A stretch of DNA of 64,000 nt from an uncultured delta proteobacterium (lineage in GTDB: Bacteria; Desulfobacterota; Binatia; UTPRO1), in the NCBI GenBank assembly GCA_963761995.1, contig CAVXIU010000003.1, positions 8,612 through 72,611 on the forward strand. Reading direction: 5' to 3'. The notes beneath the pieces are model-generated. The model was not told the DNA's origin and ran no database searches. It saw nothing but the letters and a program-made list of their open reading frames with translations. This document shows, piece after piece, positions 1 to 64,000 of the stretch. Made by a program: the position numbers and the translations under genes. Position 1 is the first letter of the stretch. Each line of letters begins with the position of its first letter.

Positions 1-121
1 GGATCGTGTCCGTGAGGACGAACGTCCCGGCGATCATCGTCACGCCGAGGAGGACGGCGATGACGGTCAGGGAGGTGCGGAGCTTGCGCGCCGCGAGCCC
101 GCGGAGCGCCAGGCGTGTCAC
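1..121 (-). CDS. ABC transporter permease (FtsX-like), N-terminus, runs off window
   Basis: GTG at 121 reads MTRLALRGLAARKLRTSLTVIAVLLGVTMIAGTFVLTDTI; overlaps the stop of the ATPase gene. Confidence 0.8.
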   Translation of the reverse strand, partial: MTRLALRGLAARKLRTSLTVIAVLLGVTMIAGTFVLTDTI

Positions 122-843
122 GCCAGCGCCTTCATCTGGTCGAGGATCTGCTCGGCGTCGAGGTGCGGCTCGTCGGCCACGATGTGGCCGTCGTCGAGGA
201 AGATCACGCGGTCCGAGACCGAGGCCGCGGTCGCGTCGTGGGTGACCATCACCACCGCCTGGCCGAACTCGTCGACCGCGCGCCGCAGCAGCCCGAGGAT
301 CTCCGACGAGGTCGTCGAGTCGAGGTTGCCGGTCGGCTCGTCGGCGAAGATCACCGCCGGCTCCGAGGCGAGCGCGCGCGCCACCGCGACGCGCTGCTGC
401 TGGCCGCCGGAGAGCTCCGCGGGGCGGTGCGTGCGGCGATCGGCGAGCGCGACCGCGTCGAGCAGCTGCTCGACGCGCCCCTCGCCGTCGTTGCGGCCGG
501 CAAGGGTGAGCGGCAGCCGGATGTTCTCCTCGGCGGTGAGGACCGGGACGAGGTTGAAGGCCTGGAAGACGAAGCCGATCTTGTCGCGCCGCAGGCGCGT
601 GAGGTCACCGTCGTCGAGCTTGCCGATCTCGGTGCCGCCGATCGTGACGGTGCCGGCCGTCGGGCGGTCGAGCCCCGCGAGCACGTGCATGAGCGTCGAC
701 TTGCCGGACCCGGACGGGCCCATGATCGCGGTGAACGAGCCGGGCTGGATCTCGAGCGAAACTCCGCGGAGCGCGTCGACGGCGGCGTCACCCTCGCCGT
801 AGCGCTTGGTCAGGTCCTGTCCTGCGACGACGGGGTCGGCCAT
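118..843 (-). CDS. ABC transporter ATP-binding protein (LolD/MacB-like)
   Basis: Walker A GPSGSGKS, signature LSGGQQQR, Walker B region FADEPTGNLD; likely ATG at 843. Confidence 0.95.
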   Translation of the reverse strand: MADPVVAGQDLTKRYGEGDAAVDALRGVSLEIQPGSFTAIMGPSGSGKSTLMHVLAGLDRPTAGTVTIGGTEIGKLDDGDLTRLRRDKIGFVFQAFNLVPVLTAEENIRLPLTLAGRNDGEGRVEQLLDAVALADRRTHRPAELSGGQQQRVAVARALASEPAVIFADEPTGNLDSTTSSEILGLLRRAVDEFGQAVVMVTHDATAASVSDRVIFLDDGHIVADEPHLDAEQILDQMKALA

Positions 844-915
844 GCGGACAGGGTCGCAAACGGCCAGGCGTGCCCATGGTGTGGCTAACCCCACCATCTC
901 CCCTACGGGATCGCC

Positions 916-1800
916 CTACGCGAGGCGCTTCGCGAACCAGTGGTGGGCGAACGGCTCGTCGTTGAAGGCGGGGACCTCCTCGTAGCCGGCTGAGCGGTAG
1001 AGCGCGATCGCCTCGTGCAGCAGATTGCTGGTCTCGAGCCGCGCCGTGCGTGCGCCGGCGCGGGCGGCGCGCGCCTCGAGATCGGCGAGCAGCCGCCGCC
1101 CGAGCCCGAGCCCGCGCGCGGCCTCGGCGAGCCACATGCGCTTGATGTCGGTCGTCGCGTCGGCGGTGTGCTTGAGCGCGCCGCACCCGACCGGCTCGGC
1201 GCGCAGGTAGGCGACGACCATCTCGCCGTTGGGCGGGCGCAGCTCGTCCGGCTCGGCGGTCGAGCCGATCAGCGGGTCGAACGGCTCGCCCGAGCGGCGC
1301 TCGAGCTCGGCGAAGTACGAGCGCAGGCACTGGCGCGCGTCGGGGTGCTCGGGGTCGACCGGCACGATCTCGACCATCGCCGCGGTCAGGAGCCGCTCGA
1401 CGTCGCGCATCGCGCCGACCAGTCGCTCGCGCTGCCCGCCGGTCAGCGGCTCGAGCAGCGAGACGGCAAGCGCGTCGCTGCGGCGGTCGAGCTCCGCCAG
1501 CTCGGCGAGCCCGGCCGGCGTCAGGCGGGCGTCGCGCACCCGCCGGTCCTGCCCGCCCGCCGTCACCGTCACCATCCCGGCGCTCTCGAGCGTGCGCAGC
1601 AGGCGGCTGAGGTGGCCCGAGTCGAGGCCGAGCCGCGCGCGCAGCGCCCGCACCTCGCAGCCGCGCGCGCCGATCTCCCACAGCACCCGCGCCTCGCCGA
1701 GCGGGCGGTCGAGCGAGAGGAAGTGATCGTCCAGCGCACCGACGCGCTGCGTCACGGTGCGGTTGAAGCGGCGGACTTGCTCGACCTGCTCCGAGGCCAT
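916..1800 (-). CDS. MarR-HTH / GNAT acetyltransferase fusion
   Basis: N-terminal winged HTH (LGLDSGHLSRLL), C-terminal GNAT (IKRMW, RGLGLGRRLL, ALYRSAGY). Confidence 0.9.
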   Translation of the reverse strand: MASEQVEQVRRFNRTVTQRVGALDDHFLSLDRPLGEARVLWEIGARGCEVRALRARLGLDSGHLSRLLRTLESAGMVTVTAGGQDRRVRDARLTPAGLAELAELDRRSDALAVSLLEPLTGGQRERLVGAMRDVERLLTAAMVEIVPVDPEHPDARQCLRSYFAELERRSGEPFDPLIGSTAEPDELRPPNGEMVVAYLRAEPVGCGALKHTADATTDIKRMWLAEAARGLGLGRRLLADLEARAARAGARTARLETSNLLHEAIALYRSAGYEEVPAFNDEPFAHHWFAKRLA

Positions 1801-1803
1801 TAG

Positions 1804-1817
1804 CTGACTTTAGTCAG
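1804..1817. promoter_or_regulatory. Palindromic operator upstream of the MarR-GNAT gene
   Basis: CTGACT-TT-AGTCAG immediately upstream of the start codon. Confidence 0.5.
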
Positions 1818-1860
1818 GTATCGAGCCTGGATCAAGCGCGCGCTAGCCTTCCAGCGCGCT

Positions 1861-1933
1861 GGCGAGATAGCTCAGTTGGTAGAGCACACGACTGAAAATC
1901 GTGGTGTCCCCGGTTCGAGTCCGGGTCTCGCCA
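1861..1933 (+). tRNA. tRNA-Phe (GAA), CCA not encoded
   Basis: Acceptor stem GGCGAGA/TCTCGCC, D-arm AGCTCAGTTGGTAGAGC, anticodon loop CT-GAA-AA, T-arm GGTTCGAGTCC. Confidence 0.98.
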
Positions 1934-2123
1934 TCGCCCGCGAAGCCTGATAGCTACTGGATCTCGTTGTTTCCGGGGTGTTTGACGAAATCCGCCACTT
2001 GGGCCTGGGATGCGCCTGATTTGGGCCTGGCGGGCTGAAACGGCGGTAATCCGCGGTAACTCCTGGACACCCCGGAGTGGCGGGGCGACCACGCGTCCCC
2101 GTCGTGGTCGCCCGAGTTCGAGT
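1934..2123 (+). repeat. Conserved island left arm (second copy at 25936-26139)
   Basis: Highly similar to the sequence after att copy 2; contains TTGGGCCTGG twice, 22 bp apart. Confidence 0.9.
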
Positions 2124-2137
2124 TGCGTTGTGCCAGG

Positions 2138-2479
2138 GCGGGCAATCGAGCCTCACTGAGATGGTCGTCGCACAGTTCGTGGCCGAGCTCGCTCCCGCAA
2201 CGATCGACAAGGAGCGCCCCGGTGAAGCGCAGCCGGCACAGATGCTCGTCGTGCCGAGCAGGCGTGAGCGCCCCGCCGGTGAAGACTCCCGCTATCAAAG
2301 GAGCAGCGGGCAATCGAGCCTCACTGAGATGGTCGTCGCACAGTTCGTGGCCGAGCTCGCTCCCGCAACGATCGACAAGGAGCGCTCCGGCGAAGCGCAG
2401 CCGGCACAGATGCTCGTCGTCCCGAGCAGGCGTGAGCGCCCCGCCGGTGAAGACTCCCGCTATCAAAGGAGCAGCGGGC
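2138..2479 (+). repeat. 168-bp tandem duplication
   Basis: Units start at 2138 and 2306, about 3 mismatches, bounded by GCGGGC. Confidence 0.95.
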
Positions 2480-2836
2480 GTCTCGCTCCGCGTCTTTGCC
2501 GGCCGCTGCCCGTATTCGTCCAACTCAGCAGCGAGCGGGCCCGCCACGCGCTGCGTCAGGACTGCTCCTTTGCCAAGCAGCAGGACTCTCCCCCGGCGCT
2601 CCCGGTGGTCGTCTAACGGATAAGCCCGGTCCGCGCGAACGTGACGCTCGCTCCTCTCGTGATGCATACCCCTGCTCCGGCGGCCGTGCGAAGGCCGCCG
2701 CCTGTTGAGAAGCGACGCCTCGGTTTGCCCCTGAGCTCAGACGCGGATGCGCGGCTGCATCAGCGCCTTCTGGGCCTTCGCCCGCGCACAGGGCGTATTA
2801 GCATGATGCCCAGCAGGCAAAGGGAGATTGGCGAGC

Positions 2837-3667
2837 ATGCCTCCGGAAACCTCGATCGCGGAGCACTGGGCCGACCGGGACGTTTATGGTCTTATCGTTT
2901 CGGCGCTGGAGCGAGCGTCGAAGTCTCTGGACTCGTTGACCGTTGAGGAGCTGGCGCCGGTCGACCACTTCCACGCACGTGGGTTCCCGGCCACCATCGA
3001 CCTCGCGGATCGGCTGCCTGTCAAGCCCGGCGACCACCTGCTCGACATCGGCTGCGGGGTCGGTGGCCCGGCTCGCTACTTCGCGCAGCGCTTCGGGTGC
3101 AAGGTCAGCGGGATCGACATCACCGGGCCGTTCGTCGAGGCGGCGAACAAGCTGACCGCGCTGCTCGACATGGGCGACAGGGTCTTCATCGAGCAGGGGC
3201 ACGGCGAGCGGCTGCCCTACGACGACGACTCCTTCGACGGCGCCTATGCGCAGCACGTGACCATGAACGTCGCCGACCGTCCGCGCTTCTTCGGCGAGGC
3301 GTGGCGCGTTCTGAAGCCCGGCGGGTTCTTCGCGCTCACCGAGCACGGCCTCGGCCCCGTGGGAAGCCCGCACCATCCCGTGCCCTGGTCGGAGGACGGC
3401 ACCGGCGAGTTCCTCGTCACGCCGTCGGAGACCCGCGAGCTCCTCGCCGCCGCCAGGTTCGTGAACATCGAGTGCGAGGACACCGGGCCGAAGTACCTGG
3501 CCGCGTACCGGGCCGCGCTGGAGCTCGCCGGCCGGGGTGAGCTGCCGCCGCTCGGCCTGCACGTGCTGATCGGCCCGACGGCGCCCGAGAAGATGCGCAA
3601 TTCGGCCCGCAACATCAAGGAAGGGCGCACGCATCCCGTGCAGATAGTGTGCGGTAAGCCGTCCTGA
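2837..3667 (+). CDS. Class I SAM-dependent methyltransferase
   Basis: LLDIGCGVGG motif I, LPYDDDSFD, RVLKPGG. Confidence 0.9.
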   Translation: MPPETSIAEHWADRDVYGLIVSALERASKSLDSLTVEELAPVDHFHARGFPATIDLADRLPVKPGDHLLDIGCGVGGPARYFAQRFGCKVSGIDITGPFVEAANKLTALLDMGDRVFIEQGHGERLPYDDDSFDGAYAQHVTMNVADRPRFFGEAWRVLKPGGFFALTEHGLGPVGSPHHPVPWSEDGTGEFLVTPSETRELLAAARFVNIECEDTGPKYLAAYRAALELAGRGELPPLGLHVLIGPTAPEKMRNSARNIKEGRTHPVQIVCGKPS

Positions 3668-3974
3668 GCTGACTGGCGGATTGACCGCGTGCCGCCAGCC
3701 GGTCGTCGGCTAATGGCGACGCCTCCTTCGGCCGCAGAGCACTCGTCCTGAGCGAGGCTTCCCTCGCTCGTGAATTGGACGACGACCAGGCGTCCGCCGG
3801 GGCGCGATCGGCCCCACCGCGCTCCTGCATCCGTGGAAAGCAACAGCCACGCTCCCGCTATCACGTTCCATGCAACTCAGGCGCGCCGGCGGTCGTCGTC
3901 CGTACCCCCAGCGCGCTCCTCCTTTCGTGCACGCAAGCGAGCGTCGCCGAGTTCACGCGTCAGACGCTCGCCCC

Positions 3975-4076
3975 GGACGAGCCGCGAGCGTCTCGGGCGG
4001 CTATTGACCCACGCCTGCTCTCGTCGACGATTGCGAAAGCGCGCAGCTTGTTGGGCATCACGACCGGAGCTCGTCC
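3975..4076 (+). repeat. 102-bp repeat with GGACGAGC...GCTCGTCC inverted ends (copy 1)
   Basis: 99/102 identical to 55631-55732. Confidence 0.9.
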
Positions 4077-4177
4077 TGAGCGGGCGCGTGCCGGAGTGCA
4101 GCGTTGATGCTCGCTTTGCGCGCGAGGCAGGAGGCTGGCGCTCGCCGGATCCTCGCCGTCGCCTGGGTCGGCGCCGC

Positions 4178-5737
4178 TTACCGCCGGCGCCGACCCAGGC
4201 GGCGGGCCCAGTCGCGTGCAAGCAGGAAGCGGGTGAGGCGCAGGGCCAGCTTGCCCTTGCGGGCGGAGTAGGGGTACCAGAGCAGCTCGGACCTGGGGGC
4301 CAGCCGGGTCGCGGTTATCGCCTGCGGGCGGCAGAACTTGCGGATCCCGTCTGCGCCGCCGAGCCGCGCGCCGACGCCGGACTCCTTCCAGCCGCCCTGA
4401 GGAATGGGAAACGTGACGACGTTGGCGAACATGTCGTTGACGTTCACCGCGCCGACCTCCAGGCGCCGCGCGATCTGCTCACCGCGGGCGCGGTCCTGGG
4501 TCCAGACGCTGGCCGACAGGCCGTAGCTCGAGTCGTTCGCGAGCCGGATCGCCTCGTCGACGTTCTGGACCTTCATCAGCGGCAGCGTCGGGCCGAAGGT
4601 CTCCTCTCGCATGCAGCTCATCGACTGGTCGACGTCCACGAGCACCGTCGGCTCGAAGAACGCTCCCGACACGTCCGCGCGCTTGCCGCCGACGAGCGCG
4701 TGGGCGCCGTTGGCCAGCGCCTCGGACACGTGCCGCTCGACGATGACCAGCTGGGCCTCGCTGGAGAGCGCGCCGACATCGGCGTCGAAGCGCTTGCCGT
4801 CGGCGCGTTGGCGCAGGCCGCGCACGCGCCCGGCTACCAGCTCGACGAACTCGTCGTAGACGGGCTCCTCGACGTAGACGCGCTCAACGGAGGTACATGC
4901 CTGGCCGCTGTTAAACATGCCGCCCCAGACCGCGGCGTTCGCCGCCCGTTCGAGATCGGCGTCGATGAGCACGATCATCGCGTCCTTGCCGCCGAGCTCG
5001 AGGCTGTATGGGATCAGCCGTTCGGCGGCGCGCTGGGCGATCTTCCTGCCCGTGCGTGTTGAGCCGGTGAACTGGATGAAGTCGGCCTCATCAACCAGCG
5101 CGGCGCCGGTCGCCCCCGCACCGGTCAAGCACTCGAGCACTCCCGGAGCACCCACGTCCTCGCGCCAACCGCGAACGATCTCGCGCGTGGCCAGCGGCGT
5201 GAGCTCAGACGGCTTGATCGCGACCGCCGCGCCGGCCAACAGCGCCGGCAGCGCATCGACCAATGCGCACAGAACAGGGAAGTTGAACGGGCAGATGACG
5301 CCCACGACCGGATACGGCCGGTAGGCGATCGTAAGCCTCTTGCTCGCGGTCAGTAGACCGTGCGGTCGCGGATGCGAGTCGGCCAGGAACCGCGCGGTAT
5401 GCCTTCGGTAGTACTCGAGCAAGTCGATCGCGAGGGGAACCTCAAAGGCCGCCTCCTGCCCCGGCTTTCCCGTCTCTCGCTGCAGCAGCTCGGCGAGCTG
5501 CTCATCGTGGTCGAACAGCCAGTCACGCAGGCGCCCGACCCATTTGCCGCGGCCGGCCGGTCCGAGCGCCTCCCACGCCGGCTGGTCGCGCCGCAACCGC
5601 GCGAGCGCGGCGCGCACCTCCTCGGCGCCCTGATCAGGCAACGACGCGACCATCGAGCCATCCGCCGGCGACCTCACCTCGAAACTCGGGCCAGCATGGA
5701 CGCCGTTCCCCGACGGAGGCACAGAAATCACCTTCAC
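4178..5737 (-). CDS. Aldehyde dehydrogenase (start uncertain)
   Basis: PFNFP, FTGST, LELGGKD, catalytic GQAC, EETFGP. Confidence 0.9.
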   Translation of the reverse strand: MKVISVPPSGNGVHAGPSFEVRSPADGSMVASLPDQGAEEVRAALARLRRDQPAWEALGPAGRGKWVGRLRDWLFDHDEQLAELLQRETGKPGQEAAFEVPLAIDLLEYYRRHTARFLADSHPRPHGLLTASKRLTIAYRPYPVVGVICPFNFPVLCALVDALPALLAGAAVAIKPSELTPLATREIVRGWREDVGAPGVLECLTGAGATGAALVDEADFIQFTGSTRTGRKIAQRAAERLIPYSLELGGKDAMIVLIDADLERAANAAVWGGMFNSGQACTSVERVYVEEPVYDEFVELVAGRVRGLRQRADGKRFDADVGALSSEAQLVIVERHVSEALANGAHALVGGKRADVSGAFFEPTVLVDVDQSMSCMREETFGPTLPLMKVQNVDEAIRLANDSSYGLSASVWTQDRARGEQIARRLEVGAVNVNDMFANVVTFPIPQGGWKESGVGARLGGADGIRKFCRPQAITATRLAPRSELLWYPYSARKGKLALRLTRFLLARDWARRLGRRRR

Positions 5738-5777
5738 GCCCGCAGCCGCCGTCGTCTCGGGGTCGCTCGCGCGCCCA

Positions 5778-6413
5778 TCAGTTGCCAATGGTTCCACAAC
5801 GCGATCTGCAAACGTGGCGATGCACTGGTCGCTCCTCCTCATTGTCCGAAGAGCCATGCTTCCCGCGGTCGCCGGACTCACCGTTGGTGACGTCGACGAG
5901 GGGTCGCATCCGTTTATCGGTCGCTCGCCCGGGAATGCTCGTCTCCTGAGCGCCGGCGGCGCGATGGCCTTCGCGGAATCGCAGCTGGAGGTTGGCCATC
6001 GTCTCGTGCAGCGTGCGCTCGATCGCGCGGCGCAGCAAGAGCTTGTCGAAGAGGCTTCGCCAGCCGGGTCGCGGCTGGTACTCGACCGCGATGCGGTACG
6101 TGAGCTCGTCGTCGGTCTGGTCGAAGTGGCGCCAGTGGCGCGCGGCGGGCAGGCCGCGCTGCTCGCTGGTGTACTCGACCAGCCGGTACGGCTCGATTCG
6201 GACAAGCTCCATCTCGAGTTCCACCTCGCGGCCAAGCATGCGGAGGACGAGACCGGCTCGGTCGCCGGGCTCGCGCCAGCGCGTGGCAAGGGTGATCCGC
6301 ACCAGACGCGGCCAGTACTCGGGCCAGTTGGCGGGATCGGTGATGTAGTCGAACCCGTCGTGGACGGAGACGGGGAGACGCTGCGCAATCTCGACGTGTA
6401 CCGGGGCGGTCAT
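5778..6413 (-). CDS. SRPBCC/polyketide cyclase family protein
   Basis: MTAPVHVE...FDYITDPANWPEYW, typical of SRPBCC; the C-terminal tail may be a read-through extension. Confidence 0.7.
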   Translation of the reverse strand: MTAPVHVEIAQRLPVSVHDGFDYITDPANWPEYWPRLVRITLATRWREPGDRAGLVLRMLGREVELEMELVRIEPYRLVEYTSEQRGLPAARHWRHFDQTDDELTYRIAVEYQPRPGWRSLFDKLLLRRAIERTLHETMANLQLRFREGHRAAGAQETSIPGRATDKRMRPLVDVTNGESGDRGKHGSSDNEEERPVHRHVCRSRCGTIGN

Positions 6414-6432
6414 GGGAGCGAGTTGGCGGCGC

Positions 6433-7533
6433 TCAGCGGACGGTGACGAGGATGCGTTGGACGATGTTGTTTCCCATCCCCTGGTAGTTCCACGGTGCAT
6501 CGAGCGGTTGCACGTTGCCGGCAGCGTCGGTCGCGCGGCAGGCGAGTTCGTGCTCGCCCGTGGTGGCGTCCCAGTCGAACGTCCAGCCGCGCCAGGCGAA
6601 TTCGCCGACGGGCGTTGCGAGCGTCGCGTCTGTCCACTCGCCATCCACGGCGAGCTCCACCCGCTCGACCTGCCCGTTGCCCGACCACGCGCGGCCGGAG
6701 AGCGTCACGAGACCAGGTTCGACGAACCGGCGGCGGGAGAAGAAGTCCGGGATCCCGGGCGGGATAATGAGCGCCCGGGCCCGGATCCGCGAAACGGGGT
6801 CGCCGGGATCGTCGGCGTCGCGCTGGTAGCGATAGGCGACGGCCTGCTGGAAGCCGTCGAACGCTTCCGATACCACCTCGATCGACGTCAGCCACTTCAC
6901 GCTCGTCATCCCGTACCAGCCCGGGACGATGAGACGGAGCGGGAAGCCGTGCTGTGGCTCGAGCGCACGTCCGTTCATCTCATACGCGAGCAGGACCTCG
7001 GGGCGGGTCGCGTCGGACACGGAGAGGCTGCGGGCATAGCTCTGCTCCTGCTCGCCCTGTATCCCGCGGTCCGCAGCCCGGAAGACGACTTCGACCGCGT
7101 CTGCCGCCAGACCGGCGTCTTCCAGCAACGCGCGAAGCGGCGTGCCGGTCCACTCCGCCGTCCCGATCGCCTCGCCGAGCCACGGCAGGCTCACCGGGCG
7201 AGGGGTCAGCCAGCCTCGCCCGTTGCCGGCGCACTCCAGCGTGACCGGGAGCGTGCGACGCGGTCGAGCGCGAATCGACTCCAGCGTCAGCTCAAGCGGC
7301 CGGCGAACACTGCCGCCGACGGTCAGCCGCCAGCTTGCGGGATCGGCGAGTGGGATATCCCAGTGCGCGACGAGGTAGTGAAGTCCGGTGGGCGTCAGGT
7401 CCTGCCGCATGGCCTCGAGCGGCATCCCGCGGTTGCGGAACGCAAGCTGGAGCTCTTCGGGCAGCAGCGGACCGTCCGTCGGCTCGAGCGAGTGCGCGGC
7501 TCCGAGGACCTCGGCCGGCGTCTCGGGTTGCAT
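6433..7533 (-). CDS. Sulfite oxidase-like molybdopterin oxidoreductase
   Basis: Mo-ligand LECAGN, HGFPLRLIVPGWYGMTSVKWL, C-terminal dimerisation domain (CRATD). Confidence 0.92.
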   Translation of the reverse strand: MQPETPAEVLGAAHSLEPTDGPLLPEELQLAFRNRGMPLEAMRQDLTPTGLHYLVAHWDIPLADPASWRLTVGGSVRRPLELTLESIRARPRRTLPVTLECAGNGRGWLTPRPVSLPWLGEAIGTAEWTGTPLRALLEDAGLAADAVEVVFRAADRGIQGEQEQSYARSLSVSDATRPEVLLAYEMNGRALEPQHGFPLRLIVPGWYGMTSVKWLTSIEVVSEAFDGFQQAVAYRYQRDADDPGDPVSRIRARALIIPPGIPDFFSRRRFVEPGLVTLSGRAWSGNGQVERVELAVDGEWTDATLATPVGEFAWRGWTFDWDATTGEHELACRATDAAGNVQPLDAPWNYQGMGNNIVQRILVTVR

Positions 7534-7573
7534 GTCAAGAGTCTCTCAACAGCACGCTGGGCTGTCAGCGACC

Positions 7574-8326
7574 TTAGTTCCACCGGACGGGAACATTGGT
7601 TCCAGCCGCACCGGCATAGGCCTCCTCAAGCAACCGCTCGGGGTCGAGGAGCACGATCCCGTGGCGCCGCGTCTCGAGCAGTCCCGCCTGACGGAGCTCC
7701 CGCAGCGCTCGAACTACGACCTCGCGCACGGTGCCGACGGCATCGGCAAGATCCTGCTGGCCGACCGCGGCCACGAGCTCCGGGCCGGTCTGGCTCTCGG
7801 ACGCGAGATCGAGAAGGTGGCGGGCGACTCGCTGCCGGACGGTCGCGAACGTACTGCCCGGTATCTCCGTGATGAACGACAGCACCCGCTCGCTCAGCTC
7901 GTCGAGTAGAGCACGCGCAACGCGCGCATCGCGCTCGGCGGCGCGCTGCACCACCGATGGGCGGAAGGCGAGCAGTTCGGCGTCGGTTAGCGCCTGGATC
8001 GTCGCGGGCAGCGAGAACGGGGACGCGAACAGCGACACCACCCCGATGAGCGCACCCGGCCGGCAGTAGCGGACGGTCATCGTCCGCCCGTCGGGCGCCG
8101 TCACGTACACCCGGATGAGACCCGACACCACGACCTCGAGGTGGGCCGACGTGTCGCCCTCCCGGTGGAACGTCGAGCCGGCCGGCACACGCAACCGCGA
8201 CGCCTCGCCCGTGATCCCGCCGAGCGCCTCGGGCGACAGCGACCGCAGATGGGAAAGCTCGATCGCGGCGCGCGCGTCCTCGTCGAGCCGGGCCCCGCCG
8301 GGTTGCAAGCCACGCCCTGGCGCCAT
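7574..8326 (-). CDS. Crp/Fnr family transcriptional regulator
   Basis: cNMP-binding fold and HTH QQDLADAVGTVREVVVRAL; start uncertain. Confidence 0.85.
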   Translation of the reverse strand: MAPGRGLQPGGARLDEDARAAIELSHLRSLSPEALGGITGEASRLRVPAGSTFHREGDTSAHLEVVVSGLIRVYVTAPDGRTMTVRYCRPGALIGVVSLFASPFSLPATIQALTDAELLAFRPSVVQRAAERDARVARALLDELSERVLSFITEIPGSTFATVRQRVARHLLDLASESQTGPELVAAVGQQDLADAVGTVREVVVRALRELRQAGLLETRRHGIVLLDPERLLEEAYAGAAGTNVPVRWN

Positions 8327-9057
8327 GCCCCGAAGGCTAAATGCCAACCACCGCGAGGTGCATGCCCCGGCGAGCGACGCGCCGGTGCCTCCGACGCGTC
8401 GCGGGCACCGCCCGCGCACACCCCGCCGCACCAGCCCCACCGTGTGCTCCAAGGCGCCCAGCCCCGCTGCGCCAGGCTCCGCGCATTGCGGAAGCACGTT
8501 GGCGGGCCGTGCTCCTGCACCGCCAGTCGCCCGATCACCTCCGGAACGACAAGCTCGCCCCCACCGCGTTCCCGCTTCGCGCGCTGAGCGAGCATCACCG
8601 CTCGCGCACCAGCCGTGGTTCGAGAACAGGAGCAGGCGTCTCGTTCGGCACCATCGAGACGACCCCTCCGGACGACCTGCGAATGCCCGGTCCGACCGCC
8701 GCGTCACGCTCGCATTCGCCCGCGAAGCGACAGCGAAGCGCCGGGAGCTGGAGACCCTCGGAGCTCGTCCAGAGCGGGCGTCGGCCGAACGCTGTCTGAG
8801 ACGCCCGCTTGTCAAGGAGCAGCGGGCGTCTTCACCGGCGCGGAGCCGAGGTGGGCGCCGAGATTCCAGATCGATCGGGGTGGGCCTCGCGCCGTTGTTG
8901 TCGAAGGCGGTGAGCGGTAGCGGTCGGAGAGCCCGTCGAGCTCAAGCTGCCAGGTCGCGGCGGGATCGCTCAGCCCGGCGATGGCAGGACGTCGCGCCCG
9001 TGGCCACGACGCTCGACCCACAGGTCGGTCCGTTGGCTCTGAATGTGCTCGCCCACG

Positions 9058-9250
9058 TCATCTCCTCTGCAGGAAGTTCAGCACCGCGGCTGTGAAGAGC
9101 CCGCGGCCCGTGTCCATCGCCGCGTGTCGCTGGCCGGGCTTGACAACGACCCGGCAAGTCAGGGAGCGACACCGCAGCGCCTCGCCGGACGCCTTGAACG
9201 GGTCAGGGCTGTCGCCGCCTGCGAGTAGCAGCGTCGGTACGTAGAGTTTC
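9058..9250 (-). pseudogene. C-terminal fragment of an alpha/beta hydrolase
   Basis: VPTLLLAGGDSP...GQRHAAMDTG..LF...VLNFL with no N-terminal part. Confidence 0.6.
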
Positions 9251-9550
9251 TGGAAGCGTCTGGGTTGAAGGCGTGGTCGCGGGTCGCTCGCTCTTCGCGG
9301 GGGATCGTGTGGGCGGCGGCGACGCGGAAATCCGGGCCCGGACCGTGGCCCGTCGCCGAACCTCAGGCCCCGGGGATGCGGAGCACTGGACTGACTGGCC
9401 GTCGCTGCCCCGGAAGAGCGGGGACCCACGGCGCTCGTCGTCCTGGCCTTGTCGCCCCAGCGCCGTTGACCTGCTGGAGCGTTGTCCGTGCGAGTCTCCT
9501 GGGGCTCAACCCGGCTGGAGTGCCCGGCGAGGTACCCTCGCCGCACCGGA

Positions 9551-10147
9551 TCAGTGTCGAAGGGCACGCACGCCTGCGGGAAGCGCATCCGGAGGACGAA
9601 CCGGAGGCGGGCGAGCGCGTACTCGTAGCCGGCGCCGCTGAGGTTCGTGCCGGCGACGAAAACGATGGCGTTGGCGGAGGAGACCGAGTCGCTGAGCACG
9701 GCCGCGCCGAACGCGCCGGCGTAGCAGGGAGCCTCCTTGGCCAACTCGAGGCCCAGATAGCCGGCCGCCGAGGCGATCCGGCGGTCTCGGACGCTGGTGT
9801 GCCTGCGTCGCGTCAGGTCGTGGGCCGCCTTCGACAGCGCGTTTGTGCTCATCCCCGTCTGTGCGAGCAGCGACCAGGTAGCGCGCAGGTTCGCTCGCAG
9901 CCCCACACTCCACGCCGCGTAAGTGGCGGTGAGGGAACACGAGCGCGTGCCAAGAGCCCACTCCGCCGAGCGCGCCCGAGGCGACCAGCAGAACACCTGC
10001 GGCGGTCGCGACCCCATCCAGCGCGTAGGTCGAGACGGCGGTGGCGGTGACGGTGGCCGCCCAAGAGCTGAGCAGCCGGCGGCGACCTGCGGGGACCACG
10101 GGCTCCGGTGCATTTACGGTCACGTCCTGCGTATCGAGGACGCTCAT
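9551..10147 (-). pseudogene. Frameshifted membrane protein
   Basis: Hydrophobic segments continue across two frames, shift near 9935. Confidence 0.55.
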
Positions 10148-10500
10148 CGCTGTAACACCCCCTCAGTGTCGGCGTGCCGCCGAAGTGCTCGACGGCGACC
10201 GCCGCCGCGCGGTGTGCGTCAAACGACCGACATGAGAACACGGCGATGAAACAGCGGCCCGAGACCTCGTCGGCATGGACGGTGATCGAGCTGGTCTCGA
10301 TGAATTGCATCGCGGACCAACCCTCGAGCTCGCCGTCGCCGAACCGCTCGTGCGCCAGCGCGCCGTGGGCCTGCATCGCGATGGCGAGGATCAGCGCGGG
10401 CACGAACATGCGGATGCTGTCGGGGTTCTCCAGCCGTTGGAGCGCGCAGCCGTGCAGATCGATCGCCGCAAGCATGCCCCAGGGCGCATAGGTCTCGCCT
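10144..10500 (-). pseudogene. S-adenosylmethionine decarboxylase-like proenzyme, frameshifted near its 3' end
   Basis: IDLHGC...SAMQFIETSSITVH...VFSCRSFD; natural VLQR-stop end is out of frame at a G run; start unclear. Confidence 0.65.
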
Positions 10501-10678
10501 GGGTTGGAAGCGGGAATGGCGCGCTGCCTGCTGGCCTCGGTGCGAAGTGCCTCGGTTATGTTGCAGGCCCGTTCAACCAGCACTGGTCGGCAGGTGTTGC
10601 GCCAGGGACCTGACCGCCACGGTGGCGCGGTGCGGGACCGATCGAACTGCGCGCCGGCATCGAGCGACCCTAAATTTC

Positions 10679-11530
10679 TCACTTGCGGCCCAGTGCCGAG
10701 AGCGCAGGGGAGGGAGCGAACGGATGGCGTGAGAAGAAGGCGGTCAGAGCCTTCGTCATGGCGCCGGGATTCTGCACGTGCAGCAGGTGCGTCGCGTCGG
10801 GAAGCTCGAAGGCCTCGACGTTCGGCAGCCAGTCGAGCAGGAGGTCGCGTCGTTCGCGGAACACGGGGATGCTGTGCTCTCCGAGGACGGCGAGCGCCGG
10901 CGAGGCGATGCGAGCGGCTTCCTGTCGGCCGAATGACCACTGCAGCACCGCGGGCAGTTCCTGGCCGAAGAACGTCTCAGCGTCGGCCACAGCCTGGTCG
11001 ACGGCGCCCGGGAGCGCCTGCTCGAGCGCGGCGCGGTAGTCGGGCCCGCAGACACCGCGCATCCAGGTGTCGACGGCCCTCGCCTTGTCGCCCGCGCGGA
11101 AGCGCTCAAGCGCAGGCTCGACGACCGTTGTCACCATCTCCGCATGCAGGGGGCTAGGCGCTGCGGGCCGGGCCGCGTCCAGCAGCGCAAGGGATTGCAC
11201 GGCGTCGGGGGCGTCCAGTGCCAGCTGGAGCGCCATGCTCGCGCTCGAGGAGTGGCCCACGACGTGCGCGCGCTCGATCCCGAGGTGGCTCATCAGCGCC
11301 CGGCAGTGCTTCGCCTGCTGCGCGAAGCCGACCGCACCCGGCAGGGCGCCACTTCCTGCGTAGCCCGTACGGTGGTAGCGGAGCACGGTGTAGCGGTCGG
11401 TGAGCGCGCGCTGCTCGATCAGTGGCCGGAAGAAGTCGGCGCAGACGCCTGCGTGTATGAGCACGACCGGCTCGCCGGAACCGCAGATCTCGTACTCGAG
11501 CTCGATGCCGTCGATGGGTGCCCGCTGCAT
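10679..11530 (-). CDS. Alpha/beta hydrolase
   Basis: GEPVVLIH, nucleophile elbow GHSSS, C-terminal ATHLLH. Confidence 0.88.
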   Translation of the reverse strand: MQRAPIDGIELEYEICGSGEPVVLIHAGVCADFFRPLIEQRALTDRYTVLRYHRTGYAGSGALPGAVGFAQQAKHCRALMSHLGIERAHVVGHSSSASMALQLALDAPDAVQSLALLDAARPAAPSPLHAEMVTTVVEPALERFRAGDKARAVDTWMRGVCGPDYRAALEQALPGAVDQAVADAETFFGQELPAVLQWSFGRQEAARIASPALAVLGEHSIPVFRERRDLLLDWLPNVEAFELPDATHLLHVQNPGAMTKALTAFFSRHPFAPSPALSALGRK

Positions 11531-11594
11531 CTGCCTCAGTCCTCGTTCGCGTCGACGGTTACCTGTCGGCATCGCGAGCCCCGCCATCTCTCCG

Positions 11595-12434
11595 CTACCG
11601 ACGCTCGATTACCTCATGGATGAAGGCGATCACCTCGGGTGCCGCTGGGTTGATCAGGTGGCCACCGCTGACCAGCGCGGTGCGCGCGTTGGGGAGGACG
11701 GCTGCCATCGCTGTGGTCGGCTCGCGGAGCTCGGGCCGCGAATCGGTTGCCGCCACCAGCAGCGCGGGCTGCTCGATGGTGGCGAGCGTGGCGGCGTCGG
11801 CCGGTATCCACCACTCGCCTTGCAGCTCGGCCAGGATCGCCGGGCCGTTCTCGGTCAGGATCCGCCGAAGCTCCTCCGGGAACGAGTCCCACGCACCGTC
11901 CCCGAGCACTTCGCCGATGAGCGCCTCGGCAACCACGTCGACACCCGCCTGCGCTGCCACCTTGCGCAGGTGGTCGGCCAGCGCATCCACCCATTCGGCC
12001 GTCGCCGGCGCGAGTTCGCGCGACGCATCGCCCTCGAGCACGACCAACGCACGCACCCGCTCGGGATAGCGCAGCGCAAGGTCGATCGCCACCGTGCCGC
12101 CGTAGCTGCGGCCGATGACCACCGCCGGAGCGGCCGCCAGCGCGTCGAGCAGGGCGGCCGCGTCGTCGGCATGCTCGGCAACGCTGGTGCGGTCGTAGGG
12201 TGCCGGGCGCTCACTGCGCGTGCAGCCGCGACGGTCGTAGGAGATCACGCACCCGACTCGGGCCAGCTGCCCGACCGCGTCGCTCCACACCAGTGCTGAG
12301 CTGCCGGCCCCGTGAATGCAAAGTATCGGGGCGCCGCTCCCGTGCTCCTCACAGTAAAGCCGCACGCCATTCACCGTGAGCGTCCTACCTTTTTCACGGT
12401 GAAGGTCAGATGTGACTGTCGGTGTCGCCGGCAT
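11595..12434 (-). CDS. Alpha/beta hydrolase
   Basis: CIHGAG, YDRRG, GRSYGG, GGHL. Confidence 0.88.
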   Translation of the reverse strand: MPATPTVTSDLHREKGRTLTVNGVRLYCEEHGSGAPILCIHGAGSSALVWSDAVGQLARVGCVISYDRRGCTRSERPAPYDRTSVAEHADDAAALLDALAAAPAVVIGRSYGGTVAIDLALRYPERVRALVVLEGDASRELAPATAEWVDALADHLRKVAAQAGVDVVAEALIGEVLGDGAWDSFPEELRRILTENGPAILAELQGEWWIPADAATLATIEQPALLVAATDSRPELREPTTAMAAVLPNARTALVSGGHLINPAAPEVIAFIHEVIERR

Positions 12435-12527
12435 GGGGTACCTCCCGATGGTTGACGCGCGCGAGACGCTACGCCTGCGCTTCGCCTCCGTCATCGGGAG
12501 AACTCCCCATCCTGCGGCTGGGCGCCG

Positions 12528-14093
12528 TTAGTCGGCCAGGTCGTGCTGCATCGCGAACAGCGTGGCCCCAACGCGGGTTGAGACGCCGAGCTTGGCGTAG
12601 ATGTGCTCGACGTGGTGGCCCGCGGTCTTCTCCGTGATCACGAGCGCGTAGGCGATCTGCCTGCTCGTGCGACCCTGGGCGAGGAGGCGCAGGACCTCGA
12701 CCTCACGGTCACTGAGCCCGGCTGGGTGACCCTGACGCACGTTCAGCGCTACCGCGCCCGCCGCCTCGAGTACGGCGTCGACCGTCCGCTTCTCGAGCGC
12801 CCCGGTTCGGACCATCTCGCCGAGCTCCGTGCGAGCATCCTCCGGGCGCAGCGCTCGCCGGTGCGGACGATCATGGGTCATCGCGTCACAGATGTCGGCG
12901 GCGGCCAGGACGCGTGCCCCGACGCTCAGCTGCGCGGCCGTGGCTCCTCGGTGGTAGCCGGAGCCGTCGAGTCGCTCGTGATGGCAGCCGGCGAGCAGGG
13001 CCAGCGGCGCGAGCGCGCCAGAGCGCTCGAGCACGCGCTCCGTGTAGTAGGGATGAAGGCGAACGCGCTCCCGCTCGCCGACGCTCAGCGGCCCGGGCTT
13101 GTCCCAGATCCCGTTCGGCACCGCGACCCTGCCGACATCATGGAAGAACCCCGCGTTACGGACGTCCGAAACCTCGGCCTGCGAGCAGCCGAGCGCCTCG
13201 GCTGCCGCCGCGGCGAGGTCGGCCACGCGAGCGGAATGCCCGCGCAGGAAGCCGACCTTGATATCGGTGAACTCGCCGAAAGCCTGCGCCACCGACGCCA
13301 GCCCTGGCCGTGAGATCGTCGCGACCGGCTGCGGCTCGACGTCGAGGATCCGCTCCCACGCGTCGGGAACGTCCGCCGCCCGCTGCAGCGCCTCGGGCTC
13401 GGCGAGTGCAGCATCGACGATCTCCGGGTCATAGCCATGATCGCGACGCCCCGTGAGCGCCTCGATCGCCGTCTCGCGATCGCGCGCCTCGGTGATCGCG
13501 ACAAAGTCGTGAACGACGCGAACGACACGCAACGGCCGGGATATCTCCTCGCCGGCCAGCTTCCCGGGCACCCCCTTGCCGTCCCAGCGCTCCGTCACCT
13601 GTCCGAGCGCGCGCTCCACCTCGTCGGGGAGATGCAGGCGCCGCGCGAGCAGCCTGCCGCCTTCGCAGAGATTCGCGGCCGCGTGCTCGAACTGCTTCTG
13701 GCCCGTGACGAGCATCTTCGCGACCCGGCGCGCGCGTTCGGGTAGCGGCCTGTCGTCCGCGAACCGGCTCACGAGATGCCGCAAATCTTCGCGCGGCTCG
13801 GAAGCCGGCCCCGTGACGCTCGCGCCGCGCTGGAAGTGGATCTCGTCACCGCCCACCCAGCTCGCGAAGTACGGGGCGGCCGCGGTGCAGCCCACGTGGA
13901 TCAGCAGAGCGACGTAGTAGACCTCCGAGCGCTCCTCGACGCTGCAGCCGAGCCGGTCCGCCAGCTCAAGCGCCGATAGGCACACCCCAAGCTCGTGCTC
14001 GAGCGGCTGGCCGAGCCCGAGATCGGTCGCCAGCGAAAGCGCCGCCATCAACTCCGCCAGGCGGATGTGATCGTCGGGGCGGGCTGCCGCCAC
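12528..14093 (-). CDS. Tandem HD-GYP phosphohydrolase domains fused to a LuxR HTH
   Basis: ERWDGKG, HDVG, HHERLDGSGYH, C-terminal LSDREVEVLRLL...HIYAKLG. Confidence 0.9.
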   Translation of the reverse strand: MAAARPDDHIRLAELMAALSLATDLGLGQPLEHELGVCLSALELADRLGCSVEERSEVYYVALLIHVGCTAAAPYFASWVGGDEIHFQRGASVTGPASEPREDLRHLVSRFADDRPLPERARRVAKMLVTGQKQFEHAAANLCEGGRLLARRLHLPDEVERALGQVTERWDGKGVPGKLAGEEISRPLRVVRVVHDFVAITEARDRETAIEALTGRRDHGYDPEIVDAALAEPEALQRAADVPDAWERILDVEPQPVATISRPGLASVAQAFGEFTDIKVGFLRGHSARVADLAAAAAEALGCSQAEVSDVRNAGFFHDVGRVAVPNGIWDKPGPLSVGERERVRLHPYYTERVLERSGALAPLALLAGCHHERLDGSGYHRGATAAQLSVGARVLAAADICDAMTHDRPHRRALRPEDARTELGEMVRTGALEKRTVDAVLEAAGAVALNVRQGHPAGLSDREVEVLRLLAQGRTSRQIAYALVITEKTAGHHVEHIYAKLGVSTRVGATLFAMQHDLAD

Positions 14094-14393
14094 CGCGCGA
14101 GTCTAGACCGGACGTCGCTCGGCCCGAGGAGGCGGCGTCGACGCAAGGACCCACGCCACGCTGCCGCCACTGCGAACACGCGAGCGTCCGGGCCAGCGCC
14201 CCCCGACGCTCGCTGTCGTGCGGATGCGGTCGTCTCCGCTGAGGCGCCGCGGACGATCGCCGTGGGCGAGGTCCGGGCGCGAGGAGAGGCGCGGCCCGAG
14301 TCGTTGTGACGATCGCATCGACCACCAGCGGTCGTGGCCACGAGCGAGCAGCGGGAGTAGTGGCCTGCTGCGGCTGACGCCGTTTCGGGTTGT

Positions 14394-15096
14394 TTAGAGC
14401 TGCAGGCCGGCGCTGGCGGACATCATCGGTGCGCGCCGGGCGTGGACGGTGGCGATGATCTCTTCGGTGTCGATGCCCTGCAGGTAGATCGAGGTGGTGC
14501 CGAGGTTGGCGTGGCCGAGTTGGCGCTGGATCACGTTGAGCGGGACGCCTTCGCGGGCGAGCTCGACGGCGTGGGCGTGGCGCAGCTGGTGCGGCGCGAA
14601 GCGGCGCCGGATGCCCGCTTGCGCGGCGAGCCGGCGGAACTCGACGCGCGCGTTGGCGCTCGACCACGGCCGTCCGCGGGTCGGGCCGTCGATGACGCAG
14701 AACAGCGGTCCGATCGGCAGTTCAACCCGGGCGTCCAGCCAGGGGCGCAGTTGCTCCCAGCCCCAGGTGTCCATGCCGATCTCGCGGCGGCGACCGCCCT
14801 TGCCGTTGCGCACCAGCAGTGAGCCGCGCCGGGCGTCAAGGTCGCGCTCACCCAGCCCGAGTGCTTCCTGGATGCGCAGCCCGCTGCGCCAGAGCACGAT
14901 GATCAGCGCGCGCAGCCTGAAGCCGTGTCGGTCGTCGCCGGTCTGGCGCATCACCGCAATGATCTCCTCCACGGTCGGCGGGTCGGCGGGATAGAGCCGC
15001 CCCTTGTTGCGGGGCGGGCGCCCGGCGTGATAGCCCGGCAGCGTCGCCGGCGAACGCCGCCTGCCGGCGGCATCGAGGACTGGTGAAAACGGTCAT
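14394..15096 (-). CDS. Minimal tyrosine recombinase (catalytic domain), one-base frameshift near the start
   Basis: R (SGLRIQE), K (GKGG), HQLRH, LGH, Y (TSIYL); RBS GGAGG and ATG at 15096 are one base out of frame at a TTTT run. Confidence 0.85.
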
Positions 15097-15343
15097 GGGA
15101 GCCCTCCTCCCAATCGCAGCGGGCAGAGCCCGGTGCCCTACCAGCGCTCGCGCGTCCAGCAAAGGGGAGCGGTCGGAGACCGGGATAGCTTCACCCGGGC
15201 GAAGCGGAAGTGCGTGACTCGTCGACCACAGGACTGAGTGTCGTCCAAGGAAGAAGCAACCGGCGGTCAGCCGAGATGCCTTCTTGCGCGCGGATGCGGG
15301 CGGGGCGACCGCGGGGCACTGTGAAGCAGTGCCCGGGCCGCCG

Positions 15344-16078
15344 TCATTCGGCGACCCGTACGCGATAAGGGCCGGCAAGGCGTGAGGCGGCTGTGCGGCG
15401 CTCCGGCGCCGAGCGGCTGGCTGGCGCGAATGCGCTCCAGGTGAACCACTGACCGAATCCGCGTTGCAGCGTCCGCGGGCCGTTCATCGTCAGCTGGCCG
15501 GCTCGGATCGCGCCGCCCAGATCGGCCCGTCCCAAGTAGACGCGGTACAGCGTGGCGGTGTCGACGATGACCTCGAGGTCGATGTCGAAACCGGGATGCT
15601 GGAGGCAGACTGAGACCTCGGAGGGCTCGAGGACCATCCAGTAGCGCCGCTTGGGGTCGAGAAAGGCGAACTGAACAACCGTTCGGTTGGGTGGGAGCCG
15701 CTGGCGATCGGCGTGGCGGGCCATCCAGACGATCAACAGGGAGGGATCGAGTTCCTCGGGGCGCGGCTCGGTGAACGACCACGTCGCCCCCCACTCGCCG
15801 ATCGCCTGCACGACCGGCTGGAGGTCACGCCCGGCGGGCGTGAGGCGATATTCGAGCGTGCGGCCTTTGGGGCCCGTCCTGCGCTCGATGACCTCGGCCC
15901 GCTCGAGCGCGCGCATGCGGTCGGTGAGGACCGAGCGCGAGATCCCTGGGAGGCCGCGTTGGAGCTCGTTGAAGCCGCTTGCGCCGCCGAGCATCTCGCG
16001 CACGATCAGAAGCGTCCAACGGTCTCCGAGGATCTCGGTGGCATGCGCGACCGGGCAGTACTGGTCGTAGCTGAACAT
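15344..16078 (-). CDS. HxlR family regulator with C-terminal SCP2-like domain
   Basis: YCPVA..LGDRWTLLIVRE, EYRLTPAG; divergent from the FAD oxidase. Confidence 0.9.
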   Translation of the reverse strand: MFSYDQYCPVAHATEILGDRWTLLIVREMLGGASGFNELQRGLPGISRSVLTDRMRALERAEVIERRTGPKGRTLEYRLTPAGRDLQPVVQAIGEWGATWSFTEPRPEELDPSLLIVWMARHADRQRLPPNRTVVQFAFLDPKRRYWMVLEPSEVSVCLQHPGFDIDLEVIVDTATLYRVYLGRADLGGAIRAGQLTMNGPRTLQRGFGQWFTWSAFAPASRSAPERRTAASRLAGPYRVRVAE

Positions 16079-16217
16079 CGCGCCACGATGCTAGCCGCGG
16101 GTCGGCCAGCAGGTCTCCAACAGGTCTGTTACTCGAACCGGTTGGTTCGAAAGCAGAACTATTCAACCCGGGCCGGCAAGCCTACGTTGCTCGCATCGCT
16201 ACAGGTGGGAGGACGAG

Positions 16218-17642
16218 ATGACCGCCATCCAGACATCACAGGCACCGCCCCTGGAGACGGTCGCGTTCGACGAGCTCGGCGGATCGTTGCGCGGCGAGCT
16301 GCTACTGCCGACCAGCCCCGGCTACGACACCGCCCGCAGGATCTGGAATGGCGCGGTCGACCGCCGTCCGGCCTGCATCGCCCGCTGCACGGGCGTGGCC
16401 GACGTGGTCGCGGCGATGCGCTTCGCGCGCGAGCGCGACTTGGAGATCGCCGTACGGGGCGGGGGCCACAACGTGGCCGGCACCGCGGTCTGCGACGACG
16501 GGGTCGTCATCGACCTCTCGGCGATGCGGGCCGTGTGGGTCGACCCCGCCGGCCGCACGGCCTGGGTGCAGGGCGGCGCTCTGTGGGGCGACGTCGACCA
16601 CGAGACGCAGGCCCACGGTCTGGCCACCACCGGCGGCATCATTGGCCACACCGGCGTCGCCGGGCTCACCCTCGGCGGCGGCATCGGCTTCCTCATGCGC
16701 AAACACGGACTCACCGTCGACAACCTGCTTGCCGCCGAGGTGGTCACCGCCGACGGCCGCATCGTCCGGGCGTCTGCCGACGAACACCCCGATCTGTTCT
16801 GGGCGCTGCGAGGCGGCGGCGGCAACTTCGGCGTCGTCACCTCTTTCCGGTTCGCTCTACACCCCGTCGGCCCGACCGTGCTGGCCGGGCCCGTCTTCTG
16901 GGCGGCCGAGGACACCACCGACGTGCTGCGCTTCTACCGCGACTTCGCCGCCGAAGCGCCCGAGGAGCTCGGCAGCGTCGTCAGGCTCGGCACCGTCCCG
17001 CCGCTGCCGGTCATCCCCGAGGACCTGCACTGGCGACCGGCGATCGCCGTCGCCTGCTGCTACGCCGGGGCCGTCGAAGACGGCGAGCGTGCGGTGCGGG
17101 ACCTCCGCCGGTTCGGGACACCGCTCGTCGACCTGCTCGCACCCTCACCGTACGCCGCCTTCCAGGGCGGCCTCGACGACACCGTCCTCCACGGATGGCA
17201 CTACTACTGGAAGGCGACCAACCTCGCCGGCCTCACCGACGACACCATCGCCGTCATCGCCGATCACGCCTACGCCGCCAACTCGCCCCGCTCGTACGCG
17301 GCGATGTTCCACATGGGTGGCGCCGTCGCCCGAGTCCCCCACGACGCCACGGCCTACGCCGGTCGCGACGTGACCCACAACATCATCATCGACGCCGTCT
17401 GGCTCCCCGACGAGTCCGGCAAGCACGCCGCGGCCGAGACCGCCTGGGCGCGGCGGTTCCTCCAAGCCCTCCAACCGCACCACGCCGGCAGCGTCTACGT
17501 CAACTTCCTCGACTCCGACGACGACCCCAGCCGGGTGCGAGAAGCCTACAGCGATCACACCTACCGGCGACTCGCCGAAGTCAAGGCCAAATACGACCCT
17601 GACAACGCCCTCCACCACAACAAGAACATCCAGCCCGCCTAA
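16218..17642 (+). CDS. FAD-linked oxidase (BBE-like)
   Basis: VRGGGHN, LRGGGGNFGVVT, YVNF, KYDPDN. Confidence 0.93.
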   Translation: MTAIQTSQAPPLETVAFDELGGSLRGELLLPTSPGYDTARRIWNGAVDRRPACIARCTGVADVVAAMRFARERDLEIAVRGGGHNVAGTAVCDDGVVIDLSAMRAVWVDPAGRTAWVQGGALWGDVDHETQAHGLATTGGIIGHTGVAGLTLGGGIGFLMRKHGLTVDNLLAAEVVTADGRIVRASADEHPDLFWALRGGGGNFGVVTSFRFALHPVGPTVLAGPVFWAAEDTTDVLRFYRDFAAEAPEELGSVVRLGTVPPLPVIPEDLHWRPAIAVACCYAGAVEDGERAVRDLRRFGTPLVDLLAPSPYAAFQGGLDDTVLHGWHYYWKATNLAGLTDDTIAVIADHAYAANSPRSYAAMFHMGGAVARVPHDATAYAGRDVTHNIIIDAVWLPDESGKHAAAETAWARRFLQALQPHHAGSVYVNFLDSDDDPSRVREAYSDHTYRRLAEVKAKYDPDNALHHNKNIQPA

Positions 17643-18139
17643 CGCCCGCGCCGCGCCGACCGGCGCGACGTGTTCGTGATGAACGCCGACGGCCCACACC
17701 CGCGTAGAGCTGACGAACGAAGCCGGCGTCGCTGGCGAACCAGAGTGGCGCCCCCCGCGCCCGGCCATCTCCGATCCCCGCACACCGGCACCCAGCGTCG
17801 CCTCCAGCCCAGACCACAAGCAAGCGACCGCGCCGCGAGCAGAGCGGGCACGCTCACCGATGCGCTCCTTGCTCTCGCTTCGGGACGAGCAGCAGGCGTC
17901 CGGCGCGACGCCGGCTTGGCTCCTCCTTCTCGTCCCGAGCGAGCGTCTCCTTTGTGGCCACCGACGCTGCCCGGCAGGAGCGAGCGTCTACGACGGCTGA
18001 CGAGGCGCGTCCGTTGCGCAACCAGTCGCCGCCATCGCGTCGGCTCGAGCTCGCCGCCGCCGCCCGCGACGCAAGGTCCGGCATCAGTCACATCGATGCG
18101 CGGTTGACGATCGCTCCTCGGCGAGGAGAGTGTGGGCGT

Positions 18140-19284
18140 GTGTTCCGGACCGCGGCAGCCTTCGCCTTGCTGGCGGCGGCCCTGGCCGTTCGGGCCGGGG
18201 CGCAGGCGCCCGGCCTGGTCCAGACGGGTGGCTTCGCGGGCGGCGACTCGCCGCGGATGGTCGGCCGCGCCGCCGTCTGCCTGAAGGGACGCTTGGACCG
18301 CGGTCGAGCCGGCCCGGTTTCGTGGTGGTTTGAGTATGGGCCGACGACGGGCTATGGCGCGCGGACGTCGCCGCGACCGAACGAACCGCCGGTTGACGAG
18401 CCGCTTGAGTGGGGTTGCGACATCGCGTCCGCAGACGTGCACGCGGATGTTCACGGGCTCGACTACGGGCAGACGTTCCACTACCGGCTCGTGGGCATGT
18501 TCGCCGACGGGAGGGTCGAGGCCGGCGACGACCGGACGTTCACGGTGCCGCACGCGCCCCTGCGGCCATCGCAGCGCGTGGCGTTTGAGCATCGACGGAC
18601 CCCGGGAGGCGCGACGATCCTGACGAACGTGCGCGTGCTCGACGCGCCGCGCGGGGCGACGGTCGTGATCGACCGCTGCGTGGGGACGGATTGCCGGGAG
18701 CTGGCGCGCGCGGGGATCCGGTCGCGCCGACAGGTCGTGCTGCGCCGGGTCACGCTGAAGCGCTTCCGACCCAAGCCCGGCGAGATCGTCATTCCGGAGT
18801 CGACCTTCCCGCCGTACCTCACGATCTCGGTCTCTCCCCCCGGAGACCAAGGGGTCGGCACGTCGACGACGGTCCGTCCACGCAGGTCGCGGCCGCCCGC
18901 GGTCCAGAGCGATTGCGTCCGCGCGTTCGTACGCAAGTGCGTCTCGCTGACGGCGACGGTGAGCGGCCCGCGGCTGCGACGACTCCTACTGGAGGACATC
19001 CTGCACGGCTCCACGGTCGCGATCGACTGTCGTGGCGGCGGATGTCCGCGCCGGCGCTTCTCGCGCGTCGTCCAGGTGCGGGCCGGGCGCGGCCCCTACC
19101 GGAGTCTGAGCTGTCCGACTACACGGGGTTGCGGCCCGGCGCCGTGATGAAGCTCTACATCACGCGTCCCGGCTCGTTCGGCGCGTACCGGGCGCTGCGC
19201 ATCACGCGCGCGAGCGTGCTGATCAGCGGCTACCGCTGCATCGCGCTCACGAGCCGGAGTCGTCTCGTGGCGTGCCCCGCGTAG
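18140..19284 (+). pseudogene. Secreted hypothetical protein, frameshift near 19105
   Basis: Signal-like AAAFALLAAALA, Fn3-like WFEYGPTTGYG...YRLV; continues in a second frame to 19284. Confidence 0.55.
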
Positions 19285-19308
19285 ATCTCAAGGTGGATGC
19301 CAGGCTGT

Positions 19309-20109
19309 TCACGGCGCCGCGGCGTGTGCGACGGCGGTTAGCGAGCCCGCATCGGTGCGTGCGAGCACCCGCACGATCGGCACGTCGAGCGCCGATTGGT
19401 AGGGCGCCAGTCTCTCCTGCATCTCCGGGTGGCTCGCTGCGACCACGCCGACGCTTCCGAGCGGAACGTTCATGGCCGCGAAGTGCTTGTGATGGTTCTT
19501 GTTGATGTTGCGGTACCGGCGTTCCTCGTCGCGGAGTCGCCGCAGCGAGCCGGAGCCGACGGCGACGCGCACGTATGAAGCGGCGATCGGGGCGGCACGC
19601 CCGCACTCCGCAGCTCCCTGCTGCACCCAGCGGCGCGCCGCTGTCAGCTGCTCGGGCAACATCCAGTTGAGGAGGACGCCGTCGGCTACCGAGCCAGCGA
19701 GACGGCACAAGCGGGGTCGCATGGCTGCGACGACGATGCGAGTGCCCGGCGGAAGGATCTCGCGGAGCTCGGCGACGGCGCGCCGTAGAGCGTCGATCTG
19801 CGGGTGTAGTTGGCCGGAGCCGATCCCGATCCAGAGCCTCGCGGGATCGATCCCGAGGCGGTCGATCTCGGTCACGATCTGGACCGGCTGATGCCGGTCG
19901 AGGGGAAGGACGCCGACGCCTAGCTCGAGTTGTGCTGCCCCGGCGGCGAGATGCGCGATCGTCTCGAGCCCGGAGGCGGCCGGCTCGTCGTTCGACCAGA
20001 GCGAGTGGTATCCGAGATCCTCGCAGCGGGCGGCCAGATCCCGGGCGAGTCCGGCTTCGAGGCCTGCGGTGATGCCCAGTCCCCGGGGTGTCGGCGTGGA
20101 GGGCATCAT
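19309..20109 (-). CDS. LLM-class flavin-dependent oxidoreductase
   Basis: GYHSLWSND, LGVGVLPL, ADGVLLNW; coupled to the P450 stop. Confidence 0.85.
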   Translation of the reverse strand: MMPSTPTPRGLGITAGLEAGLARDLAARCEDLGYHSLWSNDEPAASGLETIAHLAAGAAQLELGVGVLPLDRHQPVQIVTEIDRLGIDPARLWIGIGSGQLHPQIDALRRAVAELREILPPGTRIVVAAMRPRLCRLAGSVADGVLLNWMLPEQLTAARRWVQQGAAECGRAAPIAASYVRVAVGSGSLRRLRDEERRYRNINKNHHKHFAAMNVPLGSVGVVAASHPEMQERLAPYQSALDVPIVRVLARTDAGSLTAVAHAAAP

Positions 20110-21497
20110 CGCTTCCGCCGCGCGCGGGCCGCCGTGGTCTCGCGTGCCGCCGGCTGGATGGGAACGGCGCCCTTGGGCCGCAGGGTGATGCCCTCGGTGT
20201 CCAGCGGCACATCCTGCTGGTCGCTGTGGATCCGGAAGCGCTGCAGCAGGAACGCCACGGCGATCACCGTCTCGAGCATCGCGAAGTGCGTTCCGATGCA
20301 CGCGCGTGGGCCGCCGCCGAACGGGAAGTAGGCGTGCGAATGCCGCGCGCGCTCGCGCTCTAGGGTGAAGCGCGCGGGCTCGAACGCCTCAACGTCGTCC
20401 CAGAACTGCGGATGGCGGTGCGTCGCGAACTGGCTCACGACGACGTTTGAGCCCGCGGGGATCGAGTAGCCGCCGATCTCGTTCCCGGTCTCCGAGAGCC
20501 GGCCGAGCGCGTAGGCGGGCGGGTACAGGCGCATCGCCTCCTTGATCGCCCTCGCGGTGCGCTCGAGGGCCGGTATGTCTTCGAGCGTCGGGGCTCGGCC
20601 GTCCAGGACCGCATCCAGTTCCTCGTGGACGAGCCGGTGCTCGCCTGGATGGCGGCCGAGGAGGTAAAGCGTGAGAGTCACCGCGGTGGACGTGGTTTCA
20701 TGCCCGGCGAGCAGGAAGATCAGCGCCTCGTCTCGCACCTGTTGGACGTCCATCGCCTCGCCGGTGTCCGGATCGCGGGCCTGCAGCAGCCGCGAGAGGA
20801 GATCCTCGCCACCGGCTCCGGCGTGCTGGCGCTGGGTGATCAGCTCGTCGACCACGCCGTAGAGCGCCCGCCGGGCGCGCGCTGCCCTGCGGTTGTCCGG
20901 GGTCGGCCAGGACGCCGGCGGCGCCAGCGGCGCCGTTGCGCGCCGGAACGTGTGCCGGTTGAGCATCGGGAACGCCGAGTCGAGCACGTCGCCGGCCCTG
21001 GCCACGTCGTCGCCGAAGATCGCCCGCCCGACGACTCGGAGCGCCAGCCGGACCATCTCGGCGTTGGCGTCGACGCTGCCGCCGTTCCGCGCGGCACGAT
21101 CCCAGCGCTGGGCGACCGCGACGGCCTCCTCGGCCATGAGCTCAGAGTACGTCGCGATCTGCCTACGGGTGAACAGCGGCTGGACGAGCCGCCGCTGCCG
21201 CCTCCAGAGCTCGCCCTCGCTGGTCAGCAGCCCGCCGCCGAAGGCTTCCGCGATTTGCCTATAGAACCGGTTGCCCTTCGAATAGCCCGCGCGCGACCCG
21301 GTGAGCACGGCCTTGACCCCATCGGGATGAAACACGCAATAGAGATCGAAGCGCACGCCGGGCGGTCCCACCCCCAGACGCACGACGTCCCCGTACTCAC
21401 GCATCACACGCTCGTACGTGCGGACCTGGCTCCGGCGCAGGTCAAGCGCCGAGCCGAGCAACAGGTTGGCGCGCGCGTGGGGTGGCGCTGCGGGCAT
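20106..21497 (-). CDS. Cytochrome P450
   Basis: I-helix AGHETT, ExxR (EAMR), heme ligand FGGGPRACIG. Confidence 0.95.
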   Translation of the reverse strand: MPAAPPHARANLLLGSALDLRRSQVRTYERVMREYGDVVRLGVGPPGVRFDLYCVFHPDGVKAVLTGSRAGYSKGNRFYRQIAEAFGGGLLTSEGELWRRQRRLVQPLFTRRQIATYSELMAEEAVAVAQRWDRAARNGGSVDANAEMVRLALRVVGRAIFGDDVARAGDVLDSAFPMLNRHTFRRATAPLAPPASWPTPDNRRAARARRALYGVVDELITQRQHAGAGGEDLLSRLLQARDPDTGEAMDVQQVRDEALIFLLAGHETTSTAVTLTLYLLGRHPGEHRLVHEELDAVLDGRAPTLEDIPALERTARAIKEAMRLYPPAYALGRLSETGNEIGGYSIPAGSNVVVSQFATHRHPQFWDDVEAFEPARFTLERERARHSHAYFPFGGGPRACIGTHFAMLETVIAVAFLLQRFRIHSDQQDVPLDTEGITLRPKGAVPIQPAARETTAARARRKR

Positions 21498-22867
21498 CAG
21501 ACCTTGGGGTCGATGTTGTGGTTGAGCCGGAAGGTGTTGTCGGGGTCGTAGCGCCGCTTGAGCTCGACGAGCCGCTCGACGTTGGGGCCATAGGCGTGAC
21601 GGACGCGGTCGTAGTCGTCGGCCGACAGGTAGTTCGTGTAGGAGCGGTCGGCCATGTAGGGCGACAGCGCGTCGAAGGTCTCGCGCGCCCATGCGACGCC
21701 GGTGTCCGTCTGGCTCGGGTCGGTCCATTGCGAGATCAGAAAGAGGTTGTAACCCGGCTGCCTGTGCGGGTAGGCCGTAGCCGTCGGGGAGACGCGCGTG
21801 ACCGCACCGTGGAAATGCTCGACGACAAGTGCGCACAGCCCGCTGGGCGCATGCTCGAACGCCCTGGTCATGACCTCGACGGCCGGATCCGAGAGCTCCG
21901 AGAAGAACGCCGACTTCCAATAGGCGAGCACGCCCGCCGGCGACAGCCAGTCGACCCCGGTGTTGACGACCGGGTACGGCATGCGCTGGATCATGTCCGC
22001 GGCCGGCGAGCCGAACCGGCGCAGTGGGCGCAGGTCGGTCTCGGCCTGGTCGGCGTCGTCGCCCGCATGGCAGACCGCGATTCCGCAGAGCTTCGCCCCC
22101 GATCCGTCGGGCGCATGCAGGAAGACGGCCTGGGTGGAGAACTCGTCCGGGAGGTTGGTGGCGAACTCGCGGTAGAACGCGAAGAGCTGCGGCGCGACCG
22201 CGAGAGGATGCAGCACCGGACCGCCGAGAACCGTGGCCAGCGGGTGCGTGCGGTACTCGAACGAGCTCACCACACCGAAGTTGCCGCCGCCGCCACGGAG
22301 CGCCCAATACAGATCGCGATCGCCGTCCTCACTCGCGGTGACGACCTCGCCCGACGCGAGCACGACCTCGGCCGACAGCAGATTGTCGACGGCCATCCCG
22401 TGCTTGCCCATCAGCCAGGCAATACCTCCGCCGAGCGTGAGACCCGCGATCCCGGTAGTCGAGACGACGCCGCTGGGGGTCGCGAGCCCAAAGGCAGCGG
22501 TGGCACGGTCGAGCTCACCGACTGTGACGCCCGCCTGCGCGCGCGCCGCTCGTCGCGCCGGATCGACGTGGACGCCCTTCATCAGCGAGAGGTCGATCAT
22601 CAGCCCGCCGTCGGTGACCGCCGTGCCGGCGACGTTGTGACCGCCGCCACGAACCGAGATCTCCAGTCCTTCGCGCCTGCCGAAATTGACGGCGTCGGCT
22701 ACATCCGCCGTGTGCAGACAGCGCGCAATCACCGCGGGATGCCTGTCGATCAGTCCGTTGTGGACGAGACGGACCTCGTCGTAACCGCGCTCGCCCGGAG
22801 CAAGAACCGGTCCCGACAACACCTCCCCGAGCAGTTGGACGGAACCTTCGCTCGTCGCGCCAGACAT
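21497..22867 (-). CDS. FAD-linked oxidase (BBE-like)
   Basis: VRGGGHN, LRGGGGNFGVV, YTNY, RYDPDN. Confidence 0.93.
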   Translation of the reverse strand: MSGATSEGSVQLLGEVLSGPVLAPGERGYDEVRLVHNGLIDRHPAVIARCLHTADVADAVNFGRREGLEISVRGGGHNVAGTAVTDGGLMIDLSLMKGVHVDPARRAARAQAGVTVGELDRATAAFGLATPSGVVSTTGIAGLTLGGGIAWLMGKHGMAVDNLLSAEVVLASGEVVTASEDGDRDLYWALRGGGGNFGVVSSFEYRTHPLATVLGGPVLHPLAVAPQLFAFYREFATNLPDEFSTQAVFLHAPDGSGAKLCGIAVCHAGDDADQAETDLRPLRRFGSPAADMIQRMPYPVVNTGVDWLSPAGVLAYWKSAFFSELSDPAVEVMTRAFEHAPSGLCALVVEHFHGAVTRVSPTATAYPHRQPGYNLFLISQWTDPSQTDTGVAWARETFDALSPYMADRSYTNYLSADDYDRVRHAYGPNVERLVELKRRYDPDNTFRLNHNIDPKV

Positions 22868-22890
22868 CCCATGCTCCTTCGGCAGGCAAT

Positions 22891-22925
22891 GGTACTGTAC
22901 CGACTGGTACAGTACCGATCGGTAC
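22891..22925. promoter_or_regulatory. TetR operator (overlapping palindromes)
   Basis: GGTACTGTACC-GACT-GGTACAGTACC overlapping GTACCGATCGGTAC, between divergent genes. Confidence 0.75.
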
Positions 22926-22939
22926 GCTACCAGAACATC

Positions 22940-23521
22940 ATGGGACGTGCAAGAACCTTCGACGCCGACGAAGCCTTGGACAGGGCGATGACCGTGTTCT
23001 GGACCAAGGGCTTTGAAGGAGCGTCGCTCTCGGACCTCACCGAAGCGATGGGAATCAACCGTCCCAGCCTCTACGCCGCTTACGGCAACAAGCAGGAGCT
23101 ATTCCGCAAGGCGCTCGAGCGCTACGGCGAGGGGCCGTCGTCGTACGAGCGCGAGGCCCTCGCCCAGCCAACCGCGCGCGAAGTCGCCGAGGGCCTGTTG
23201 CGCGGCGCCGCCGATGTGCAGACCGATCCACACACTCCGGCCGGGTGTCTTGCCGTCCTGGGCACAACGTACTGCGCCGAAGCCTCCTCGCCGGTCGGCA
23301 AGATCCTGATCGCGTCCCGCCTCGCCGGCCATGCCGCGATTCGCGAGCGCTTTGAGCGAGCCCGCGCCGAGGGCGACCTCCCGGCGGACGCCGATCCCAA
23401 GGAGCTGACCCACTACATCGGGACCGTCGTCTGCGGCATGGCCGTCCTAGCCGCCTCCGGAGCAACACGGGAAGAGCTCGAACGCGTCATCCAGCGCACC
23501 ATGCGCGCCTGGCCACAGTGA
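22940..23521 (+). CDS. TetR family regulator
   Basis: MGRARTFD...FWTKGFEGAS...GINRPSLYAAYGNK. Confidence 0.93.
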   Translation: MGRARTFDADEALDRAMTVFWTKGFEGASLSDLTEAMGINRPSLYAAYGNKQELFRKALERYGEGPSSYEREALAQPTAREVAEGLLRGAADVQTDPHTPAGCLAVLGTTYCAEASSPVGKILIASRLAGHAAIRERFERARAEGDLPADADPKELTHYIGTVVCGMAVLAASGATREELERVIQRTMRAWPQ

Positions 23522-24003
23522 GGACGCTGCCGCCTGCGTCCTGTCTCCCTGACCGACCAACGGCCGCGGGCTCATCCGTGCCGCTCCCTCATGGAAGGAA
23601 GCGTCTCGGCCGAGGCGGCGCTTGCTCTCGCCGCGGTCGAGCAGCGGAAGCGCAGCTCGAGACCCCTGCTCGTCCACGAAACCGCAAGTCTTCGGTGGGA
23701 GCGCTCGATCCACGGCCGACTGCTCCGTCGGACGATCAGGGCGGAGCGGTGCCCCCGGGCAATACCTGCGGAGCCGCACTACTTTTGGAGGGCGGCATAG
23801 CTCAGCCCGCGACTACCCGCTCTGGGGATCAGAGTGCTCCTGCTTCGGGAGGAAAGAGCGGTGGCGGTGCCAGTGTCCTTCTCGTCCGGAGGGGCGTGTG
23901 TCAGAGGTCCCCGACGACTTCCACTATCTCGTGAGGAGCGTGATCGAGGTGCTCTTGCCCTGGATGCGGCGGTGGCTCTCGGCGTGGTCACGTTCTGTGA
24001 GTT

Positions 24004-24837
24004 CTAGGCTTGACCGCGGGACGGACTTGTCAGGACGGTCAGCGGGTGGTTCCGAAGCAGCGCGCTGACGGCCTTCGCCAGTTCTTGTGCGTGGTCTACG
24101 TATCCGAAGTGGCCGCCGGGAACGGACGTGACGTCGATGTCAAGGCGCGTGGCGAGCCGGCCGGCGGTCTGGCCGAACTCAGCGTGGCTGTCCTTACCCA
24201 CGAGGAGGTGCACCGGCGCGGCGACGTCGGCCACCGCCTGGTCGTCCGGTAGGTAGGTGTCGAACCTTCCGATCTCCTTACTGAAGTACGTGCCGGCGCT
24301 TGCGAGCATCCGCTCGCGGACGCTCGCGTCCAGCCGCTCCCAGGTTGCGTCGCCGGCGGCGAAGCGGAGGAAGGTCTCAAACGCCGCCATCGGACCGCCG
24401 GCTTCCATCGCGGGGGTGATCACCTCGGTCACCTTGATCCGGGCCGCCGCGGGGTCATCGACGAGCGCGAACAACGCCGGCTCGTGCAGCACCGCTGCGT
24501 GCACCGCTTGCGGATGCCGAAGCAGCGTGGCGAGGGCGAAGATCCCACCGCTGCTGGTGCCGAAGACCGCCGCCGGGGCGAGGCCGAGAGCGTCGAGCAG
24601 TGCAGCCGCGTCATCGGCCTGCTCCTCGGGCGAGGTCGTATCCCAATCTGGCGGCGCCGCGCTGCGTCCGTTGCCGCGCCGGTCATACGTGACCACCGTG
24701 AACTCCGCGGCGAGAAGGTCGGCGAACTCTTCAAAGACGCCGCTCTCCCCGGTGGCCCCCATGATCAGCAGGAGCGGCGGGCCCGAACCCCTGACCTCGC
24801 AATACAGCACGGTGCCATTGACATCGATTGCGGGCAT
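24004..24837 (-). CDS. Alpha/beta hydrolase
   Basis: YDRRGNGRS, GTSSGG, GGHFGY. Confidence 0.88.
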   Translation of the reverse strand: MPAIDVNGTVLYCEVRGSGPPLLLIMGATGESGVFEEFADLLAAEFTVVTYDRRGNGRSAAPPDWDTTSPEEQADDAAALLDALGLAPAAVFGTSSGGIFALATLLRHPQAVHAAVLHEPALFALVDDPAAARIKVTEVITPAMEAGGPMAAFETFLRFAAGDATWERLDASVRERMLASAGTYFSKEIGRFDTYLPDDQAVADVAAPVHLLVGKDSHAEFGQTAGRLATRLDIDVTSVPGGHFGYVDHAQELAKAVSALLRNHPLTVLTSPSRGQA

Positions 24838-24891
24838 GACGCCCCTGTCCGGCATAGGATGATCTTCTAGTCACTGGAACGATATTCTCAT

Positions 24892-25518
24892 TTGGTGGTC
24901 CGTGTCAACGACAGGCGGGCGATCGCCGCCGAAGGTACCCAGCGCGTGATCGTCGAGGCGGCGAGCCACCTCTTTATCGAGCGCGGCTACCACGCCGCGA
25001 CGCTCAGCGGCATCGCCAGCGAGGCGGGCGTCGCGATCCAGACGATCTACAACTCGATCGGCTCCAAACGCGACGTCCTCTCCAAGGTGCTCGACTACGC
25101 GGCCGCAGGCGAGCACGCGCCCACACTGGCACCCATCTTCGTGCTCGCGCAGACCGAGCAGGAACCCGACTCCCGAAAGGTCCTCGACCAGCTCGTCGAC
25201 TTCTGGCGGCAGTCGCGGGCACGGACGGCTCCCTTCTACAAGGTCCTTCGCCAAGCCGCTGCGCTTGATCAGGAAGCGGCGGATCTCGAGCTTGCGCGGG
25301 CGGAGGAGCGGCTGCGCAGCTACCGGACCGGCGCCGCTCTGCTCGCCCGACGCGGCGCTCTCCGTGAGGGCCTATCCATCGACGACGCCGCTGCGATCTT
25401 CCACGCAACCGGACATCCCGACATCTACCGGTTCCTAGTCATCGAGCAGAAGTGGACCGCCGACCGCTGGGCGAGCTGGGTCCGGTCATCCCTCGAAGCC
25501 GGACTGCTCGCTCCCTGA
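24892..25518 (+). CDS. TetR family regulator
   Basis: HTH LFIERGY...IASEAGVAIQTIY. Confidence 0.88.
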   Translation: MVVRVNDRRAIAAEGTQRVIVEAASHLFIERGYHAATLSGIASEAGVAIQTIYNSIGSKRDVLSKVLDYAAAGEHAPTLAPIFVLAQTEQEPDSRKVLDQLVDFWRQSRARTAPFYKVLRQAAALDQEAADLELARAEERLRSYRTGAALLARRGALREGLSIDDAAAIFHATGHPDIYRFLVIEQKWTADRWASWVRSSLEAGLLAP

Positions 25519-25754
25519 GACCCCCAAGGAGCATGAGGGACGCCGCCACGTCCGACAGCGTCGGCCTGGCCCTACGTCCCGCGACCGCGCGCTGCCGCTT
25601 CGGGCGTTATCCGGGCGTCTCGTTCGTGAAGCCCGACACCCCCGCCCCGGACGACTTGCGATCGTATCCATCTGCGGACGACGGGCTTCCGCATCGGTGG
25701 GATTGCGAGACCGCCGACGTCCTCTACTGGGAGCGTTATCGACGTCGCGATTCA

Positions 25755-25889
25755 GCTGGGCCTGAAGCGCCCGCCATTCCCACAATCGCCGGGAATAGTC
25801 TGCAAATTCCGAACTTCTCGGCGCTGCTCCTGTTTTGCTGAAACTACGCGGTGTCCAGGGATTTCGCGCCTACGCGCCGCTTCGAGGTA
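25755..25889 (+). repeat. Conserved island right arm (second copy at about 32918-33052)
   Basis: TGGGCCTGA...GCAAATTCCGAAC...CCTGTTTTGCTGAAAC...CAGGGATTTCGCGCCT...GAGGTA shared. Confidence 0.9.
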
Positions 25890-25935
25890 ACGACTGAAAA
25901 TCGTGGTGTCCCCGGTTCGAGTCCGGGTCTCGCCA
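25890..25935 (+). repeat. att core: tRNA-Phe 3' part, copy 2
   Basis: Identical to 1888-1933; tRNA 5' half absent. Confidence 0.97.
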
Positions 25936-26383
25936 TCGCCCGCAAAGCCTGATAGCTGCTGAATCTCATTATTTCCGGGGTGTTGGACGAGATCCGCCAA
26001 TTGGGCCTGGGATGCTCCTGATTTGGGCCTGGCCGGCTGAAACGGCGGTAATCCCCGGTAACTGCTGGACATGCCCGGGTGGGCCGTGTGTCGGCCCTGG
26101 GCCGTCCCGATCCCCCATCGTGGTCTCCCGAGTTCGAGTCACACATGCCACGACGCGGCGATCTAGCGTCGCTGACCGGAGTCGTCGAACAGGACGTCCT
26201 CGCCGAGCTCGCTGCCGCACTGCATCGACGAGCAGACGTCGAGCCCGGTTCGGCCGACGCTGCTGTTCCTCGTCCCATGCGAGTGTCTGCGAGGCGGCAT
26301 GGGAACCCCCCGCGAACGACCGAGAGCGGGAGTCGTGAGAGATCCCCTTGCGCGGCGCGGATAACGGCTGCGAGGATCGGCGG

Positions 26384-27400
26384 GTGACCAGGAGCGAGCT
26401 CGAGCCGGTCGCGCTGGAGCCGGTCGACGCGCTGACCGTCACGGTCCTAGTCGACAACGTCACGGACATCCTGCTCGTCGACGAGGGCCCGGCGCGGCGC
26501 CCGGCCATCGGCGCCGGGCCGCGCGTCCGGGCGCCGATACTCGATGTCGGCGAGGCGTTCGACGCGCTGCGCGCCGAGCACGGGTTCGCGGCCCTCGTGA
26601 CCATCACCCGCGGCACCCGCGAGCATCGGATCCTGTTCGACACCGGGATCACGCCCGACGGCGTGGTGGAGAACATGCGGCGCCTGGAGCTCGCCCCGCG
26701 GGACATCGAGGCGATCGTCCTCAGTCACGGCCATTTCGACCACGTCGGCGGCATGGAGGGGCTCGCCCGCGAGCTGGGCCCGGCCAACCTTCCGGTCGTC
26801 ATCCATCCGGAGGCGTGGAGCCGCCGGCGGCTCGCGCTTCCCGGCCGCGAGCCGGTACGGATCGCGGCGCCGAGCCGCAGTGCGCTGGAAGGCGCGGGCT
26901 TCGAGATCGTCGAGCGGCGCGAGCCGTCGCTGCTGCTCGACGGGTCTCTGCTGGTGACCGGCGAGGTGGATCGCACAACGGACTTCGAACAGGGCTTGGC
27001 GCCGAGTCATCAGGCGGAGCGCCGCAGCCAGTGGCGTCCGGACCCACTCGTCCTCGACGACCAGGCGCTGGTCGCGAACGTGCGCGGCAAGGGCCTCGTC
27101 GTGCTGACCGGGTGCGGCCATGCCGGCGTCATCAACACGGTCCGTTACATACGGAAGCTGACAGGCGGCGGCCGCCTGCACGCCGTGATCGGGGGCTTCC
27201 ATCTGAGCGGACCGCGCTTTGAGCCGCTCATCGGCCCGACGTGCGACGCCTTCGCTCAGCTCGCGCCCGACTTCCTCGTGCCGGCGCACTGCACGGGCTG
27301 GAAGGCCGCCCACGCGCTCGCCGCGCACTTTCCGGATGCGTTCCTGCAGAGCAGCGTAGGCACCCGGTTCGCGTTCACAGGCGCGCAAGACGCGGCGTAG
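26384..27400 (+). CDS. MBL-fold metallo-hydrolase (7,8-dihydropterin-6-yl-methyl-aminobenzene phosphate synthase-like family)
   Basis: AEHG, SHGHFDHVGG, TGCGHAG, GGFHL, PAHCTG. Confidence 0.88.
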   Translation: MTRSELEPVALEPVDALTVTVLVDNVTDILLVDEGPARRPAIGAGPRVRAPILDVGEAFDALRAEHGFAALVTITRGTREHRILFDTGITPDGVVENMRRLELAPRDIEAIVLSHGHFDHVGGMEGLARELGPANLPVVIHPEAWSRRRLALPGREPVRIAAPSRSALEGAGFEIVERREPSLLLDGSLLVTGEVDRTTDFEQGLAPSHQAERRSQWRPDPLVLDDQALVANVRGKGLVVLTGCGHAGVINTVRYIRKLTGGGRLHAVIGGFHLSGPRFEPLIGPTCDAFAQLAPDFLVPAHCTGWKAAHALAAHFPDAFLQSSVGTRFAFTGAQDAA

Positions 27401-27653
27401 CCGTCCGCATCTTCCGCATCGACGATCGATCGGACAAGCTCGAGCGGGCGCGTCGTAACGGGATCGCCTTGCGGGCGCGTTGCGGCGCCTGCTTTACCCA
27501 CCGGAGCGGGAGCGCGGTGGACTTGCTCACCGCCCGGGATCATGCAACGAGCAGGCACGTTCACCGAGTGCTGCGCGCGAACGCGGCTCCGATGCCAGCG
27601 GTGCCGCCGGTGATTGGCGCCATTCCAATGGCGCCGACCCATCGGGCGGCGCG

Positions 27654-28124
27654 CTACTCGACCGGGCCTTCCCACGACCAGTGCGGCAGGGTGAGGTTGT
27701 CGGGCACCAACTCGGGCCGCTCGTAGGTGTGGTTGACGACCTGGTTTGACCAGGCGAACCAGTCGACCAGGGTCGAGCGCAGCCGTTCGTCGCCGGGGAT
27801 GCCAGCGTCGTCGAGGGCGAGCGCGAAGCATCGCTCAGTCGCTGCGTCGAGCGCGGGATGCGGCCCGTTGCCGGAATGGATCCGAACCATGTGAGCGACC
27901 GACGCGAGCTCCCTGGAGTATGCATCGGGCCCGCCCAGCATCTCGCCCCAGTAGGCGGCCAGTCGTTCGGTGTGGTGCGGATGCAGGCCCGGATGGCTGA
28001 ACGGATGCTGGGCCTCGGGGTCGGCGAGGCAGCGCCGGTGCCACGCGTGGGCGAGAGCGAGCATCGCGGCGGCACCACCGACGGCCTCGTAGACACTGAC
28101 CTGCTCACCGTCCGGCGAGGTCAC
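27654..28124 (-). CDS. Group II truncated hemoglobin
   Basis: SVYEAVGG...YWGEMLGGP.AYS...H; start uncertain. Confidence 0.8.
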   Translation of the reverse strand: MTSPDGEQVSVYEAVGGAAAMLALAHAWHRRCLADPEAQHPFSHPGLHPHHTERLAAYWGEMLGGPDAYSRELASVAHMVRIHSGNGPHPALDAATERCFALALDDAGIPGDERLRSTLVDWFAWSNQVVNHTYERPELVPDNLTLPHWSWEGPVE

Positions 28125-28672
28125 GGCAAGCACACTATTGCCGATCGCCCGCTCGCTCCAGATGCACGCGGATCGTCCGCCGCGACTGATCGGCGCCCTG
28201 ACCTGACGGAGCACGCCCCAACGATCGCCAGCACCGGCGGCCGCTCCCGCCGTACGACCCCCGAACATCAACACAGCCGCCGCCGCTCGGCGGCGGGTCG
28301 CCGCCAGCGTTCTCGGCGAACGCGCGTGACAAGCCACAACGGCCAATGGGCCTTCTTGAAGTCCGAGCACGTGTTGAGCGACACGCACCCTCCCCCCGCA
28401 GAGCGAACGTGAGCTCGGCGCCGCTGCCGACGCCTGCCCTTCGTCCGGAGCGAGCGTCTCAGGCGTGATGAGTGCGGCGCTTGCATCCGGCGTAAGCGGT
28501 CACGAACCGCGCTAACCGGCGATGGAGGGGGTGCTCCCGGAGTCTGTCTCGCGACGCGGCCGTCCGGCGCGGCCTCGGCTAGTGCGGGTGCGGTGTGGGC
28601 GCTCGCCGGCGCGGCCGCCGAAGGAGGGTCGTGGCGGCCGCGCGGGCGGCGAGCGGGTCGCACCTAGCTCAC

Positions 28673-28963
28673 CTAGCGGGCGACGCCGACGTGGTTGTGG
28701 CGACGGCTGTAGCTGGTGCCGCCGACGCCGATGAGCAGCACGAGTGCGCCGGCCGCGCCGGCGCCGATGGCGGCCGAGTCCCAGTCGAATCCCTCGTCGA
28801 CGGTCTGGACGACGGGCGCGCGGTCGGGCTCGATGACGACTGGCTCGCCGCCGTTCTGGATCGGCGGGTCGGACACGGGCCGCGCGCTCGCGGCGGGGGC
28901 GGTGAGCGCCCCGGCGATGAGGGCGACGGCGGCGAGGCGGGTGATGCGGTTCGAGTCCTTCAT
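28673..28963 (-). CDS. Small secreted/membrane-anchored protein
   Basis: Signal peptide, GFDWDSAAIGAG followed by a TM helix and basic tail; RBS GGAAGG. Confidence 0.75.
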   Translation of the reverse strand: MKDSNRITRLAAVALIAGALTAPAASARPVSDPPIQNGGEPVVIEPDRAPVVQTVDEGFDWDSAAIGAGAAGALVLLIGVGGTSYSRRHNHVGVAR

Positions 28964-29081
28964 GACGGCGTCCTTCCGAGGCGGTCGGGGGGTGGTCGCT
29001 GGTAACGCTGCCGACAGGCGGTAGACAGCCGGTCGGGTCCGGGTGTACTGATCAATCGACTGGCGTTAGGGTCGCGTCACG

Positions 29082-32000
29082 GTGGATCTACGGCTGCTGG
29101 GGCCGCTCGAGGTTTCCTTCGAGGACGGCCCGATCGAGCTCGGCCCGCGCAAACAGCGGGCGGTACTGGCGATGCTTGCGCTGGAGGAGGGCAAGACGGT
29201 CTCTGCCGATCGCCTGTCGGAAGGGCTGTGGGGCGACCGGTCGCCGTCGAGCGCGGCGAAGATGGTGCAGCTCTATATCTCCCACCTGCGTCGGCTGCTC
29301 GGCGAGAACGGCGCCCGGATCGTCACGCGTGGGCGCGGCTATGAGCTGCAGCTCGCTGACGGCGGTGTCGATGTGGCACGGGCGGAGCGGCTGCTGGAGG
29401 AGTCGCGGCCGCGCGAGGCGCTGGCGCTGTGGCGGGGCGAGCCGCTGGCGGACCTCGCTGACGAGCCGTTCGCCGGAGCCGAGATCCGGCGCCTCGAGGA
29501 CCTGCGGCTGCGCGCCACCGAGATGGCGGTCGAGGCCGACTTGGCGGCCGGGCGCCACGCCGAGCTGACCGGCGAGCTCGACCGGCTGGTCGCCGAGCAC
29601 CCGCTGCGTGAACGCCTGCACGGCCAACGGATGCTCGCGCTCTACCGCGCCGGGCGGCAGTCCGAGGCGCTGGAGGCGTACCGGCAGGCGCGGTCGGCGC
29701 TCGTTGACCAGATCGGCGTCGAGCCTGGCGCCGAGCTGCGCCTGCTACACGAGCAGATCCTCGCCCAGGACCCCGCGCTTAACCTGCCGGCCGCGGCCGC
29801 GCAGCCACAGGCCGGGCTGGCGCCCCGAGCCCGGCGCCCGCGCGCGCTGCTGGTGGGTGCGGCCGTCTTGCTGCTCGCCGGGATCACCGCGTTCGGGGTC
29901 ATCCGCGTGCTGGAGCCCGACAGCCTCCCCGGCATCGACGAGGACGCGGTGGGCCTGCTCGACCCGGACGGCGGCCGCATCACCTTCCAGTACCCGGTGG
30001 GCCGCGGTCCCGGCGCGATGACGACCGACGGCCGTTCCGTCTGGGTCGCGAACGAGCGTGACGGCACGGTCTCGCACATCGACCGTCGGCGCAAGGAGGT
30101 GGGGACGATCACCCCTGGCGGGGCGCCCACGGCGCTTGCCTTCGGCGCCGGCTCGCTGTGGGTGGCGGACGGTGAAGGGCGGCAGGTCGCGCAGGTCGAT
30201 CCGGTCCGGAACAAGGTCCTGCAGCGCATCGACGCGGCGAACGCTCCGCGCTCGCTCGCACTGGCAGGGGGCGCGCTCTGGGTGGTCTCCGGCGTGGACG
30301 GCAGCTTGCACCGGATCGAGCTCGACCGCCCGCAGGCCGCACGCGCGGTCCGGCTCGGTGCGAGGGCGACCGCGATCGCCGCCGGCGCGGGCGCGCTCTG
30401 GGTGGCGAGCGAGGATGCCCGCGCCGTCACGCGCGTCGACCCGCGCTCGAGCGCCATGGTCGCCTCGATCCCGGTCGGGAATGCCCCGAGCGCGCTGGCG
30501 GTCGGCGACGGCGCCGTCTGGGTGGTCAGCCGCACCGAAGGGACGCTCACGCGCGTGGACCCCGACACGAACGCGACGTCGGGATCCGTGCGCGTGGGCA
30601 CCGACCTGACCGATGTCGCGGTCGGTGAAGGCGCCGTGTGGGTGGCCGGCGGCGAGGAAGGAACCGTGACCCGCGTCGACTCCGGCGACCTGCGGGTAGT
30701 CAAGAAGCGCAAGACGGGCAGCAGCCCCTCGGCGGTCGCGGTCGCCGACGGCTCGGTGTGGATCGCGGCCGTCCCGTCCGAGGCGGCACACCGGGGCGGG
30801 ACGCTGCGGGTCGACCTCCCCTCGACGATCGACGTCGCGGCGAACGTGATCAGCGACGCCGGCTACAGCCCCGAATCCGGCTTGGTGACGTCGCTCGCCT
30901 ACGACGGGCTCCTCGCCTATCGCCGCGTCGGCGGCGGCGCCAGTGCGACGCTGGTTGGCGCGCTGGCGACGCGGCCACCGGCTCCCAGCCCCGACGGGCG
31001 CACCTATGTCTTCACGCTCCGCCGTGGCTTGCGTTACTCGGACGGTACGCCGGTCAGCGCACACGATTTCCGTGCGTCGATGGAGCGCTACCTGGGCGCC
31101 ACCCGCGACGCGTTCCCGCCCTTCTTCGCGGGCATCGTCGGCGCGCGGCGCTGCAGAAGCGGACGCGGGGACTGCGATCTCTCGCGGGGTATCGAGTCGG
31201 ATCAGCGCACGCGGACGATCACCGTCCACCTGACCGAACCGGACCCGGAGTTCCTGCACAAGCTCACGCTGTCCTTCGCGTACGTCGTGCCGCCCGGCAC
31301 ACCTGCGAGCAGAAGGATCGACCTCGCCCCGCCGGGCACCGGTCCCTACCGCTTCGCCGGCTGGCATGCACCCCGCGGCGGCGTGCTCGTCCGCAACGCC
31401 CACTTCCGGCCGACCGCCGCGCGGCAGCCCGGGTTCGCGGACCGGATCGAGATCACGCGGAGGACGCCCGGTCGGGTCGAGGCCAACGTCGCGGCGGTTC
31501 AGCGCGGCAGCGCGGATGTGACGTGGGTCAGCCCGCCCTTCCAGGAGGTCCGCTCGCGCGAGCGCCTCGCCGCGCTGGTCGCTCGCTCGCCGGGACGGCT
31601 GTACAGCAGTGCTATCGCCGGGAAGGTGTGGATGTTTCTCAACACCCGGCAGCCGCCGTTCGATGACATTCGCGTCCGCCGGGCGGTCAACTTCGCCACC
31701 GATCGCGCTGATCTGGTCGAGCGCGTGGGCGGTCCCGAGGTCGCCGCCCCGGCGTGCCAGACCATCCCCGCCGCGTTCCCCGGCTTCTCGCCCTACTGCC
31801 CCTACACCGTCGATCGAGCGGGTGGCGGCTGGATCGCTCCCGATCTCTCGCACGCGCGTCGCCTCATCGCGGAGTCCGGCACCGCCGGCGCGAAGGTGGT
31901 CGTCGAGATCCCGGTGTGGCAGCGCCCTGTCGGTGCCTACTTCGTGTCACTGCTGCGCGACGTCGGGTTCCGGGCGCGAACGCACGTGCTCGGCGTCGAC

Positions 32001-32372
32001 GACTACTTCTCGAACATCTACCGGCCTCGCTCGCGCGTGCAGATGGGCTGGGCGGGCTGGGGCGCCGACTACATGTTCCCGTCGACCTTCATCGAGCCCC
32101 TGTTCGGCTGCGCAACACGCGCCGATCGGCACGACTCCAACGTCTCCCGCCTCTGCTCAGAGAGGGTCATGACCGCGATCCGGCGCGCGCAGTCGAGCGG
32201 CCCCGACGACGCCGCGGCGGCGTGGGCGGTGGCGGATCGCCGCATCGTCGACCTCGCGGCCGCGGTCCCGTACGTCGATGGCCGCACGGCGGTGATTGTC
32301 TCGAAGCGGGTCGGCAACGTCGAGCAACATCCGCTGTGGGGGACGCTGCTGGACCGAATGTGGGTTCGCTGA
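29082..32372 (+). CDS. SARP (OmpR-HTH/BTAD) regulator fused to a TM helix, beta-propeller repeats and a family-5 solute-binding domain
   Basis: LLGPLEV...EHPLRERL..MLALYRAGRQSEAL; TM LLVGAAVLLLAG; repeated GAGxLWV; GGTLRV...PGTGPY...FDDIRVRRAVN. Confidence 0.9.
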   Translation: MDLRLLGPLEVSFEDGPIELGPRKQRAVLAMLALEEGKTVSADRLSEGLWGDRSPSSAAKMVQLYISHLRRLLGENGARIVTRGRGYELQLADGGVDVARAERLLEESRPREALALWRGEPLADLADEPFAGAEIRRLEDLRLRATEMAVEADLAAGRHAELTGELDRLVAEHPLRERLHGQRMLALYRAGRQSEALEAYRQARSALVDQIGVEPGAELRLLHEQILAQDPALNLPAAAAQPQAGLAPRARRPRALLVGAAVLLLAGITAFGVIRVLEPDSLPGIDEDAVGLLDPDGGRITFQYPVGRGPGAMTTDGRSVWVANERDGTVSHIDRRRKEVGTITPGGAPTALAFGAGSLWVADGEGRQVAQVDPVRNKVLQRIDAANAPRSLALAGGALWVVSGVDGSLHRIELDRPQAARAVRLGARATAIAAGAGALWVASEDARAVTRVDPRSSAMVASIPVGNAPSALAVGDGAVWVVSRTEGTLTRVDPDTNATSGSVRVGTDLTDVAVGEGAVWVAGGEEGTVTRVDSGDLRVVKKRKTGSSPSAVAVADGSVWIAAVPSEAAHRGGTLRVDLPSTIDVAANVISDAGYSPESGLVTSLAYDGLLAYRRVGGGASATLVGALATRPPAPSPDGRTYVFTLRRGLRYSDGTPVSAHDFRASMERYLGATRDAFPPFFAGIVGARRCRSGRGDCDLSRGIESDQRTRTITVHLTEPDPEFLHKLTLSFAYVVPPGTPASRRIDLAPPGTGPYRFAGWHAPRGGVLVRNAHFRPTAARQPGFADRIEITRRTPGRVEANVAAVQRGSADVTWVSPPFQEVRSRERLAALVARSPGRLYSSAIAGKVWMFLNTRQPPFDDIRVRRAVNFATDRADLVERVGGPEVAAPACQTIPAAFPGFSPYCPYTVDRAGGGWIAPDLSHARRLIAESGTAGAKVVVEIPVWQRPVGAYFVSLLRDVGFRARTHVLGVDDYFSNIYRPRSRVQMGWAGWGADYMFPSTFIEPLFGCATRADRHDSNVSRLCSERVMTAIRRAQSSGPDDAAAAWAVADRRIVDLAAAVPYVDGRTAVIVSKRVGNVEQHPLWGTLLDRMWVR

Positions 32373-33052
32373 GTCTGGACTCACTCCGGGCGGCGACGGG
32401 TCTTGGAGCTCACGTATCGCGTGCATGCGAAAGTCGCGTCTTCGCGTTGCGCCAGCGCCTGACTTGAATCGGACGTCCGATCGACCGACAACCGCGAACA
32501 TCGCCGGCTTCTCGTCTGTATGCCGACGTCCCATCTTCTCGCGACTGCTGCTTCCTGCTTAGTTGCGGGCGTCTTGGTAGCGAACCCGAGACGTCCCCAA
32601 CGGACGATGTGCAGGCGCGTGGATCCGCGCGGAGTGCTTGCCCGCTTCCGCAACGTAGCGAGCGCTGCCCGCCCAACTAGCCGGTTCGCGAGCTCCCGCT
32701 GAATGGAGACGCGGCGCGGCGTCGCATACCCAAGCGAACACGAAGTCACCGCGCACGTCACGGAGGGAACACACGCTGGCCAAGCCGAGCCGGCAGGCAT
32801 CTCTCCGCTCGAGCGCGCGCCGAAGGCGATGCCACGCCGGTCTCTCCTCCGTTCGCCGACGTTCCGGGCGAAGCGCGCCGCGGGCTCCCGTCGTACCGAA
32901 TCGGGACGTGCGGCCGTATTGGGCCTGAGGTGTCCGTCAACCCCAGAATCGCCGAGAAAAGCCCGCAAATTCCGAACATCCGAGCGCTGCACCTGTTTTG
33001 CTGAAACCGCGCAGTTTGCAGGGATTTCGCGCCTGCGGGCCGCTTGGAGGTA

Positions 33053-33098
33053 ACGACTGAAAATCGTGGTGTCCCCGGTTCGAGTCCGGGTCTCGCCA
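33053..33098 (+). repeat. att core: tRNA-Phe 3' part, copy 3
   Basis: Identical to 1888-1933. Confidence 0.97.
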
Positions 33099-33522
33099 TC
33101 CCGAGAACCGCCTGCTAGTAGGTGATTTTCTTGTCGTTGAGGAGACAGTCCTCGTGGCCGAGATACGGGCCAATTTCGGTGCGAGTGCCTAATCGAGTGC
33201 CTAAACCGGAGGCCGCCTTGTGGCGCAGGCGTGCCAGCCGGCGGTGCTTACAGGACCCCTGACAAGCCCGTGGGATGTGCCCGCTGCTTCCTTGAGCACA
33301 TGGTGTAGCGAAGGCCTAGCTGTCGCGTCAGCCGAAGCGGCACTCGGGGTCTCCGCCGGGCGCGCTTCCCCTTTGCATGGAACGCAGCAGAGGACTGGCG
33401 ATCAGCGGGTGTCGGGTGTAGCGTGGCTCGTGGTAGTAGTCAAAAGCGCCGCTGGCAGCTGCCGGGCACCATCCACTTCCGACGCAACACGTCGCACTTG
33501 CGTGCGGACTGGATGACTGACC

Positions 33523-34215
33523 ATGGCCATTGCGGACCTGAGACCCGCCTCCAACCACACGACCTCCCCGCCAGTCGTTCGCCCGGACTCCAGCGTGCGT
33601 CGGACCGCCCGAATCGTTGGCGTCCTCTTCCTTGCGGGCTACTTGACATATGGCGTAGGCAACCTCATAGCGACGGGCATCGTCGACTCCGGTGACCGCA
33701 GCAGCTCCACCGCGTTGTTCGTCGCCGGCGCCGCGCTGATGCTGCTCAACTCCGCATTCGTGATCGCCATCGGTGTCCTGATGCTCCCGATCCTGCGACC
33801 CCACAACAAGGCCATAGCCGCGGGCTACCTGGGCACGCGGATCTTCGAGGGCGTCGTCCTGGCCATCGGTGTCGTGAGCCTCATCGTCCTCACCGGCTCC
33901 GCCGCCATCGACGCGAATGCCGCTTTCTACAGCGTCGCCGAGGCCGGGCTCGGTATCGGAAGCCTCTTCTTCTGCGCTCTGCTCTTCCGCACCGGACTCG
34001 TTCCGCGTTTCCTCGCTGTCTGGGGCTTCATCGGCTACGCGTGCTTCGCCGCGGGCAACCTGCTGGAGCTGTTCGGCGTCGCGGGCGCCGGGATCGTCGC
34101 CGCCATCCCCGGTGGATTGTTCGAGCTGACATTCGCCATCTGGCTAATCGCCCGCGGGTTCGCCTCCACCGCGACCGTCCCCTCGCCCGCGAGGACCGCC
34201 GTCGCACCGGCCTAG
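33523..34215 (+). CDS. DUF4386-like membrane protein
   Basis: RRTARIVGVLFL...RIFEG...LVPRFLAVWG...PGGLFEL..WLIARGF. Confidence 0.8.
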   Translation: MAIADLRPASNHTTSPPVVRPDSSVRRTARIVGVLFLAGYLTYGVGNLIATGIVDSGDRSSSTALFVAGAALMLLNSAFVIAIGVLMLPILRPHNKAIAAGYLGTRIFEGVVLAIGVVSLIVLTGSAAIDANAAFYSVAEAGLGIGSLFFCALLFRTGLVPRFLAVWGFIGYACFAAGNLLELFGVAGAGIVAAIPGGLFELTFAIWLIARGFASTATVPSPARTAVAPA

Positions 34216-34315
34216 ACCGACACGCTGCCGCTTTGGACTGCCATGAAGGAGGGCCTCCCCGGTGGCACGCTCCGGCGTGTTGACCGAGGGAGCGAGCTCG
34301 AGGAGGCCCGTCTTG

Positions 34316-35362
34316 ATGTTGCACGCTGGATTGGATTTGAGTCGACGCAAGATCGACGTCTGCCTGCTGTCGGCGGGTGGCGAGATCGTCGAGGAGTTCG
34401 CGTCGCCGCCCGATGGCGAAGGCTTGCGCGGGCTGACGCGTCGGGTCGGGAGCCACGGGCTGGCGGTGCGTGGCGTGATCGAGTCGATGACCGGCGCGCG
34501 GTTTGTGCATGACCGGCTTGAGGAGCTCGGTTGGGATGTACTGATCGCCGACGCGGCCAAGGTCAAGGGCCTGGCGCCGCTGGCATGCAAGACCGACAAG
34601 ATCGACGCGCGGGTGCTGGCCGTGCTGTCTGAGCGTGACTTGGTCCCGGAGATCTGGCTGCCCGACCCCCGGGTCCGGCGCGAGCGTGAGCTGGCGCGCT
34701 TTCGGATGCATCTGGTCAAGCACCGCTCGATGCTCAAGCACCGCATCCACGCGACGCTGATCACCTTCGGGCACCCGTGCCCGGTCAGCGACCTGTTCGG
34801 CGTCGCCGGCCGCGAGCTGCTGGAGCGCCTCGCAATCCCGCAGCCGTGGCGCGGCACCGTCGACGCCAGCCTGGAGCTGATCGGCGACCTCGACCGCCAG
34901 ATCGATCAGATCAACAAGGACCTGCGCTCCTCAGGGGCCGATCACCCTTACGTGCCGCTGCTGCTGACCGTTCCGGGGATCGGTTGGGTGCTGGCGTTCA
35001 CGATCGCCGCCGAGATCGGCGACATCACCCGCTTCGCGTCAGCGAAGAAGCTCTGCGGCTACACCGGGCTCTGCCCACGCGTCAACCAGTCCGGTGATCG
35101 CGACCGCCGCGGCCCGCTGACCAAACAGGGCCCGAAGTACCTGCGCTGGGCGATGCTCGAAGCGACCATGCACGCCCTGCGCCACCCCGCCTACGCCGAG
35201 CGCTACCAGCGCACCAAGCGTCGCCTCGGCCGCCAACGCGGCGCCAAGGTCGCCCAGATCGACATCGCCAGAAAGCTCACCGAAGCGATCTGGCACATGC
35301 TCACCAACAACCAGCCCTTCACCCCCGCCCCGGGAGGCTCCACTTTTCGTCTGGCCGCCTGA
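34316..35362 (+). CDS. IS110 family transposase/recombinase
   Basis: RuvC-like DEDD (GLDLS, IES, KTDKIDA), VPGIG, GLCPRVNQSG. Confidence 0.95.
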   Translation: MLHAGLDLSRRKIDVCLLSAGGEIVEEFASPPDGEGLRGLTRRVGSHGLAVRGVIESMTGARFVHDRLEELGWDVLIADAAKVKGLAPLACKTDKIDARVLAVLSERDLVPEIWLPDPRVRRERELARFRMHLVKHRSMLKHRIHATLITFGHPCPVSDLFGVAGRELLERLAIPQPWRGTVDASLELIGDLDRQIDQINKDLRSSGADHPYVPLLLTVPGIGWVLAFTIAAEIGDITRFASAKKLCGYTGLCPRVNQSGDRDRRGPLTKQGPKYLRWAMLEATMHALRHPAYAERYQRTKRRLGRQRGAKVAQIDIARKLTEAIWHMLTNNQPFTPAPGGSTFRLAA

Positions 35363-35510
35363 CGGCCCTTTTGGACTTGAGCCCCCGGAGCCGGCCTCCA
35401 ATGTCGCCTGGTCCTGCCGATGAGCAGGCAATAGAGAGATGAGCGCCGCTCGCCACCGACCACACCCCGAAAGGCTCCACCGCCCACAGCACCAACGCCA
35501 TTGACAACAC
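35363..35510 (+). ncRNA. Putative bridge/seek RNA region of the IS1111 element
   Basis: Position typical of IS1111; contains TTTGGAC (matches the target junction) and ATAGAGA (matches the donor junction). Confidence 0.55.
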
Positions 35511-35554
35511 GCCCTTCTTCATAGAGACGAATCAGCAGTCGCAATACTTCTCGC

Positions 35555-35977
35555 ATGAGGACACTGCACATGGGCCTGCGGGTGGCCCACCTGGAACGGT
35601 CGCTAGCCTTCTACGCAGCCCTGGGCTACCGGGTCATCGGAAGCGTCCGTGCGACCTCCCTCGGTGACCTCACCATGCTCAAGCTCCCCGACGATCCGTT
35701 CGTCGCCATCGAGCTCGTTTCGGGCTCATCCGCGAGCGCGTCGAGCGGCGGCGACAGCCTCAGTCACTTCGTGATCAAGGTGGAGTCGATGGATGCTGTC
35801 CTGGCTGAGCTCGCCGCTGCGGGCATCCACCCTGACGAGCCGCCGGTGTCACCGGACGGCTCGAACGAGTTCCAGACTGCTTGGATCACCGACCCGGACG
35901 GAAACCGGATCGAGCTTGTGCAGTGGCCGCCCGACCACCCGGACGGCATGACCGCAGCCGACTTTTCGGACGCCTGA
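35555..35977 (+). CDS. VOC/glyoxalase family protein
   Basis: HMGLRV..LERSLAFY, DPDGNRIELVQ. Confidence 0.9.
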   Translation: MRTLHMGLRVAHLERSLAFYAALGYRVIGSVRATSLGDLTMLKLPDDPFVAIELVSGSSASASSGGDSLSHFVIKVESMDAVLAELAAAGIHPDEPPVSPDGSNEFQTAWITDPDGNRIELVQWPPDHPDGMTAADFSDA

Positions 35978-35994
35978 GCCGTCCGGCCTCGCGG

Positions 35995-36024
35995 GGCTGC
36001 TGCTTTGCATGGAAAGCAGCAGTC
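35995..36024. repeat. Palindromic repeat; 23 bp identical to 45787-45809
   Basis: GGCTGCTGCTTT-GCATGG-AAAGCAGCAGTC. Confidence 0.9.
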
Positions 36025-36276
36025 GCCGCCGCGACCGCCTCCCCGTCGCTTCCACGCGAACACGTGAGCGCCATCTCAGAGGCGTGATGGGCCTATCGGA
36101 ACCGGTAGATCGGGTACGAGGGCGCTGGGCGGCCTCGATCGCCGGCGAGGCACGGCCCTGCCGGCCCTCGTGGCGCGCGGCGTGCGTTCTCGCCGAGATG
36201 CGGTGACGCTCAGACTCGAGGCCATGGATGGGCAGGACGGGACTGCCACCGTCGGCTAGGCGGGTAGCGTCGTTCG

Positions 36277-36957
36277 ATGGAACTGGGCCCGCGCTTGATC
36301 GACGTCCGTGTACCGCGCGAGCCCGAGGGCGCGGTGTTGCTCTTGCACGGCGGTGCGAGCCGGCGGGGGAGCATGCGCGTGAGCCCCACGCAGCTGTCCG
36401 TGCTGCGCATGATTCCGATCGCCGGCCGCGTCGCGCGCGCCGGCCGCGGGCGGCTGGCCGTCTTCCGCCTGCTCAACTCGCGACGCGGCTGGAACACCGG
36501 TCACACGCCGGTCGACGATGCCGAGCGGGCGCTGTCAGAGGTCGCGAAGCGCTTCGGCGAGGCGCTGCCCGCGTGCCTCATCGGTCACTCGCTCGGGGGT
36601 CGCGCAGCACTGCTGGCGGCGGGACAGCCGACGGTCTGCAGCGTGGTCGCACTGGCTCCATGGGTGTATCCGACCGACGTGGTTGCTCAGGACGGTCGAA
36701 GGATCTTGATCGTGCACGGCACGCAGGACCGGATCGCGAGCCAGAGCCGGTCGCTGGCCCTCGCCCGGACGCTCAGCCGCTCCGCCGAGATCGGTTACGT
36801 GAGCGTCGAGGGCGGCAAGCACGCGATGCTTCGCCATCACGCCGTCTTCGACCGGCTCGCTGCCGAGTTTGCCGTGACGACGCTGCTCGGGACGCCGCCG
36901 GCAGGGGCGCTGGCGCGCATCGCTGCAGGGGAGCGACTCGTCACGGTGTCGTCGTGA
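36277..36957 (+). CDS. Alpha/beta hydrolase
   Basis: LLHGG, GHSLGG, HGTQD, KH. Confidence 0.85.
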   Translation: MELGPRLIDVRVPREPEGAVLLLHGGASRRGSMRVSPTQLSVLRMIPIAGRVARAGRGRLAVFRLLNSRRGWNTGHTPVDDAERALSEVAKRFGEALPACLIGHSLGGRAALLAAGQPTVCSVVALAPWVYPTDVVAQDGRRILIVHGTQDRIASQSRSLALARTLSRSAEIGYVSVEGGKHAMLRHHAVFDRLAAEFAVTTLLGTPPAGALARIAAGERLVTVSS

Positions 36958-36997
36958 CGCGGAACGCACGAGGTTGGTGACTACCTAAGCTGGCCGG

Positions 36998-38047
36998 ATG
37001 CTCCTGCGCCACGCCCAGCGCGTCGCCGCTGCCGTCGTGCTCACGCGCCTTGCCCGTGGCCGCCAGCGCTTGCCGCCGCTGGTCGCGACCAATGCCCGCC
37101 GGCGGGTCTCGGTCGTCGTCCCCGCGCGCGACGAGGCGCTGCGCCTGCGCCCGTGCCTGGAGGCACTGCGGGCCGATTCGAGCGTGCACGAGGTAATCGT
37201 CGTCGACGACGAATCCTCCGACGGCACCGCGGCGCTTGCCCGCTCCCTGGGCGCAACCGTGGTCCAGGGCGCGCCGCCGCCGCGCGGCTGGGTCGGCAAG
37301 CCGTGGGCTCTGCAGCAGGGCCTCGAGGCGGCCACGGGCGAGGTAGTGGTCTCGCTCGACGCGGACACGAGGCCACACGTCGGCTTGATCGGCGCGCTCG
37401 ACGCCGCGCTTTCCGATGCCGACCTGGTGACGGGCGCGCCGCGGTTCGTCTGCGAGACGCCCGGGGAGCGCTGGTTGCACCCCTCGATGCTGGCCGGGCT
37501 CGTCTACCGCTTTGGTCCCTCGGGAGTGGCCGCCCCGCGGCGTATCGTCGCCAACGGGCAGTGCACGGCCGTGGTGCGCGAGCGCCTGCTGGCGGCGGGC
37601 GGATACCGCCACGCGGCGGGGCACATGACCGACGACGCGGCGCTCGCGCGGGGCCTCGCGGCGGACGGGTGGCGAGTGGCCCTGCGCGACGTGGCCGATC
37701 TGCTCGAGGTCAAGATGCACGACTCGCCGGGCGAGCTGTGGCGCGAGTGGGGGCGCTCGCTGTCCCTGCCCGGTGTGGAGCCCATGCGCGCCCAGGCTGC
37801 CGACCTGGTCGTGGTGTGGCTGACGATGGCGCTGCCGGTCGTTCGCCTGCTGGCCGGGCGGTCGCGCTGGCTGGATCTCGGGCTGCTCACGGTGCGCGCG
37901 GCGCTGCTGCTCGGACTGCGCCGCGCCTACGCGGCCCCGGGCGCCGCGTTCTGGCTCTCGCCGCTCGCGGATCCGGCCACCGCCGTCTGCCTCACGCTCT
38001 CGGCGCTCCGTCCGAGGCGAGAGTGGCGCGGGCGGACCTACGCCTGA
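36998..38047 (+). CDS. GT2 glycosyltransferase (carotenoid glycosyltransferase-like)
   Basis: VPARDE, DDESSDGT, GWVGKPWA, DAD, ANGQC, WRGRTY. Confidence 0.88.
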   Translation: MLLRHAQRVAAAVVLTRLARGRQRLPPLVATNARRRVSVVVPARDEALRLRPCLEALRADSSVHEVIVVDDESSDGTAALARSLGATVVQGAPPPRGWVGKPWALQQGLEAATGEVVVSLDADTRPHVGLIGALDAALSDADLVTGAPRFVCETPGERWLHPSMLAGLVYRFGPSGVAAPRRIVANGQCTAVVRERLLAAGGYRHAAGHMTDDAALARGLAADGWRVALRDVADLLEVKMHDSPGELWREWGRSLSLPGVEPMRAQAADLVVVWLTMALPVVRLLAGRSRWLDLGLLTVRAALLLGLRRAYAAPGAAFWLSPLADPATAVCLTLSALRPRREWRGRTYA

Positions 38048-38579
38048 GGTCCGCGATGCCAAAGAACGCTCCGATCAGGCACATGAGCGCGCCGGTGGCC
38101 GCCACACGCTCGACCGGATCGACGGCGAGCTGGATCAGCGGGAACGCGAACACGCCGGCGCGGGCGCCCCACGCGAACGAGCGCGCGGCGCTGACCGCGG
38201 CGCACAACCCCAGGGCGAGCGCGCCGGCGAGGGGTGAGAGGGCGATGCCGCCGCCCACGAAGGTCATCACCGCCTTGCCCCCGCGGAAGTGGGCGAACAC
38301 GGGCAGCGCGTGGCCCACCATCGCCGCGGCGACGGCGGCCCACGCGACCCACCAGGTGCCGAGCGCGTAGCCGGCGAGGGCGGCCAGCATGCCCTTGGCG
38401 GCGTCGCAGAGAAACGCCGGCGCGGCTCGGCGGCCGCCGAGTTGCTCGAGCGCGTTCCACGCTCCGGGGTTCCCGTCGCCCGTCCGCCGCAGGTCGACCC
38501 CGTAGCGGCGCGCGACGAGCAGCGAGCAGGGGATCGAGCCCAGGAGATAGCCCACAATGATCGCTCCCGCGTACTCCAC
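37992..38579 (-). CDS. PlsY-family acyltransferase
   Basis: [29 protein letters not shown]. Confidence 0.85.
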
Positions 38580-38582
38580 TCA

Positions 38583-39284
38583 GTGCTCGCCTCCTTTCAT
38601 CTGACGCGCTACCCGCGGGCGACCGCGCCGCAGGGATTGTCGCGGATGGGCCTCGACCGTCCCGCGCTGGCGCGTACTCCCGGCCTGCGCTTCTGGCGGC
38701 TGTTGGGCACCGGTCGGGGCGCGACGATGACCTTGAGCGCAGACCTGCGGCGCTGGGCGATGTTCGCGGTGTGGGAGGACGAACGCGCGCTCGAGCGCTT
38801 CCTGTCGGGCTCGCCGGTCGCGTCGCGCTGGCAGGCGCTGGGGGCGGAGAGCTACAGCCTGCGCCTCGCGCCGCTGCGCGCGCACGGGGCGTGGGGCGGC
38901 TCGAACCCGCTCGCAGCTCTCGCGCCGCGCGAGCACGATGGCCCTGTCGCGATCCTCACGCGCGCGAGCATCCGGGCCCGTCGCCTGGCCGCCTTCTACC
39001 GGTCGATCGAGGCGCCCGCGCTCGACCTTTCCGGGCGCCCCGGCCTGCTCGCGTCGGTGGGCATGGGCGAATGGCCGCTGGCGCGGCAGGCGACGTTCTC
39101 GCTCTGGAGCTCGTTCGCCGACGCGCGCGAGTACGCCTACGGGCGTCCCGACCACCGCGAGGTGCTGCGCCGCACGCGGGAGCAGGGCTGGTACGCCGAG
39201 GAGTTGTTCGCGCGCTTCCGCCCCTACGGTGCCGCGGGGACCTGGGGCGGCGCGGACCCGCTCAGGCTCCCCGCGCGGCACTGA
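38583..39284 (+). CDS. crtA: Spheroidene monooxygenase (CrtA)-like protein
   Basis: [44 protein letters not shown]. Confidence 0.8.
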
Positions 39285-40003
39285 TCAGCCGGTCCAGCCG
39301 CGCCCAGAACGCGCGGCGAGCGGCAGCGTTGGCGCGCTCCGGGCCGAGGTGGTGGGACACGGCGGGATCGTCCACCCGCACCAGGCGCTTGTCGCGCGCC
39401 CCCGCCCGGCTGACGATCCGCCGCGCCACGCCGTCGCCGACCACGGTGTCGCGGGCGCCGGCAAGCGCCACCATCCGTGTCGCCGGTGCGATCCGCCGGG
39501 GGTCGATCTCGGGGATCGCGAAGGGCAGACCATGCAGCCTGCGCCCCGGGTAGACGCTGAACACCGCGACGGGCTCGGGCAGCTTCGCCGCGCGCGCGAT
39601 CGCCGCGTAGTCGGCCGCGAGCGCGCCGCCCGCGGAGTGACCCGCCACCACCGGCGTGCGCGGCCGCTCGCGCACGTGGCCGAGCGCCAGGCGCACTGCG
39701 GTGAGCACGTTACCCCAGCGCCTGCGCGGGCGGGTCGACGAACGAGTCCTGGTAGCGCGGGTAGATCACCGCGTTGCCCTCCCGCGCGAGGTGGTCGAGC
39801 CATGGCCGGTAGACGCGCGGCTGCGTCGCCCCCCACCCATGCAGGAAGACGACGACAGGGAGCGCCCGCTTGGAGTCCGGGCGGATGATCGTCGCGCTCT
39901 GCGCGCCGCGTCCGACCGTCTCGGAGACGATCGCGGGCTTCTTGCCCTCGCCGCCGCAGCCCGCAAGCAGCGAGAGCGCGACGAGCGCCGCCGCCACCCT
40001 CAT
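39262..40003 (-). pseudogene. Lipoprotein alpha/beta hydrolase split by a one-base insertion near 39712
   Basis: LAGC lipobox and FLHGWG in one frame, GHSAGG in the next; removing one G joins them (ALGNVL). Confidence 0.75.
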
Positions 40004-41424
40004 GCCGGCCCGATCGCGTCCGCCGCGAGCTTGCCGCTCAGCGCGACCAGCGGCAGGCCGCCGCCCGGGTGCGTCGTCCCGCCCGCCAGCCACAGGCCTC
40101 GCACCCCGCGCACGGTGGCGGCCGGCCGCCGCAGCGTGCCGAGCCGGCCGTGCGGCGCCGCGCCGTAGATCGCGCCGGCCAGCGCGCCCGTCTCGCGCTC
40201 GAGGTCGGCCGGGGTGCGCCGCGCGACGCTCGCCACGCGGTCGCGGACCCCGAGTTGGTCGATCAGCCGCGCCTCATAGCCCGCCCAGTCCTCCGCGCCG
40301 CCACCCGCCGGAGCGTTGACCAGCACGAACCAGTTCTCCGCGTCCGCGGGCGCCTCGGCCGGGTCGGTCGCGCAGGACGCGCTGACGTAGAGCGTCGGGT
40401 CGCGCACGGGGTGGCGATGCGCGAACAGGTCGTCGAACTCGGCGTCGTAGTCGCGCGGGAAGGTCACGGCGTGGTGGGTCAGCCCGTTCGTGCGCCCGCG
40501 CAGCCCGAGCATCAGCGCGAAGCCAGAGAGTGACCGCTCGCGGGTTGGCGCGGGTGGCCGAGCGAGCAGGTCGCGCCGCACGAGCTCGGCGTCCACGTTC
40601 GCCACGACGGCCTCGGTCGGGTGTCGCCCGCCGTCGGTCTCCACGCCGCGCACCGCGCCGTCCGCGAGCACGATGCGCCGCGCCGCTGTTCTCAGCCGCA
40701 GCTCGCCTCCGAGGGCGTCCAGGCGCCGCACGAGCGCTTGCACGAGCGAGTAGAGCCCGCCACGTGGGTGCCAGGCGCCGAACGCGTGCTCGACGTACCC
40801 GGCCACCGCGAGCGCCGCGGGCGCCCGCCGCGGGTCGGCTCCCGCGTAGGTGGCGAAGCGCTCGATCACGAGCTGCAGCCGCGGGTCGCGCGCGTGCGCG
40901 CGCGCCAGCCCGCGTAAGGTCCGCCAGGGCTTGACCCGCGCGAGGTCGCGCGGATCGGGGCGCGGCTCCCCGGGCCGCGGGCGCCTGGGCGGCCACGGCG
41001 GCGGCCCGGTGAGGAACGGGACGGAGGCGCGCCACATGCCCGCGCAGGTGCCGAGAAAGCGCGTCCAGTCCGCCCCGGCGCCCGGCGACCAGGCGTCGAG
41101 CTCCGCGATCGCCCGTGGGAGATCGGCGGACATGTCGAAGCCGCTGCCGTCGGCGAAGCGGTAGCGGGTGACCGGCTCGACCCGGAGCAGCTCGAGCTCG
41201 TCGGCCAGGGGCGCTCCCGTGTCCGCGAAGAGCGCCTCGAAGACCCACGGCATGGTGAGCAGCGACGGCCCGGAATCCCACGTGAAGCCGTCCTGGCGCA
41301 CCCGCCCGCACTTCCCGCCCGGCTGCTCGGCCTGCTCGAGGACCGTCACGCGGTGGCCTGCGTGGGCGAGCCGGACGGCGGCGGCGAGGCCGCCCACCCC
41401 GGCGCCGATCACCGTGACCTTCAC
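40000..41424 (-). CDS. Phytoene desaturase-family enzyme (CrtD/CrtI-like)
   Basis: VIGAGVGGL, WDSGPSLLTMP, THPGGGLPLVALSG; GTG overlaps the cruF stop. Confidence 0.9.
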   Translation of the reverse strand: MKVTVIGAGVGGLAAAVRLAHAGHRVTVLEQAEQPGGKCGRVRQDGFTWDSGPSLLTMPWVFEALFADTGAPLADELELLRVEPVTRYRFADGSGFDMSADLPRAIAELDAWSPGAGADWTRFLGTCAGMWRASVPFLTGPPPWPPRRPRPGEPRPDPRDLARVKPWRTLRGLARAHARDPRLQLVIERFATYAGADPRRAPAALAVAGYVEHAFGAWHPRGGLYSLVQALVRRLDALGGELRLRTAARRIVLADGAVRGVETDGGRHPTEAVVANVDAELVRRDLLARPPAPTRERSLSGFALMLGLRGRTNGLTHHAVTFPRDYDAEFDDLFAHRHPVRDPTLYVSASCATDPAEAPADAENWFVLVNAPAGGGAEDWAGYEARLIDQLGVRDRVASVARRTPADLERETGALAGAIYGAAPHGRLGTLRRPAATVRGVRGLWLAGGTTHPGGGLPLVALSGKLAADAIGPA

Positions 41425-42158
41425 AGCCCCAGCCGCGCGCGCAGCGCGGGCAGCGCGAAGGCCCCCATCGCCGTCGCGCCCGCGGCGGCCGCGACCGGCC
41501 GGCGCCAGAACACGGCGGAGGCGACCCCTTCGCCGATCCACGTCCATGCGTAGAGAGCCAGCGCGCCGTCGCCGTCGGCCGCCGGGTCGTCGTCGGGGTC
41601 GAGCAGCGTCCACGCGGTGAAGACCGCGAGCCCGGTCGCGAACCAGCCGAGGAAGTTCGAGGCCGGGATGCCCTCGTAGCGGCCGCCGCCAGGCCAGGAC
41701 CAGTAGCCCTCGCCGGCCATGCGCGGATCCAGGTAGACGTCCCAGGCCGTCAGCGCGCCGGCCGCGAGGACGACTCGCGCCGCGCGCCGCCGCGAGATCA
41801 GCCCCGCCACCACCCACGCCGGGCGGCTCATCATCGCCCAGGCCGCCGCCGCCAGCAGCGGCACGCCGCCCAGGCGGGGGCCGAGCTTCGCCGAGTAGCT
41901 GTAGTGGCCGAACGGGCGCCCCGTCGTCACGCCCGCCAGCTCGACGCCGAAGCCGGTCGCGCCCGCCGCGACCAGCGGTGCTAGCCCGCGCCGGGCGCCG
42001 CGCGCGTCGAAGGCCTCGGCGGCCGAGGCAGCGAGCATCAGGCCCACGATGCCGCGCGTCGCCGTAGCCCGGTGGCGGTCGGGCAGCCGCGGGTAGGCGA
42101 GCTGGGCGCCGACGAGGGCGCCGAGCAGCAGGCGCGCTGGGCTCATACGGAGGAGCAT
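41421..42158 (-). CDS. cruF: Carotenoid 1,2-hydratase CruF-like membrane protein
   Basis: ELAGVTTG.PFGHYSY, WDVYLDP, GIPASNFLGW. Confidence 0.8.
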   Translation of the reverse strand: MLLRMSPARLLLGALVGAQLAYPRLPDRHRATATRGIVGLMLAASAAEAFDARGARRGLAPLVAAGATGFGVELAGVTTGRPFGHYSYSAKLGPRLGGVPLLAAAAWAMMSRPAWVVAGLISRRRAARVVLAAGALTAWDVYLDPRMAGEGYWSWPGGGRYEGIPASNFLGWFATGLAVFTAWTLLDPDDDPAADGDGALALYAWTWIGEGVASAVFWRRPVAAAAGATAMGAFALPALRARLGL

Positions 42159-42178
42159 GACGTGGCGGAGGCGCAGCC

Positions 42179-42996
42179 CTATCGCGCGAGCACGCCGCCG
42201 CGGGCCGCGAGCAGCAGCTTGCGCGAGCGGGGAACGACCGCGCGGCCGGGGCTCGCGCCGTAGCCCTCGCGCTCGATCTGGCGCAGGATCTCGCGATACA
42301 TGACGGCCGCCGCGGCGACCGCCCGGCGGCCGTGGCGGAGCTGGCCGATCCCGGCGCAGCCCTGTTCGTAGAGCGCGTCGGCGCGGGCGATCTGGTCGCG
42401 CATGATGGGTTCACGCGCGCCGGGCGCGAGCGAGCCGCCGAGGCGTCGCACCGTGTCCGCGGCGAGGTAGGCGCGGCCGTTGCCGGTGTCCTCGTCCACG
42501 TCGCGCAGGATGTTCGTCCGCTGCATCGCCATCCCGAGCGCGACGGCGGCGGGGTGGGCCGTGTCCGGGTCGTCGGTCCCGAGCATGGGCGCCATCACCA
42601 GGCCGACGGTGCCTGCCACCTGGTAGCAGTAGCGATCGAGGTCGTCCTCCGTGCGGAGCGGGGCGCCCGCGAGGTCGTGGCGCATGCCGGCGCAGAAGTC
42701 GCGCAGCGCGTCCGCGCGGGATCGGGTGGCGCCGGGCGCAGGTCGTAGAGGATCGTCGTCTCGAGCGTCGCGGGTGCGACGGCGCCCACTGCACCAGGCC
42801 TCGACGGCGGCGATGCGCTCGGCGGCCTCGGGCTGGCCTTCGTCTACGAGGTCGTCGAGGGTGCGAAAGACGAGGTAGAGCAGATAGACGTCATCGCGGA
42901 GTCCCGCGGCAGCAGCCGGCAGGCGAGCGAGAAGGTCCGCGCGACGCGCTTGGTGGTGCCGCGGGCCTCGGCGATCAGCGGCGCCGACACGCTCAT
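42179..42996 (-). pseudogene. crtB: Phytoene synthase, frameshifted
   Basis: RTFSLACRLLP in one frame; DDLVDE, YCYQVAGTVG and MQRTNILRDV in another. Confidence 0.85.
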
Positions 42997-44478
42997 GCCC
43001 TCGCCGCCACGGCGCGCCGGCCGGGGACGCCCACATCCCCCGCGACGAGCTCTGTCGTGACGCGCGCGCCCAGCAGCACCCCGGGGATCCCGGCCCCCGG
43101 GTGGGTGCCGCCGCCGACGTGGTACATGCCTGCGACGTGCCGGTCGCGGTTGGGCTGGCGGAAGTAGGCGGACTGGTGCAGCGCGGGCTCGACGGCGAAG
43201 GCGTTGCCCCAGGCGGCCCCGAGCTGCCGCTCGAAGTCCACGGGGGTCATCCGGTGCTCCACGCGCACCGACGCGTCGAGCCCGGTGAGCCCGAAGGTCG
43301 TGCTCGAAGTCGGCCATGAGCGCGTCGCGCAGCCCGTCCGCCGGCGTCGTCCCAGTCGATGCCCGGCCCGCAGGTTCGGCACCGGGAGGAGCGCGTACAG
43401 GGAGTCGCCACCTGGGCGGCGCCATCCCCGGCTCGGTCCGCGACGGGGCGTGCACGTAGGTCGAGTACGTGCTCGGGGAGGGCCTTGCCGCGCGTGACCG
43501 TGCGGATGAACTTGCGGTAGCCCGAGCCGACGAGCAGCGTGTGGTGCCGGAGCTTCTCGAACGTGCCGGTCCGTCCCGACGTAGAGCAGGAAGCAGGACA
43601 TGGTCGGCCGGAGCCGGCGCCGCTGCGCGGCGCCGGCCGAGCAGCTCATGGGTGCGGAGCACGTCGCCGTTGGAGACGACGACGTCGGCGGCGATGCGCT
43701 CGCCCCCGCGCAGGCGCACGCCCGTGACCCGGCCGCCCTGCTGCTCGATGCGCTCGACCCCGTCGCCGCAGCGGACGTCGAGCGTGCGCGCCAGCGCCTC
43801 CACGAGGGCGTAGACGCCGCCGTCGGTGTACCAGCCCCCGTCGAGCACCTGCAGGTAGACGAGGGCGGCGTAGATCGCGGGCACGCGGTAGGGGTCGCCG
43901 CCGATAAACAGCGAGTGGAAGGAGAACGCCTCGCGGACGCGCTCGTGCTCGAAGTAGCGTGAGCACGAAGCGGTGCAGCGGGCGCACGGCGCCCAGCCGC
44001 ACCATGTCGGGCACGAGCGCCGCAAAGTCGCTTGGCGCCGAGAAAGGGCCGTGTGCCGGCGTCGACCAGACCCCCGCTCGTAGATCGGCTTCAACGCGGC
44101 GAGGAACGCGTCGAGCGCGCCGCGCATCGCGCGTGGAGAAGCGTGGCGATCTCCTCCTTCAGTCGCGCCGGATCGTCCGCGAAGTCGAAGTGCCGGTCGT
44201 CGCCGGCCCAGAAGATCCGGTAGAGCGGGTCGAGCCGCCGCATCGTGACCTCGGAGTGAAGGTCCAAGCCACCCGCGGCGAAGGTTTCCTCGAGCACCCA
44301 GGGCATCGTGATCAGCGACGGGCCCATGTCCCACGTGTAGCCCTGGTCGCGCAGCTGGTAGGCCCGCCCGCCGGGACGCTCGCGCTGCTCGACGACGGTT
44401 ACGTCGTGGCCCATGCCCTGCAGGCGAAGCGCGGCGCGCGAGGCCGCCGAGGCCGGCGCCGACGACGACGACCTTCAC
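42993..44478 (-). pseudogene. crtI: Phytoene desaturase with multiple frameshifts
   Basis: VVGAGLGGL, WDMGPSLITMP, FHSLFIGG and THPGAGIPGVLLGA spread over three frames. Confidence 0.85.
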
Positions 44479-45506
44479 GCGATCACGTGCTCTCCGCCGA
44501 GCTCGCGCGAGGCCGAAGCCCCGGCGGCCCAGGTTGCGATCCGCAGCTGCTCGACCAGCGTACGGAGCGCCTCGTCGAGCCGGTCGGCCTGAGCGGCCAG
44601 CAGCAGCGGGCGGGCGAGCCCGGCGGCTCTCGCGCCGAGTGCGAGGCACTTCGCGGCCTCCACGCCATCGTGCACGCCGCCGGAGGCGATCACCGGCAGG
44701 CCTTCGGCCACTGCGACCGCGCCGCGCACAGCGTTCGCGGTCGGCACGCCCCAGTCTCCGAAGGCCGCCGCGAGGCCCTCGGCGCCCGGGGTCCGCCGCC
44801 CCTCGATGAGAGCCCAGTTCGTCCCGCCTGCACCGGCGACGTCGACCGCGGCCACCCCGGCGTCGCGCAGCTGCACAACGTCCGCGGGGGAGAGCCCGAA
44901 CCCGACCTCCTTGACCACGACGGGCCGGGGCGCCAGTCGTGCGACCGCCCCCGCGATGCCCGCGAGCACCCCGCTGAAGTCCGGCTGTCCCTCAGGCTGA
45001 ACCGCTTCCTGGAGCGGGTTGAGGTGGATGGAGAGGCCGTCGGCGTCGAGCAGCGCGACGAGGCGCTCTGCGCGCTCAGGCCCCGCCGGGCCGCGGATCT
45101 GCGCCGCCCCGAGGTTCGCGAGCAACAACGGTGGACGCTCGGCGCGATCAGGACGATAGGTGCGCAGGAGCTCGGGGTCCTCCAGCAGCCGCCGGCCCGA
45201 TCCCAGCACCAGCGCGATCTGCCACCGCGCCGCCGCATGCGTCAGCCGCGCGTTGAGCTCAGCCGCCTCCGGGGTCCCGCCCGTCATGGCGGAGACGACG
45301 AGCGGCGCCTCCAGCCAGGCGCCGAGCAGCTCGGTCCGGAGACTGACCTCGGAGAGCGCGCGCTCGGGCAAAGCCCGGTGGCGCAGCCGGACACAATCCA
45401 GCCCGGTCCCGCGGCCGTGCTCCACCCCGGAGCCCGCGGCAATCCGCAGGTGGTCGGCCTTGCGCGCGGCTTCTGCAGGGGAAAGGGGGCGGCGGGTCGG
45501 TGACAC
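44475..45506 (-). CDS. fni: Type 2 isopentenyl-diphosphate delta-isomerase
   Basis: RKADHL, SAMTGG, HLNPLQE, VKEVGFG, AGAGGTNW, ASGG. Confidence 0.93.
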   Translation of the reverse strand: MSPTRRPLSPAEAARKADHLRIAAGSGVEHGRGTGLDCVRLRHRALPERALSEVSLRTELLGAWLEAPLVVSAMTGGTPEAAELNARLTHAAARWQIALVLGSGRRLLEDPELLRTYRPDRAERPPLLLANLGAAQIRGPAGPERAERLVALLDADGLSIHLNPLQEAVQPEGQPDFSGVLAGIAGAVARLAPRPVVVKEVGFGLSPADVVQLRDAGVAAVDVAGAGGTNWALIEGRRTPGAEGLAAAFGDWGVPTANAVRGAVAVAEGLPVIASGGVHDGVEAAKCLALGARAAGLARPLLLAAQADRLDEALRTLVEQLRIATWAAGASASRELGGEHVIA

Positions 45507-45780
45507 CTACACCCGGTACGGAGCAAGCTCCCGGGCGGACGAACCCTCCCCCGGGCCTTCGCCGAGTCTCCGCGCAGCAGGGTGTCTTCGCCCAGACGGC
45601 CGCCTGACCAGGCGGCAGCTGCCTTATACCGCGCGGATTATGATCCCGCTGCGCCTTGGCTCTACAGCAGGGGTTGAGCGCCCTGGGGGACACGAAAAGG
45701 GACATGTCTGCACTGAGTTCGCGCTGTGTAGCTCGCTGTCGCTTGCGGGTGCGAGGAGAAGCGCCGGCGTCCCTGGCCTA

Positions 45781-45809
45781 GCTGTCGCTTTGCATGGAAA
45801 GCAGCAGTC
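45781..45809. repeat. Palindromic repeat copy
   Basis: GCTGTCGCTTTGCATGGAAAGCAGCAGTC, same orientation as 35995. Confidence 0.9.
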
Positions 45810-46009
45810 TCGGCGAGCTGGCCGCTGTCGCCGGCGGAGGATAGGCATCGCTCTGGCACACACACACAGCGCGCGGCCGGGCGGAGTACGCGACCGCCGC
45901 GCGATAACCCGGTGCTGGTCACCGGCGCGGTTGTCGTGCGTCGGCGGAGGCATCAAGTTTCGGGCGTGGGCGGCCTCCGCGTCGGGGGGCAGCGGTGATG
46001 GTGTCGACG

Positions 46010-46675
46010 TCATGTGGCCGGTCCTTGCCGGCCGAGGCGTGTGCGGAGCCCGTCGAGGACGACGTCGAGGCCGGCGTGGAAGTCACCCGGGTCGCTCATG
46101 AGGTCGATCGCTGCGTCGAGGTGGGGCGATGGCGGTTGGTTCGTGCCGAGGTGAGTGAGGGCGGCGTCTCGCAGGGCGTTGTGGTCGGAGGCTGGCGGCA
46201 CGCCGGCTTCGACGACCGCGTAGCCGAGCACATAGGAGAAGACCGCGTTGACTCCGGCGGCGGCGTCGCGTGCGCTCGCGCCGGCGCGGACGAGGAGCGC
46301 AACGGTGTCGGCGGCGACCAGCAGGGTTGTCGGCGTCACGGGCGCGGCGGCGAGAGCCGGCAGAAGGGCGGGACGAGCGGCGAAGCGCTCGCGGACCTGC
46401 TCGGCGAGCCGGCGCATTTGCGGCTCCCAACTCAGGTCGAGGTCGATCGGGTCGAGCGCAACAAGCAGGCGGTCGCACATCACGCCCAAGAGCTCGTTCT
46501 TGTCGCGGACGTGGCGGTAGACGGCCATCGGGTCGACGTGGAGTTCGTGCGCGAGCGCCCGCATCGTTAGGCCTTGCAAGCCGGCGCGGTCGACAAGGTC
46601 GAGCGCCGCCTCGACGATCTGGTCGCGTGACAGCCGCGGGGGACGGCCGCGCCGGGGCTTCCGCTCGGTCGGCAT
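46010..46675 (-). CDS. TetR family regulator (TetR_C type)
   Basis: LSRDQIVEAAL...LTMRALAHEL.VDPMAVYRH. Confidence 0.92.
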   Translation of the reverse strand: MPTERKPRRGRPPRLSRDQIVEAALDLVDRAGLQGLTMRALAHELHVDPMAVYRHVRDKNELLGVMCDRLLVALDPIDLDLSWEPQMRRLAEQVRERFAARPALLPALAAAPVTPTTLLVAADTVALLVRAGASARDAAAGVNAVFSYVLGYAVVEAGVPPASDHNALRDAALTHLGTNQPPSPHLDAAIDLMSDPGDFHAGLDVVLDGLRTRLGRQGPAT

Positions 46676-46685
46676 CAGTCTTTCA

Positions 46686-46742
46686 GTCTACGCCGTAGAC
46701 GAACCGCACTACACGCGCTACCGTTCTGTCTACGTCGTAGAC
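46686..46742. promoter_or_regulatory. Two TetR operators
   Basis: GTCTACGCCGTAGAC (46686-46700) and GTCTACGTCGTAGAC (46728-46742). Confidence 0.8.
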
Positions 46743-46759
46743 AAAAGACCGGAGTGGAC

Positions 46760-48274
46760 ATGGAAAAGGGACCGAAGAACCGCTGGCTCGTCCTCGCTGT
46801 ACTGGCGTCGAGTTTGCTCGTGGTGGCGCTCGACGCGACGATCCTCAACGTCGCGCTGCCGACGCTCGCCGCGGACCTCGAGCCGACCTCGACCGAGCTG
46901 CTGTGGATCGTCGACGCCTACGGGCTCGTCCTCGCGGGCTTGCTTATTGCGATGTCAGGTCTAGGCGACCGCGTCGGCCGCCGCCGGCTCCTCGTCATCG
47001 GTCTCGGAGCGTTCGCCGGCGCCGCGACGCTCGCGGCGTTCGCGAACTCACCAGAGCAGCTGATCGCCGCCCGCGTCCTGCTCGGCGTCGGCGGCGCGAT
47101 GATCATGCCGTCGACGATCACGCTCCTACGCACCGTCTTTCTCGACGATCGCGAGCGCGCGATCGCGGTTGGAGTCTGGACGGCAATCGCCGCCGGCGGC
47201 TTCGCCGTCGGCCCCGTCATCGGCGGCGCGCTGCTTGAAGTCCTCGACTGGCCGTGGGTCTTCGGCCTCCAAGTGCCGGTCGTGCTGCTGGCGATCGTCG
47301 CCGTGCTGCGACTGGTGCCCGAGTGGCGAACTGCCGACCCAGGCCCTTGGGACCCGATCGGCGTCGCGCTCTCGATCACCGGCATGGTCGCGCTCGTCTG
47401 GGGCATCAAGGAAGCAAGCAAGCACGGCTTCGGCGACGCGGAGGCACTCGGAACGCTCGCCCTCGGCGCCGGCTCCCTGACCACCTTCGTCCGCCGTCAG
47501 CGCAAGCTCACCCACCCGCTACTCGACATCGCGCTCTTCGGGGACCGCCGCTTCTCAGCGTCCGCCGTTGCCGTCCTCGCGGTCTTCTTCGGCTTCGGCG
47601 GCCTGCTGCTGCTGCTCACGCAGTTCTTCCAGATCGTCCAGGGCCACGGGCCGCTCGAGGCGGGCCTGCGGCTGCTGCCGCTGGCACTCGCCGCGGGCAT
47701 CGCCTCGCCGTTCACCGACGCCGCTGTCCGACGGATCGGCGCACACGTGGTCGTGGGAGGCGGCTTCGCGATCGTCGCCGGCGCCTTCGCCGCGCTCTAC
47801 GGCCTCGACGCCCATACCCCGTACTCGCTCATCGCCGTTTGCCTCGCCGCGCTCGGAGCGGGCGCGGGCATCGCGTCGACCGCCGCCTCGGCGGTCATCC
47901 TGTCAAGCGCGCCGCCTGAGCGCGCAGGGGGCGCCGTCGCCGTACAGGAAACCGCCTACGAGCTCGGCGGCGCGCTAGGCGTCGCAATCCTCGGATCGGT
48001 CATGACCGCACGCTACCGGGCCGAACTCGACAGCCTGGCCGGCCTGCCCACCGAGGCGCGCGAAAGCCTCCCGGCGGCAGCCGAAATCGCAACCCGCGCG
48101 GGCGGCGAGGCTGGCGCGATAATCCTCGGAGCGGCGCAGCAGGCGTTTCTCGACGGCCTCAGCGTGACGCTCGTCGTCGCTGCGGCGGTCACCGCGGCCA
48201 TCGCGGTGGCCGCGCTGGCGTTCATGCCGCGCGATCGCGCCCTCGGAGCGGCTCCCACACCCGCAGAGGCCTGA
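46760..48274 (+). CDS. MFS efflux transporter (DHA2)
   Basis: LDATILNVALP, GDRVGRRR, many TM segments. Confidence 0.93.
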   Translation: MEKGPKNRWLVLAVLASSLLVVALDATILNVALPTLAADLEPTSTELLWIVDAYGLVLAGLLIAMSGLGDRVGRRRLLVIGLGAFAGAATLAAFANSPEQLIAARVLLGVGGAMIMPSTITLLRTVFLDDRERAIAVGVWTAIAAGGFAVGPVIGGALLEVLDWPWVFGLQVPVVLLAIVAVLRLVPEWRTADPGPWDPIGVALSITGMVALVWGIKEASKHGFGDAEALGTLALGAGSLTTFVRRQRKLTHPLLDIALFGDRRFSASAVAVLAVFFGFGGLLLLLTQFFQIVQGHGPLEAGLRLLPLALAAGIASPFTDAAVRRIGAHVVVGGGFAIVAGAFAALYGLDAHTPYSLIAVCLAALGAGAGIASTAASAVILSSAPPERAGGAVAVQETAYELGGALGVAILGSVMTARYRAELDSLAGLPTEARESLPAAAEIATRAGGEAGAIILGAAQQAFLDGLSVTLVVAAAVTAAIAVAALAFMPRDRALGAAPTPAEA

Positions 48275-48892
48275 GCATCGTGCTCAGCGACAACGGCGCA
48301 CTACCGCTCCGAGGCCGCAGCGGCGCGCTAGGGGAAAGCCCCCGTCGCGCGTCAAGTCGTGTCTCCGACCATTAGGTCGTCCACCTCGACGAGCAGGTCC
48401 AGGAGAAGGATCCGTGTCTCCTCGAGCGTGGCGCTCCAGGCGGCTCGGAGGAGCGCGTTCGCGAGATCTCGTCTCTCGGAGGGCGAAAGACCTTCTACTT
48501 CGATGCGCAGCGCCCTCACGGCAGGACTCCCCGGTGCTCGAGCAGGGACGGCATTTCACTCATGAAGAGCATCAGCGACTACTTCTGGCCCCGGCTCATG
48601 GGAGTTCGCCGAGTCGGATGCGCGCGCGAGCTTTGCACAGGTGCTTGTTGACATTGGTGTAGGTGCGGCCTCCGGTCATCTGGGCGATCTCGCGGCGGCC
48701 CGTCAGCGCGGCGGGCCTACTCGGGCCCAGCGCGTCACCTAAGCGAGCGCCCTGTCGACGCGAAGCGCACAGACTCCTCCTTCATCTAGCCGAATTTCGC
48801 GTTGTGCTCGCTGCCGCCGCAGCGTTTGGCCGGGCGGGCGAGCAGCGGTAGCGTCCGCCGGGCAGCCGTAACCGAGTGTGAGGGGGGGCCCG

Positions 48893-49885
48893 ATGGCCCG
48901 GTCGCCGAACTCCGTCGTCGTGACGCTGGTAGCGCTGGTGTTGATGCTGGCTGCGTGGCCGGGTGCGGCGAGAGCCGATCGTGCGACTGTGGTCGGTCGC
49001 GGCGAATCGATCCAGGCTGCCGTCGACGCTGCCAATCCGGGCGACACGATCCTGGTGTTCGGCACGCATCGTGAGAATGTGGCGATTCAGACCGACGGGC
49101 TGACCTTGCGTGGGGTGGGTGCCGTGATCTTGCCGCCGGCCAGGCCGGCGCCGCAGGCCTGCTTCGATCCCACGGAGGTCGGCGAGGCGGTGCACGGTGT
49201 CTGCGTGATCGGCGACGTCGACTTCGACACGGGCGAGATCTCCCGCTACGTCGAGCGCGTCACGGTCCGCGGCTTCACGATCCGCAACTTCGTCGGCACC
49301 GGGCTGCTTGCCGTTGCCGCCCGCGACACCACGTTCAAGGGCAACGCCGCGCAGAACAACACGGACGACGGAATCGGGTCGGCGAACTCGATCGGCACGC
49401 GCGTGCTGTCCAATCGAGTGTCTAGCAGCCGGTTTGGCATCCGCGTCTTCAGCGCGCTCGGCGGGAGGATCGTCGGCAACTCGCTGCACAACAACTGCGT
49501 CGGCGTGATCGCGCTCGCGTCCCCATTCGGTGCGGCGGGCGAGTTCCGGATGACCGGCAACGTCGTCCGTCACAACACGAGGCCATGTGCGGCCGACGAC
49601 GACTTCGATGCGTTGTCGGGCATCGGCATCGGACTGCTCGGCGCGACGGGCACGACGATCGTCGGCAACCTCATCAGCGGCAACGTGCCCGGCGGCGAGA
49701 CCGTCGCCAGTGGCGGCGTGGTCGCGCTTGGGAGTCCCGATGGCACGCCGCTGAGCGACAATCGCGTCAGGGGGAACGTCATTCTCGGCAACGAACCGGA
49801 TCTCTTCTGGGACCAGACCGGGACCGGGAACGTGTTCGGGCCCAATGTCTGCCAGACAAGCGATCCGTCGGGGCTGTGCCGCTGA
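48893..49885 (+). CDS. Secreted right-handed parallel beta-helix protein
   Basis: Signal peptide, SIQAAVDAANPGDTI, repeated GN motifs. Confidence 0.85.
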   Translation: MARSPNSVVVTLVALVLMLAAWPGAARADRATVVGRGESIQAAVDAANPGDTILVFGTHRENVAIQTDGLTLRGVGAVILPPARPAPQACFDPTEVGEAVHGVCVIGDVDFDTGEISRYVERVTVRGFTIRNFVGTGLLAVAARDTTFKGNAAQNNTDDGIGSANSIGTRVLSNRVSSSRFGIRVFSALGGRIVGNSLHNNCVGVIALASPFGAAGEFRMTGNVVRHNTRPCAADDDFDALSGIGIGLLGATGTTIVGNLISGNVPGGETVASGGVVALGSPDGTPLSDNRVRGNVILGNEPDLFWDQTGTGNVFGPNVCQTSDPSGLCR

Positions 49886-50216
49886 GCCAGCCGGGCGGCG
49901 AATTTGCGACGGCCGGCGGGTTAGCGCCCGTAGGCGCCATGGAGGAACCCGACCGCGCCGTGCTCCCCGTCAACTGAGCTGGTGTTGAGGCCGGTGGTGC
50001 GGCGTGAGTCCGCGCGGTCAGCATGAGGATCACGCCATCGCCAGCAGGATCAACAAGGTCTCGCGCCGGACGGCGCGGATGCCTCGTCCCGGGCGCCGGA
50101 GTACGGGTGCGGGCGGCAGCGAAGTCGGCGGTCCTCATGGCCGGCAGCCTTGCCGCCGGCGGCTCGCGCGCCGCTGGGGGCCTCGCGGCATCCTCGGGTA
50201 TCGCTCGATGGCGTCT

Positions 50217-51932
50217 TCAGCGTGCCGCGGTCCGTACCTCGTATGGCATCTCAGCCGCGAGCACGGTGCCGCCACCGACCGGGCTGTCCACGCGCAGGCG
50301 TCCGCCGACCGCCGCGACGCGGTCCTCGAGTCCGCGCAGCCCCGAGCCACGAGCGGTGTCCGCGCCGCCGATCCCGTCGTCTGAGACCTCGATGACCGCG
50401 AGCGAATCCGCGCGGAACACCCGGACCGACGCCCGCGACGCCTCGGCGTACTTGCCGACGTTGGCCAGCGCCTCGCAGACGACGAAGTACGCCGCGAGCT
50501 CGATCGCCGCCGGCAGCCGCTCGTCGAGACCGAACGAGACGGTCACCGGCGTCCGCGACCGCGTCGCGAGAGAGTCGAGCGCCACCTCCAGCCCGTGCTC
50601 GAGCACGGCGGGATGGATCCCGCGCGCGAGCTCGCGCAGCTCGGCGAGCGACTCGGACACCTCCCCGCGCGCGGCGGCTAGGAGCCCTACCGCGGCCTCC
50701 GGGTCCTCGCGGATGCGGTCCTCGGTCAGCCGCAGCGCGATCGCGAGCGAGACGAGCCGCTGCTGCGCGCCGTCGTGCAGGTCGCGCTCGATGCGCCGCC
50801 GCGCCTCATCGCCGGCCGCGACCAGGCGTGCCCGCGAACCGGCGAGCTCCTCGACGCGCGACTCGAGCTCCGCCTGCAGCCGCTCGCGCTCGAGCGCCAC
50901 GTTGGCGGCCGCGCAGACGACCTCGAGCAGCTCCGGCTCGTAGGCCAGCGCGGCATCGTGGACCAGCGCCGCGACGTGGTCGCCGTCGTGGTCGATCGGG
51001 GTTACCGCGCGGCGCGGGTCATCCGTCGGCAGCGTCAGCGGCCTGCCGCTCGCATCGACATAGCACTCAAACCCCGGCAGCCAATAGACGAGCTCGAGCG
51101 ACGGGTCATGGAGGGCACCGGACAGCAGCTCGCCGAGCCGCTCCGTATCCGGCGCCTGCTGCAGCCTGACCACAAGGTCGGCCATGCCGGCACGCGCCAG
51201 TTGCGCCCGCAGGATGCCGATCAAAAACGCGAGCGGAATCGACACAAGCACGATCACCGTCACCTCGTCGCCGGCGCGCATGAACTCGCCCGAGATCGAC
51301 CGGTAATACGCCTGCACGGCGAGCACGAGCACGGCGAGCGAGCCGGCGAGCGTCGGCATCAGCAGCCGCCGCAGCGGCGGCGCGGCATGCAGCCAGCGCG
51401 AGACGCCCACGATCGCGAGCGCCAGCCCCATCGTGGCGTTGAAGCCGGTCTGGTAGCGGTCGATCGCGTCAGCGAGGCCGGCGTCGGCCGAGATCAGCAG
51501 CGCCGTCTCGGGAACCGGCCGGAAGAACAGCCAGATCACCTGGACGAGCCCGGTGCCGATCACGAACCCGGCGATGATCAGCTTGTCGAGCCGCGCCGAG
51601 ATGCGGCCGCTCGGGAACCCGAGGACCAGCGCGGCGAGCGAGACCAGCCACCAATTCGCGATCACCTCGCTGAGCGTGTAGGAGACCTCGGCCACCAGCG
51701 GCACCGCCTGGAACAGGAAGCCGGTCAGCGTCATCAGCTGGCCGGTTCGGTTATCCGGCCTACGCTGCCACGCGATCAGCCCGCAGAAGATGAACGAGCC
51801 GCCGATCGAGCCGCCGATCACCTGCATCGCCGTGACCTCGCCCTCGCCGCCGAACAAAATCACGAAGCCCGCGACCACGGCGGCGATTCCGACCGGCCAG
51901 AGCACAACAGGCAGCCACGAGGTCCGCCTCAC
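50217..51932 (-). CDS. Membrane sensor histidine kinase (HisKA_3)
   Basis: ERDLHDGAQQRL, EALANVGKY, DDGIGG, GSGLRGL. Confidence 0.92.
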   Translation of the reverse strand: MRRTSWLPVVLWPVGIAAVVAGFVILFGGEGEVTAMQVIGGSIGGSFIFCGLIAWQRRPDNRTGQLMTLTGFLFQAVPLVAEVSYTLSEVIANWWLVSLAALVLGFPSGRISARLDKLIIAGFVIGTGLVQVIWLFFRPVPETALLISADAGLADAIDRYQTGFNATMGLALAIVGVSRWLHAAPPLRRLLMPTLAGSLAVLVLAVQAYYRSISGEFMRAGDEVTVIVLVSIPLAFLIGILRAQLARAGMADLVVRLQQAPDTERLGELLSGALHDPSLELVYWLPGFECYVDASGRPLTLPTDDPRRAVTPIDHDGDHVAALVHDAALAYEPELLEVVCAAANVALERERLQAELESRVEELAGSRARLVAAGDEARRRIERDLHDGAQQRLVSLAIALRLTEDRIREDPEAAVGLLAAARGEVSESLAELRELARGIHPAVLEHGLEVALDSLATRSRTPVTVSFGLDERLPAAIELAAYFVVCEALANVGKYAEASRASVRVFRADSLAVIEVSDDGIGGADTARGSGLRGLEDRVAAVGGRLRVDSPVGGGTVLAAEMPYEVRTAAR

Positions 51933-51949
51933 ACGCCGATGCTCTCACC

Positions 51950-52100
51950 CTGCCGCTGGCGCGACAAGTAGACCAGGACCGCGAGGATCCGGCGGTAGGC
52001 GTCCTCCCCGCACGGCAAGCCTGGCAAAGACTGCCCCGACGTGCTTGCGGACGGCGGGCTTAGTGATCACGAACCGCTCGCCGATCGCCTTGTTCGACAC
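51950..52100 (-). pseudogene. Remnant of a LuxR-type response regulator C-terminus
   Basis: SNKAIGERFVIT..AVRKHVGAVFARL, frameshift, then RRILAVLVYL. Confidence 0.6.
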
Positions 52101-52733
52101 TGTTGCCGCGCGCGGACGTCAGCTGAACATGTGAGAGAGAAGCAGGAGCAGGGGCCTGCGCCGCACCGCTCTTGCTGTGGACGAGCGGCGAGTGCGCCGC
52201 GCGACCCAGTGCGGACGCCTGCTTTGCCGTGGGGTGCAGGCCTCAGAGAGCGGGTATCCGACGCGCCCGGTGCTCGTCCGAGGCAGGCGTGTCCGACTCG
52301 AGGCGTCGGCGCCTGCTCGCAAGGGAGAAGCGGGCGTCCACACCCCGACGGTTCCTGACGGGCACCCGGGGGCGGGTGAAATGAGCGATCCTGCGGCGGT
52401 CGCTTGCTGCGGCCCGCGTTTCGCTTTGTGCCCTTGAGCCCGCTCAAAGTCTGGCGTGGGAGCCTCGCCGGGAACCCGGATTGGTGCCTTGAGCCCGCCC
52501 TTGAGTCCTACGTCCGTGAGTAGGGCGCCTGCAGTAAGCGTGCTCGCGGGCGGTGGCGTGATCGGTCCTGAGTCAGAAACTCCCGCTTGGTGCCGAGAGG
52601 CGTACGCCGAGCTTCTTCCCGATGTGCCCAATGTTGGGTGTGAGGGCAATCGCCGGCGGGGCTCCCCGCCGACGCAGACGCCGCTGAGGCCGTGCTCGAT
52701 GAGCATTCGTGTGACCGCTACGCGGTAGAGGCG

Positions 52734-53297
52734 TCAGGCGGGTTGCCGGGACCTGGGCTTCCTTTGTGGGGCGAGCTCGCGCTCGACGTCGTCGAGGAGT
52801 TCCTCGTGCAGCTCGAGGAAGCGGCGCAGAAACCCGGTGACGAGCCGCAGGTATTTCTCGCGGTGCGGGAGGTCGGCTGCGCGGCGCTCGGCGTCTTGGA
52901 GGCGCGCGGCGATGTCGGCGAGGTCGTCGCGCAGGGTGGCCATGCTCTCGCGCGTGACCTCCTCGCCGACGAGGTCGCAGATGAGCAGGCGCAGGAGTGC
53001 GTCGCTCTTGAGCGGCGTGAAGGCGACGGAGTTGCGCGCGTACTCGCGCAGCGCGTCGAGTCCCTTGTCGGTGAGCGTGTAGACGGTGCGCTCGCGGGTC
53101 TTGCCGGGCTCCTTGCGGGCCTCGAGGTAGCCGAGGTTCGCGAGGCGCTTGGGCTCGGTGTAGTACTGGCTCTCGCCGGCCCAGGCGAGCATCCGGCCGC
53201 GCTGCGCCATGCGCAGCAGGTCGTGCGGGCCGGCGCCATCGCGGCCGACGAGGCCCAGGATCTCGATGGCGAAGAGGCTAAGTTCGGTGGTGGCCAT
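52734..53297 (-). CDS. PadR family regulator
   Basis: SQYYTEPKRL..LGYL, VYTLTDKG. Confidence 0.85.
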   Translation of the reverse strand: MATTELSLFAIEILGLVGRDGAGPHDLLRMAQRGRMLAWAGESQYYTEPKRLANLGYLEARKEPGKTRERTVYTLTDKGLDALREYARNSVAFTPLKSDALLRLLICDLVGEEVTRESMATLRDDLADIAARLQDAERRAADLPHREKYLRLVTGFLRRFLELHEELLDDVERELAPQRKPRSRQPA

Positions 53298-53381
53298 GTA
53301 ACGGACAGGCTCCTCGCTTGACAAGGCTACAGTTCATAGCTTACCGTAGCTATGGTCCATAGGCTAGTGAGAGGAATGGAC

Positions 53382-54182
53382 ATGACATCGACCGCCGTCA
53401 CAGGCAGCGCCGAACGCTGGGGGGCGCTGTGGGGCGCACGCCCCGCGGACTGGGCGCTGAGCGAGGACCAGCAGGTGCCGACCTACGCGGAGGCGCTGAG
53501 GCGTGTCGGGCTCGAGCCGGCGCAGCTGGTGCTCGACATCGGCTGCGGCGTCGGGGCGTTCCTGCGCCTCGTCACGGACGGCGACGCGCGCGCGTTCGGC
53601 TTGGACGCCTCCGACGCGCTGCTCGACGTCGCTCGCCAGCGCCTGCCGGACGCCGATCTTCGGGTCGGCGAGATGGAGGCGCTGCCCTACGAGGACGACA
53701 CGTTCGACCTCGTCACCGGCTTCAACTCGTTCTTCTTCGCTAACGACATCATCGCCGCGCTTCGCGAGGCCGGCCGTGTCGCCAAGCCGGGGGCCCCGAT
53801 CGTCATCCAGGTCTGGGGCCCTCACGAGGGCAACGACCTCGAGGCGGTGAAGACGATCATCAGGCCGTACTTCCCGCCTCGCCCAGCGGACGCGCCCCCA
53901 GAGCCCGACTACTCCAAGCCCGGCGTGCTCGAGGACATCGCCGGCAAGGCCGGCCTCGAACTCGAGAGCACGTTCGACAGCACCTGGTCCTACGAGTTCC
54001 CCGACGAGGAGGCCGTCCGGCGCGCGCTCATCGCACCCGCCGGGATCGCGGTCCTCGTCGGTCCCGACCACGAGAACGAGGTCAAGGACGCGATCGTCGA
54101 AGGACTCGCGACGCATCGCGCCCCTGATGGGACTTACCGGCTTCAGAACACCTTCCACTCCCTCATCGCCCGCGCACGATGA
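53382..54182 (+). CDS. Class I SAM-dependent methyltransferase
   Basis: VLDIGCGVG, LPYEDDTFD. Confidence 0.9.
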   Translation: MTSTAVTGSAERWGALWGARPADWALSEDQQVPTYAEALRRVGLEPAQLVLDIGCGVGAFLRLVTDGDARAFGLDASDALLDVARQRLPDADLRVGEMEALPYEDDTFDLVTGFNSFFFANDIIAALREAGRVAKPGAPIVIQVWGPHEGNDLEAVKTIIRPYFPPRPADAPPEPDYSKPGVLEDIAGKAGLELESTFDSTWSYEFPDEEAVRRALIAPAGIAVLVGPDHENEVKDAIVEGLATHRAPDGTYRLQNTFHSLIARAR

Positions 54183-54499
54183 GCTACTACGCCGTCATCC
54201 GACAAGCCGGCCCGGGCTGGAACGAGGGTGGAATCGCCGCGCAGCCGGACGTCGCCGACCACGCCGCGTTCATGAACGACCTCGCCGACGAAGGCTTCGT
54301 CCTCTTCGCCGGGCCGCTCGCCGGAAGCGAGAACGCGCGCCTGCGCGCCCTGCTGATCGTAGACACCAACAGCGAAAACGCGATCCGCGACCGCCTCGCC
54401 GACGACCCCTGGGCGCGCACGAACCGCCTCGCGATAACGCGCATCGAGCCCTGGAACCTAATCGTCGGAGCGGAGCGGCTCGCAGCGCTCGCAAGTTGA
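54179..54499 (+). CDS. YciI family protein
   Basis: HAAFM, AGPL, DDPW; coupled to the upstream gene. Confidence 0.8.
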   Translation: MSYYAVIRQAGPGWNEGGIAAQPDVADHAAFMNDLADEGFVLFAGPLAGSENARLRALLIVDTNSENAIRDRLADDPWARTNRLAITRIEPWNLIVGAERLAALAS

Positions 54500-54739
54500 G
54501 AGAGGAGACCGAGCGACCGCTCCCCGTTCGAGTTGAGCTGGACTCCGTTGGGCGGCGAGCGTCTCACGGGGTCGGGTCAGACGCCCGCATCGGGCCGCAG
54601 AGGACGCGCGAGCCGATCTACGATCGCGGTGCTCGAGCGGGCCGTGCGCGCGCCCTCGGCAACCGGGCGGCTTGGCGAACAAGCGATCCGATCCCCTTTG
54701 ATGAGATCCAACTGCGCTCTCCGAACGGAGGACCGTGAC

Positions 54740-55546
54740 ATGAACACCACCAAGCACCACGAGGGCTGGGCGCTGCGGGAGTCCGGCCCGGCCGACGCAG
54801 ATCACGCGGTGCTATTGCTCGCGGGAGCCCTCGTCACGGCGACGTACTACGAGGACGTGCTGGCAGAGCCGAGGCTGAAGGAGGCGTCGGCCCGCTTCGT
54901 GGCTGCGACGCTGCCGGGACACGGCGGCACTCAGCCTCCGGAGGATCTCAGCATGGACAACTACGCGAGGCTCGCGGGCAAGCTCGCCGCCGACTTCCGC
55001 TGCGACGCTGTGGTCGGCCATAGCCTGGGCGCCAACGTGGCAATCGAGATGCTCGCCGCGGGCCACTTCTCCGGGTCGCTGGTGCTGCTTGCGCCGAGCT
55101 TCTCACGCGAGGACGAGTCCAAGTTTCCGCGCGCGCTTGATCGCATCAGCCGCGTGCTCGGGCATCTGCCCTATGCGGCGATGCTAAAGGTGATCGGGCC
55201 AGCGATGAAGAGCAGCTTGCCGCCGGATCGCAGCAATTCGCTGATCGCGGAGATGAAGAGGAACGATCCGCGCTTCCTGCAACGCCAGACCCGCCGTTAC
55301 CTCGACTACCTGGACCGCCACGGCTCGCTGGTCTCCCGCCTGTGCGATACGGGCGCCCGGGCGTGCGTCGTGTTCGGCGAGCGCGACGACGTCGGACTAG
55401 CCGACGACGAACGGCGCGCGCTCGAGGCGTGCCCTCACGTGGCCGTCGTCACGATCCCCAACGCGGGTCACTTCACGCTCAACGAGGAGCCCGGTCGGAT
55501 CGCTGAACTGATCATCCAGATGGTCTCCGCGGACGCGGCGCGCTGA
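54740..55546 (+). CDS. Alpha/beta hydrolase
   Basis: LPGHG, GHSLGA, AGHF. Confidence 0.85.
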   Translation: MNTTKHHEGWALRESGPADADHAVLLLAGALVTATYYEDVLAEPRLKEASARFVAATLPGHGGTQPPEDLSMDNYARLAGKLAADFRCDAVVGHSLGANVAIEMLAAGHFSGSLVLLAPSFSREDESKFPRALDRISRVLGHLPYAAMLKVIGPAMKSSLPPDRSNSLIAEMKRNDPRFLQRQTRRYLDYLDRHGSLVSRLCDTGARACVVFGERDDVGLADDERRALEACPHVAVVTIPNAGHFTLNEEPGRIAELIIQMVSADAAR

Positions 55547-55630
55547 CAACGAGTCGGACACGCGCGACGCAGAGTGTCGCTCTCGCCCGGATGCGGTCGT
55601 CTCCACCGACGCCTACGAGGCGCCTGTTCG

Positions 55631-55732
55631 GGACGAGCCGCGAGCGTCTCGGGCGGCTATCGACTCACGCCTGCTCTCGTCGACGATTGCGAAAGCGCGC
55701 AGCTTGTTGAGCATCACGACCGGAGCTCGTCC
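55631..55732 (+). repeat. 102-bp repeat (copy 2)
   Basis: 99/102 identical to 3975-4076. Confidence 0.9.
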
Positions 55733-55959
55733 TTTGCGAGCGTGGGCGCGACGGTTGCTCGGACGCTCGCTGTCCCCCGGTACCAGTAGTCAGCCAGCCC
55801 GCGCGGCGCGAACCGCCCCGGTGTTGAGCCGAGTCAGGCGCCGTTTACCGCGGGCCGGTGATCCGGGGTCGGCAGCCGGAGCGAGACGGCGCTGATATTC
55901 GCGCCTGGCGGCGCGTGGATCGGTACGGTCGCGTCAAGCTAATCGTGGAGGTTGCTGCC

Positions 55960-56247
55960 GTGTATGTACGTGTCGTCAGGTTCAGTGATGTGAGCGCCGA
56001 GCGAATCGAAGGGCTGCGGGCCCGCATCGAGGAGTCCGACGGACCGCCGCCCGGCATCCCCACCACCGGCCTGAAGGTGCTCTACGACGGAGAACAGGGA
56101 ACCGCCGTGGTGCTCCAGTACTTCGCGACCGCGGAGGACATGGACGCTGGCGCCCAGGCGTTCGGCGCGATGGACGCGGCCGAGACGCCGGGAACGCGCG
56201 CCTCCGTGGACATGTGCGAGCTCGAGCTCGAGCTCGAGGCGTCTTGA
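55960..56247 (+). CDS. Small hypothetical protein (possible dimeric alpha-beta barrel)
   Basis: RBS GGAGG, GC3-rich codons. Confidence 0.7.
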   Translation: MYVRVVRFSDVSAERIEGLRARIEESDGPPPGIPTTGLKVLYDGEQGTAVVLQYFATAEDMDAGAQAFGAMDAAETPGTRASVDMCELELELEAS

Positions 56248-56473
56248 CGCTGGGCTAGCTCGTCGAGCCCACGCGGCGATCGCGTGGCCGATCTGCGTGC
56301 AGGACAGCAGGCGTCCCAGAGCTCCGGGAATCGTCAGCGAGTTCGAAACACCGACAGCCCGAGCCGCGGCGGGTCGCGCGCATCAGCTCTGCTAGGCGCG
56401 AGTGCCATCTCACGAAGGTTCATGTGCGAGCCTCCACCGCGCGGGCGTAGTGTTGGCGGCCACGGAGCCCCCC

Positions 56474-56878
56474 GTGAACCACCCGCCGCGCGATTCCCCG
56501 ACCACCGTCGAGCAGTTGCTCGCCGCAGCCCGCGGTCAGCTCGCCCGGTTGAGCCCACGGGAGGCCGATGCCGCGATGCGCGACGGCGCGAAGCTGGTCG
56601 ACATCCGCTCCGACCGCCAGCGTGCCGCTGACGGCACGATCCCGGGCGCGTACTTCGTGCCCCGCAACGTGCTCGAATGGCGCCTCGACCCCGCGTGCGC
56701 TCACCGCGACGCTGAGCTCGCCCGAAGCGACGCCGCGCTGATCCTGATCTGCGACGAGGGCTATCAATCCAGCCTCGCCGCCGCCACGGTCCGACGATTC
56801 GGCGAGCGTCCGGTCACAGACGTCGTCGGCGGATTCCGCGCGTGGAGAGCCGCGGGGCTCCCCGTCCGGTCAAAGTAG
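56474..56878 (+). CDS. Rhodanese-like protein
   Basis: LVDIR, GTIPGA, ICDEGYQSS, VGGFRAW. Confidence 0.88.
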   Translation: MNHPPRDSPTTVEQLLAAARGQLARLSPREADAAMRDGAKLVDIRSDRQRAADGTIPGAYFVPRNVLEWRLDPACAHRDAELARSDAALILICDEGYQSSLAAATVRRFGERPVTDVVGGFRAWRAAGLPVRSK

Positions 56879-56955
56879 CCGCGCGGCGTGGCGATCTCGA
56901 CCGGACGCCGTTGGTCTGAGATGCTCAGTGGCCTGGTCCCGACTGGAGGGCGGCG

Positions 56956-57318
56956 ATGAAGATCACGTACTTCGTCAGCGCGGGCGTGGGCGACGCGACG
57001 CGCGCGTCGATCCCGCTGCATCTGGCGGCCAACGGCTCGGTCGAGGTGGGGCAGGAGACGTCGATCATCCTCGGCGGCGACGCCGCAGAGTTGCTGCTGG
57101 GCGACAACCTGCAGACGCTGGAGGGCGTGGGCGTGCCGCCCGCGCGCGAGCTGCTTGCCAAGCTCCGGGACCACGCGGTCCCGGTGTTTGTCTGAAAGGG
57201 CTGCGCCGTCGCCCGTGGGGCGAACGACGAGGACCTGGAGAAGGTCAACGGCAGCTGGGTGACCCCGCCTGATGTGGCGCGGCTCTTTGGCGAGAGTGAC
57301 CGCGTCGCGACCTTCTGA
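56956..57318 (+). CDS. DsrE/DsrF-like protein, probable selenoprotein (UGA at 57193-57195)
   Basis: Read-through gives VPVFV-U-KGCAVARG...DRVATF (120 aa); hairpin just 3' of the UGA. Confidence 0.8.
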
Positions 57319-57469
57319 GCGGCTTGTCTAGCATCGGTCCCGGTAGAGCCGTTGTGGACGGCGGTTGCCGCGCGCGTGGCGCGGCTGCTGTCTGCTAGCC
57401 GTCTGGCCGGGAGAGCCCTCAGCCGAGCCGGGCCGCCCACCGGCCCCCTGCCGACGATTCTCTGGCGAG

Positions 57470-57900
57470 GACGGGAGAAGGCTTGAACCCTGTGCCGATG
57501 ACATTGATGCCGCGCGACGCCTCCCAGGCGATCTCCGGGAGTGTGAGGATGGCCTGAGTCGCGGAGGTCTGCTCCCAGGCGCCGAACAGCACGAAGATCG
57601 CCCCGACGACGGTGAGGGGGCCGCCGATGAGGCCCAGCAGGGCCATGCGGTTGCGGAACGAGGCCGGACCGGTACATCAGGTAGCCGAGCAGCAGGCCGT
57701 TCCCGAGCCCCGCGCAGACAGGCGGGCCCGAGCAGGAACGTCCCGTCTTTGATCGCCACGAGCGCCCTGCCCATCGCGTCGAGCGTGGCCGGATCCGAGT
57801 TGGCGGCTCCCGCCAGGTCCTCCCGCAACGTCACGACGGCAAGGAGGCTCATGAGGCCGACGACGATGACGGTCGAATCAAGGACGCGAGTGGCGACATG
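57470..57900 (-). pseudogene. DUF4386-like gene remnant
   Basis: ATRVLDSTVI...TFLLGP, MYRSGLVP and LGLIGGPL..PEIAWE in different frames. Confidence 0.65.
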
Positions 57901-58031
57901 AGCCGGACGCTGCTGACAAGCCGACCGCCGCGCCCAATTCAAGCGGCGCTGCCACCGCACCGGCCACCTCGCTTGCAACGCGACCCCCGCGAGCGCGAGG
58001 ATCTCATGGTCAATCGAGGAGAGGACCTGCC

Positions 58032-58394
58032 GTGGCTGGTGTGGAAACACGCGACTTCGATTCGCCTGATGAGACGCGGACGCCGGACAAGACGCAGGTG
58101 GATGTGGTGCGCATCGGCGCGACGACGGTCGGGCGGTTCGCGTTTGAGCCGGGGTGGCGGTGGTCGGAATGCGTCAAGCCCGTCGCTGGAACCGAGAGTT
58201 GCCAGGCTCGCCACGTCGGCGTTGCCCACTCCGGCCGGATCGGCGTCCAGCACGAGGACGGCACCGAGGTCGAGATCGGCCCGGGCGAGGCGTATGTCAT
58301 CGAGCCCGGCCACGACGCGTGGGTCGTCGGCGACGAGCGGTTCGTCGGGTTCGAGTTCGAACAGCGAGCGGCGGAGGAATACGCCAAGGGCTGA
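58032..58394 (+). CDS. Cupin domain protein
   Basis: PGWRWSEC..CQARH...PGHDAWVVG. Confidence 0.85.
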   Translation: MAGVETRDFDSPDETRTPDKTQVDVVRIGATTVGRFAFEPGWRWSECVKPVAGTESCQARHVGVAHSGRIGVQHEDGTEVEIGPGEAYVIEPGHDAWVVGDERFVGFEFEQRAAEEYAKG

Positions 58395-58504
58395 ACGGTC
58401 GTCTCAGCGTCCACGGGTCGCCGATGTTGAGCCAGCAGCTCGGCATTCAGGACAGTCGGAACTCGTCCCGAGCGTGAGCGGCGGCAAGCGACTGTGGGCA
58501 GGAT

Positions 58505-58969
58505 TCAGCTCGCGGGCGCGCGGCGACAGTCCTTGCCGCCCACCTGGACGACTCGCAGCGCCAGGTCGGCGCCCGGGTGCTCCTCGCCCGGTGCCGGGAA
58601 GAGGGCGCACTCCGCAGGGGTCACGCAGCCACATTCCTGCGCGACTTCGAGCCACCCCTTCATCGCCTTGGTGCGCTCGAGGAGCGCCTCGACCTCGCCG
58701 AGCTTCTGGCTCGAGAGCGAGCGCATCGGCTCGCCGAGGCCGTCGGCCCCGTCGATCAGCTCCTTGATCTCGCGCAGTTTGAAGCCGGCGCTCTGGGCGA
58801 CGCCGATGAACCCGAGCTTGCCCAGCACATCCGCGTCGTAGCGCCTCTGGCCCCCCGAACGATCGGGCTTGGGAAGCAGGCCGATCCGCTCGTAGTAGCG
58901 GATCGAGGACGTCGCCACTCCGGCGCGTCGCGCCACCTCGCCGATCGTCAGCTCCGGGAATCCATCCAT
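58505..58969 (-). CDS. MerR family, SoxR-like regulator
   Basis: LTIGEVARRAG..SSIRYYE, GGQRRY, ECGC.....C. Confidence 0.85.
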   Translation of the reverse strand: MDGFPELTIGEVARRAGVATSSIRYYERIGLLPKPDRSGGQRRYDADVLGKLGFIGVAQSAGFKLREIKELIDGADGLGEPMRSLSSQKLGEVEALLERTKAMKGWLEVAQECGCVTPAECALFPAPGEEHPGADLALRVVQVGGKDCRRAPAS

Positions 58970-58983
58970 CCTGAATGAGGCCC

Positions 58984-59014
58984 TTGACTTGAACCGCGCT
59001 TCAAGGCCGATGGT
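58984..59014 (+). promoter_or_regulatory. MerR-type promoter with dyad
   Basis: TTGACT, 19-bp spacer, GATGGT; dyad CTTGAA-N6-TTCAAG. Confidence 0.75.
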
Positions 59015-59058
59015 AGTCCGCGAACGGTCCAACCGACAAGACCCGAGGAGGTAGACAG

Positions 59059-59427
59059 ATGACCGTCAAGACCCGCACATCGTTCGATCTCGAGGCGTTC
59101 AGACGCGGCTATGAGGAGTGGGACATCGACGCCCTGCTCGCGCTCTACGCCGACGACGTCGAGCTGATCCAGATCGACCGCGACAACCCGCCGAGCGCCC
59201 CGCGCGTTCGGCACGGCAAGGAAATGTTCAAGGGCATGTTCGAGCACTGCGCATCCGCCGGCGTCAAAGCGACGGTGGAGAACGCAGTTGCGGGAGAGCA
59301 TCGCGCCGCCGCCACCGTCACCTGCGAGTTCCCGGGTGGCCGCAAGGTCGTCGCGAACGGGATCTTCGAGCTCAAGGATGCTCGCATCGTCCGCGAGCGG
59401 CAAGTCCTGTCAGGCGATCCGAAGTAG
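59059..59427 (+). CDS. NTF2/SnoaL-like protein
   Basis: DIDALLALYADD, RBS GAGGAGG. Confidence 0.85.
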   Translation: MTVKTRTSFDLEAFRRGYEEWDIDALLALYADDVELIQIDRDNPPSAPRVRHGKEMFKGMFEHCASAGVKATVENAVAGEHRAAATVTCEFPGGRKVVANGIFELKDARIVRERQVLSGDPK

Positions 59428-59502
59428 CAAGCCGACCACTTGCGTGCGCCGACGACGCACGCGGCGTGAGTACCCCCCAACCGACCGAACAGGAGGTAGG
59501 CA

Positions 59503-59889
59503 ATGCCGAAGGCATCGAAGGAAACGGCGTCTGCGCATGAGACGCTCGATGGCTACGAAGGCCACTTCGAGCACTTCGCAGACGGCTGGACCGTGGGTTT
59601 CGAGACCTACACGCAGGACGCGGATCTGTCCCCGTTGTTCAAGGGGCTCACGAATGACGAGTGCCAGTGCGAGCACATGGGCTACGTGATCAAGGGAAGG
59701 GTCGCGTTTCGCTCAGGCGACACCGAGGAGGTGTTCCAGGGCGGCGACGCGTACTACGTCGGCCCAGGCCACACCCCGATCCTCTACGCCGGCACCGAGG
59801 TGGTGGAGTTCAGCCCCACCGAGGAGCTCGGCCGGACCATGGAGGTCGTGACCAAGAACCTGGAGGAAATGGAGCCCGCGTCCTCCTGA
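59503..59889 (+). CDS. Cupin-like protein
   Basis: CQCEHMGYV, PGH, VEFSP. Confidence 0.8.
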   Translation: MPKASKETASAHETLDGYEGHFEHFADGWTVGFETYTQDADLSPLFKGLTNDECQCEHMGYVIKGRVAFRSGDTEEVFQGGDAYYVGPGHTPILYAGTEVVEFSPTEELGRTMEVVTKNLEEMEPASS

Positions 59890-59899
59890 GGAGCAGCCC

Positions 59900-59924
59900 G
59901 GGCGCCCGCATCTTGCGGGCGCCC
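59900..59924 (+). terminator. GC-rich hairpin after the cupin gene
   Basis: GGGCGCCCGCA-TCT-TGCGGGCGCCC. Confidence 0.55.
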
Positions 59925-60293
59925 GCCGCCGCGCCGGTCAGGGCCTCGGCGCAAATGACCGGCCTCCCGCTTCGCACGCGCTAAGCAAGCGTCTCGGCGA
60001 CCTCGGCATAGATGCCCGCTCCGGACGAGCTACGACAGTCCTGCTCGGATTCCGGCTCGCTCTCGCATGATTCGCGAAGCAGGCGCGTAGCCTCAACCCT
60101 CCGTCTAGTGAGCGGCAGTGCGGCTAAGCGAAATCCTTACGCCGAGGACGTGCGGCGAAAAAATGGAGATGAGACGCCTCCATCTCCTGAACTGCGTGCA
60201 AAGCGCGCAAATAGCGGGCCCCTGCTTGAAGCTCTGGTCAGCGGAGAACCTCGTGGTTTCCAGGGATTGCGCGTCTTCAGCCAACACAGCCCG

Positions 60294-60340
60294 CACGACT
60301 GAAAATCGTGGTGTCCCCGGTTCGAGTCCGGGTCTCGCCA
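60294..60340 (+). repeat. att core: tRNA-Phe 3' part, copy 4
   Basis: Identical to 1887-1933. Confidence 0.97.
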
Positions 60341-61051
60341 TGTTGGGGCCCGGAATCCCGCATGTGCTGGATTCTCTGGTCGGTGGTGCAACGCATTCTC
60401 AAGCTTTGCCGCACACGGGCAGAAATCGTGGTCGTTTCAGTTCTAGTGACGAGGCCGCGAACCGCTTGCTCGGGGAGTGCCCCGGCCTTGTCCGCTTCCT
60501 GCGAAGGGTGTGGACCATCCGGCCGAAACGCGCCGCGATCTCCTTTTTGTCTCCGATTTCTTGAGGTTGGTCGAGGGTTGCGCACCCGCGCTCAGGCCTC
60601 GCGTCGTGCGAGATTTGGCCGGCGTCGCGGTGGCAGTCTGTTTGCCCGAGCACCGCGGTCTCGCGGCCCTGGCGCGCCGTCCATGCGCTGACTCACGTGC
60701 GGTGTCGGGAATGCCCGTACCCACGTCGGAGCGGGCGCCTGCAGAGTCACGGACGGACGCCCGCAAATCATCCCGAGCGGGCGTTGGCCGACGCGACTTC
60801 GAGGCGCTCGCTCCTCGTCCCAAGCGAGCGTTCGACGCCTGGACTCGGGGACGTTCGCTTCGATGGGGAAGAAGGAGCACTCGTTCCCGCTCGGTCCCTA
60901 AGCGTGCTGGTTGGCGCTCTGGGCGCCAGGTCGGGTCGGCGGCTGGGAGTGGGGCGATGGATCGCCGGTGCGCACGCGCGGGCTGCCCGGCACGGCCCGA
61001 GGGTCGGACCGTGCCGGGCACAAACGCGAAGCAGCGCGGCGCCTGCGGCTA

Positions 61052-61567
61052 CTAGGGGATCAGGACGCGGTTGATGACGTGGATGATGCCGTTGGAGGCG
61101 CGCACGTCGGCGGTGACGACCTTCGACCGGTTCACGAACACGTTGCGGCCGCGGACGCGGATCTTCACGCGCTTGCCGTTGAGCGTCTTGATCGACGAGC
61201 GCTTGATGACGCGCTTGGCGGCGAGCCGGCCTGAGGCGACGTGGTAGAGCAGCACCGCCTTCAGCTTCGCCTTGTCCTTGCCGAGCGCCTTGAGCGTCTT
61301 CTTCGGCACCTTCTTGAACGCGGCATCGGTCGGTGCGAAGACCGTGTAGGGCCCCGTCCCGGAGAGCGTCTCGGCCAGGCCCGCCTGCTTGACCAGCGAG
61401 ACCAGGGTGGTGAAGTTGCCGGCCGCGACGGCGGTCTCGACGATGTTGGGCTTGGCCGCCGCGGCGGTTGCGGGGCGTGCGCTCGCCGGCGCGGCCGCAA
61501 GCGCCAGGGCGGCAAGTCCGGCGACGAGCGCGGCGGCGCCGCGGCGCGCGGTGGTGATGGTGCTCAT
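61052..61567 (-). CDS. Fasciclin domain protein
   Basis: NIVETA, YTVFAPTDAAF, NGIIHVINRVL. Confidence 0.92.
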   Translation of the reverse strand: MSTITTARRGAAALVAGLAALALAAAPASARPATAAAAKPNIVETAVAAGNFTTLVSLVKQAGLAETLSGTGPYTVFAPTDAAFKKVPKKTLKALGKDKAKLKAVLLYHVASGRLAAKRVIKRSSIKTLNGKRVKIRVRGRNVFVNRSKVVTADVRASNGIIHVINRVLIP

Positions 61568-61585
61568 GGTGCTCCTTTGGTGAGA

Positions 61586-61668
61586 TGGACGAACAAACAT
61601 TGGACAAGCCATGAACAGATAACCACGGACACCCCTCCTTGTCAAGTCCTTGTTCATTGTTTGTCCAG
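61586..61668. promoter_or_regulatory. CarH-type operator: two inverted sets of 11-bp-period repeats
   Basis: GAACA/GGACA/GAACA at 61591, 61602, 61613; TGTCA/TGTTC/TGTCC at 61640, 61651, 61662. Confidence 0.7.
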
Positions 61669-61685
61669 CGACTATGCTGCACGGC

Positions 61686-62537
61686 ATGGCAGCCGCCACG
61701 CTTCGCATCGGTGAGCTCGCGCGGCGCTCCGGTGTCAGCGCCGACCTCCTCCGCGCTTGGGAGCGCCGCTACGCGCTCCTCACGCCGGTGCGCACCGAGG
61801 GCGGCTACCGGCTCTACTCCGCCGACGACGAGGCGCGCGTGCGCTCGATGCGAGCCCACCTCGCACAGGGACTGTCGGCCGCCGAGGCAGCGCGACTGGT
61901 CCGCGAGGCGACAGCGGGCGCCGCTCAGAACGGCGCTCCGGCGGATCTCGCCGCAGCGCTGTGGTCCGCGCTCGACGGGTTCGACGACGCGGGCGCACAG
62001 GCCGCCTTCGACCGGCTCGTGGCCGCGTTCAGCATCGAAGCGGTCGCGGAGACGGCCATCCTGCCCTACCTGCGGGCGCTCGGCGAGCGCTGGCGCGACG
62101 GCGACGCCTCGGTGGCGCAAGAGCACTTCGCGACCGGCCTGTTGCGTGCGCGGCTGCTGGGCCTGGCGCGCGGCTGGGACCGCGGCGCCGGTCCTCGCGC
62201 GCTGCTCGCCTGCCCGTCAGGCGAACACCACGACCTCGGGCTCATCATCCTCGGCCTCGCGCTGCGCGATCGCGGCTGGCGCGTGACCTTCCTCGGTCCC
62301 GACACGCCGATCCAGACGCTCGCAGCCGCCGCCGACCAGCTCGCGCCCGACGTCGTCGTGCTCTCCTCACTCGCGCGCGAACCGCTCCTCGCGGCCGAAA
62401 CCGAGATCGCGCAGATCGCCGCCTCGCGGCCCCTACTCCTCGCCGGCCCCGGCGCGGATACCGAACTGGCCGAACGCTCAGGAGCCCGACTGCTCGCCGG
62501 AAACCCGATCGACGCTGCCGACGAAGTGTCCGCGTAG
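61686..62537 (+). CDS. CarH/LitR-like B12-binding MerR regulator
   Basis: MerR HTH LRAWERRY, W-x9-EH (WRDGDASVAQEH), EHHDLG B12 motif. Confidence 0.9.
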   Translation: MAAATLRIGELARRSGVSADLLRAWERRYALLTPVRTEGGYRLYSADDEARVRSMRAHLAQGLSAAEAARLVREATAGAAQNGAPADLAAALWSALDGFDDAGAQAAFDRLVAAFSIEAVAETAILPYLRALGERWRDGDASVAQEHFATGLLRARLLGLARGWDRGAGPRALLACPSGEHHDLGLIILGLALRDRGWRVTFLGPDTPIQTLAAAADQLAPDVVVLSSLAREPLLAAETEIAQIAASRPLLLAGPGADTELAERSGARLLAGNPIDAADEVSA

Positions 62538-62836
62538 CGCGAGCGACCGCGTGCGCCGAAGGTCAGCCCCGAACGCGCCGGCTGCGTTGTACGCCGCTCG
62601 GGAGCCGGCAGCGCCGCGCTCAAGAACGCTCCAATCAGTCGCCTGCGCCAATCCGCCCAGGAGCCCGAACCCGTGCGGGACACGCCGGCTGCCCGCGCGA
62701 GCCATGCTCCTGGGCCTGCTTCTGCGCGCACGACCGCCGAGCGAATCCCATGCCTTCCAGAAGCGCACAGACGAGGGCTCGCGAGCCTCGCCCCGCGCCG
62801 GCCACGTGCCCAACGTGGCCGGCGCAGGTGAGTGCG

Positions 62837-63436
62837 TCACGTCCCGGCCGGCACGAGCACGCGGTCGATCGTGTGGATCACGCCGTTGGTCGCCCGGATG
62901 TTCAGACCGGACAGCACGAGCCGGGGATCGCGCAGCCCCGGCGTCTCGTCGCGGAGGTACAGGCCGCGCGGCTTGACCGTTCCGCCGTTGGCCATCGTCA
63001 GGCGGCCCGCCAGTAGCACCTGCAGCGGACCCAGCTTCCTGCCGGCGACGACGTGGTAGAGCAGCACGTTCTTGATCTTGTCGACGCCGAGCGTCGCGAC
63101 CACGGCGTCGAGCGCGGCCTGCTCGCTCGCGGGGTAGCTGCCGCTCAGATCGGCCACCAAGCGCATGAACGCCCGATCGTTGGGCGCGAACACCGTGAAG
63201 CGCGAGCTCTCGTCGTCCAGCACAGGCGCGAGCCCCGTCGCGCTGACGGCCTGGACGAGGAGGTCGTAGTCGCTGGGGTTGGCGTCCGGCGCCCCGCCAC
63301 CGGATGCGTTGACGGCGACGTCAACGACCGAGCCCGCGGGCTGATGGTGCCACCACCTCGACGATGCGGATGCCGGTGTGGCCACAGCGCTCGCCACGAC
63401 GATGGCGGCCGCGATGACAGTGATGATGCGACGCAT
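62837..63436 (-). CDS. Fasciclin domain protein
   Basis: Signal peptide, FTVFAPNDRAF, NGVIHTIDRVL. Confidence 0.9.
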   Translation of the reverse strand: MRRIITVIAAAIVVASAVATPASASSRWWHHQPAGSVVDVAVNASGGGAPDANPSDYDLLVQAVSATGLAPVLDDESSRFTVFAPNDRAFMRLVADLSGSYPASEQAALDAVVATLGVDKIKNVLLYHVVAGRKLGPLQVLLAGRLTMANGGTVKPRGLYLRDETPGLRDPRLVLSGLNIRATNGVIHTIDRVLVPAGT

Positions 63437-63684
63437 GGAGTTCCCTTCGGAGAGGACAGGTCGCTTCTCGTTACGGGGCCATCAGCCTCGGCGGTTTGAC
63501 GTTCCACCGGCATGGCGCGCTCCCGCTCCCGGTCCGCGGGGCGATGCCGCCCGACCGCTGAGGCTTCGCGATGTGTCTCGCCGGTCGCCGTGATCCCACG
63601 AGCGGTGTGCGCCGTAGAAACGCCGACTTTCAACGATCCGGAGAGCGACATGGCGAGATTGCGATGCACCGACGGGTGGCCATC

Positions 63685-63861
63685 ATGACCAGAGAGCGCT
63701 TGGGCGTGACGCTGATCCTGACCGCCGCCGTGATGTCCTTCCTGCTCTCGATCGCGCTCTGGTTCACCGACAACCAGGACGAGGGCGTGTTCGTGGGGCT
63801 GTGGGTGCCGTCGATCCTCGCGGCGGGCGGCTTCTGGATGGCCGCGGCGAGGACGCGATGA
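63685..63861 (+). CDS. Small membrane protein
   Basis: Two TM segments, GVFVGLWVPSIL. Confidence 0.7.
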   Translation: MTRERLGVTLILTAAVMSFLLSIALWFTDNQDEGVFVGLWVPSILAAGGFWMAAARTR

Positions 63862-64000
63862 CCGGCCTCGACGTGCTCTTGGCCGTCGCCGGGCTCGCCG
63901 CGACGGCGCTCCTGGTGGCCGGCATGATTCTCCTGACACCGCGCGGCACCGTCGAGCCGAGCCCGGCCGGCACTCCAGAGCCTCCCCGCACGGCCCCGCC
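63858..64000 (+). CDS. Small membrane protein, runs off window
   Basis: ATGA overlap, MTGLDVLLAVAGLAATALLVAGMILLTPRG. Confidence 0.55.
   Translation, partial: MTGLDVLLAVAGLAATALLVAGMILLTPRGTVEPSPAGTPEPPRTAP

Follow-up and report, generated by a model that had tools for sequence, protein, structure and literature searches.

The window analysed here, a stretch of 64,000 nt from an uncultured delta proteobacterium, appears to hold a site-specific recombination module system in which lox-like sites of 31 bp are paired with a dedicated tyrosine recombinase of 233 aa, a reading to which we give a probability of roughly 0.6. The palindromes lying between its genes are probably the recombination sites of this system, because of their density, the fixed positions that they hold relative to the recombinase gene, the breakpoints located inside their central heptamer and the inversions seen in two metagenome contigs, L176 and L210. 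An initial annotation had described gene modules separated by blocks of degenerate palindromes, together with a minimal tyrosine recombinase, as an integron-like cassette system; the blocks and the recurring centre of the palindromes stand while part of its palindrome list falls, and the core idea of recombination sites is supported while the integron-like label is not. The proposed tie between palindromes and recombinase came through all three comparisons named for it: core DNA is not where the motif is found at large, it occurs at fixed positions beside the recombinase gene in soil metagenome loci, and breakpoints between related sequences lie in the central heptamer.

The site consists of two inverted arms of about 12 bp (consensus AGACGCCCGCNN and NNAGCGGGCGTCT) that flank the asymmetric heptamer CTCGTCC. 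The core sites of Cre/loxP and Xer/dif likewise have inverted arms about an asymmetric spacer of 6-8 bp, and the 12-7-12 layout fits a tyrosine recombinase core site of the Cre/Xer type, in which the heptamer would be the crossover region. Two independent models agree on the site family, as a covariance model (R1) built solely from copies in this genome and a matrix trained on 50 metagenome sites only converge: R1 gives 70 matches at E<=0.1 in 372,651 nt, made up of 80 metagenome loci picked solely for encoding the recombinase, and the matrix finds 19 sites within the window. The recurring centre TCGTCC/GGACGA is real, the word CTCGTCCNGAGCGRGCGTC occurring 8 times in the window with at most two mismatches against 0.14 expected, a count reached by none of 100 shuffles. 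Copies of the site in this genome are 60-85% alike. There is no sign of compensatory change in the arms, where pairing holds in 61.3% of cells and in 64.0% on average after shuffling, and there is no excess of generic hairpins in non-coding DNA, with 6.79 per kb on contig C3 and 6.58 on the main contig, C6.

By matrix scan, the density of sites on C3 (102 kb) is 260 times that on C6 (7.0 Mb), with 19 against 5 sites at >=18 bits, a contrast that may partly be one between organisms, since C3 may belong to another organism or replicon than C6. Expressed as copy number, the small contigs have 45 per Mb and C6 has 0.71, and 300 other genomes of the class hold 0-2 matches each. The coding fraction is 0.759 on C3 and 0.864 on C6. 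All 14 blocks reported as non-coding are so by codon-bias gene calls, and 12 of them contain at least one site at >=16 bits with the metagenome-trained matrix, the two without being those at 23.5-24.0 kb and 48.3-48.9 kb; the same scan finds no site in the 19 kb from 33.1 to 52.1 kb. The 13 palindromes originally listed are of several kinds: four are core sites (17919, 26256, 28429, 60804), three are arm palindromes adjoining a core site (2449, 8798, 32541), three make up a small TTGCATGGAA family of their own (33364, 35995, 45781) and three are unsupported, with no hairpin detected at 2504 and 3821 and a generic one at 2560. The TGCATGGA palindromes, counted as members at first, fall outside the family, and the half-site words proposed to be reshuffled between copies (a 12-mer and an 8-mer) are present in the window. 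The sites and modules are as follows.

2402..2436, plus strand: site, heptamer 2416 (19.4 bits), with a second copy at about 2248 in a 168-bp tandem duplication (2138-2473)
3763..3797, minus strand: weak site, heptamer 3777 (16.9 bits)
3975..4076, no strand: mini-module 1, heptamers 3975(-) and 4070(+), 95 nt apart (35.4 and 35.8 bits)
8670..8770, no strand: mini-module 2, heptamers 8670(-) and 8764(+) (18.9 and 32.3 bits; alignments)
17864-17907, minus strand: weak partner of the 17929 site (R1 E 0.11)
17915..17949, plus strand: site, heptamer 17929 (24.9 bits; R1 E 1.1e-5)
25635..25669, minus strand: site, heptamer 25649 (22.5 bits), 240 nt left of tRNA-Phe fragment 2
26255..26289, plus strand: site, heptamer 26269 (25.4 bits), 333 nt right of tRNA-Phe fragment 2
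28426..28460, plus strand: site, heptamer 28440 (24.0 bits; R1 E 3.3e-6)
32588..32622, minus strand: site, heptamer 32602 (24.5 bits), 450 nt left of tRNA-Phe fragment 3
52179..52279, no strand: mini-module 3, heptamers 52179(-) and 52273(+) (19.9 and 34.3 bits), the latter an L176 breakpoint
52280..55630, no strand: cargo module X, with a PadR-like regulator, a methyltransferase, a 106-aa ORF and an alpha/beta hydrolase (Pfam), inverted in L176
55631..55732, no strand: mini-module 4, heptamers 55631(-) and 55726(+) (31.6 and 33.4 bits), replaced by the recombinase cassette in L176
58448..58482, plus strand: site, heptamer 58462 (19.9 bits)
60009..60043, minus strand: site, heptamer 60023 (21.5 bits; R1 E 6.3e-5), 271 nt left of tRNA-Phe fragment 4
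60800..60834, plus strand: site, heptamer 60814 (32.7 bits; R1 E 1.9e-6), with a weaker copy at 60749-60791

Cargo modules of 1.5-8 kb are bounded (+)...(-) and carry 1-8 genes on both strands, with regulators of the Crp, LuxR, HxlR, TetR, PadR and MerR types. The (-)...(+) segments between them are 95-nt mini-modules, the recombinase cassette, or pieces of 0.6-0.8 kb with a 3' fragment of tRNA-Phe. Mini-module 1 is 84% identical to 55618-55771, and mini-modules recur in other soils at 94-97 nt with their architecture conserved. Of 18 pairs of neighbouring sites in the window, 14 are of opposite orientation, as are 34 of 41 pairs in the metagenome loci once pairs spanning the gene are set aside (p=2.5e-5).

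The recombinase was reported to end right beside a block, and a site does lie 130 nt past its stop; the gene and its surroundings are arranged thus.

14394..15095, minus strand: recombinase gene (PF00589, 103 bits; 233-aa homologues starting MTVSPVLD)
14264..15246, minus strand: recombinase cassette, 983 nt between inverted heptamers, laid out as in metagenome loci; L176 homology stops at both heptamers
14250..14284, minus strand: downstream site, heptamer 14264 (matrix 20.0 bits)
15226..15260, plus strand: decayed upstream site, GTCGTCC at 15240 (11.4 bits), the breakpoint against L210 and L176

The enzyme belongs to a family of 233-aa tyrosine recombinases that consist of the catalytic domain only, are very abundant in soil and are at present annotated solely as ‘XerD’; at least 7975 clusters match it at E<=1e-20, and the best 120 of these are mostly 233 aa long. 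It has the Arg, His-x-x-Arg, His and Tyr of PF00589: in the homologue alignment R74, H169 and R172 never vary and H173 hardly does, and the GH and IY motifs can be read in the sequence. A search with a structure model places the fold nearest XerA (TM 0.67) and XerH, as in the Xer/dif comparison drawn above for the sites. Unlike Cre and Xer, the protein has no core-binding domain, with no Pfam match before residue 40 and no match to PF02899 on C3. Residues 1-41 are coil in the structure model, yet conserved and basic, and this unstructured 41-residue N-terminal arm takes the place of the core-binding domain; relatives at about 50% identity are 300-350 aa long and have 90-130 additional N-terminal residues. 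In the window's copy, as read from the DNA, a run of T at codon 4 is longer by one T, which puts the ATG at 15095 out of frame with the remainder; the frame that stays open starts from a GTG at 14972 and encodes 192 aa. The system may be a fossil in this genome, as the frameshifted gene, the decayed upstream site and copies of such uneven likeness suggest that activity here may be long past.

The evidence that ties sites to enzyme comes from the metagenome loci, in which the gene lies between inverted site copies in a cassette of about 0.93-1.0 kb (927-1015 nt). Of 63 usable loci, 16 have an exact GGACGAG 255-303 nt upstream (and 1 has it in the wrong orientation), while CTCGTCC is found 88-135 nt past the stop in 29 of 70 (wrong orientation in 2 of 70). 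The matrix, whose training set was a subset of the same sites, picks out the upstream site at >=16 bits in 23/66 loci, the downstream site in 43/73 and both in 15/60; many loci have no recognisable site. The flanks differ among the 80 loci, similarity stopping within about 300 nt upstream and about 175 nt downstream of the gene. In 20 pairs of loci with cassettes at least 90% identical, similarity breaks off on the left no more than 15 nt from the heptamer in 12 of 14 usable cases, and on the right no more than 10 nt from it in 6 of 10.

In comparison with the window, two contigs show rearrangements; all such comparisons rest on short metagenome contigs, any single one of which could be mis-joined at a repeat. 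Contig L176 runs from window 54109->52270 reversed (its positions 20-1860, 93.3% identity), through a recombinase cassette (86.5%), to window 55720-57332 (96.0%), with both junctions inside heptamers; the 3.4-kb window module is thus inverted, and the cassette stands in place of a 95-nt mini-module. In L210, the window flank 15247-15600 (89%) is attached to the opposite end of the cassette, that is, the cassette is flipped. Neither an excised circle nor a deletion form was seen among the sequences compared, and where the blocks had been taken for scars of cassette gain and loss, what is found instead is inversion and replacement.

A different account of the same cassettes is that they are an IS-like transposon, the element of about 1 kb being autonomous with terminal inverted repeats, the 95-nt mini-modules its non-autonomous copies and the cargo simply the DNA between insertions. 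Near-identical cassettes (99.5%) do sit in unrelated flanks, and the mini-modules share inverted ends and recur across soils at near-constant length. The alternation of orientation follows automatically from insertions of an element with inverted ends and so does not separate the two readings. Both ends, however, carry the same asymmetric heptamer in inverted orientation, and a Cre/Xer-type enzyme acting on inverted sites of one heptamer yields inversion, not excision. Moreover, the inner sequences of mini-modules and cassette are unlike beside the heptamers, so that the former are not simple deletion derivatives of the latter, and module X, which is inverted in L176 relative to the window and breaks at sites, demands site-to-site recombination anyway. 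We consider the transposon unlikely.

More doubtful still is the view that cassette and mini-modules are phase-variation switches, invertible promoter segments like hin/hix or fimS, with module exchange as a by-product. It draws on the position of the recombinase within an invertible segment of its own, which occurs both ways round beside one flank, on the conserved architecture of mini-modules across soils, and on a size like that of the FimB/FimE invertases, an NCBIfam invertase model aligning over nearly the full length. That alignment scores 51.5 bits, however, far under the model’s cut-off of 222; 95 nt between crossovers would be very short for an intramolecular flip; kilobase cargo modules flip too; and, taken relative to the sites, the genes next to them do not share one orientation.

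A second, ordinary layer runs through the window, namely an array produced by serial integration at one tRNA gene. The initial annotation had missed its four members.

1860..1935, plus strand: tRNA-Phe(GAA) gene, left end of the fragment array (ARAGORN, Rfam)
25889..25936, plus strand: tRNA-Phe 3' fragment 2, 48 nt (repeat comparison)
33052..33099, plus strand: tRNA-Phe 3' fragment 3, 48 nt (repeat comparison)
60294..60341, plus strand: tRNA-Phe 3' fragment 4, 48 nt (repeat comparison)

The repeats are direct, comprise the 48-nt 3' part of tRNA-Phe at 98-100% identity, as expected of an island array, and by themselves account for part of the modularity. A (-) site lies 190-450 nt left of four of the five tRNA-Phe fragments on C3, so the two layers are interwoven. 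Decayed elements of the CIME type, tRNA-repeat-marked remnants lacking an integrase, are common. In tycheposon islands (10.1101/2020.12.28.424599), partial repeats of the tRNA record one integration after another at a single tRNA gene; the likeness to such tandem islands is limited to the tRNA-Phe layer.

It could be asked whether this layer is all there is, with islands integrated serially by a classical integrase and the palindromes passive repeats of the REP/BIME type. The genome does have a single tRNA-Phe gene, whose 3' 33-49 nt are present in 8 copies (five on C3, two on C18 and one at the end of C10), fragments 1/2 are 90% and fragments 2/3 83% alike in their flanks, and the absence of compensatory change in the arms would suit passive repeats. 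Against this, no integrase adjoins any tRNA-Phe repeat, the sole PF00589 match on C3 being the mini recombinase about 11 kb from the nearest one, and the small contigs have no serine recombinase. Sites are present in the 80 metagenome loci while tRNA-Phe fragments are found in none of them, and this co-occurrence, the fixed positions and the heptamer breakpoints largely refute the proposal, which we regard as very improbable. Nor is the REP/BIME identity, the main alternative of the initial annotation, supported: the sites are not high-copy chromosomal repeats, and no RAYT (Y1 HUH) transposase is encoded on the small contigs, all 22 weak PF01797 matches lying on C6.

A true integron, with an IntI capturing promoterless cassettes through folded single-stranded attC sites, has next to no probability and is refuted on membership: palindromic sites do lie between gene modules beside a tyrosine recombinase, and by analogy the two together would allow modules to be gained and rearranged, but the window has no attI, Pc or attC-type site, the IntI insertion is missing (TIGR02249 64.3 bits against a cut-off of 265, NF011946 55.4 against 435, over residues 111-168 only), the double-strand-type sites have the core CTCGTCC rather than the GTTRRRY of attC and alternate rather than being co-oriented, and the modules hold 1-8 genes in either direction with their own regulators instead of promoterless single genes.

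Returning to the recombination module system, its closest known kinds are dif modules or shufflons, here with a recombinase of their own. In shufflons (R64 Rci/sfx), one locus-encoded tyrosine recombinase acts on several inverted sites and segments invert singly or in groups. Multiple inverted sites and one such enzyme encoded at the locus are found here as well, but shufflon segments are parts of a single gene, whereas the cargo here is unrelated and multi-gene and the segments able to flip include the recombinase gene.

The comparison with pdif modules, already made in the initial annotation, is much closer than that with integrons. According to PMC13141974, Acinetobacter Rep_3/OrfX plasmids carry separate accessory modules of few genes between pdif sites with a built-in orientation; the site has 28 bp, with a XerC arm, a 6-bp spacer and a XerD arm, and the host XerC/XerD act on it. 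As the sites alternate in orientation, two classes of dif module alternate, and relatives differ by inversions at same-spacer sites, with exchange proposed to occur via cointegrates (PMC13141974). Set beside these plasmids, the present system shares the oriented, alternating sites with two module classes, as well as inversion and replacement at same-spacer sites (L176, L210 and the cassette pairs), but differs in its 12-7-12 site with a CTCGTCC spacer, in a dedicated recombinase encoded within a module, in one module class made up mostly of ‘empty’ 95-nt segments, and in its hosts, which are soil Actinomycetota, some recombinase loci lying on contigs of 1.2-2.0 Mb.

As these comparisons show, recombination between inverted sites flips the segment between them. 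Two crossovers, or a cointegrate followed by resolution, would let molecules exchange segments, and recombination at direct sites two apart would allow a module and a mini-module to be excised together. The recombinase gene is itself one such module, bounded by its two inverted sites. We speculate, at somewhat less than even odds, that this is a self-encoded module exchange platform of soil Actinomycetota, in which the recombinase, lacking a core-binding domain, acts on lox-like sites of 31 bp to flip and excise multi-gene modules, among them the one with its own gene, and to exchange them between replicons. A full-text literature search, with subscription journals mostly outside its coverage, found no paper on such a system.

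To our knowledge, integrons and dif modules are both uncommon in Actinomycetota. If the proposal is true, the system would be a functional counterpart of both, would represent the smallest known Cre-type enzyme/site pair, and would account for the shuffling of few-gene accessory modules in soil actinobacteria, which are abundant but little studied. It raises the testable question of whether a dedicated enzyme without a core-binding domain can drive dif-type module systems, and the 31-bp site with its 233-aa recombinase would offer a compact candidate tool with which to engineer high-G+C genomes. The module regions seem to lie outside binned genomes: among 300 further genomes sampled from the class, one has a homologue (62% identity, with no site at >=12 bits), against at least 370 relatives among 599 stretches examined in a metagenome scan, so that a sizeable mobile gene pool may go uncounted.

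The window is best read, from comparative sequence data, as a system of modules moved by site-specific recombination. It occupies positions 8612-72611 of C3, a 102-kb contig in a 7.7-Mb assembly with 70% G+C, and codon-bias gene calling places 62 genes in it. The same calls uphold the non-coding blocks described in the initial annotation, with long gaps without genes at all 14 places that it named; coding density is 0.759 on C3 against 0.864 on the 7.0-Mb main contig, C6. The cargo consists of unrelated accessory functions, which Pfam assigns to methyltransferases, an aldehyde dehydrogenase, a molybdenum oxidoreductase, a P450, BBE oxidases, hydrolases, a carotenoid cluster and an MFS pump, and many modules bring their own regulator (Crp, LuxR, HxlR, TetR, SARP, PadR or MerR), with genes on either strand. 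The left-flank gene shows no conservation within the genus. An IS110-family (RNA-guided) transposase gene at 34337-35362 is present in a single copy in the assembly, and soil contigs stack at high depth over 33.3-35.3 kb. The carotenoid-type gene cluster at 36998-45371 has a G+C content of 74-78%, above the rest of the window, and its genes look partly truncated against Pfam profiles, the SQS_PSY match starting at profile position 98 and that of FMN_dh at 215.

The candidate recombination site consists of about 12 bp, the asymmetric heptamer CTCGTCC and about 12 bp more, with the arms inverted. The word CTCGTCCNGAGCGRGCGTC occurs 10 times in the genome with at most one mismatch, always between genes and on the small contigs C3, C9, C11 and C14, with none on C6; at up to two mismatches the window has 8 matches where 0.14 are expected. 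Across 300 other genomes of the class 28 have a match, with a maximum of 2 per genome, which is the range of the reversed-pattern control. When 427 kb of DNA from the small contigs is searched with a covariance model built from 17 copies of the site in this assembly (R1), 24 copies score E<0.01; the model also finds 2 weak copies on C6 among 150 scored of 13,119 candidates, and single matches in 2 of 60 relatives (105 candidates scored per genome). Searches with the blocks by blastn and nhmmer show weak similarity, limited to the small contigs, and a scan of genome contigs with an 18-nt pattern gave, among the matches listed, mostly chance single matches. Within the window, a 168-bp tandem duplication with 98% identity (2138-2473) doubles one recombination site and the adjacent arm palindrome. 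A separate small palindrome family, GCTGYYGCTTTGCATGGAAAGCRRCAGC, without the CTCGTCC core, occurs at 33364-33390, 35995-36024 and 45781-45809 and at position 37788 of C9.

The reading frame at 14394-14972 encodes a tyrosine recombinase catalytic domain. Compared with its homologues the gene has one extra T at codon 4, which is either a real frameshift or a long-read homopolymer assembly error. The family is large: a protein search at E<=1e-20 gave no fewer than 7975 clusters. The 120 best are 85-98% identical and mostly 233 aa long, with PF00589 as their sole domain. In metagenome contigs at least 599 pattern stretches were found, 370 confirmed relatives among them; the best 80 of these at least 370 relatives are 68-94% identical to the window recombinase, nearly all over the full query. 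The N-terminal 41 residues make up a basic, strongly conserved stretch, in which D8, G11, R14, G25, P28, K31 and G32 do not vary across 16 sequences, and they form coil in an AlphaFold model with a mean pLDDT of 82.9; the remainder of the model is a catalytic domain, nearest to XerA and XerH. No core-binding domain is detectable. Simple tyrosine recombinases are classed in the literature as having core-binding and catalytic domains (PMC8138268), and relatives at about 50% identity have 300-350 aa with an extra N-terminal part. Decayed fragments of the gene lie at C11:16830-16946 (72% protein identity), with two site copies about 20-100 nt after it, and at C16:5576-5728 (86%).

Site and recombinase can be tied together from both directions. 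R1, which was built from this assembly alone, matches the 80 metagenome loci (372,651 nt) 70 times at E<=0.1, and these matches keep a fixed geometry relative to the gene: a (+) copy lies 72-120 nt past the gene end in at least 23 loci, and a (-) copy about 230-310 nt ahead of the matched part in at least 15. Exact heptamers confirm this: among 63 usable loci, 16 have GGACGAG upstream (1 in the control orientation), and among 70, 29 have CTCGTCC downstream (2 in the control orientation). The converse test, with a matrix trained on 50 metagenome sites alone, recovers 19 window sites, one of which follows the recombinase gene of the window itself at a distance of 130 nt. At >=18 bits the matrix finds 0.71 sites per Mb on C6 against 45 per Mb on the small contigs. 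Many metagenome loci have no recognisable site at >=16 bits; one is present upstream in 23/66, downstream in 43/73 and on both sides in 15/60. The recombinase homologue of G097, another genome of the class, has neither a site nor a clear flanking inverted repeat. The comparisons with the metagenome loci demonstrate a family of putative sites and its tie to the recombinase. The central proposal of the initial annotation, palindromes acting as recombination sites linked to this enzyme, has comparative support. In two metagenome loci a segment of about 1 kb lies between two sites beside the recombinase (L212 3932-4889, L217 1792-2763); its 84-85% identical counterpart at C14:81679-82652 has no site within 20 kb.

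Neighbouring sites mostly point in opposite directions: 14 of 18 pairs do so in the window (p=0.03) and, leaving out pairs that span the gene, 34 of 41 in the metagenome loci (p=2.5e-5). Segments running from a (+) to a (-) site hold the cargo; those of the loci measure 0.3-5.2 kb, those of the window 1.5-7.7 kb. Those from (-) to (+) are mini-modules of 94-97 nt, found also in other soils with the central arm pair kept; the recombinase cassette, of 927-1015 nt; or pieces with fragments of tRNA-Phe. The last are given here with the tRNA-Phe gene, which the initial annotation had missed, and its fragments:

Window 1860-1935: tRNA-Phe(GAA) gene
Window 25649-26269 and 60023-60814: (-) to (+) segments, tRNA-Phe-fragment pieces
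Window 25889-25936, 33052-33099 and 60294-60341: 48-nt 3' fragments of tRNA-Phe
C3:77966, C3:84734, C18:30943, C18:42773 and C10:18479 (contig end): other 3' fragments of tRNA-Phe

Four blocks have in common a composite of about 200 nt, made of a (-) and a (+) copy with heptamers 94-95 nt apart; an argument from its orientation was dropped because the composite is itself nearly palindromic. Two metagenome contigs carry two recombinase cassettes each in opposite orientation, 2.3-4.2 kb apart (L200 1049-1781 and 6001-6576; L252 1318-1981 and 4232-4804).

Breakpoints between related loci fall at the heptamers. The 80 loci resemble one another around the gene for no more than about 300 nt on its upstream side and 175 nt on its downstream side, and their flanks are unrelated. 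In 20 pairs of loci with cassettes at least 90% identical, similarity ends on the left no more than 15 nt from the heptamer in 12 of the 14 usable cases, and on the right no more than 10 nt from it in 6 of 10. Two loci have flanks in common with the window. The first part of L176 is window 54109 to 52270, reversed (93.3%), its middle is the recombinase cassette (86.5% to window 15250 to 14264) and its last part is window 55720-57332 (96.0%). Base by base, the switches come directly after GCCTGCCTCGGACGAG and directly before CTCGTCCTTTGCGAGCG, and so lie inside the heptamers of two sites, those at 52273 and 55726; relative to the window, the module with the PadR-like regulator (52273-55631) is inverted and the cassette takes the place of a 95-nt mini-module. 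L210 carries window 15247-15600 (89%), the HxlR side. This flank borders the cassette at its upstream end in the window and is joined to the downstream heptamer in L210; it is thus on the opposite end, and the cassette has been flipped. On these alignments heptamer breakpoints are demonstrated for the apparent inversion of one module, for the flip of one cassette and for many relocations of cassettes. Of the words sampled from window 24001-34000, 12-17% are present in each of 20 soil sequencing runs, and Logan contigs of four soil runs contain patches 95-99% identical to the window; no credible joint at tRNA repeats or sites was found in the contigs of these four runs, the joints listed having sides of 20-27 letters, one of 46.

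We propose that this recombinase would catalyse the rearrangements, that the heptamer would be the crossover region and that modules would be excised and exchanged. A transposon with miniature derivatives is a possible alternative, and it accounts for the alternation of sites equally well; inverted copies of one asymmetric core, however, are more in keeping with inversion than with excision, and the inverted module requires site-to-site recombination even if a transposon is assumed. A REP-like family is rejected, since strict palindrome patterns are rare, hairpin density is not raised and the metagenome loci give both the site-recombinase geometry and the breakpoints. With 6.79 generic hairpins per kb of non-coding DNA on C3 and 6.58 on C6, hairpins in general are not enriched, and what holds of the palindromes first described is the enrichment of one specific family. 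RNA structure is not supported either: the arms do not covary, since the share of cells that pair is 61.3%, where shuffling gives 64.0% on average, and Rfam matches tRNA only. This count used a corrected structure, whereas R1 itself has 2 of its 12 pairs offset by one column. The best-conserved part is the centre with one arm, which fits a protein-binding site better than folded RNA or DNA. Blocks made of pseudogene remnants were dismissed, as blastx against the genome's own ORFs gave two small cases only (22940-23098 and 48361-48700). C6 has abundant hairpin families of its own (arms such as GAAGGGGGA and TCCGCGCG, 57-65 copies, not on C3) and 22 weak matches to PF01797, the Y1 transposase family, in ORFs of 235-705 aa; together they could form a REP/RAYT system, one that C3 lacks.

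A second layer is the tRNA-Phe array, in which the assembly holds one such gene and eight copies of its 3' part as a tandem array of segments. The right sides of the gene and of fragment 2 are 90% alike over 148 nt, and the left sides of fragments 2 and 3 are 83% alike over 136 nt. Repeats with similar flanks of this kind are the usual mark of what would be serial integration at one tRNA gene, and the tycheposon preprint describes the same pattern (10.1101/2020.12.28.424599). No integrase gene adjoins any of the eight copies, the small recombinase is the sole PF00589 match on C3, and the small contigs have no serine recombinase. On C3 a (-) site lies 190-450 nt left of the fragment in 4 of 5 cases. 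None of the 80 metagenome recombinase loci contains a tRNA-Phe fragment, and the tRNA layer is thus a local addition.

The observations of the initial annotation were largely right, and its integron label was wrong. Among described systems the closest is that of the dif modules on Acinetobacter plasmids, which has alternating oriented sites and two module classes, with inversions and deletions between same-spacer sites and movement via cointegrates (PMC13141974). The system in the window differs in its site, its host and a tiny 'empty' module class, and chiefly in that its own recombinase sits inside a module. Such a module system appears to be undescribed in the literature searched.

The 59 tRNAs of C6 make a full set and include a tRNA-Phe of its own, which is only 80% identical to that of C3, and the C3 type is absent from 12 genomes of the same family; the small contigs have no close orthologues in common with C6, and C3, C9, C11 and C14 have repeats common to one another and not to C6. 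The organism or replicon of C3 may differ from that of C6, and these four contigs may represent a replicon of their own or an organism binned together with C6. Of 120 genome-contig loci 36 were examined, and the MAGs in which loci with several sites lie have the titles Actinomycetes, Actinomycetota, Solirubrobacteraceae and Thermoleophilaceae. A sample of 300 further genomes from the class yielded the recombinase in only 1. Its rarity in genomes and abundance in metagenomes suggest that regions of this kind are usually missing from bins.

Follow-up and report, generated by a model that had tools for sequence, protein, structure and literature searches.

How does a tyrosine recombinase that consists of little more than a catalytic domain choose its DNA, and what does it move? 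The question is raised by a gene on the minus strand (14394..15096) of a 64,000-nucleotide stretch of bacterial DNA, referred to here as the window. The first-pass annotation, made from the sequence alone, described the gene as a catalytic-domain-only recombinase with a one-base frameshift just after its start, and proposed that specificity might come from a DNA hairpin, a partner protein or an RNA. The gene belongs to a family that is large, uncharacterised and very common in soil bacteria. Judging from the comparisons of genomes and metagenomes presented below, this family most likely drives a new form of site-specific module shuffling.

The only Pfam domain in the 232-aa open frame is PF00589, which covers residues 41-205 with a score of 103.3 bits, well above the curated cut-off of 27.1 that defines membership. 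The full R-K-HxxR-H-Y set that had been read from the sequence is confirmed: in an alignment of 26 sequences, R74 and Y204 never vary, and conservation at K99, H169, R172 and H195 reaches 90% or more (P0001 numbering), and the same motifs are found in the window translation. The NCBIfam models for XerC, XerD, XerA, integron integrase and FimB/FimE all match this same part of the protein and all score far below their cut-offs. The XerC and XerD equivalog models reach 90.5 bits against 335 (TIGR02224) and 80.4 against 329.6 (TIGR02225), and the FimB/FimE-type models 52.3 against 222 (NF007371) and 30.3 against 221 (NF007370). As the integron-integrase model TIGR02249 covers residues 151-207 only, at 64.6 bits against a cut-off of 265, no IntI-specific insertion is seen, in agreement with the first reading. 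No core-binding domain was found, the catalytic domain being preceded by 40 residues without any Pfam match. These form a basic, proline-rich arm that is conserved down to about 50% identity and follows the pattern D-x-x-G-R-R-R-S-P-A-T-L-P-G-x-x-A-G-R-P-P-x-N-K-G-R-x-Y-P-x-D-P-P, so that the earlier description of a catalytic domain behind a short Pro/Arg-rich leader was accurate. For reference, the "simple" tyrosine recombinases have, according to Smyshlyaev et al. (PMC8138268), a core-binding plus a catalytic domain. An AlphaFold model of the protein (mean pLDDT 86) predicts the catalytic domain with confidence and leaves the first 41 residues without helix or sheet (pLDDT 67-81). The predicted fold is Xer-like, and the closest solved relatives by sequence and fold are XerA (4a8e, 5hxy), XerH (5jjv), XerD (1a0p) and IntI4 (2a3v).

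Homologues could routinely carry a full N-terminal domain, in which case the gene would be a truncated remnant. The close homologues do not: 233 aa is the length of 108 of the best 120 matches listed and is thus the standard length of the family, which rules the remnant out. Some relatives at about 50% identity are longer (300-354 aa), with 70-125 extra N-terminal residues that have no Pfam match. PF00589 was the only domain in all 11 longer relatives scanned, in a survey that also took in five short ones (237-251 aa). The short form should therefore be considered the norm of the close family and not of every relative. Among 1.8 billion cluster representatives searched, 48,007 match the protein at E <= 1e-3 and 956 at E <= 1e-30. 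A relative is encoded by 520 of 613 matched stretches when one genome per species is taken, and by 551 of 604 in a metagenome scan. The best 80 loci come nearly all from metagenome-assembled genomes that bear the label Solirubrobacterales, Solirubrobacteraceae or Thermoleophilaceae. At E <= 1e-40 the recombinase was found in none of 60 genomes related to the source assembly, eight of them from the same genus, and a search of these eight same-genus genomes for an empty site or synteny returned no DNA match longer than 92 nt. A keyword search of the literature found no paper on the recombinase family or its site, which does not prove absence from print.

The first-pass annotation placed the gene mid-island rather than at an att site. 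This needs correction, as recombination-type sites flank the gene on both sides. Such a site measures about 65 bp and holds three copies of an 11-bp box (consensus GCGAGCGTCTC) about the hexamer GGACGA, in the order box 1, about 13 nt, inverted box 2, 2-3 nt, GGACGA, 3 nt and direct box 3. Boxes 2 and 3 are thus inverted repeats that flank the asymmetric hexamer, which is the layout of tyrosine-recombinase core sites. Such a core would keep each box 2-3 unconserved base pairs away from the hexamer, which is unusual for Cre- or Xer-type sites and speaks against a core of this kind. The spacing between box 1 and the hexamer is fixed, since among all GCGAGC...GGACGA pairs the lengths of 43-45 nt stand out (42 occurrences). 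It should be noted that a pattern requiring GCGAGC and GGACGA served as the initial seed of the site model, which in itself accounts for part of the hexamer's invariance in the alignment; later profile matches nonetheless all carry the hexamer. Two models are referred to below, a sequence-only covariance model trained on 62 sequences (R1) and an earlier HMM built only from other genomes. Pairing between boxes 1 and 2 is no better than in shuffled controls (69.2% paired cells as compared to 67.9%, with 63 of 500 shuffles reaching the observed value), and for boxes 2 and 3 the observed value is reached by 32 of 500 shuffles. The boxes thus look like repeated, putatively protein-binding elements, and specificity given by a DNA hairpin is not supported. 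An RNA-given specificity fares no better, as Rfam yielded 0 matches up to an E-value of 1 on either strand of 14100-15450. The suspected link between the gene and the palindromes does stand: the palindromes are parts of the three-box site, which is found as inverted pairs round the gene both here and in independent loci.

Because the two flanking sites face inward, the gene lies inside a unit of its own, which extends for 983 bp from hexamer to hexamer (14264-15246); the matching units in six relatives measure 935-989 nt. The upstream three-box site (15220..15278, minus strand) is weak, with 11.5 bits and an E-value of 0.019, and its outer half doubles as a terminator-like hairpin (stem 15274-15257) behind an HxlR-type gene. 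Its hexamer (15241..15246, minus strand) is intact, reading GGACGA on the gene strand and TCGTCC on the plus strand, and represents the 5' border of the module and the putative crossover. The downstream site (14225..14292, plus strand) is inverted with respect to the upstream one and scores 22.3 bits (E 7e-6). The hexamer at this 3' border (14264..14269, plus strand) is mutated, with GGGCGA for GGACGA; on the gene strand it reads TCGCCC, where L007, L027 and L081 have TCGTCC at the aligned place. A further box-1/box-2 palindrome, GCGAGCGTC...GACGCTCGC, lies outside the module (14180..14213) and gives partial matches to the site model on both strands. Inside the module, the leader (15097..15240, minus strand) holds a strong ribosome-binding site, GGGAGGAGGG (15111-15102), 5' of the start codon, and a small CAGCGG/CCGCTG-like palindrome just upstream of it. 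Conservation 5' of the ATG extends over about 50 nt in most of the 80 loci and over about 150 nt in the closest four, and a promoter scan of 14100-15400 gave no sigma-70-like match. A stem-loop that directly follows the stop codon (14349..14376, minus strand) is degraded, with 2 mismatches in its 5' arm relative to L007, L027, L051 and L081. The motif has 0 matches elsewhere in the window; it resembles a terminator-type stem, and its form differs from locus to locus.

The gene runs from ATG 15096-15094 to TAA 14396-14394 on the minus strand, and as assembled it cannot be read through. A run of four Ts (15086-15089, minus strand), four codon positions past the ATG, is one base longer than in all four closest DNA relatives (L007, L027, L051 and L081), and homologues read GTCTC, GTTTC or GTGCC at this place, in frame. 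From the ATG, the assembled frame runs into nonsense and stops at 14848, giving an 82-aa product. The catalytic frame stays open between TGA 15095-15093 and 14394; translation from GTG 14972, the first standard start in it, would yield 192 aa lacking the N-terminus. The window copy, as assembled, is thus inactive and unable to make the enzyme. Both the frameshift and its proposed repair were correctly called by the first-pass annotation: removal of one T was predicted to give about 233 aa, and P0001, a 233-aa protein with 98% identity, begins MTVSPVLDAAGRRRSPATLPGYHAGRPPRNKGRLYPADPPTVEE, exactly as in the predicted reading. Contigs of relatives from four public sequencing runs likewise omit one base at 15084-15088; as none of these runs is the source sample, they show the family norm only and cannot decide between an error and a real frameshift. 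The source reads were sought among public runs by sampled words, and no run held half of these words (best 0.28). Of the causes that had been listed, a slippage switch is unlikely, because the T run is not conserved, the homologues are in frame and the assembled frame would need a +1 skip; programmed frameshifting was ruled out on this lack of conservation in the DNA alignment with relatives.

Between the two other causes, a recent pseudogene and a single-base assembly error, we see about even chances. An error is suggested by other frame breaks in the window, which spread a phytoene-desaturase-like gene across three frames (42993-44474) and a hydrolase gene across two (39283-40012), and by a coding sequence without decay, in which only the residue at position 80 is unseen among 108 homologues. 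Real decay is suggested by the mutated downstream hexamer, the weak upstream site and the degraded stem after the stop, and by pseudogenes being common in the family: of 35 matches in the order genomes, 5 have in-frame stops and several are in pieces. Among the four closest relatives, three look broken as well (L051, with an 8-bp deletion and a TAG; L081, with a TAG and a 1-nt gap; L027, with a 1-nt gap). The source assembly has one full-length copy, the frameshifted one of the window, and two fragments on contigs C16 and C11.

The sites are not confined to the gene. In the window, R1 finds 22 matches at E < 1e-3, of which 9 are among its own 62 training sequences; the same positions are recovered by the HMM that contains sequences of other genomes only. 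The further sites of the family form an array (2230..60859) in mostly alternating orientation, with R1 matches starting at 2230-, 2397-, 3744+, 3936+, 4050-, 8631+, 8741-, 17843+, 17907-, 23596+, 25612+, 26247-, 28417-, 32564+, 52161+, 52256-, 54555+, 55592+, 55707-, 59984+ and 60793-. No R1 site lies between 32631 and 52161, where a carotenoid cluster and an IS110-family transposase are located. The pieces into which the window is divided, by at least 22 sites, are either short (53-102 nt, or 0.57, 0.75 and 0.98 kb) or long blocks of 2.6-7.6 kb with accessory genes, among them those for aldehyde dehydrogenase, molybdenum oxidoreductase, Crp, hydrolases, an HD-LuxR regulator, HxlR, BBE-type oxidases and P450. 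According to the other-genome HMM, the 7.7-Mb assembly holds 29 sites, all of them on small contigs (18 on C3, 5 on C14, 4 on C9 and 2 on C2), with none on the 7.0-Mb contig C6. The tetranucleotide distance between C3 and C6 is 0.0089, which falls among the values for 60-kb chunks of C6 itself (at most 0.0115). The window also carries a PlsY-like gene, which, as a second and divergent copy, gives no information on the taxon of C3.

The borders of the units can be read from pairs of loci that are at least 92% identical across the gene. In 10 pairs with a true left border, homology starts 0, 0, 0, 0, 0, 1, 5, 7, 11 and 13 nt before GGACGA, and in 7 pairs it ends exactly with the last base of TCGTCC. 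The same borders are found for units that lack the gene. The window holds two copies of a 102-nt unit (3975-4076 and 55631-55732), with 3 of 102 positions differing between the copies and different outer half-sites; a long module shared by L012 and L022 has 860 nt in common, starting at TCGTCC, and one shared by L010 and L014 has 376 nt in common, ending at GGACGA. With homology bounded by the hexamer in both kinds of unit, we infer that exchange takes place at or in the hexamer. Gene copies from differing contexts also have sharply delimited units in common: two loci of one genome (L023 and L030) have 1,721 nt in common at 98%, and L028 and L034 have 1,700 nt in common at 96%. A 617-nt block that adjoins the recombinase unit lies in opposite orientations in L030 and L135.

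These borders bear on whether the recombinase unit is simply a self-mobilising, IS-like element of about 1 kb, which would move only itself into pre-existing palindromic targets, the other modules being ordinary DNA between targets or moved in trans by accident. The unit does resemble such an element in being one gene with its own ribosome-binding site and inverted ends, of similar size in all six examples, in occurring as several, often decayed copies per genome, and in having copies that are up to 99.5% identical inside with outer half-sites that differ. It is difficult, however, to reconcile a gene-centred element with the gene-less units, short and long, that share its exact hexamer borders, or with flanking "targets" that are conserved box sequences and not arbitrary palindromes. 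The short units could have been deletion derivatives of the recombinase unit, and this was rejected, as 38 of 40 comparisons fell within the shuffled range; the exception is the unit at 8670-8770 (reverse), which exceeds the shuffled maximum when compared with L007 and L081. We consider the IS-like account unlikely.

The tie between the enzyme and the sites was examined in 80 independent metagenome loci that were fetched by protein similarity alone and of which none served in building the site model. Within 300 nt upstream of the gene there are 26 sites in the expected (plus) orientation and 0 in the wrong one, at 300-1000 nt upstream 8 and 1, and within 300 nt downstream 28 in the minus orientation and 0 wrong, so that 62 of 63 flanking sites face inward. 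At least one flanking site is present in 41 of the 80 loci and both in 19; loci at 78% identity or more have one in 27 of 34 cases, those below 78% in 14 of 46. In five recombinase-bearing genomes the sites cluster near the recombinase copies, as in G061, where 7 of 10 lie within 16 kb. Across 101 genomes of the order, sites are found in 13 genomes with the recombinase and missing from 7, and where the recombinase is absent (defined at E <= 1e-30), 24 genomes have sites and 57 do not. The 24 include one genome that is unpublished (G122), and the cell is 23 if it is left out. The odds ratio of 4.4 for co-occurrence (Fisher p 0.005) should be read with the caution that related genomes are not independent and many are incomplete.

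Two of these counts stand against the link: 24 of 37 site-positive genomes lack the recombinase, and 7 of 20 recombinase-positive genomes have no site according to the GGACGA model. In five site-positive, recombinase-negative genomes checked, no full PF00589 gene lies near the sites; G118 has a PF00589 catalytic fragment beside them and G164 short fragments on another contig. It follows that an array can be maintained in the absence of the enzyme, or that a different enzyme acts on it. When the flanks of 35-36 site-negative loci were searched for enriched 8-mers, none stood out. If another enzyme does serve the sites, whether host XerC/XerD or a different one, the recombinase would be a passenger, a frequent cargo used, for example, in plasmid multimer resolution. 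In favour of this are the genomes with sites and no gene, the XerC/D-like genes present in 5 of 5 genomes checked, and the source assembly itself, which has its 29 sites with no intact recombinase copy. A passenger, on the other hand, would explain neither the 62 to 1 bias in orientation and the fixed spacing of sites round the gene, nor the co-occurrence, nor the different flanking sites that accompany different recombinase clades. The three-box site also seems unlike dif sites, which are AT-rich in the centre. We regard a passenger role as improbable.

The reading that we prefer, and think somewhat probable on these sequence comparisons, is that the gene encodes the dedicated recombinase of a module-shuffling system that would work like the dif modules of Acinetobacter, with an enzyme and sites of its own. 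Dif modules, as presented in PMC13141974, are gene modules, often toxin-antitoxin pairs, that lie between inversely oriented pdif XerC-XerD sites on Acinetobacter plasmids, fall into two classes by their inward-facing half-site, and are found in new contexts, with inversions, deletions and exchange between sites. The same source describes the system as unique to Acinetobacter and as using host XerC/XerD. These features recur here, where modules are likewise bounded by inversely oriented, alternating sites and found in new contexts. The two systems differ in that theirs relies on 28-bp XerC/XerD sites and host Xer, whereas here there are three 11-bp boxes round GGACGA, hosts of the Thermoleophilia type from soil and a dedicated 233-aa recombinase that is itself carried in a module.

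More tentatively, and as slightly less likely than not, we propose that soil Thermoleophilia (Solirubrobacterales-type genomes) possess a self-contained gene-exchange platform of a previously undescribed kind. A minimal recombinase, composed of the catalytic domain and the 40-residue arm and carried in its own module, would recombine three-box sites at a 6-bp crossover and thereby invert, excise and re-insert modules, doing the work of an integron in the layout of dif modules and with its own enzyme, of which the clades would have co-evolved with site variants. In this as in the preferred reading, strands would be exchanged at GGACGA. DNA between inverted sites would be inverted, and direct sites would lead to excision or fusion, so that modules would turn up over time in new contexts and orientations. 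The modules moved would range from single genes and toxin-antitoxin pairs to blocks of several genes, and would include the module of the recombinase itself. The arm would replace the missing core-binding domain, helped by box 1 or by a host factor, and an enzyme without that domain may need partners.

Several known systems share features with this proposal. As in integrons, mobile gene units are separated by a recurring site with a tyrosine recombinase in the array, and arrays without an intact enzyme have their parallel in attC clusters without integrase. In contrast to integrons, where the attC sites all have one orientation and are recognised as folded strands and the integrase lies at the head of the array, the sites here alternate, their pairing does not exceed that of shuffled controls, the recombinase sits inside a module, many modules are multi-gene and the enzyme has no IntI-specific insertion. 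Rci, the tyrosine recombinase of the R64 shufflon, is mentioned in PMC8138268. The shufflon resembles our array in that sites in both orientations would allow one recombinase to make multiple inversions; it differs in that it rearranges the 3' ends of one pilus gene over about 2 kb, as compared to unrelated modules over tens of kilobases here. XerA and XerH (5hxy, 4a8e and 5jjv), which are closest in sequence and solved fold, likewise are single proteins with a palindromic site. Unlike the present enzyme, however, they carry a helical core-binding domain. Their task is the resolution of chromosome dimers, for which each chromosome has one site, whereas here a contig holds tens of sites.

FimB and FimE lack a core-binding domain and need host factors. 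In lacking this domain they resemble the present enzyme; they are tyrosine recombinases of about 200 residues (NF007371 has 198 positions), and the likeness raises the possibility of a local invertase, which would flip only its own unit or a neighbour as a FimB/FimE-like expression switch. The size class and the missing N-terminal domain are those of the 198-position "tyrosine-type DNA invertase" model, the sites round the gene are inverted, and the 617-nt module found both ways round could be such a flipped neighbour. Against this, the 52.3 bits obtained are far under the family cut-off of 222, the N-terminal arm is unlike that of FimB/FimE, there is no single fixed invertible switch, and modules are found in quite different contexts and are not merely flipped. 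Neither is there a conserved neighbour to switch: in 81 loci, the only clusters present in more than 21 are the gene itself and frames overlapping it. A purely local switch is in our view very improbable. In a separate observation, a PIN-type gene lies upstream of the recombinase in 12 of the 81 loci.

If the enzyme does act on the sites, as in the dedicated-recombinase reading, then abundant soil Actinomycetota would possess, independently and with an enzyme dedicated to it, a parallel to the module shuffling by host Xer in Acinetobacter, and the trade of accessory metabolic and regulatory genes in these genomes would be explained. A stand-alone recombinase of this type could not plausibly be smaller than the present enzyme. 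Being small and having short, well-defined sites, it is directly testable and may serve as a compact recombination tool.

More distant clades extend this picture. Recombinases that are about 70-75% identical are often flanked by different sites, again as inverted pairs. One variant (A) is a 10-6-10 palindrome, CTGCTTT-GCGCGA-AAAGCAG (L136, L137 and L050), and another (B) is GTCGCTTT-CCATGC-AAAGCGAC (L163, L062, L156 and L165). A strict GCTTT-N6-AAAGC pattern returned few sites, and the counts given here come from a looser search: of 90 loci below 78% identity, 10 have variant A and 6 variant B close to the gene, and of 71 loci at 78% or more, 1 has A and 0 have B. The sorting is not clean, since GGACGA-type sites also flank some recombinases below 78% identity, as counted above. 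Nonetheless, a partial match between site type and clade is what would be expected if each enzyme reads its own flanking sites. A difference located at a variant site separates two loci (L039 and L041) that are 99.9% identical over 3.3 kb, namely an 897-nt insertion with one dehydrogenase-like gene. The insertion lies exactly at a variant-type site (TCGCGCA|AAGCGG), 11 nt past the recombinase stop.

Two small palindromes that resemble each other flank the recombinase reading frame at close range, CAGCGG...CCGCTG at window positions 15115-15135 (about 25-45 nt upstream of the ATG) and CAGCGGGAGC...GCTCCCGCTG at 14349-14376 (after the stop codon), and the same arrangement is found in L007-L013, loci that carry relatives of the gene. 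One possibility is that they serve as operator and terminator; another is that they form an additional pair of binding sites. In many loci (L008-L015, L023, L028-L031 and L034), a PIN-domain (VapC-like) gene and its small partner lie about 0.8 kb upstream of the recombinase gene, in divergent orientation. This pair shares the recombinase module, which thus joins a toxin-antitoxin system and a recombinase within 1.5-1.7 kb. As for the protein itself, P0169, P0171, P0186, P0190, P0192, P0202 and other relatives of about 50% identity carry 70-125 additional residues at the N-terminus, preceding the conserved arm. Pfam gave no matches within these residues. They may form a DNA-binding domain that has so far escaped recognition, or the start codons of these genes may have been placed too far upstream.

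In the window's own assembly, G000, all 29 matches to the recombination-type sites fall on four small contigs (C3, C14, C9 and C2) and none on the 7.0-Mb contig C6. The recombinase was found in none of 60 relatives of this assembly. Plasmids or islands could account for the four contigs, as could DNA that a different organism contributed to the bin; they are not set apart by their base composition. Two further stretches of the same assembly, C16:5540-5731 (residues 149-212, 81% identical) and C11:16827-16976 (residues 176-225, 60% identical), are remnants of additional recombinase copies.

The sites also bound very short units. A 102-nt unit ending in GGACGA and TCGTCC is present twice in the window (3975-4076 and 55631-55732), with three differences between the copies, whose outer half-sites differ. 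As two units of 101 nt are found besides it (8670-8770 and 52179-52279), the length of these units may be under constraint.

Two further genes on the minus strand of the window have broken frames, namely a phytoene-desaturase-like (Amino_oxidase) gene split by frame changes over three frames (42993-44474) and an alpha/beta hydrolase gene split over two (39283-40012), which suggests that the contig contains single-base assembly errors or else is decaying.

A one-gene insertion of 897 nt distinguishes locus L039 (4735-5632) from L041 (4711-4735), the surrounding DNA being 99.9% identical. Its cargo is a zinc-type dehydrogenase-like gene, and the insertion point is a 10-6-10 palindromic site immediately behind the recombinase gene. 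A 1,203-nt repeat shared by L041 and L039 (1485-2687 in both) and L170 (1614-2816) is probably an insertion sequence, with 99.5-99.7% identity, sharp borders and the ends CGCGTG...CGCGTG. The site-free middle of the window contains an IS110-family transposase gene (DEDD_Tnp_IS110 and Transposase_20; 34346-35332, plus strand), and IS110-type genes also occur in five of the related loci.

Follow-up and report, generated by a model that had tools for sequence, protein, structure and literature searches.

The window, by which we mean the whole 64,000-nucleotide stretch of DNA that was analysed, carries an IS1111-type element of 1,290 bp at 34236-35525, counted by the convention that assigns 7 bp to the left extension and 3 bp to the right one. 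The copy is intact and its insertion point is intergenic, with a DUF4386 gene on one side and a glyoxalase-family gene on the other. The trinucleotide GAC stands on either side of the element, at 34236-34238 and 35526-35528, and the best explanation is insertion without target duplication other than this common GAC core. The sequence-only reading had placed the core at exactly these positions and had described the element as splitting a palindrome; the coordinates are confirmed and, as detailed below, 94 of 94 insertion events share this type of site. The sequence left of the core is GCTGCCGCTTTG (34224-34235). The element and the target that it splits comprise the following features.

34224..34238, + strand: left half of the split target, made of the arm GCTGCCGC, TTTG and the core GAC; fits the left part of the target logo
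34236..34242, + strand: left terminal extension GACTGCC, 7 bp, with the core counted as part of the element
34243..34255, + strand: left subterminal inverted repeat ATGAAGGAGGGCC, complementary to 35510-35522 at 11 of 13 positions
34300..34306, + strand: GAGGAGG ahead of tnp, with the ATG nine bases after it
34316..35362, + strand: tnp, encoding a 348-aa DEDD transposase; likely start ATG 34316, stop codon 35360-35362
35510..35525, + strand: right subterminal inverted repeat (35510-35522) and 3-bp right extension AGA (35523-35525)
35526..35542, + strand: core GAC followed by the right half of the split target, GAATCAGCAGTCGC (35529-35542); right part of the target logo

The tnp product matches the Pfam families PF01548 (3.7e-15, 56.5 bits), its N-terminal DEDD or RuvC-like domain, and PF02371 (1.8e-24, 86.3 bits), its C-terminal domain, and it scores 230.2 bits, with a cut-off of 140, against NCBIfam NF033542 ('IS110 family RNA-guided transposase'). 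Its translation contains GLCPRVNQSG, which has the form GL-P----S(t)G. According to the available part of PMC11187229, this motif is typical of IS1111 transposases, terminal extensions in IS1111 follow the rule of 7 bp left and 3 bp right, and the subterminal inverted repeats of the group are usually 11-13 bp. The subterminal repeats of the present clade (13 nt) match at 11 or more of 13 positions in 69 of 89 related elements. The non-coding ends measure 77 nt 5' of tnp (34239-34315) versus 166 nt 3' of it (35363-35528). The assignment to the IS1111 type, made earlier from the letters alone, is thus borne out by the subterminal repeats, the 7/3-bp extensions, the long 3' non-coding end and the GL-P----SG motif, and by every sequence-level defining feature tested the element belongs to the IS1111 group of the IS110 family. 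It is present in a single copy in its own assembly, and a search for other copies in 19 genomes of the order found none, returning only matches of 68 nt or less.

The element resides within the third segment of a tRNA-Phe repeat array, in a window that also carries a tyrosine recombinase gene on the minus strand (14478-14972). Downstream of the tRNA-Phe gene itself (1860-1935), its 3' end recurs three times as a direct repeat of 44-51 nt (25894-25938, 33057-33100 and 60291-60341), and a stretch at locus L027 matches all four of these places at 94-98%. Such repeats are the signature that several elements integrated in tandem at a tRNA gene would leave.

Relatives of the transposase are numerous: at least 8000 scored candidates passed, and among the 120 matches listed identity ranges from 79 to 97%, with metagenome proteins reaching the upper value. 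Plasmid-borne relatives are at best 35% identical. From these searches we assembled 159 related loci, 79 out of 261 matches in species-representative genomes and 80 out of 490 matches in metagenomes. All but one of the 79 genome loci stem from MAGs titled Solirubrobacterales or its families, Thermoleophilia, Actinomycetes, Actinomycetota and the like. Fuzzy anchors located the ends in the resulting 160 elements (the window counted), with a left end in 140, a right end in 137 and both in 120. One MAG carries six copies at six different sites (L017-L022), and in public soil runs near-identical right ends of the clade are joined to other flanks; together these indicate recent movement of the clade. 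At two loci (L042 and L035) the right end is cut after CATAG and continues into unrelated sequence that is common to both, which may reflect a second element inside the IS end, or a rearrangement.

The target was defined from 98 elements (94 distinct events) for which both ends were known, each flank extended over at least 30 nt and the right end closed with GAC. All 94 events lie at one site type, consisting of an arm, NNN, GGAC/GA (the slash marking the insertion point), NNN and a complementary arm. Aligning the insertion sites of related copies had been proposed as a check, with insertion into unrelated sequence as the adverse outcome, and the view of an RNA-guided element specialised on one repeat family agrees with this shared pattern. 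The positions of the logo, numbered from the insertion point, are as follows (94 events).

-9: G 93%
-8: C 86%
-7 to -5: T 62-69%
-4 to -2: GGA 100%
-1: C 86% (A 13%)
+1: G 92%
+2: A 97%
+3 to +5: A/G-rich
+6: G 69%
+7: C 75%

Since the outer parts of the logo are complementary arms, the element enters the loop GGAC/GA of a small palindrome. The site in the window fits the logo, with the right arm displaced by one base. Among the 65 events flanked on each side by 300 nt or more, 63 lie outside a coding-like frame. Abutment of targets to stop codons is no general rule, as just 8 of the 94 events have a coding-like gene end 60 nt away or less. In the left flanks of six loci (L071, L080, L067, L133, L072 and L114) the target directly follows a conserved gene end, ...AAGLSE/G plus stop, and there the stop codon is itself part of the palindrome arm. 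In one sub-clade (L097, L099, L100, L104, L106 and others) the left junction reads GGAA and the right junction GAC, and the left guide described below also reads GGAA; the two copies of the core thus need not be identical.

A target profile built from the 94 sites was then searched in the element's own assembly and in the flanks of the relatives. At E <= 1 it found 17 uninterrupted sites on contigs C3, C14, C9 and C2 (342 kb together) and 2 on contig C6 (7.0 Mb), as well as 19 further uninterrupted target-type sites in flanks of relatives. The matches in the window all fall between approximate gene calls; they occur in both orientations, some of them as facing pairs. The centre of the split palindrome had been said to recur uninterrupted, in reverse, at 2514-2523: the 10-mer is present, but on its own it is at chance level (1 match versus 1.10 expected), and with its arms it is a weak match to the target profile (2502-2536, minus strand, E 1.3). 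An uninterrupted sister palindrome with a different centre lies close to the element.

35996..36025, + strand: uninterrupted sister palindrome with the same arms and the centre GCATGG, 19 nt after the glyoxalase-family gene

The GCATGG centre type recurs at about position 45787 of the window and in the right flanks of L067, L069, L080 and L134. Frequently such a palindrome comes just a few bases past a GGACGA-type site, and the four arms could then pair in two ways. The inverted-repeat finder missed the palindrome family. The target is a REP-like family located between genes, unlike an integron attC site or a cassette array, attC sites being judged here from context. A search for RAYT proteins yielded borderline PF01797 matches, all on C6 and none on C3, C14, C9 or C2 (the assembly is 82.6% complete), and the PF01797 and PF00589 searches of the element's own genome revealed no recombinase linked to the repeats. 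Target palindromes are more than 100 times denser on C3, C14, C9 and C2 than on C6; C3 and the main contig are not distinguished by GC content or tetranucleotides. Perhaps the small contigs derive from another organism than the main contig, and uneven density of such palindromes is a useful flag for bin purity.

Two segments near the 3' end of tnp match the two flanks of the target, and conserved stems surround them.

35336..35340, + strand: closing stem of the predicted target-binding loop, 5' strand GGCTC, pairing with 35379-35383
35341..35352, + strand: right-target guide CACTTTTCGTCT, in the last codons of tnp; covariation n=104
35353..35367, + strand: inner hairpin GGCCG / CCTGA / CGGCC, with the stop TGA (35360-35362) in its loop
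35369..35376, + strand: left-target guide TTTTGGAC, in the same sense as the left flank plus core; covariation n=101
35379..35383, + strand: closing stem, 3' strand GAGCC
35413..35428, + strand: second hairpin CCTGC / CGATGA / GCAGG (35413-35417 with 35424-35428), 3 of 5 pairs varying on both sides, 97.5% paired
35441..35451, + strand: small predicted hairpin GAGC / GCC / GCTC, 99% paired, free of two-sided changes and unproven

The left-target guide was compared with the flank of its own element in 101 distinct cases, obtained from 109 elements with both ends and flanks of at least 15 nt (105 distinct, of which 4 could not be parsed); L064 and L140 had been left out beforehand as misaligned. 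At positions -6, -5 and -1, identity between guide and flank is 0.76, 0.81 and 0.87 versus 0.68, 0.52 and 0.65 in shuffled pairs, and at each of these positions 0 of 1000 shuffles were as high. Guides ending in GGGAC occur at GGGAC sites in 5 of 5 events, and those ending in CGGAC at CGGAC sites in 10 of 15. In the window the left guide matches its target at 7 of 8 bases. The segment TTTGGAC (35370-35376), singled out beforehand as matching the target junction, is therefore a genuine target guide by its covariation with the left flank, and it is extended by one more T (35369).

The reverse complement of the right-target guide reads one base, then the GAC core, then the right flank. It was compared in 104 distinct events, after removal of 12 anchorless loci, of L093 and L094, which were mis-anchored, and of ends lacking the final GAC. 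Identity is 0.52 at +3 and 0.63 at +4, versus 0.40 and 0.44 when shuffled (0 of 1000 as high in both cases), and 0.63 versus 0.58 at +5 (17 of 1000 as high). Consecutive matches of 7-11 bases occur in 32 events (for example L023, L051, L075 and L125) and of 6 bases in 18; another 46 match over GAC plus GA only, and 8 over fewer bases. In the window the right guide matches GAC plus GAA. Since 46 of 104 events are right-matched only over GAC plus GA, specificity beyond about ten target bases is loose. The proposed check of guide-target covariation thus came out in favour of guidance on both sides, each target guide covarying with its own flank. Part of this covariation could arise because hosts differ in their repeats; matching between guide and target would still be implied. 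A second conserved segment (35400-35408) was considered as right-target guide and rejected for want of covariation with the right flank.

Both guides cover GAC and thus overlap at the insertion point, with the complement of the top strand placed 5' and the match to the bottom strand 3'. The same order, top-strand complement first and overlap at the insertion point, is given for IS1111 seekRNAs in the available part of PMC11187229. The base 3' of the core complement is a U, which could pair with the A before the right-end GAC, or wobble with the G before the target GAC. These pairings may recall the handshake positions of IS621, as far as they are described in the accessible part of PMC11208158.

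The structure of the region was assessed with RNAalifold and a pair count on an alignment of 103 distinct sequences. In the closing stem, one pair is U-A in 10 sequences versus G-C in 91, and when the stem is extended upstream its second pair is also compensated (C-G in 22 and U-A in 2 of 25 distinct combinations). In the inner hairpin (35353-35357 with 35363-35367), 3 of 5 pairs vary on both sides (for example C-G in 53 versus G-C in 50), and 99.8% of cells are paired. Overall, 98.8% of cells are paired versus 37-51% in slid controls, and two-sided changes amount to 107 cells versus 30.5 in shuffles (0 of 500 as high). With these stems around them, the two target guides constitute the two strands of an internal loop that surrounds a hairpin. 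The comparison of related sequences shows three stems and two target guides as well as the limits of the element and its common target. Folds of single sequences are no better than those of shuffles (z -0.24 and +0.70), and Rfam holds no family that matches the RNA, with two sub-threshold chance matches and tRNA alone at gathering score. When alifold was given only the sequence 3' of the stop codon, it placed the guide in a dubious pairing; this structure was discarded in favour of the one obtained with the upstream part. Folding had been proposed for 35363-35510. The left guide does lie inside this interval, but the predicted RNA starts upstream of it, as the right guide and half of the closing stem (35336-35352) are in tnp. 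With a guide inside tnp, a search that begins downstream of tnp overlooks half of the target loop.

Because the right guide overlaps the gene, the codon under its variable part encodes 12 different amino acids among 47 distinct variants; the R-L-A-A tail of the transposase is nearly constant. We lean, if only slightly, towards a dual-coding scenario in which the right guide lies in the last tnp codons and the stop codon in a hairpin loop, retargeting rewrites a protein tail that is free to vary, and the guide RNA is cut from the tnp message, so that guide and enzyme are physically coupled. This layout may be undescribed for IS1111 elements.

Downstream of the target-binding loop lie candidate elements for recognition of the donor and an outward-facing putative promoter motif.

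35400..35412, + strand: conserved segment AATGTCGCCTGGT, 5' side of the second loop; candidate right-donor guide
35431..35438, + strand: candidate left-donor guide ATAGAGAG, copying the right end ATAGAGAC (35521-35528) in the same sense
35501..35506, + strand: outward-facing TTGACA, 28 to 23 nt from the right end

The segment ATAGAGA (35431-35437) had been read as a match to the donor junction. It does copy the right end, but the support is thinner than for the target guides, as the right end is nearly invariant. The segment is conserved in all 103 aligned sequences and reads ATAGAGAC in most other lineages; in the window it differs from its own right end at the last core base (G versus C). 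The candidate guide and the right end are changed alike in L089 and also in L140; L074 is mismatched at a single base, and L093 and L094 differ between the two places, with uncertain anchoring. An extra GA before the core at the right end (L019, L020, L026, L034 and L115) produces a full match to the candidate. Right ends with and without this extra GA coexist in one MAG. Since the right end hardly varies, covariation is a weak test here, and ATAGAGA(G) is a plausible candidate for the left-donor guide. A right-donor guide was not found: complementarity of 35400-35412 to the left end is partial and inconsistent, with a good fit in few lineages only.

The TTGACA pointed out at 35501 near the right end proved to be a constant of the clade, lying at exactly the same distance in 96 of 100 distinct right-end tails. 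A search for a complete sigma-70-type promoter inside the linear element found none. In a circle, the hexamer 17 nt downstream of TTGACA would span the junction, which would fit the junction promoter of the family. Two RNA libraries from two studies yielded contigs over 35228-35530, one of which continues into flanking DNA; such coverage is not proof of transcription or of a discrete RNA. Four public runs (X1, X2, X15 and X16) contained no read joint for an empty site or for a circle.

We consider it very probable that an intact IS1111-group element here occupies the loop of a REP-like palindrome and encodes a bridge or seek RNA starting within the 3' end of tnp. The RNA would begin inside the 3' end of the gene with a first module, the putative target-binding loop, made, in this order, of the 5-bp closing stem, the right-target guide, the hairpin that carries the stop codon and the left-target guide. 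A second module would follow, consisting of a hairpin and then the copy of the right end, and it probably binds the donor, that is, the circle junction. TTGACA is probably the -35 element of a promoter that only the joined ends in the circle complete; tnp would be transcribed from this junction promoter, and processing of its transcript would yield the RNA. In the production of the RNA, the formation of a circle, the recognition of the donor and the chemistry of the reaction, the element presumably follows its family.

It is possible, but improbable, that the transposase reads the hairpin shape or the sequence of the palindrome through protein contacts alone and that the guide matches are by-products. 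The target is a potential hairpin whose invariant part (GGAC/GA) is short, and 46 of 104 events are right-matched over the invariant bases alone. However, on both sides of the insertion point the variable positions of the target track the variable positions of the guides, and the guides are framed by stems with compensatory changes. NCBIfam moreover places the transposase in an RNA-guided family, and published IS1111 elements need RNA, as stated in the available part of PMC11187229.

A different scenario would assign the element to the IS1111-attC subgroup and regard the palindromes as recombination sites of an integron-like cassette array. Although its target is a folded site and the genes on either side of it are short and share one strand, we judge this very unlikely: the sites in the window lie between genes of both orientations encoding up to 1,096 aa, including some facing pairs, no RNA or attC-type family reaches threshold, the only tyrosine recombinase of the contig (14478-14972) is about 20 kb away, and the best plasmid-borne relatives are only 35% identical. 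That the guide-like matches are due to chance or to captured pieces of flank is scarcely conceivable. Matches of seven bases are individually common and the 10-mer at 2514 is at chance level, but over 100 elements at diverse sites carry their matches at the same two positions, which vary with the site. An RNA-guided IS1111 element that targets a REP-like palindrome thus remains the reading that we prefer.

The mechanism is a known one, first described in 2024, and the palindrome-targeting element is a new family member. This IS1111 clade, from an under-studied, uncultured, high-GC soil lineage, adds an unusually clear natural record of guide-target matching in the form of about 100 independent insertions that arose naturally. 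Rules can be read from these insertions: the core measures 3 nt, the left side takes about 7-8 nt and the right side 5-11 nt, and mismatches beyond GGAC/GA are tolerated. The insertions also define a REP-like repeat family in these genomes, and they show that a guide can overlap coding sequence, which matters for the annotation and the reprogramming of such elements.

IS621, of the IS110 group, targets REPs. Its bridge RNA is similar to the predicted RNA in that both guides include the core, as described in the accessible part of PMC11208160. In IS621 the RNA lies in the left end, with the left guide before the right, whereas here it would lie in the right end, with the right guide before the left; the core is a CT dinucleotide there versus the 3 nt GAC here. 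The element also has long subterminal repeats, unlike IS621. A similar layout is found in the seekRNAs of ISEc11 and ISXne4, which have two short target matches in the same order that overlap at the insertion point; for these elements the available part of PMC11187229 reports natural retargeting among relatives and an only promoter that forms at the circle junction. Their targets are Tn21-type terminal repeats, in contrast to the intergenic palindrome here, and the present system is known from sequence alone. ISKpn4, ISPst6 and ISPa25 (IS1111-attC) are likewise of the IS1111 type and, by the account accessible in that paper, home to a folded recombination-type site, but the targets in the window are devoid of a cassette-array context.

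The closest described analogue in behaviour, compared by description only and within the portion of PMC11187229 available, is ISPa11, an element of the IS1111 family from Pseudomonas aeruginosa whose insertions occupy a constant position within a REP, a repeat with the potential to fold. Both are of the IS1111 type with subterminal repeats, and the transposase binds an RNA from the 3' non-coding region in ISPa11 and is predicted to do so here (PMC11187229). The present element differs from ISPa11 in belonging to a high-GC soil lineage, in targeting another repeat family and perhaps in carrying one of its guides within the tnp frame.
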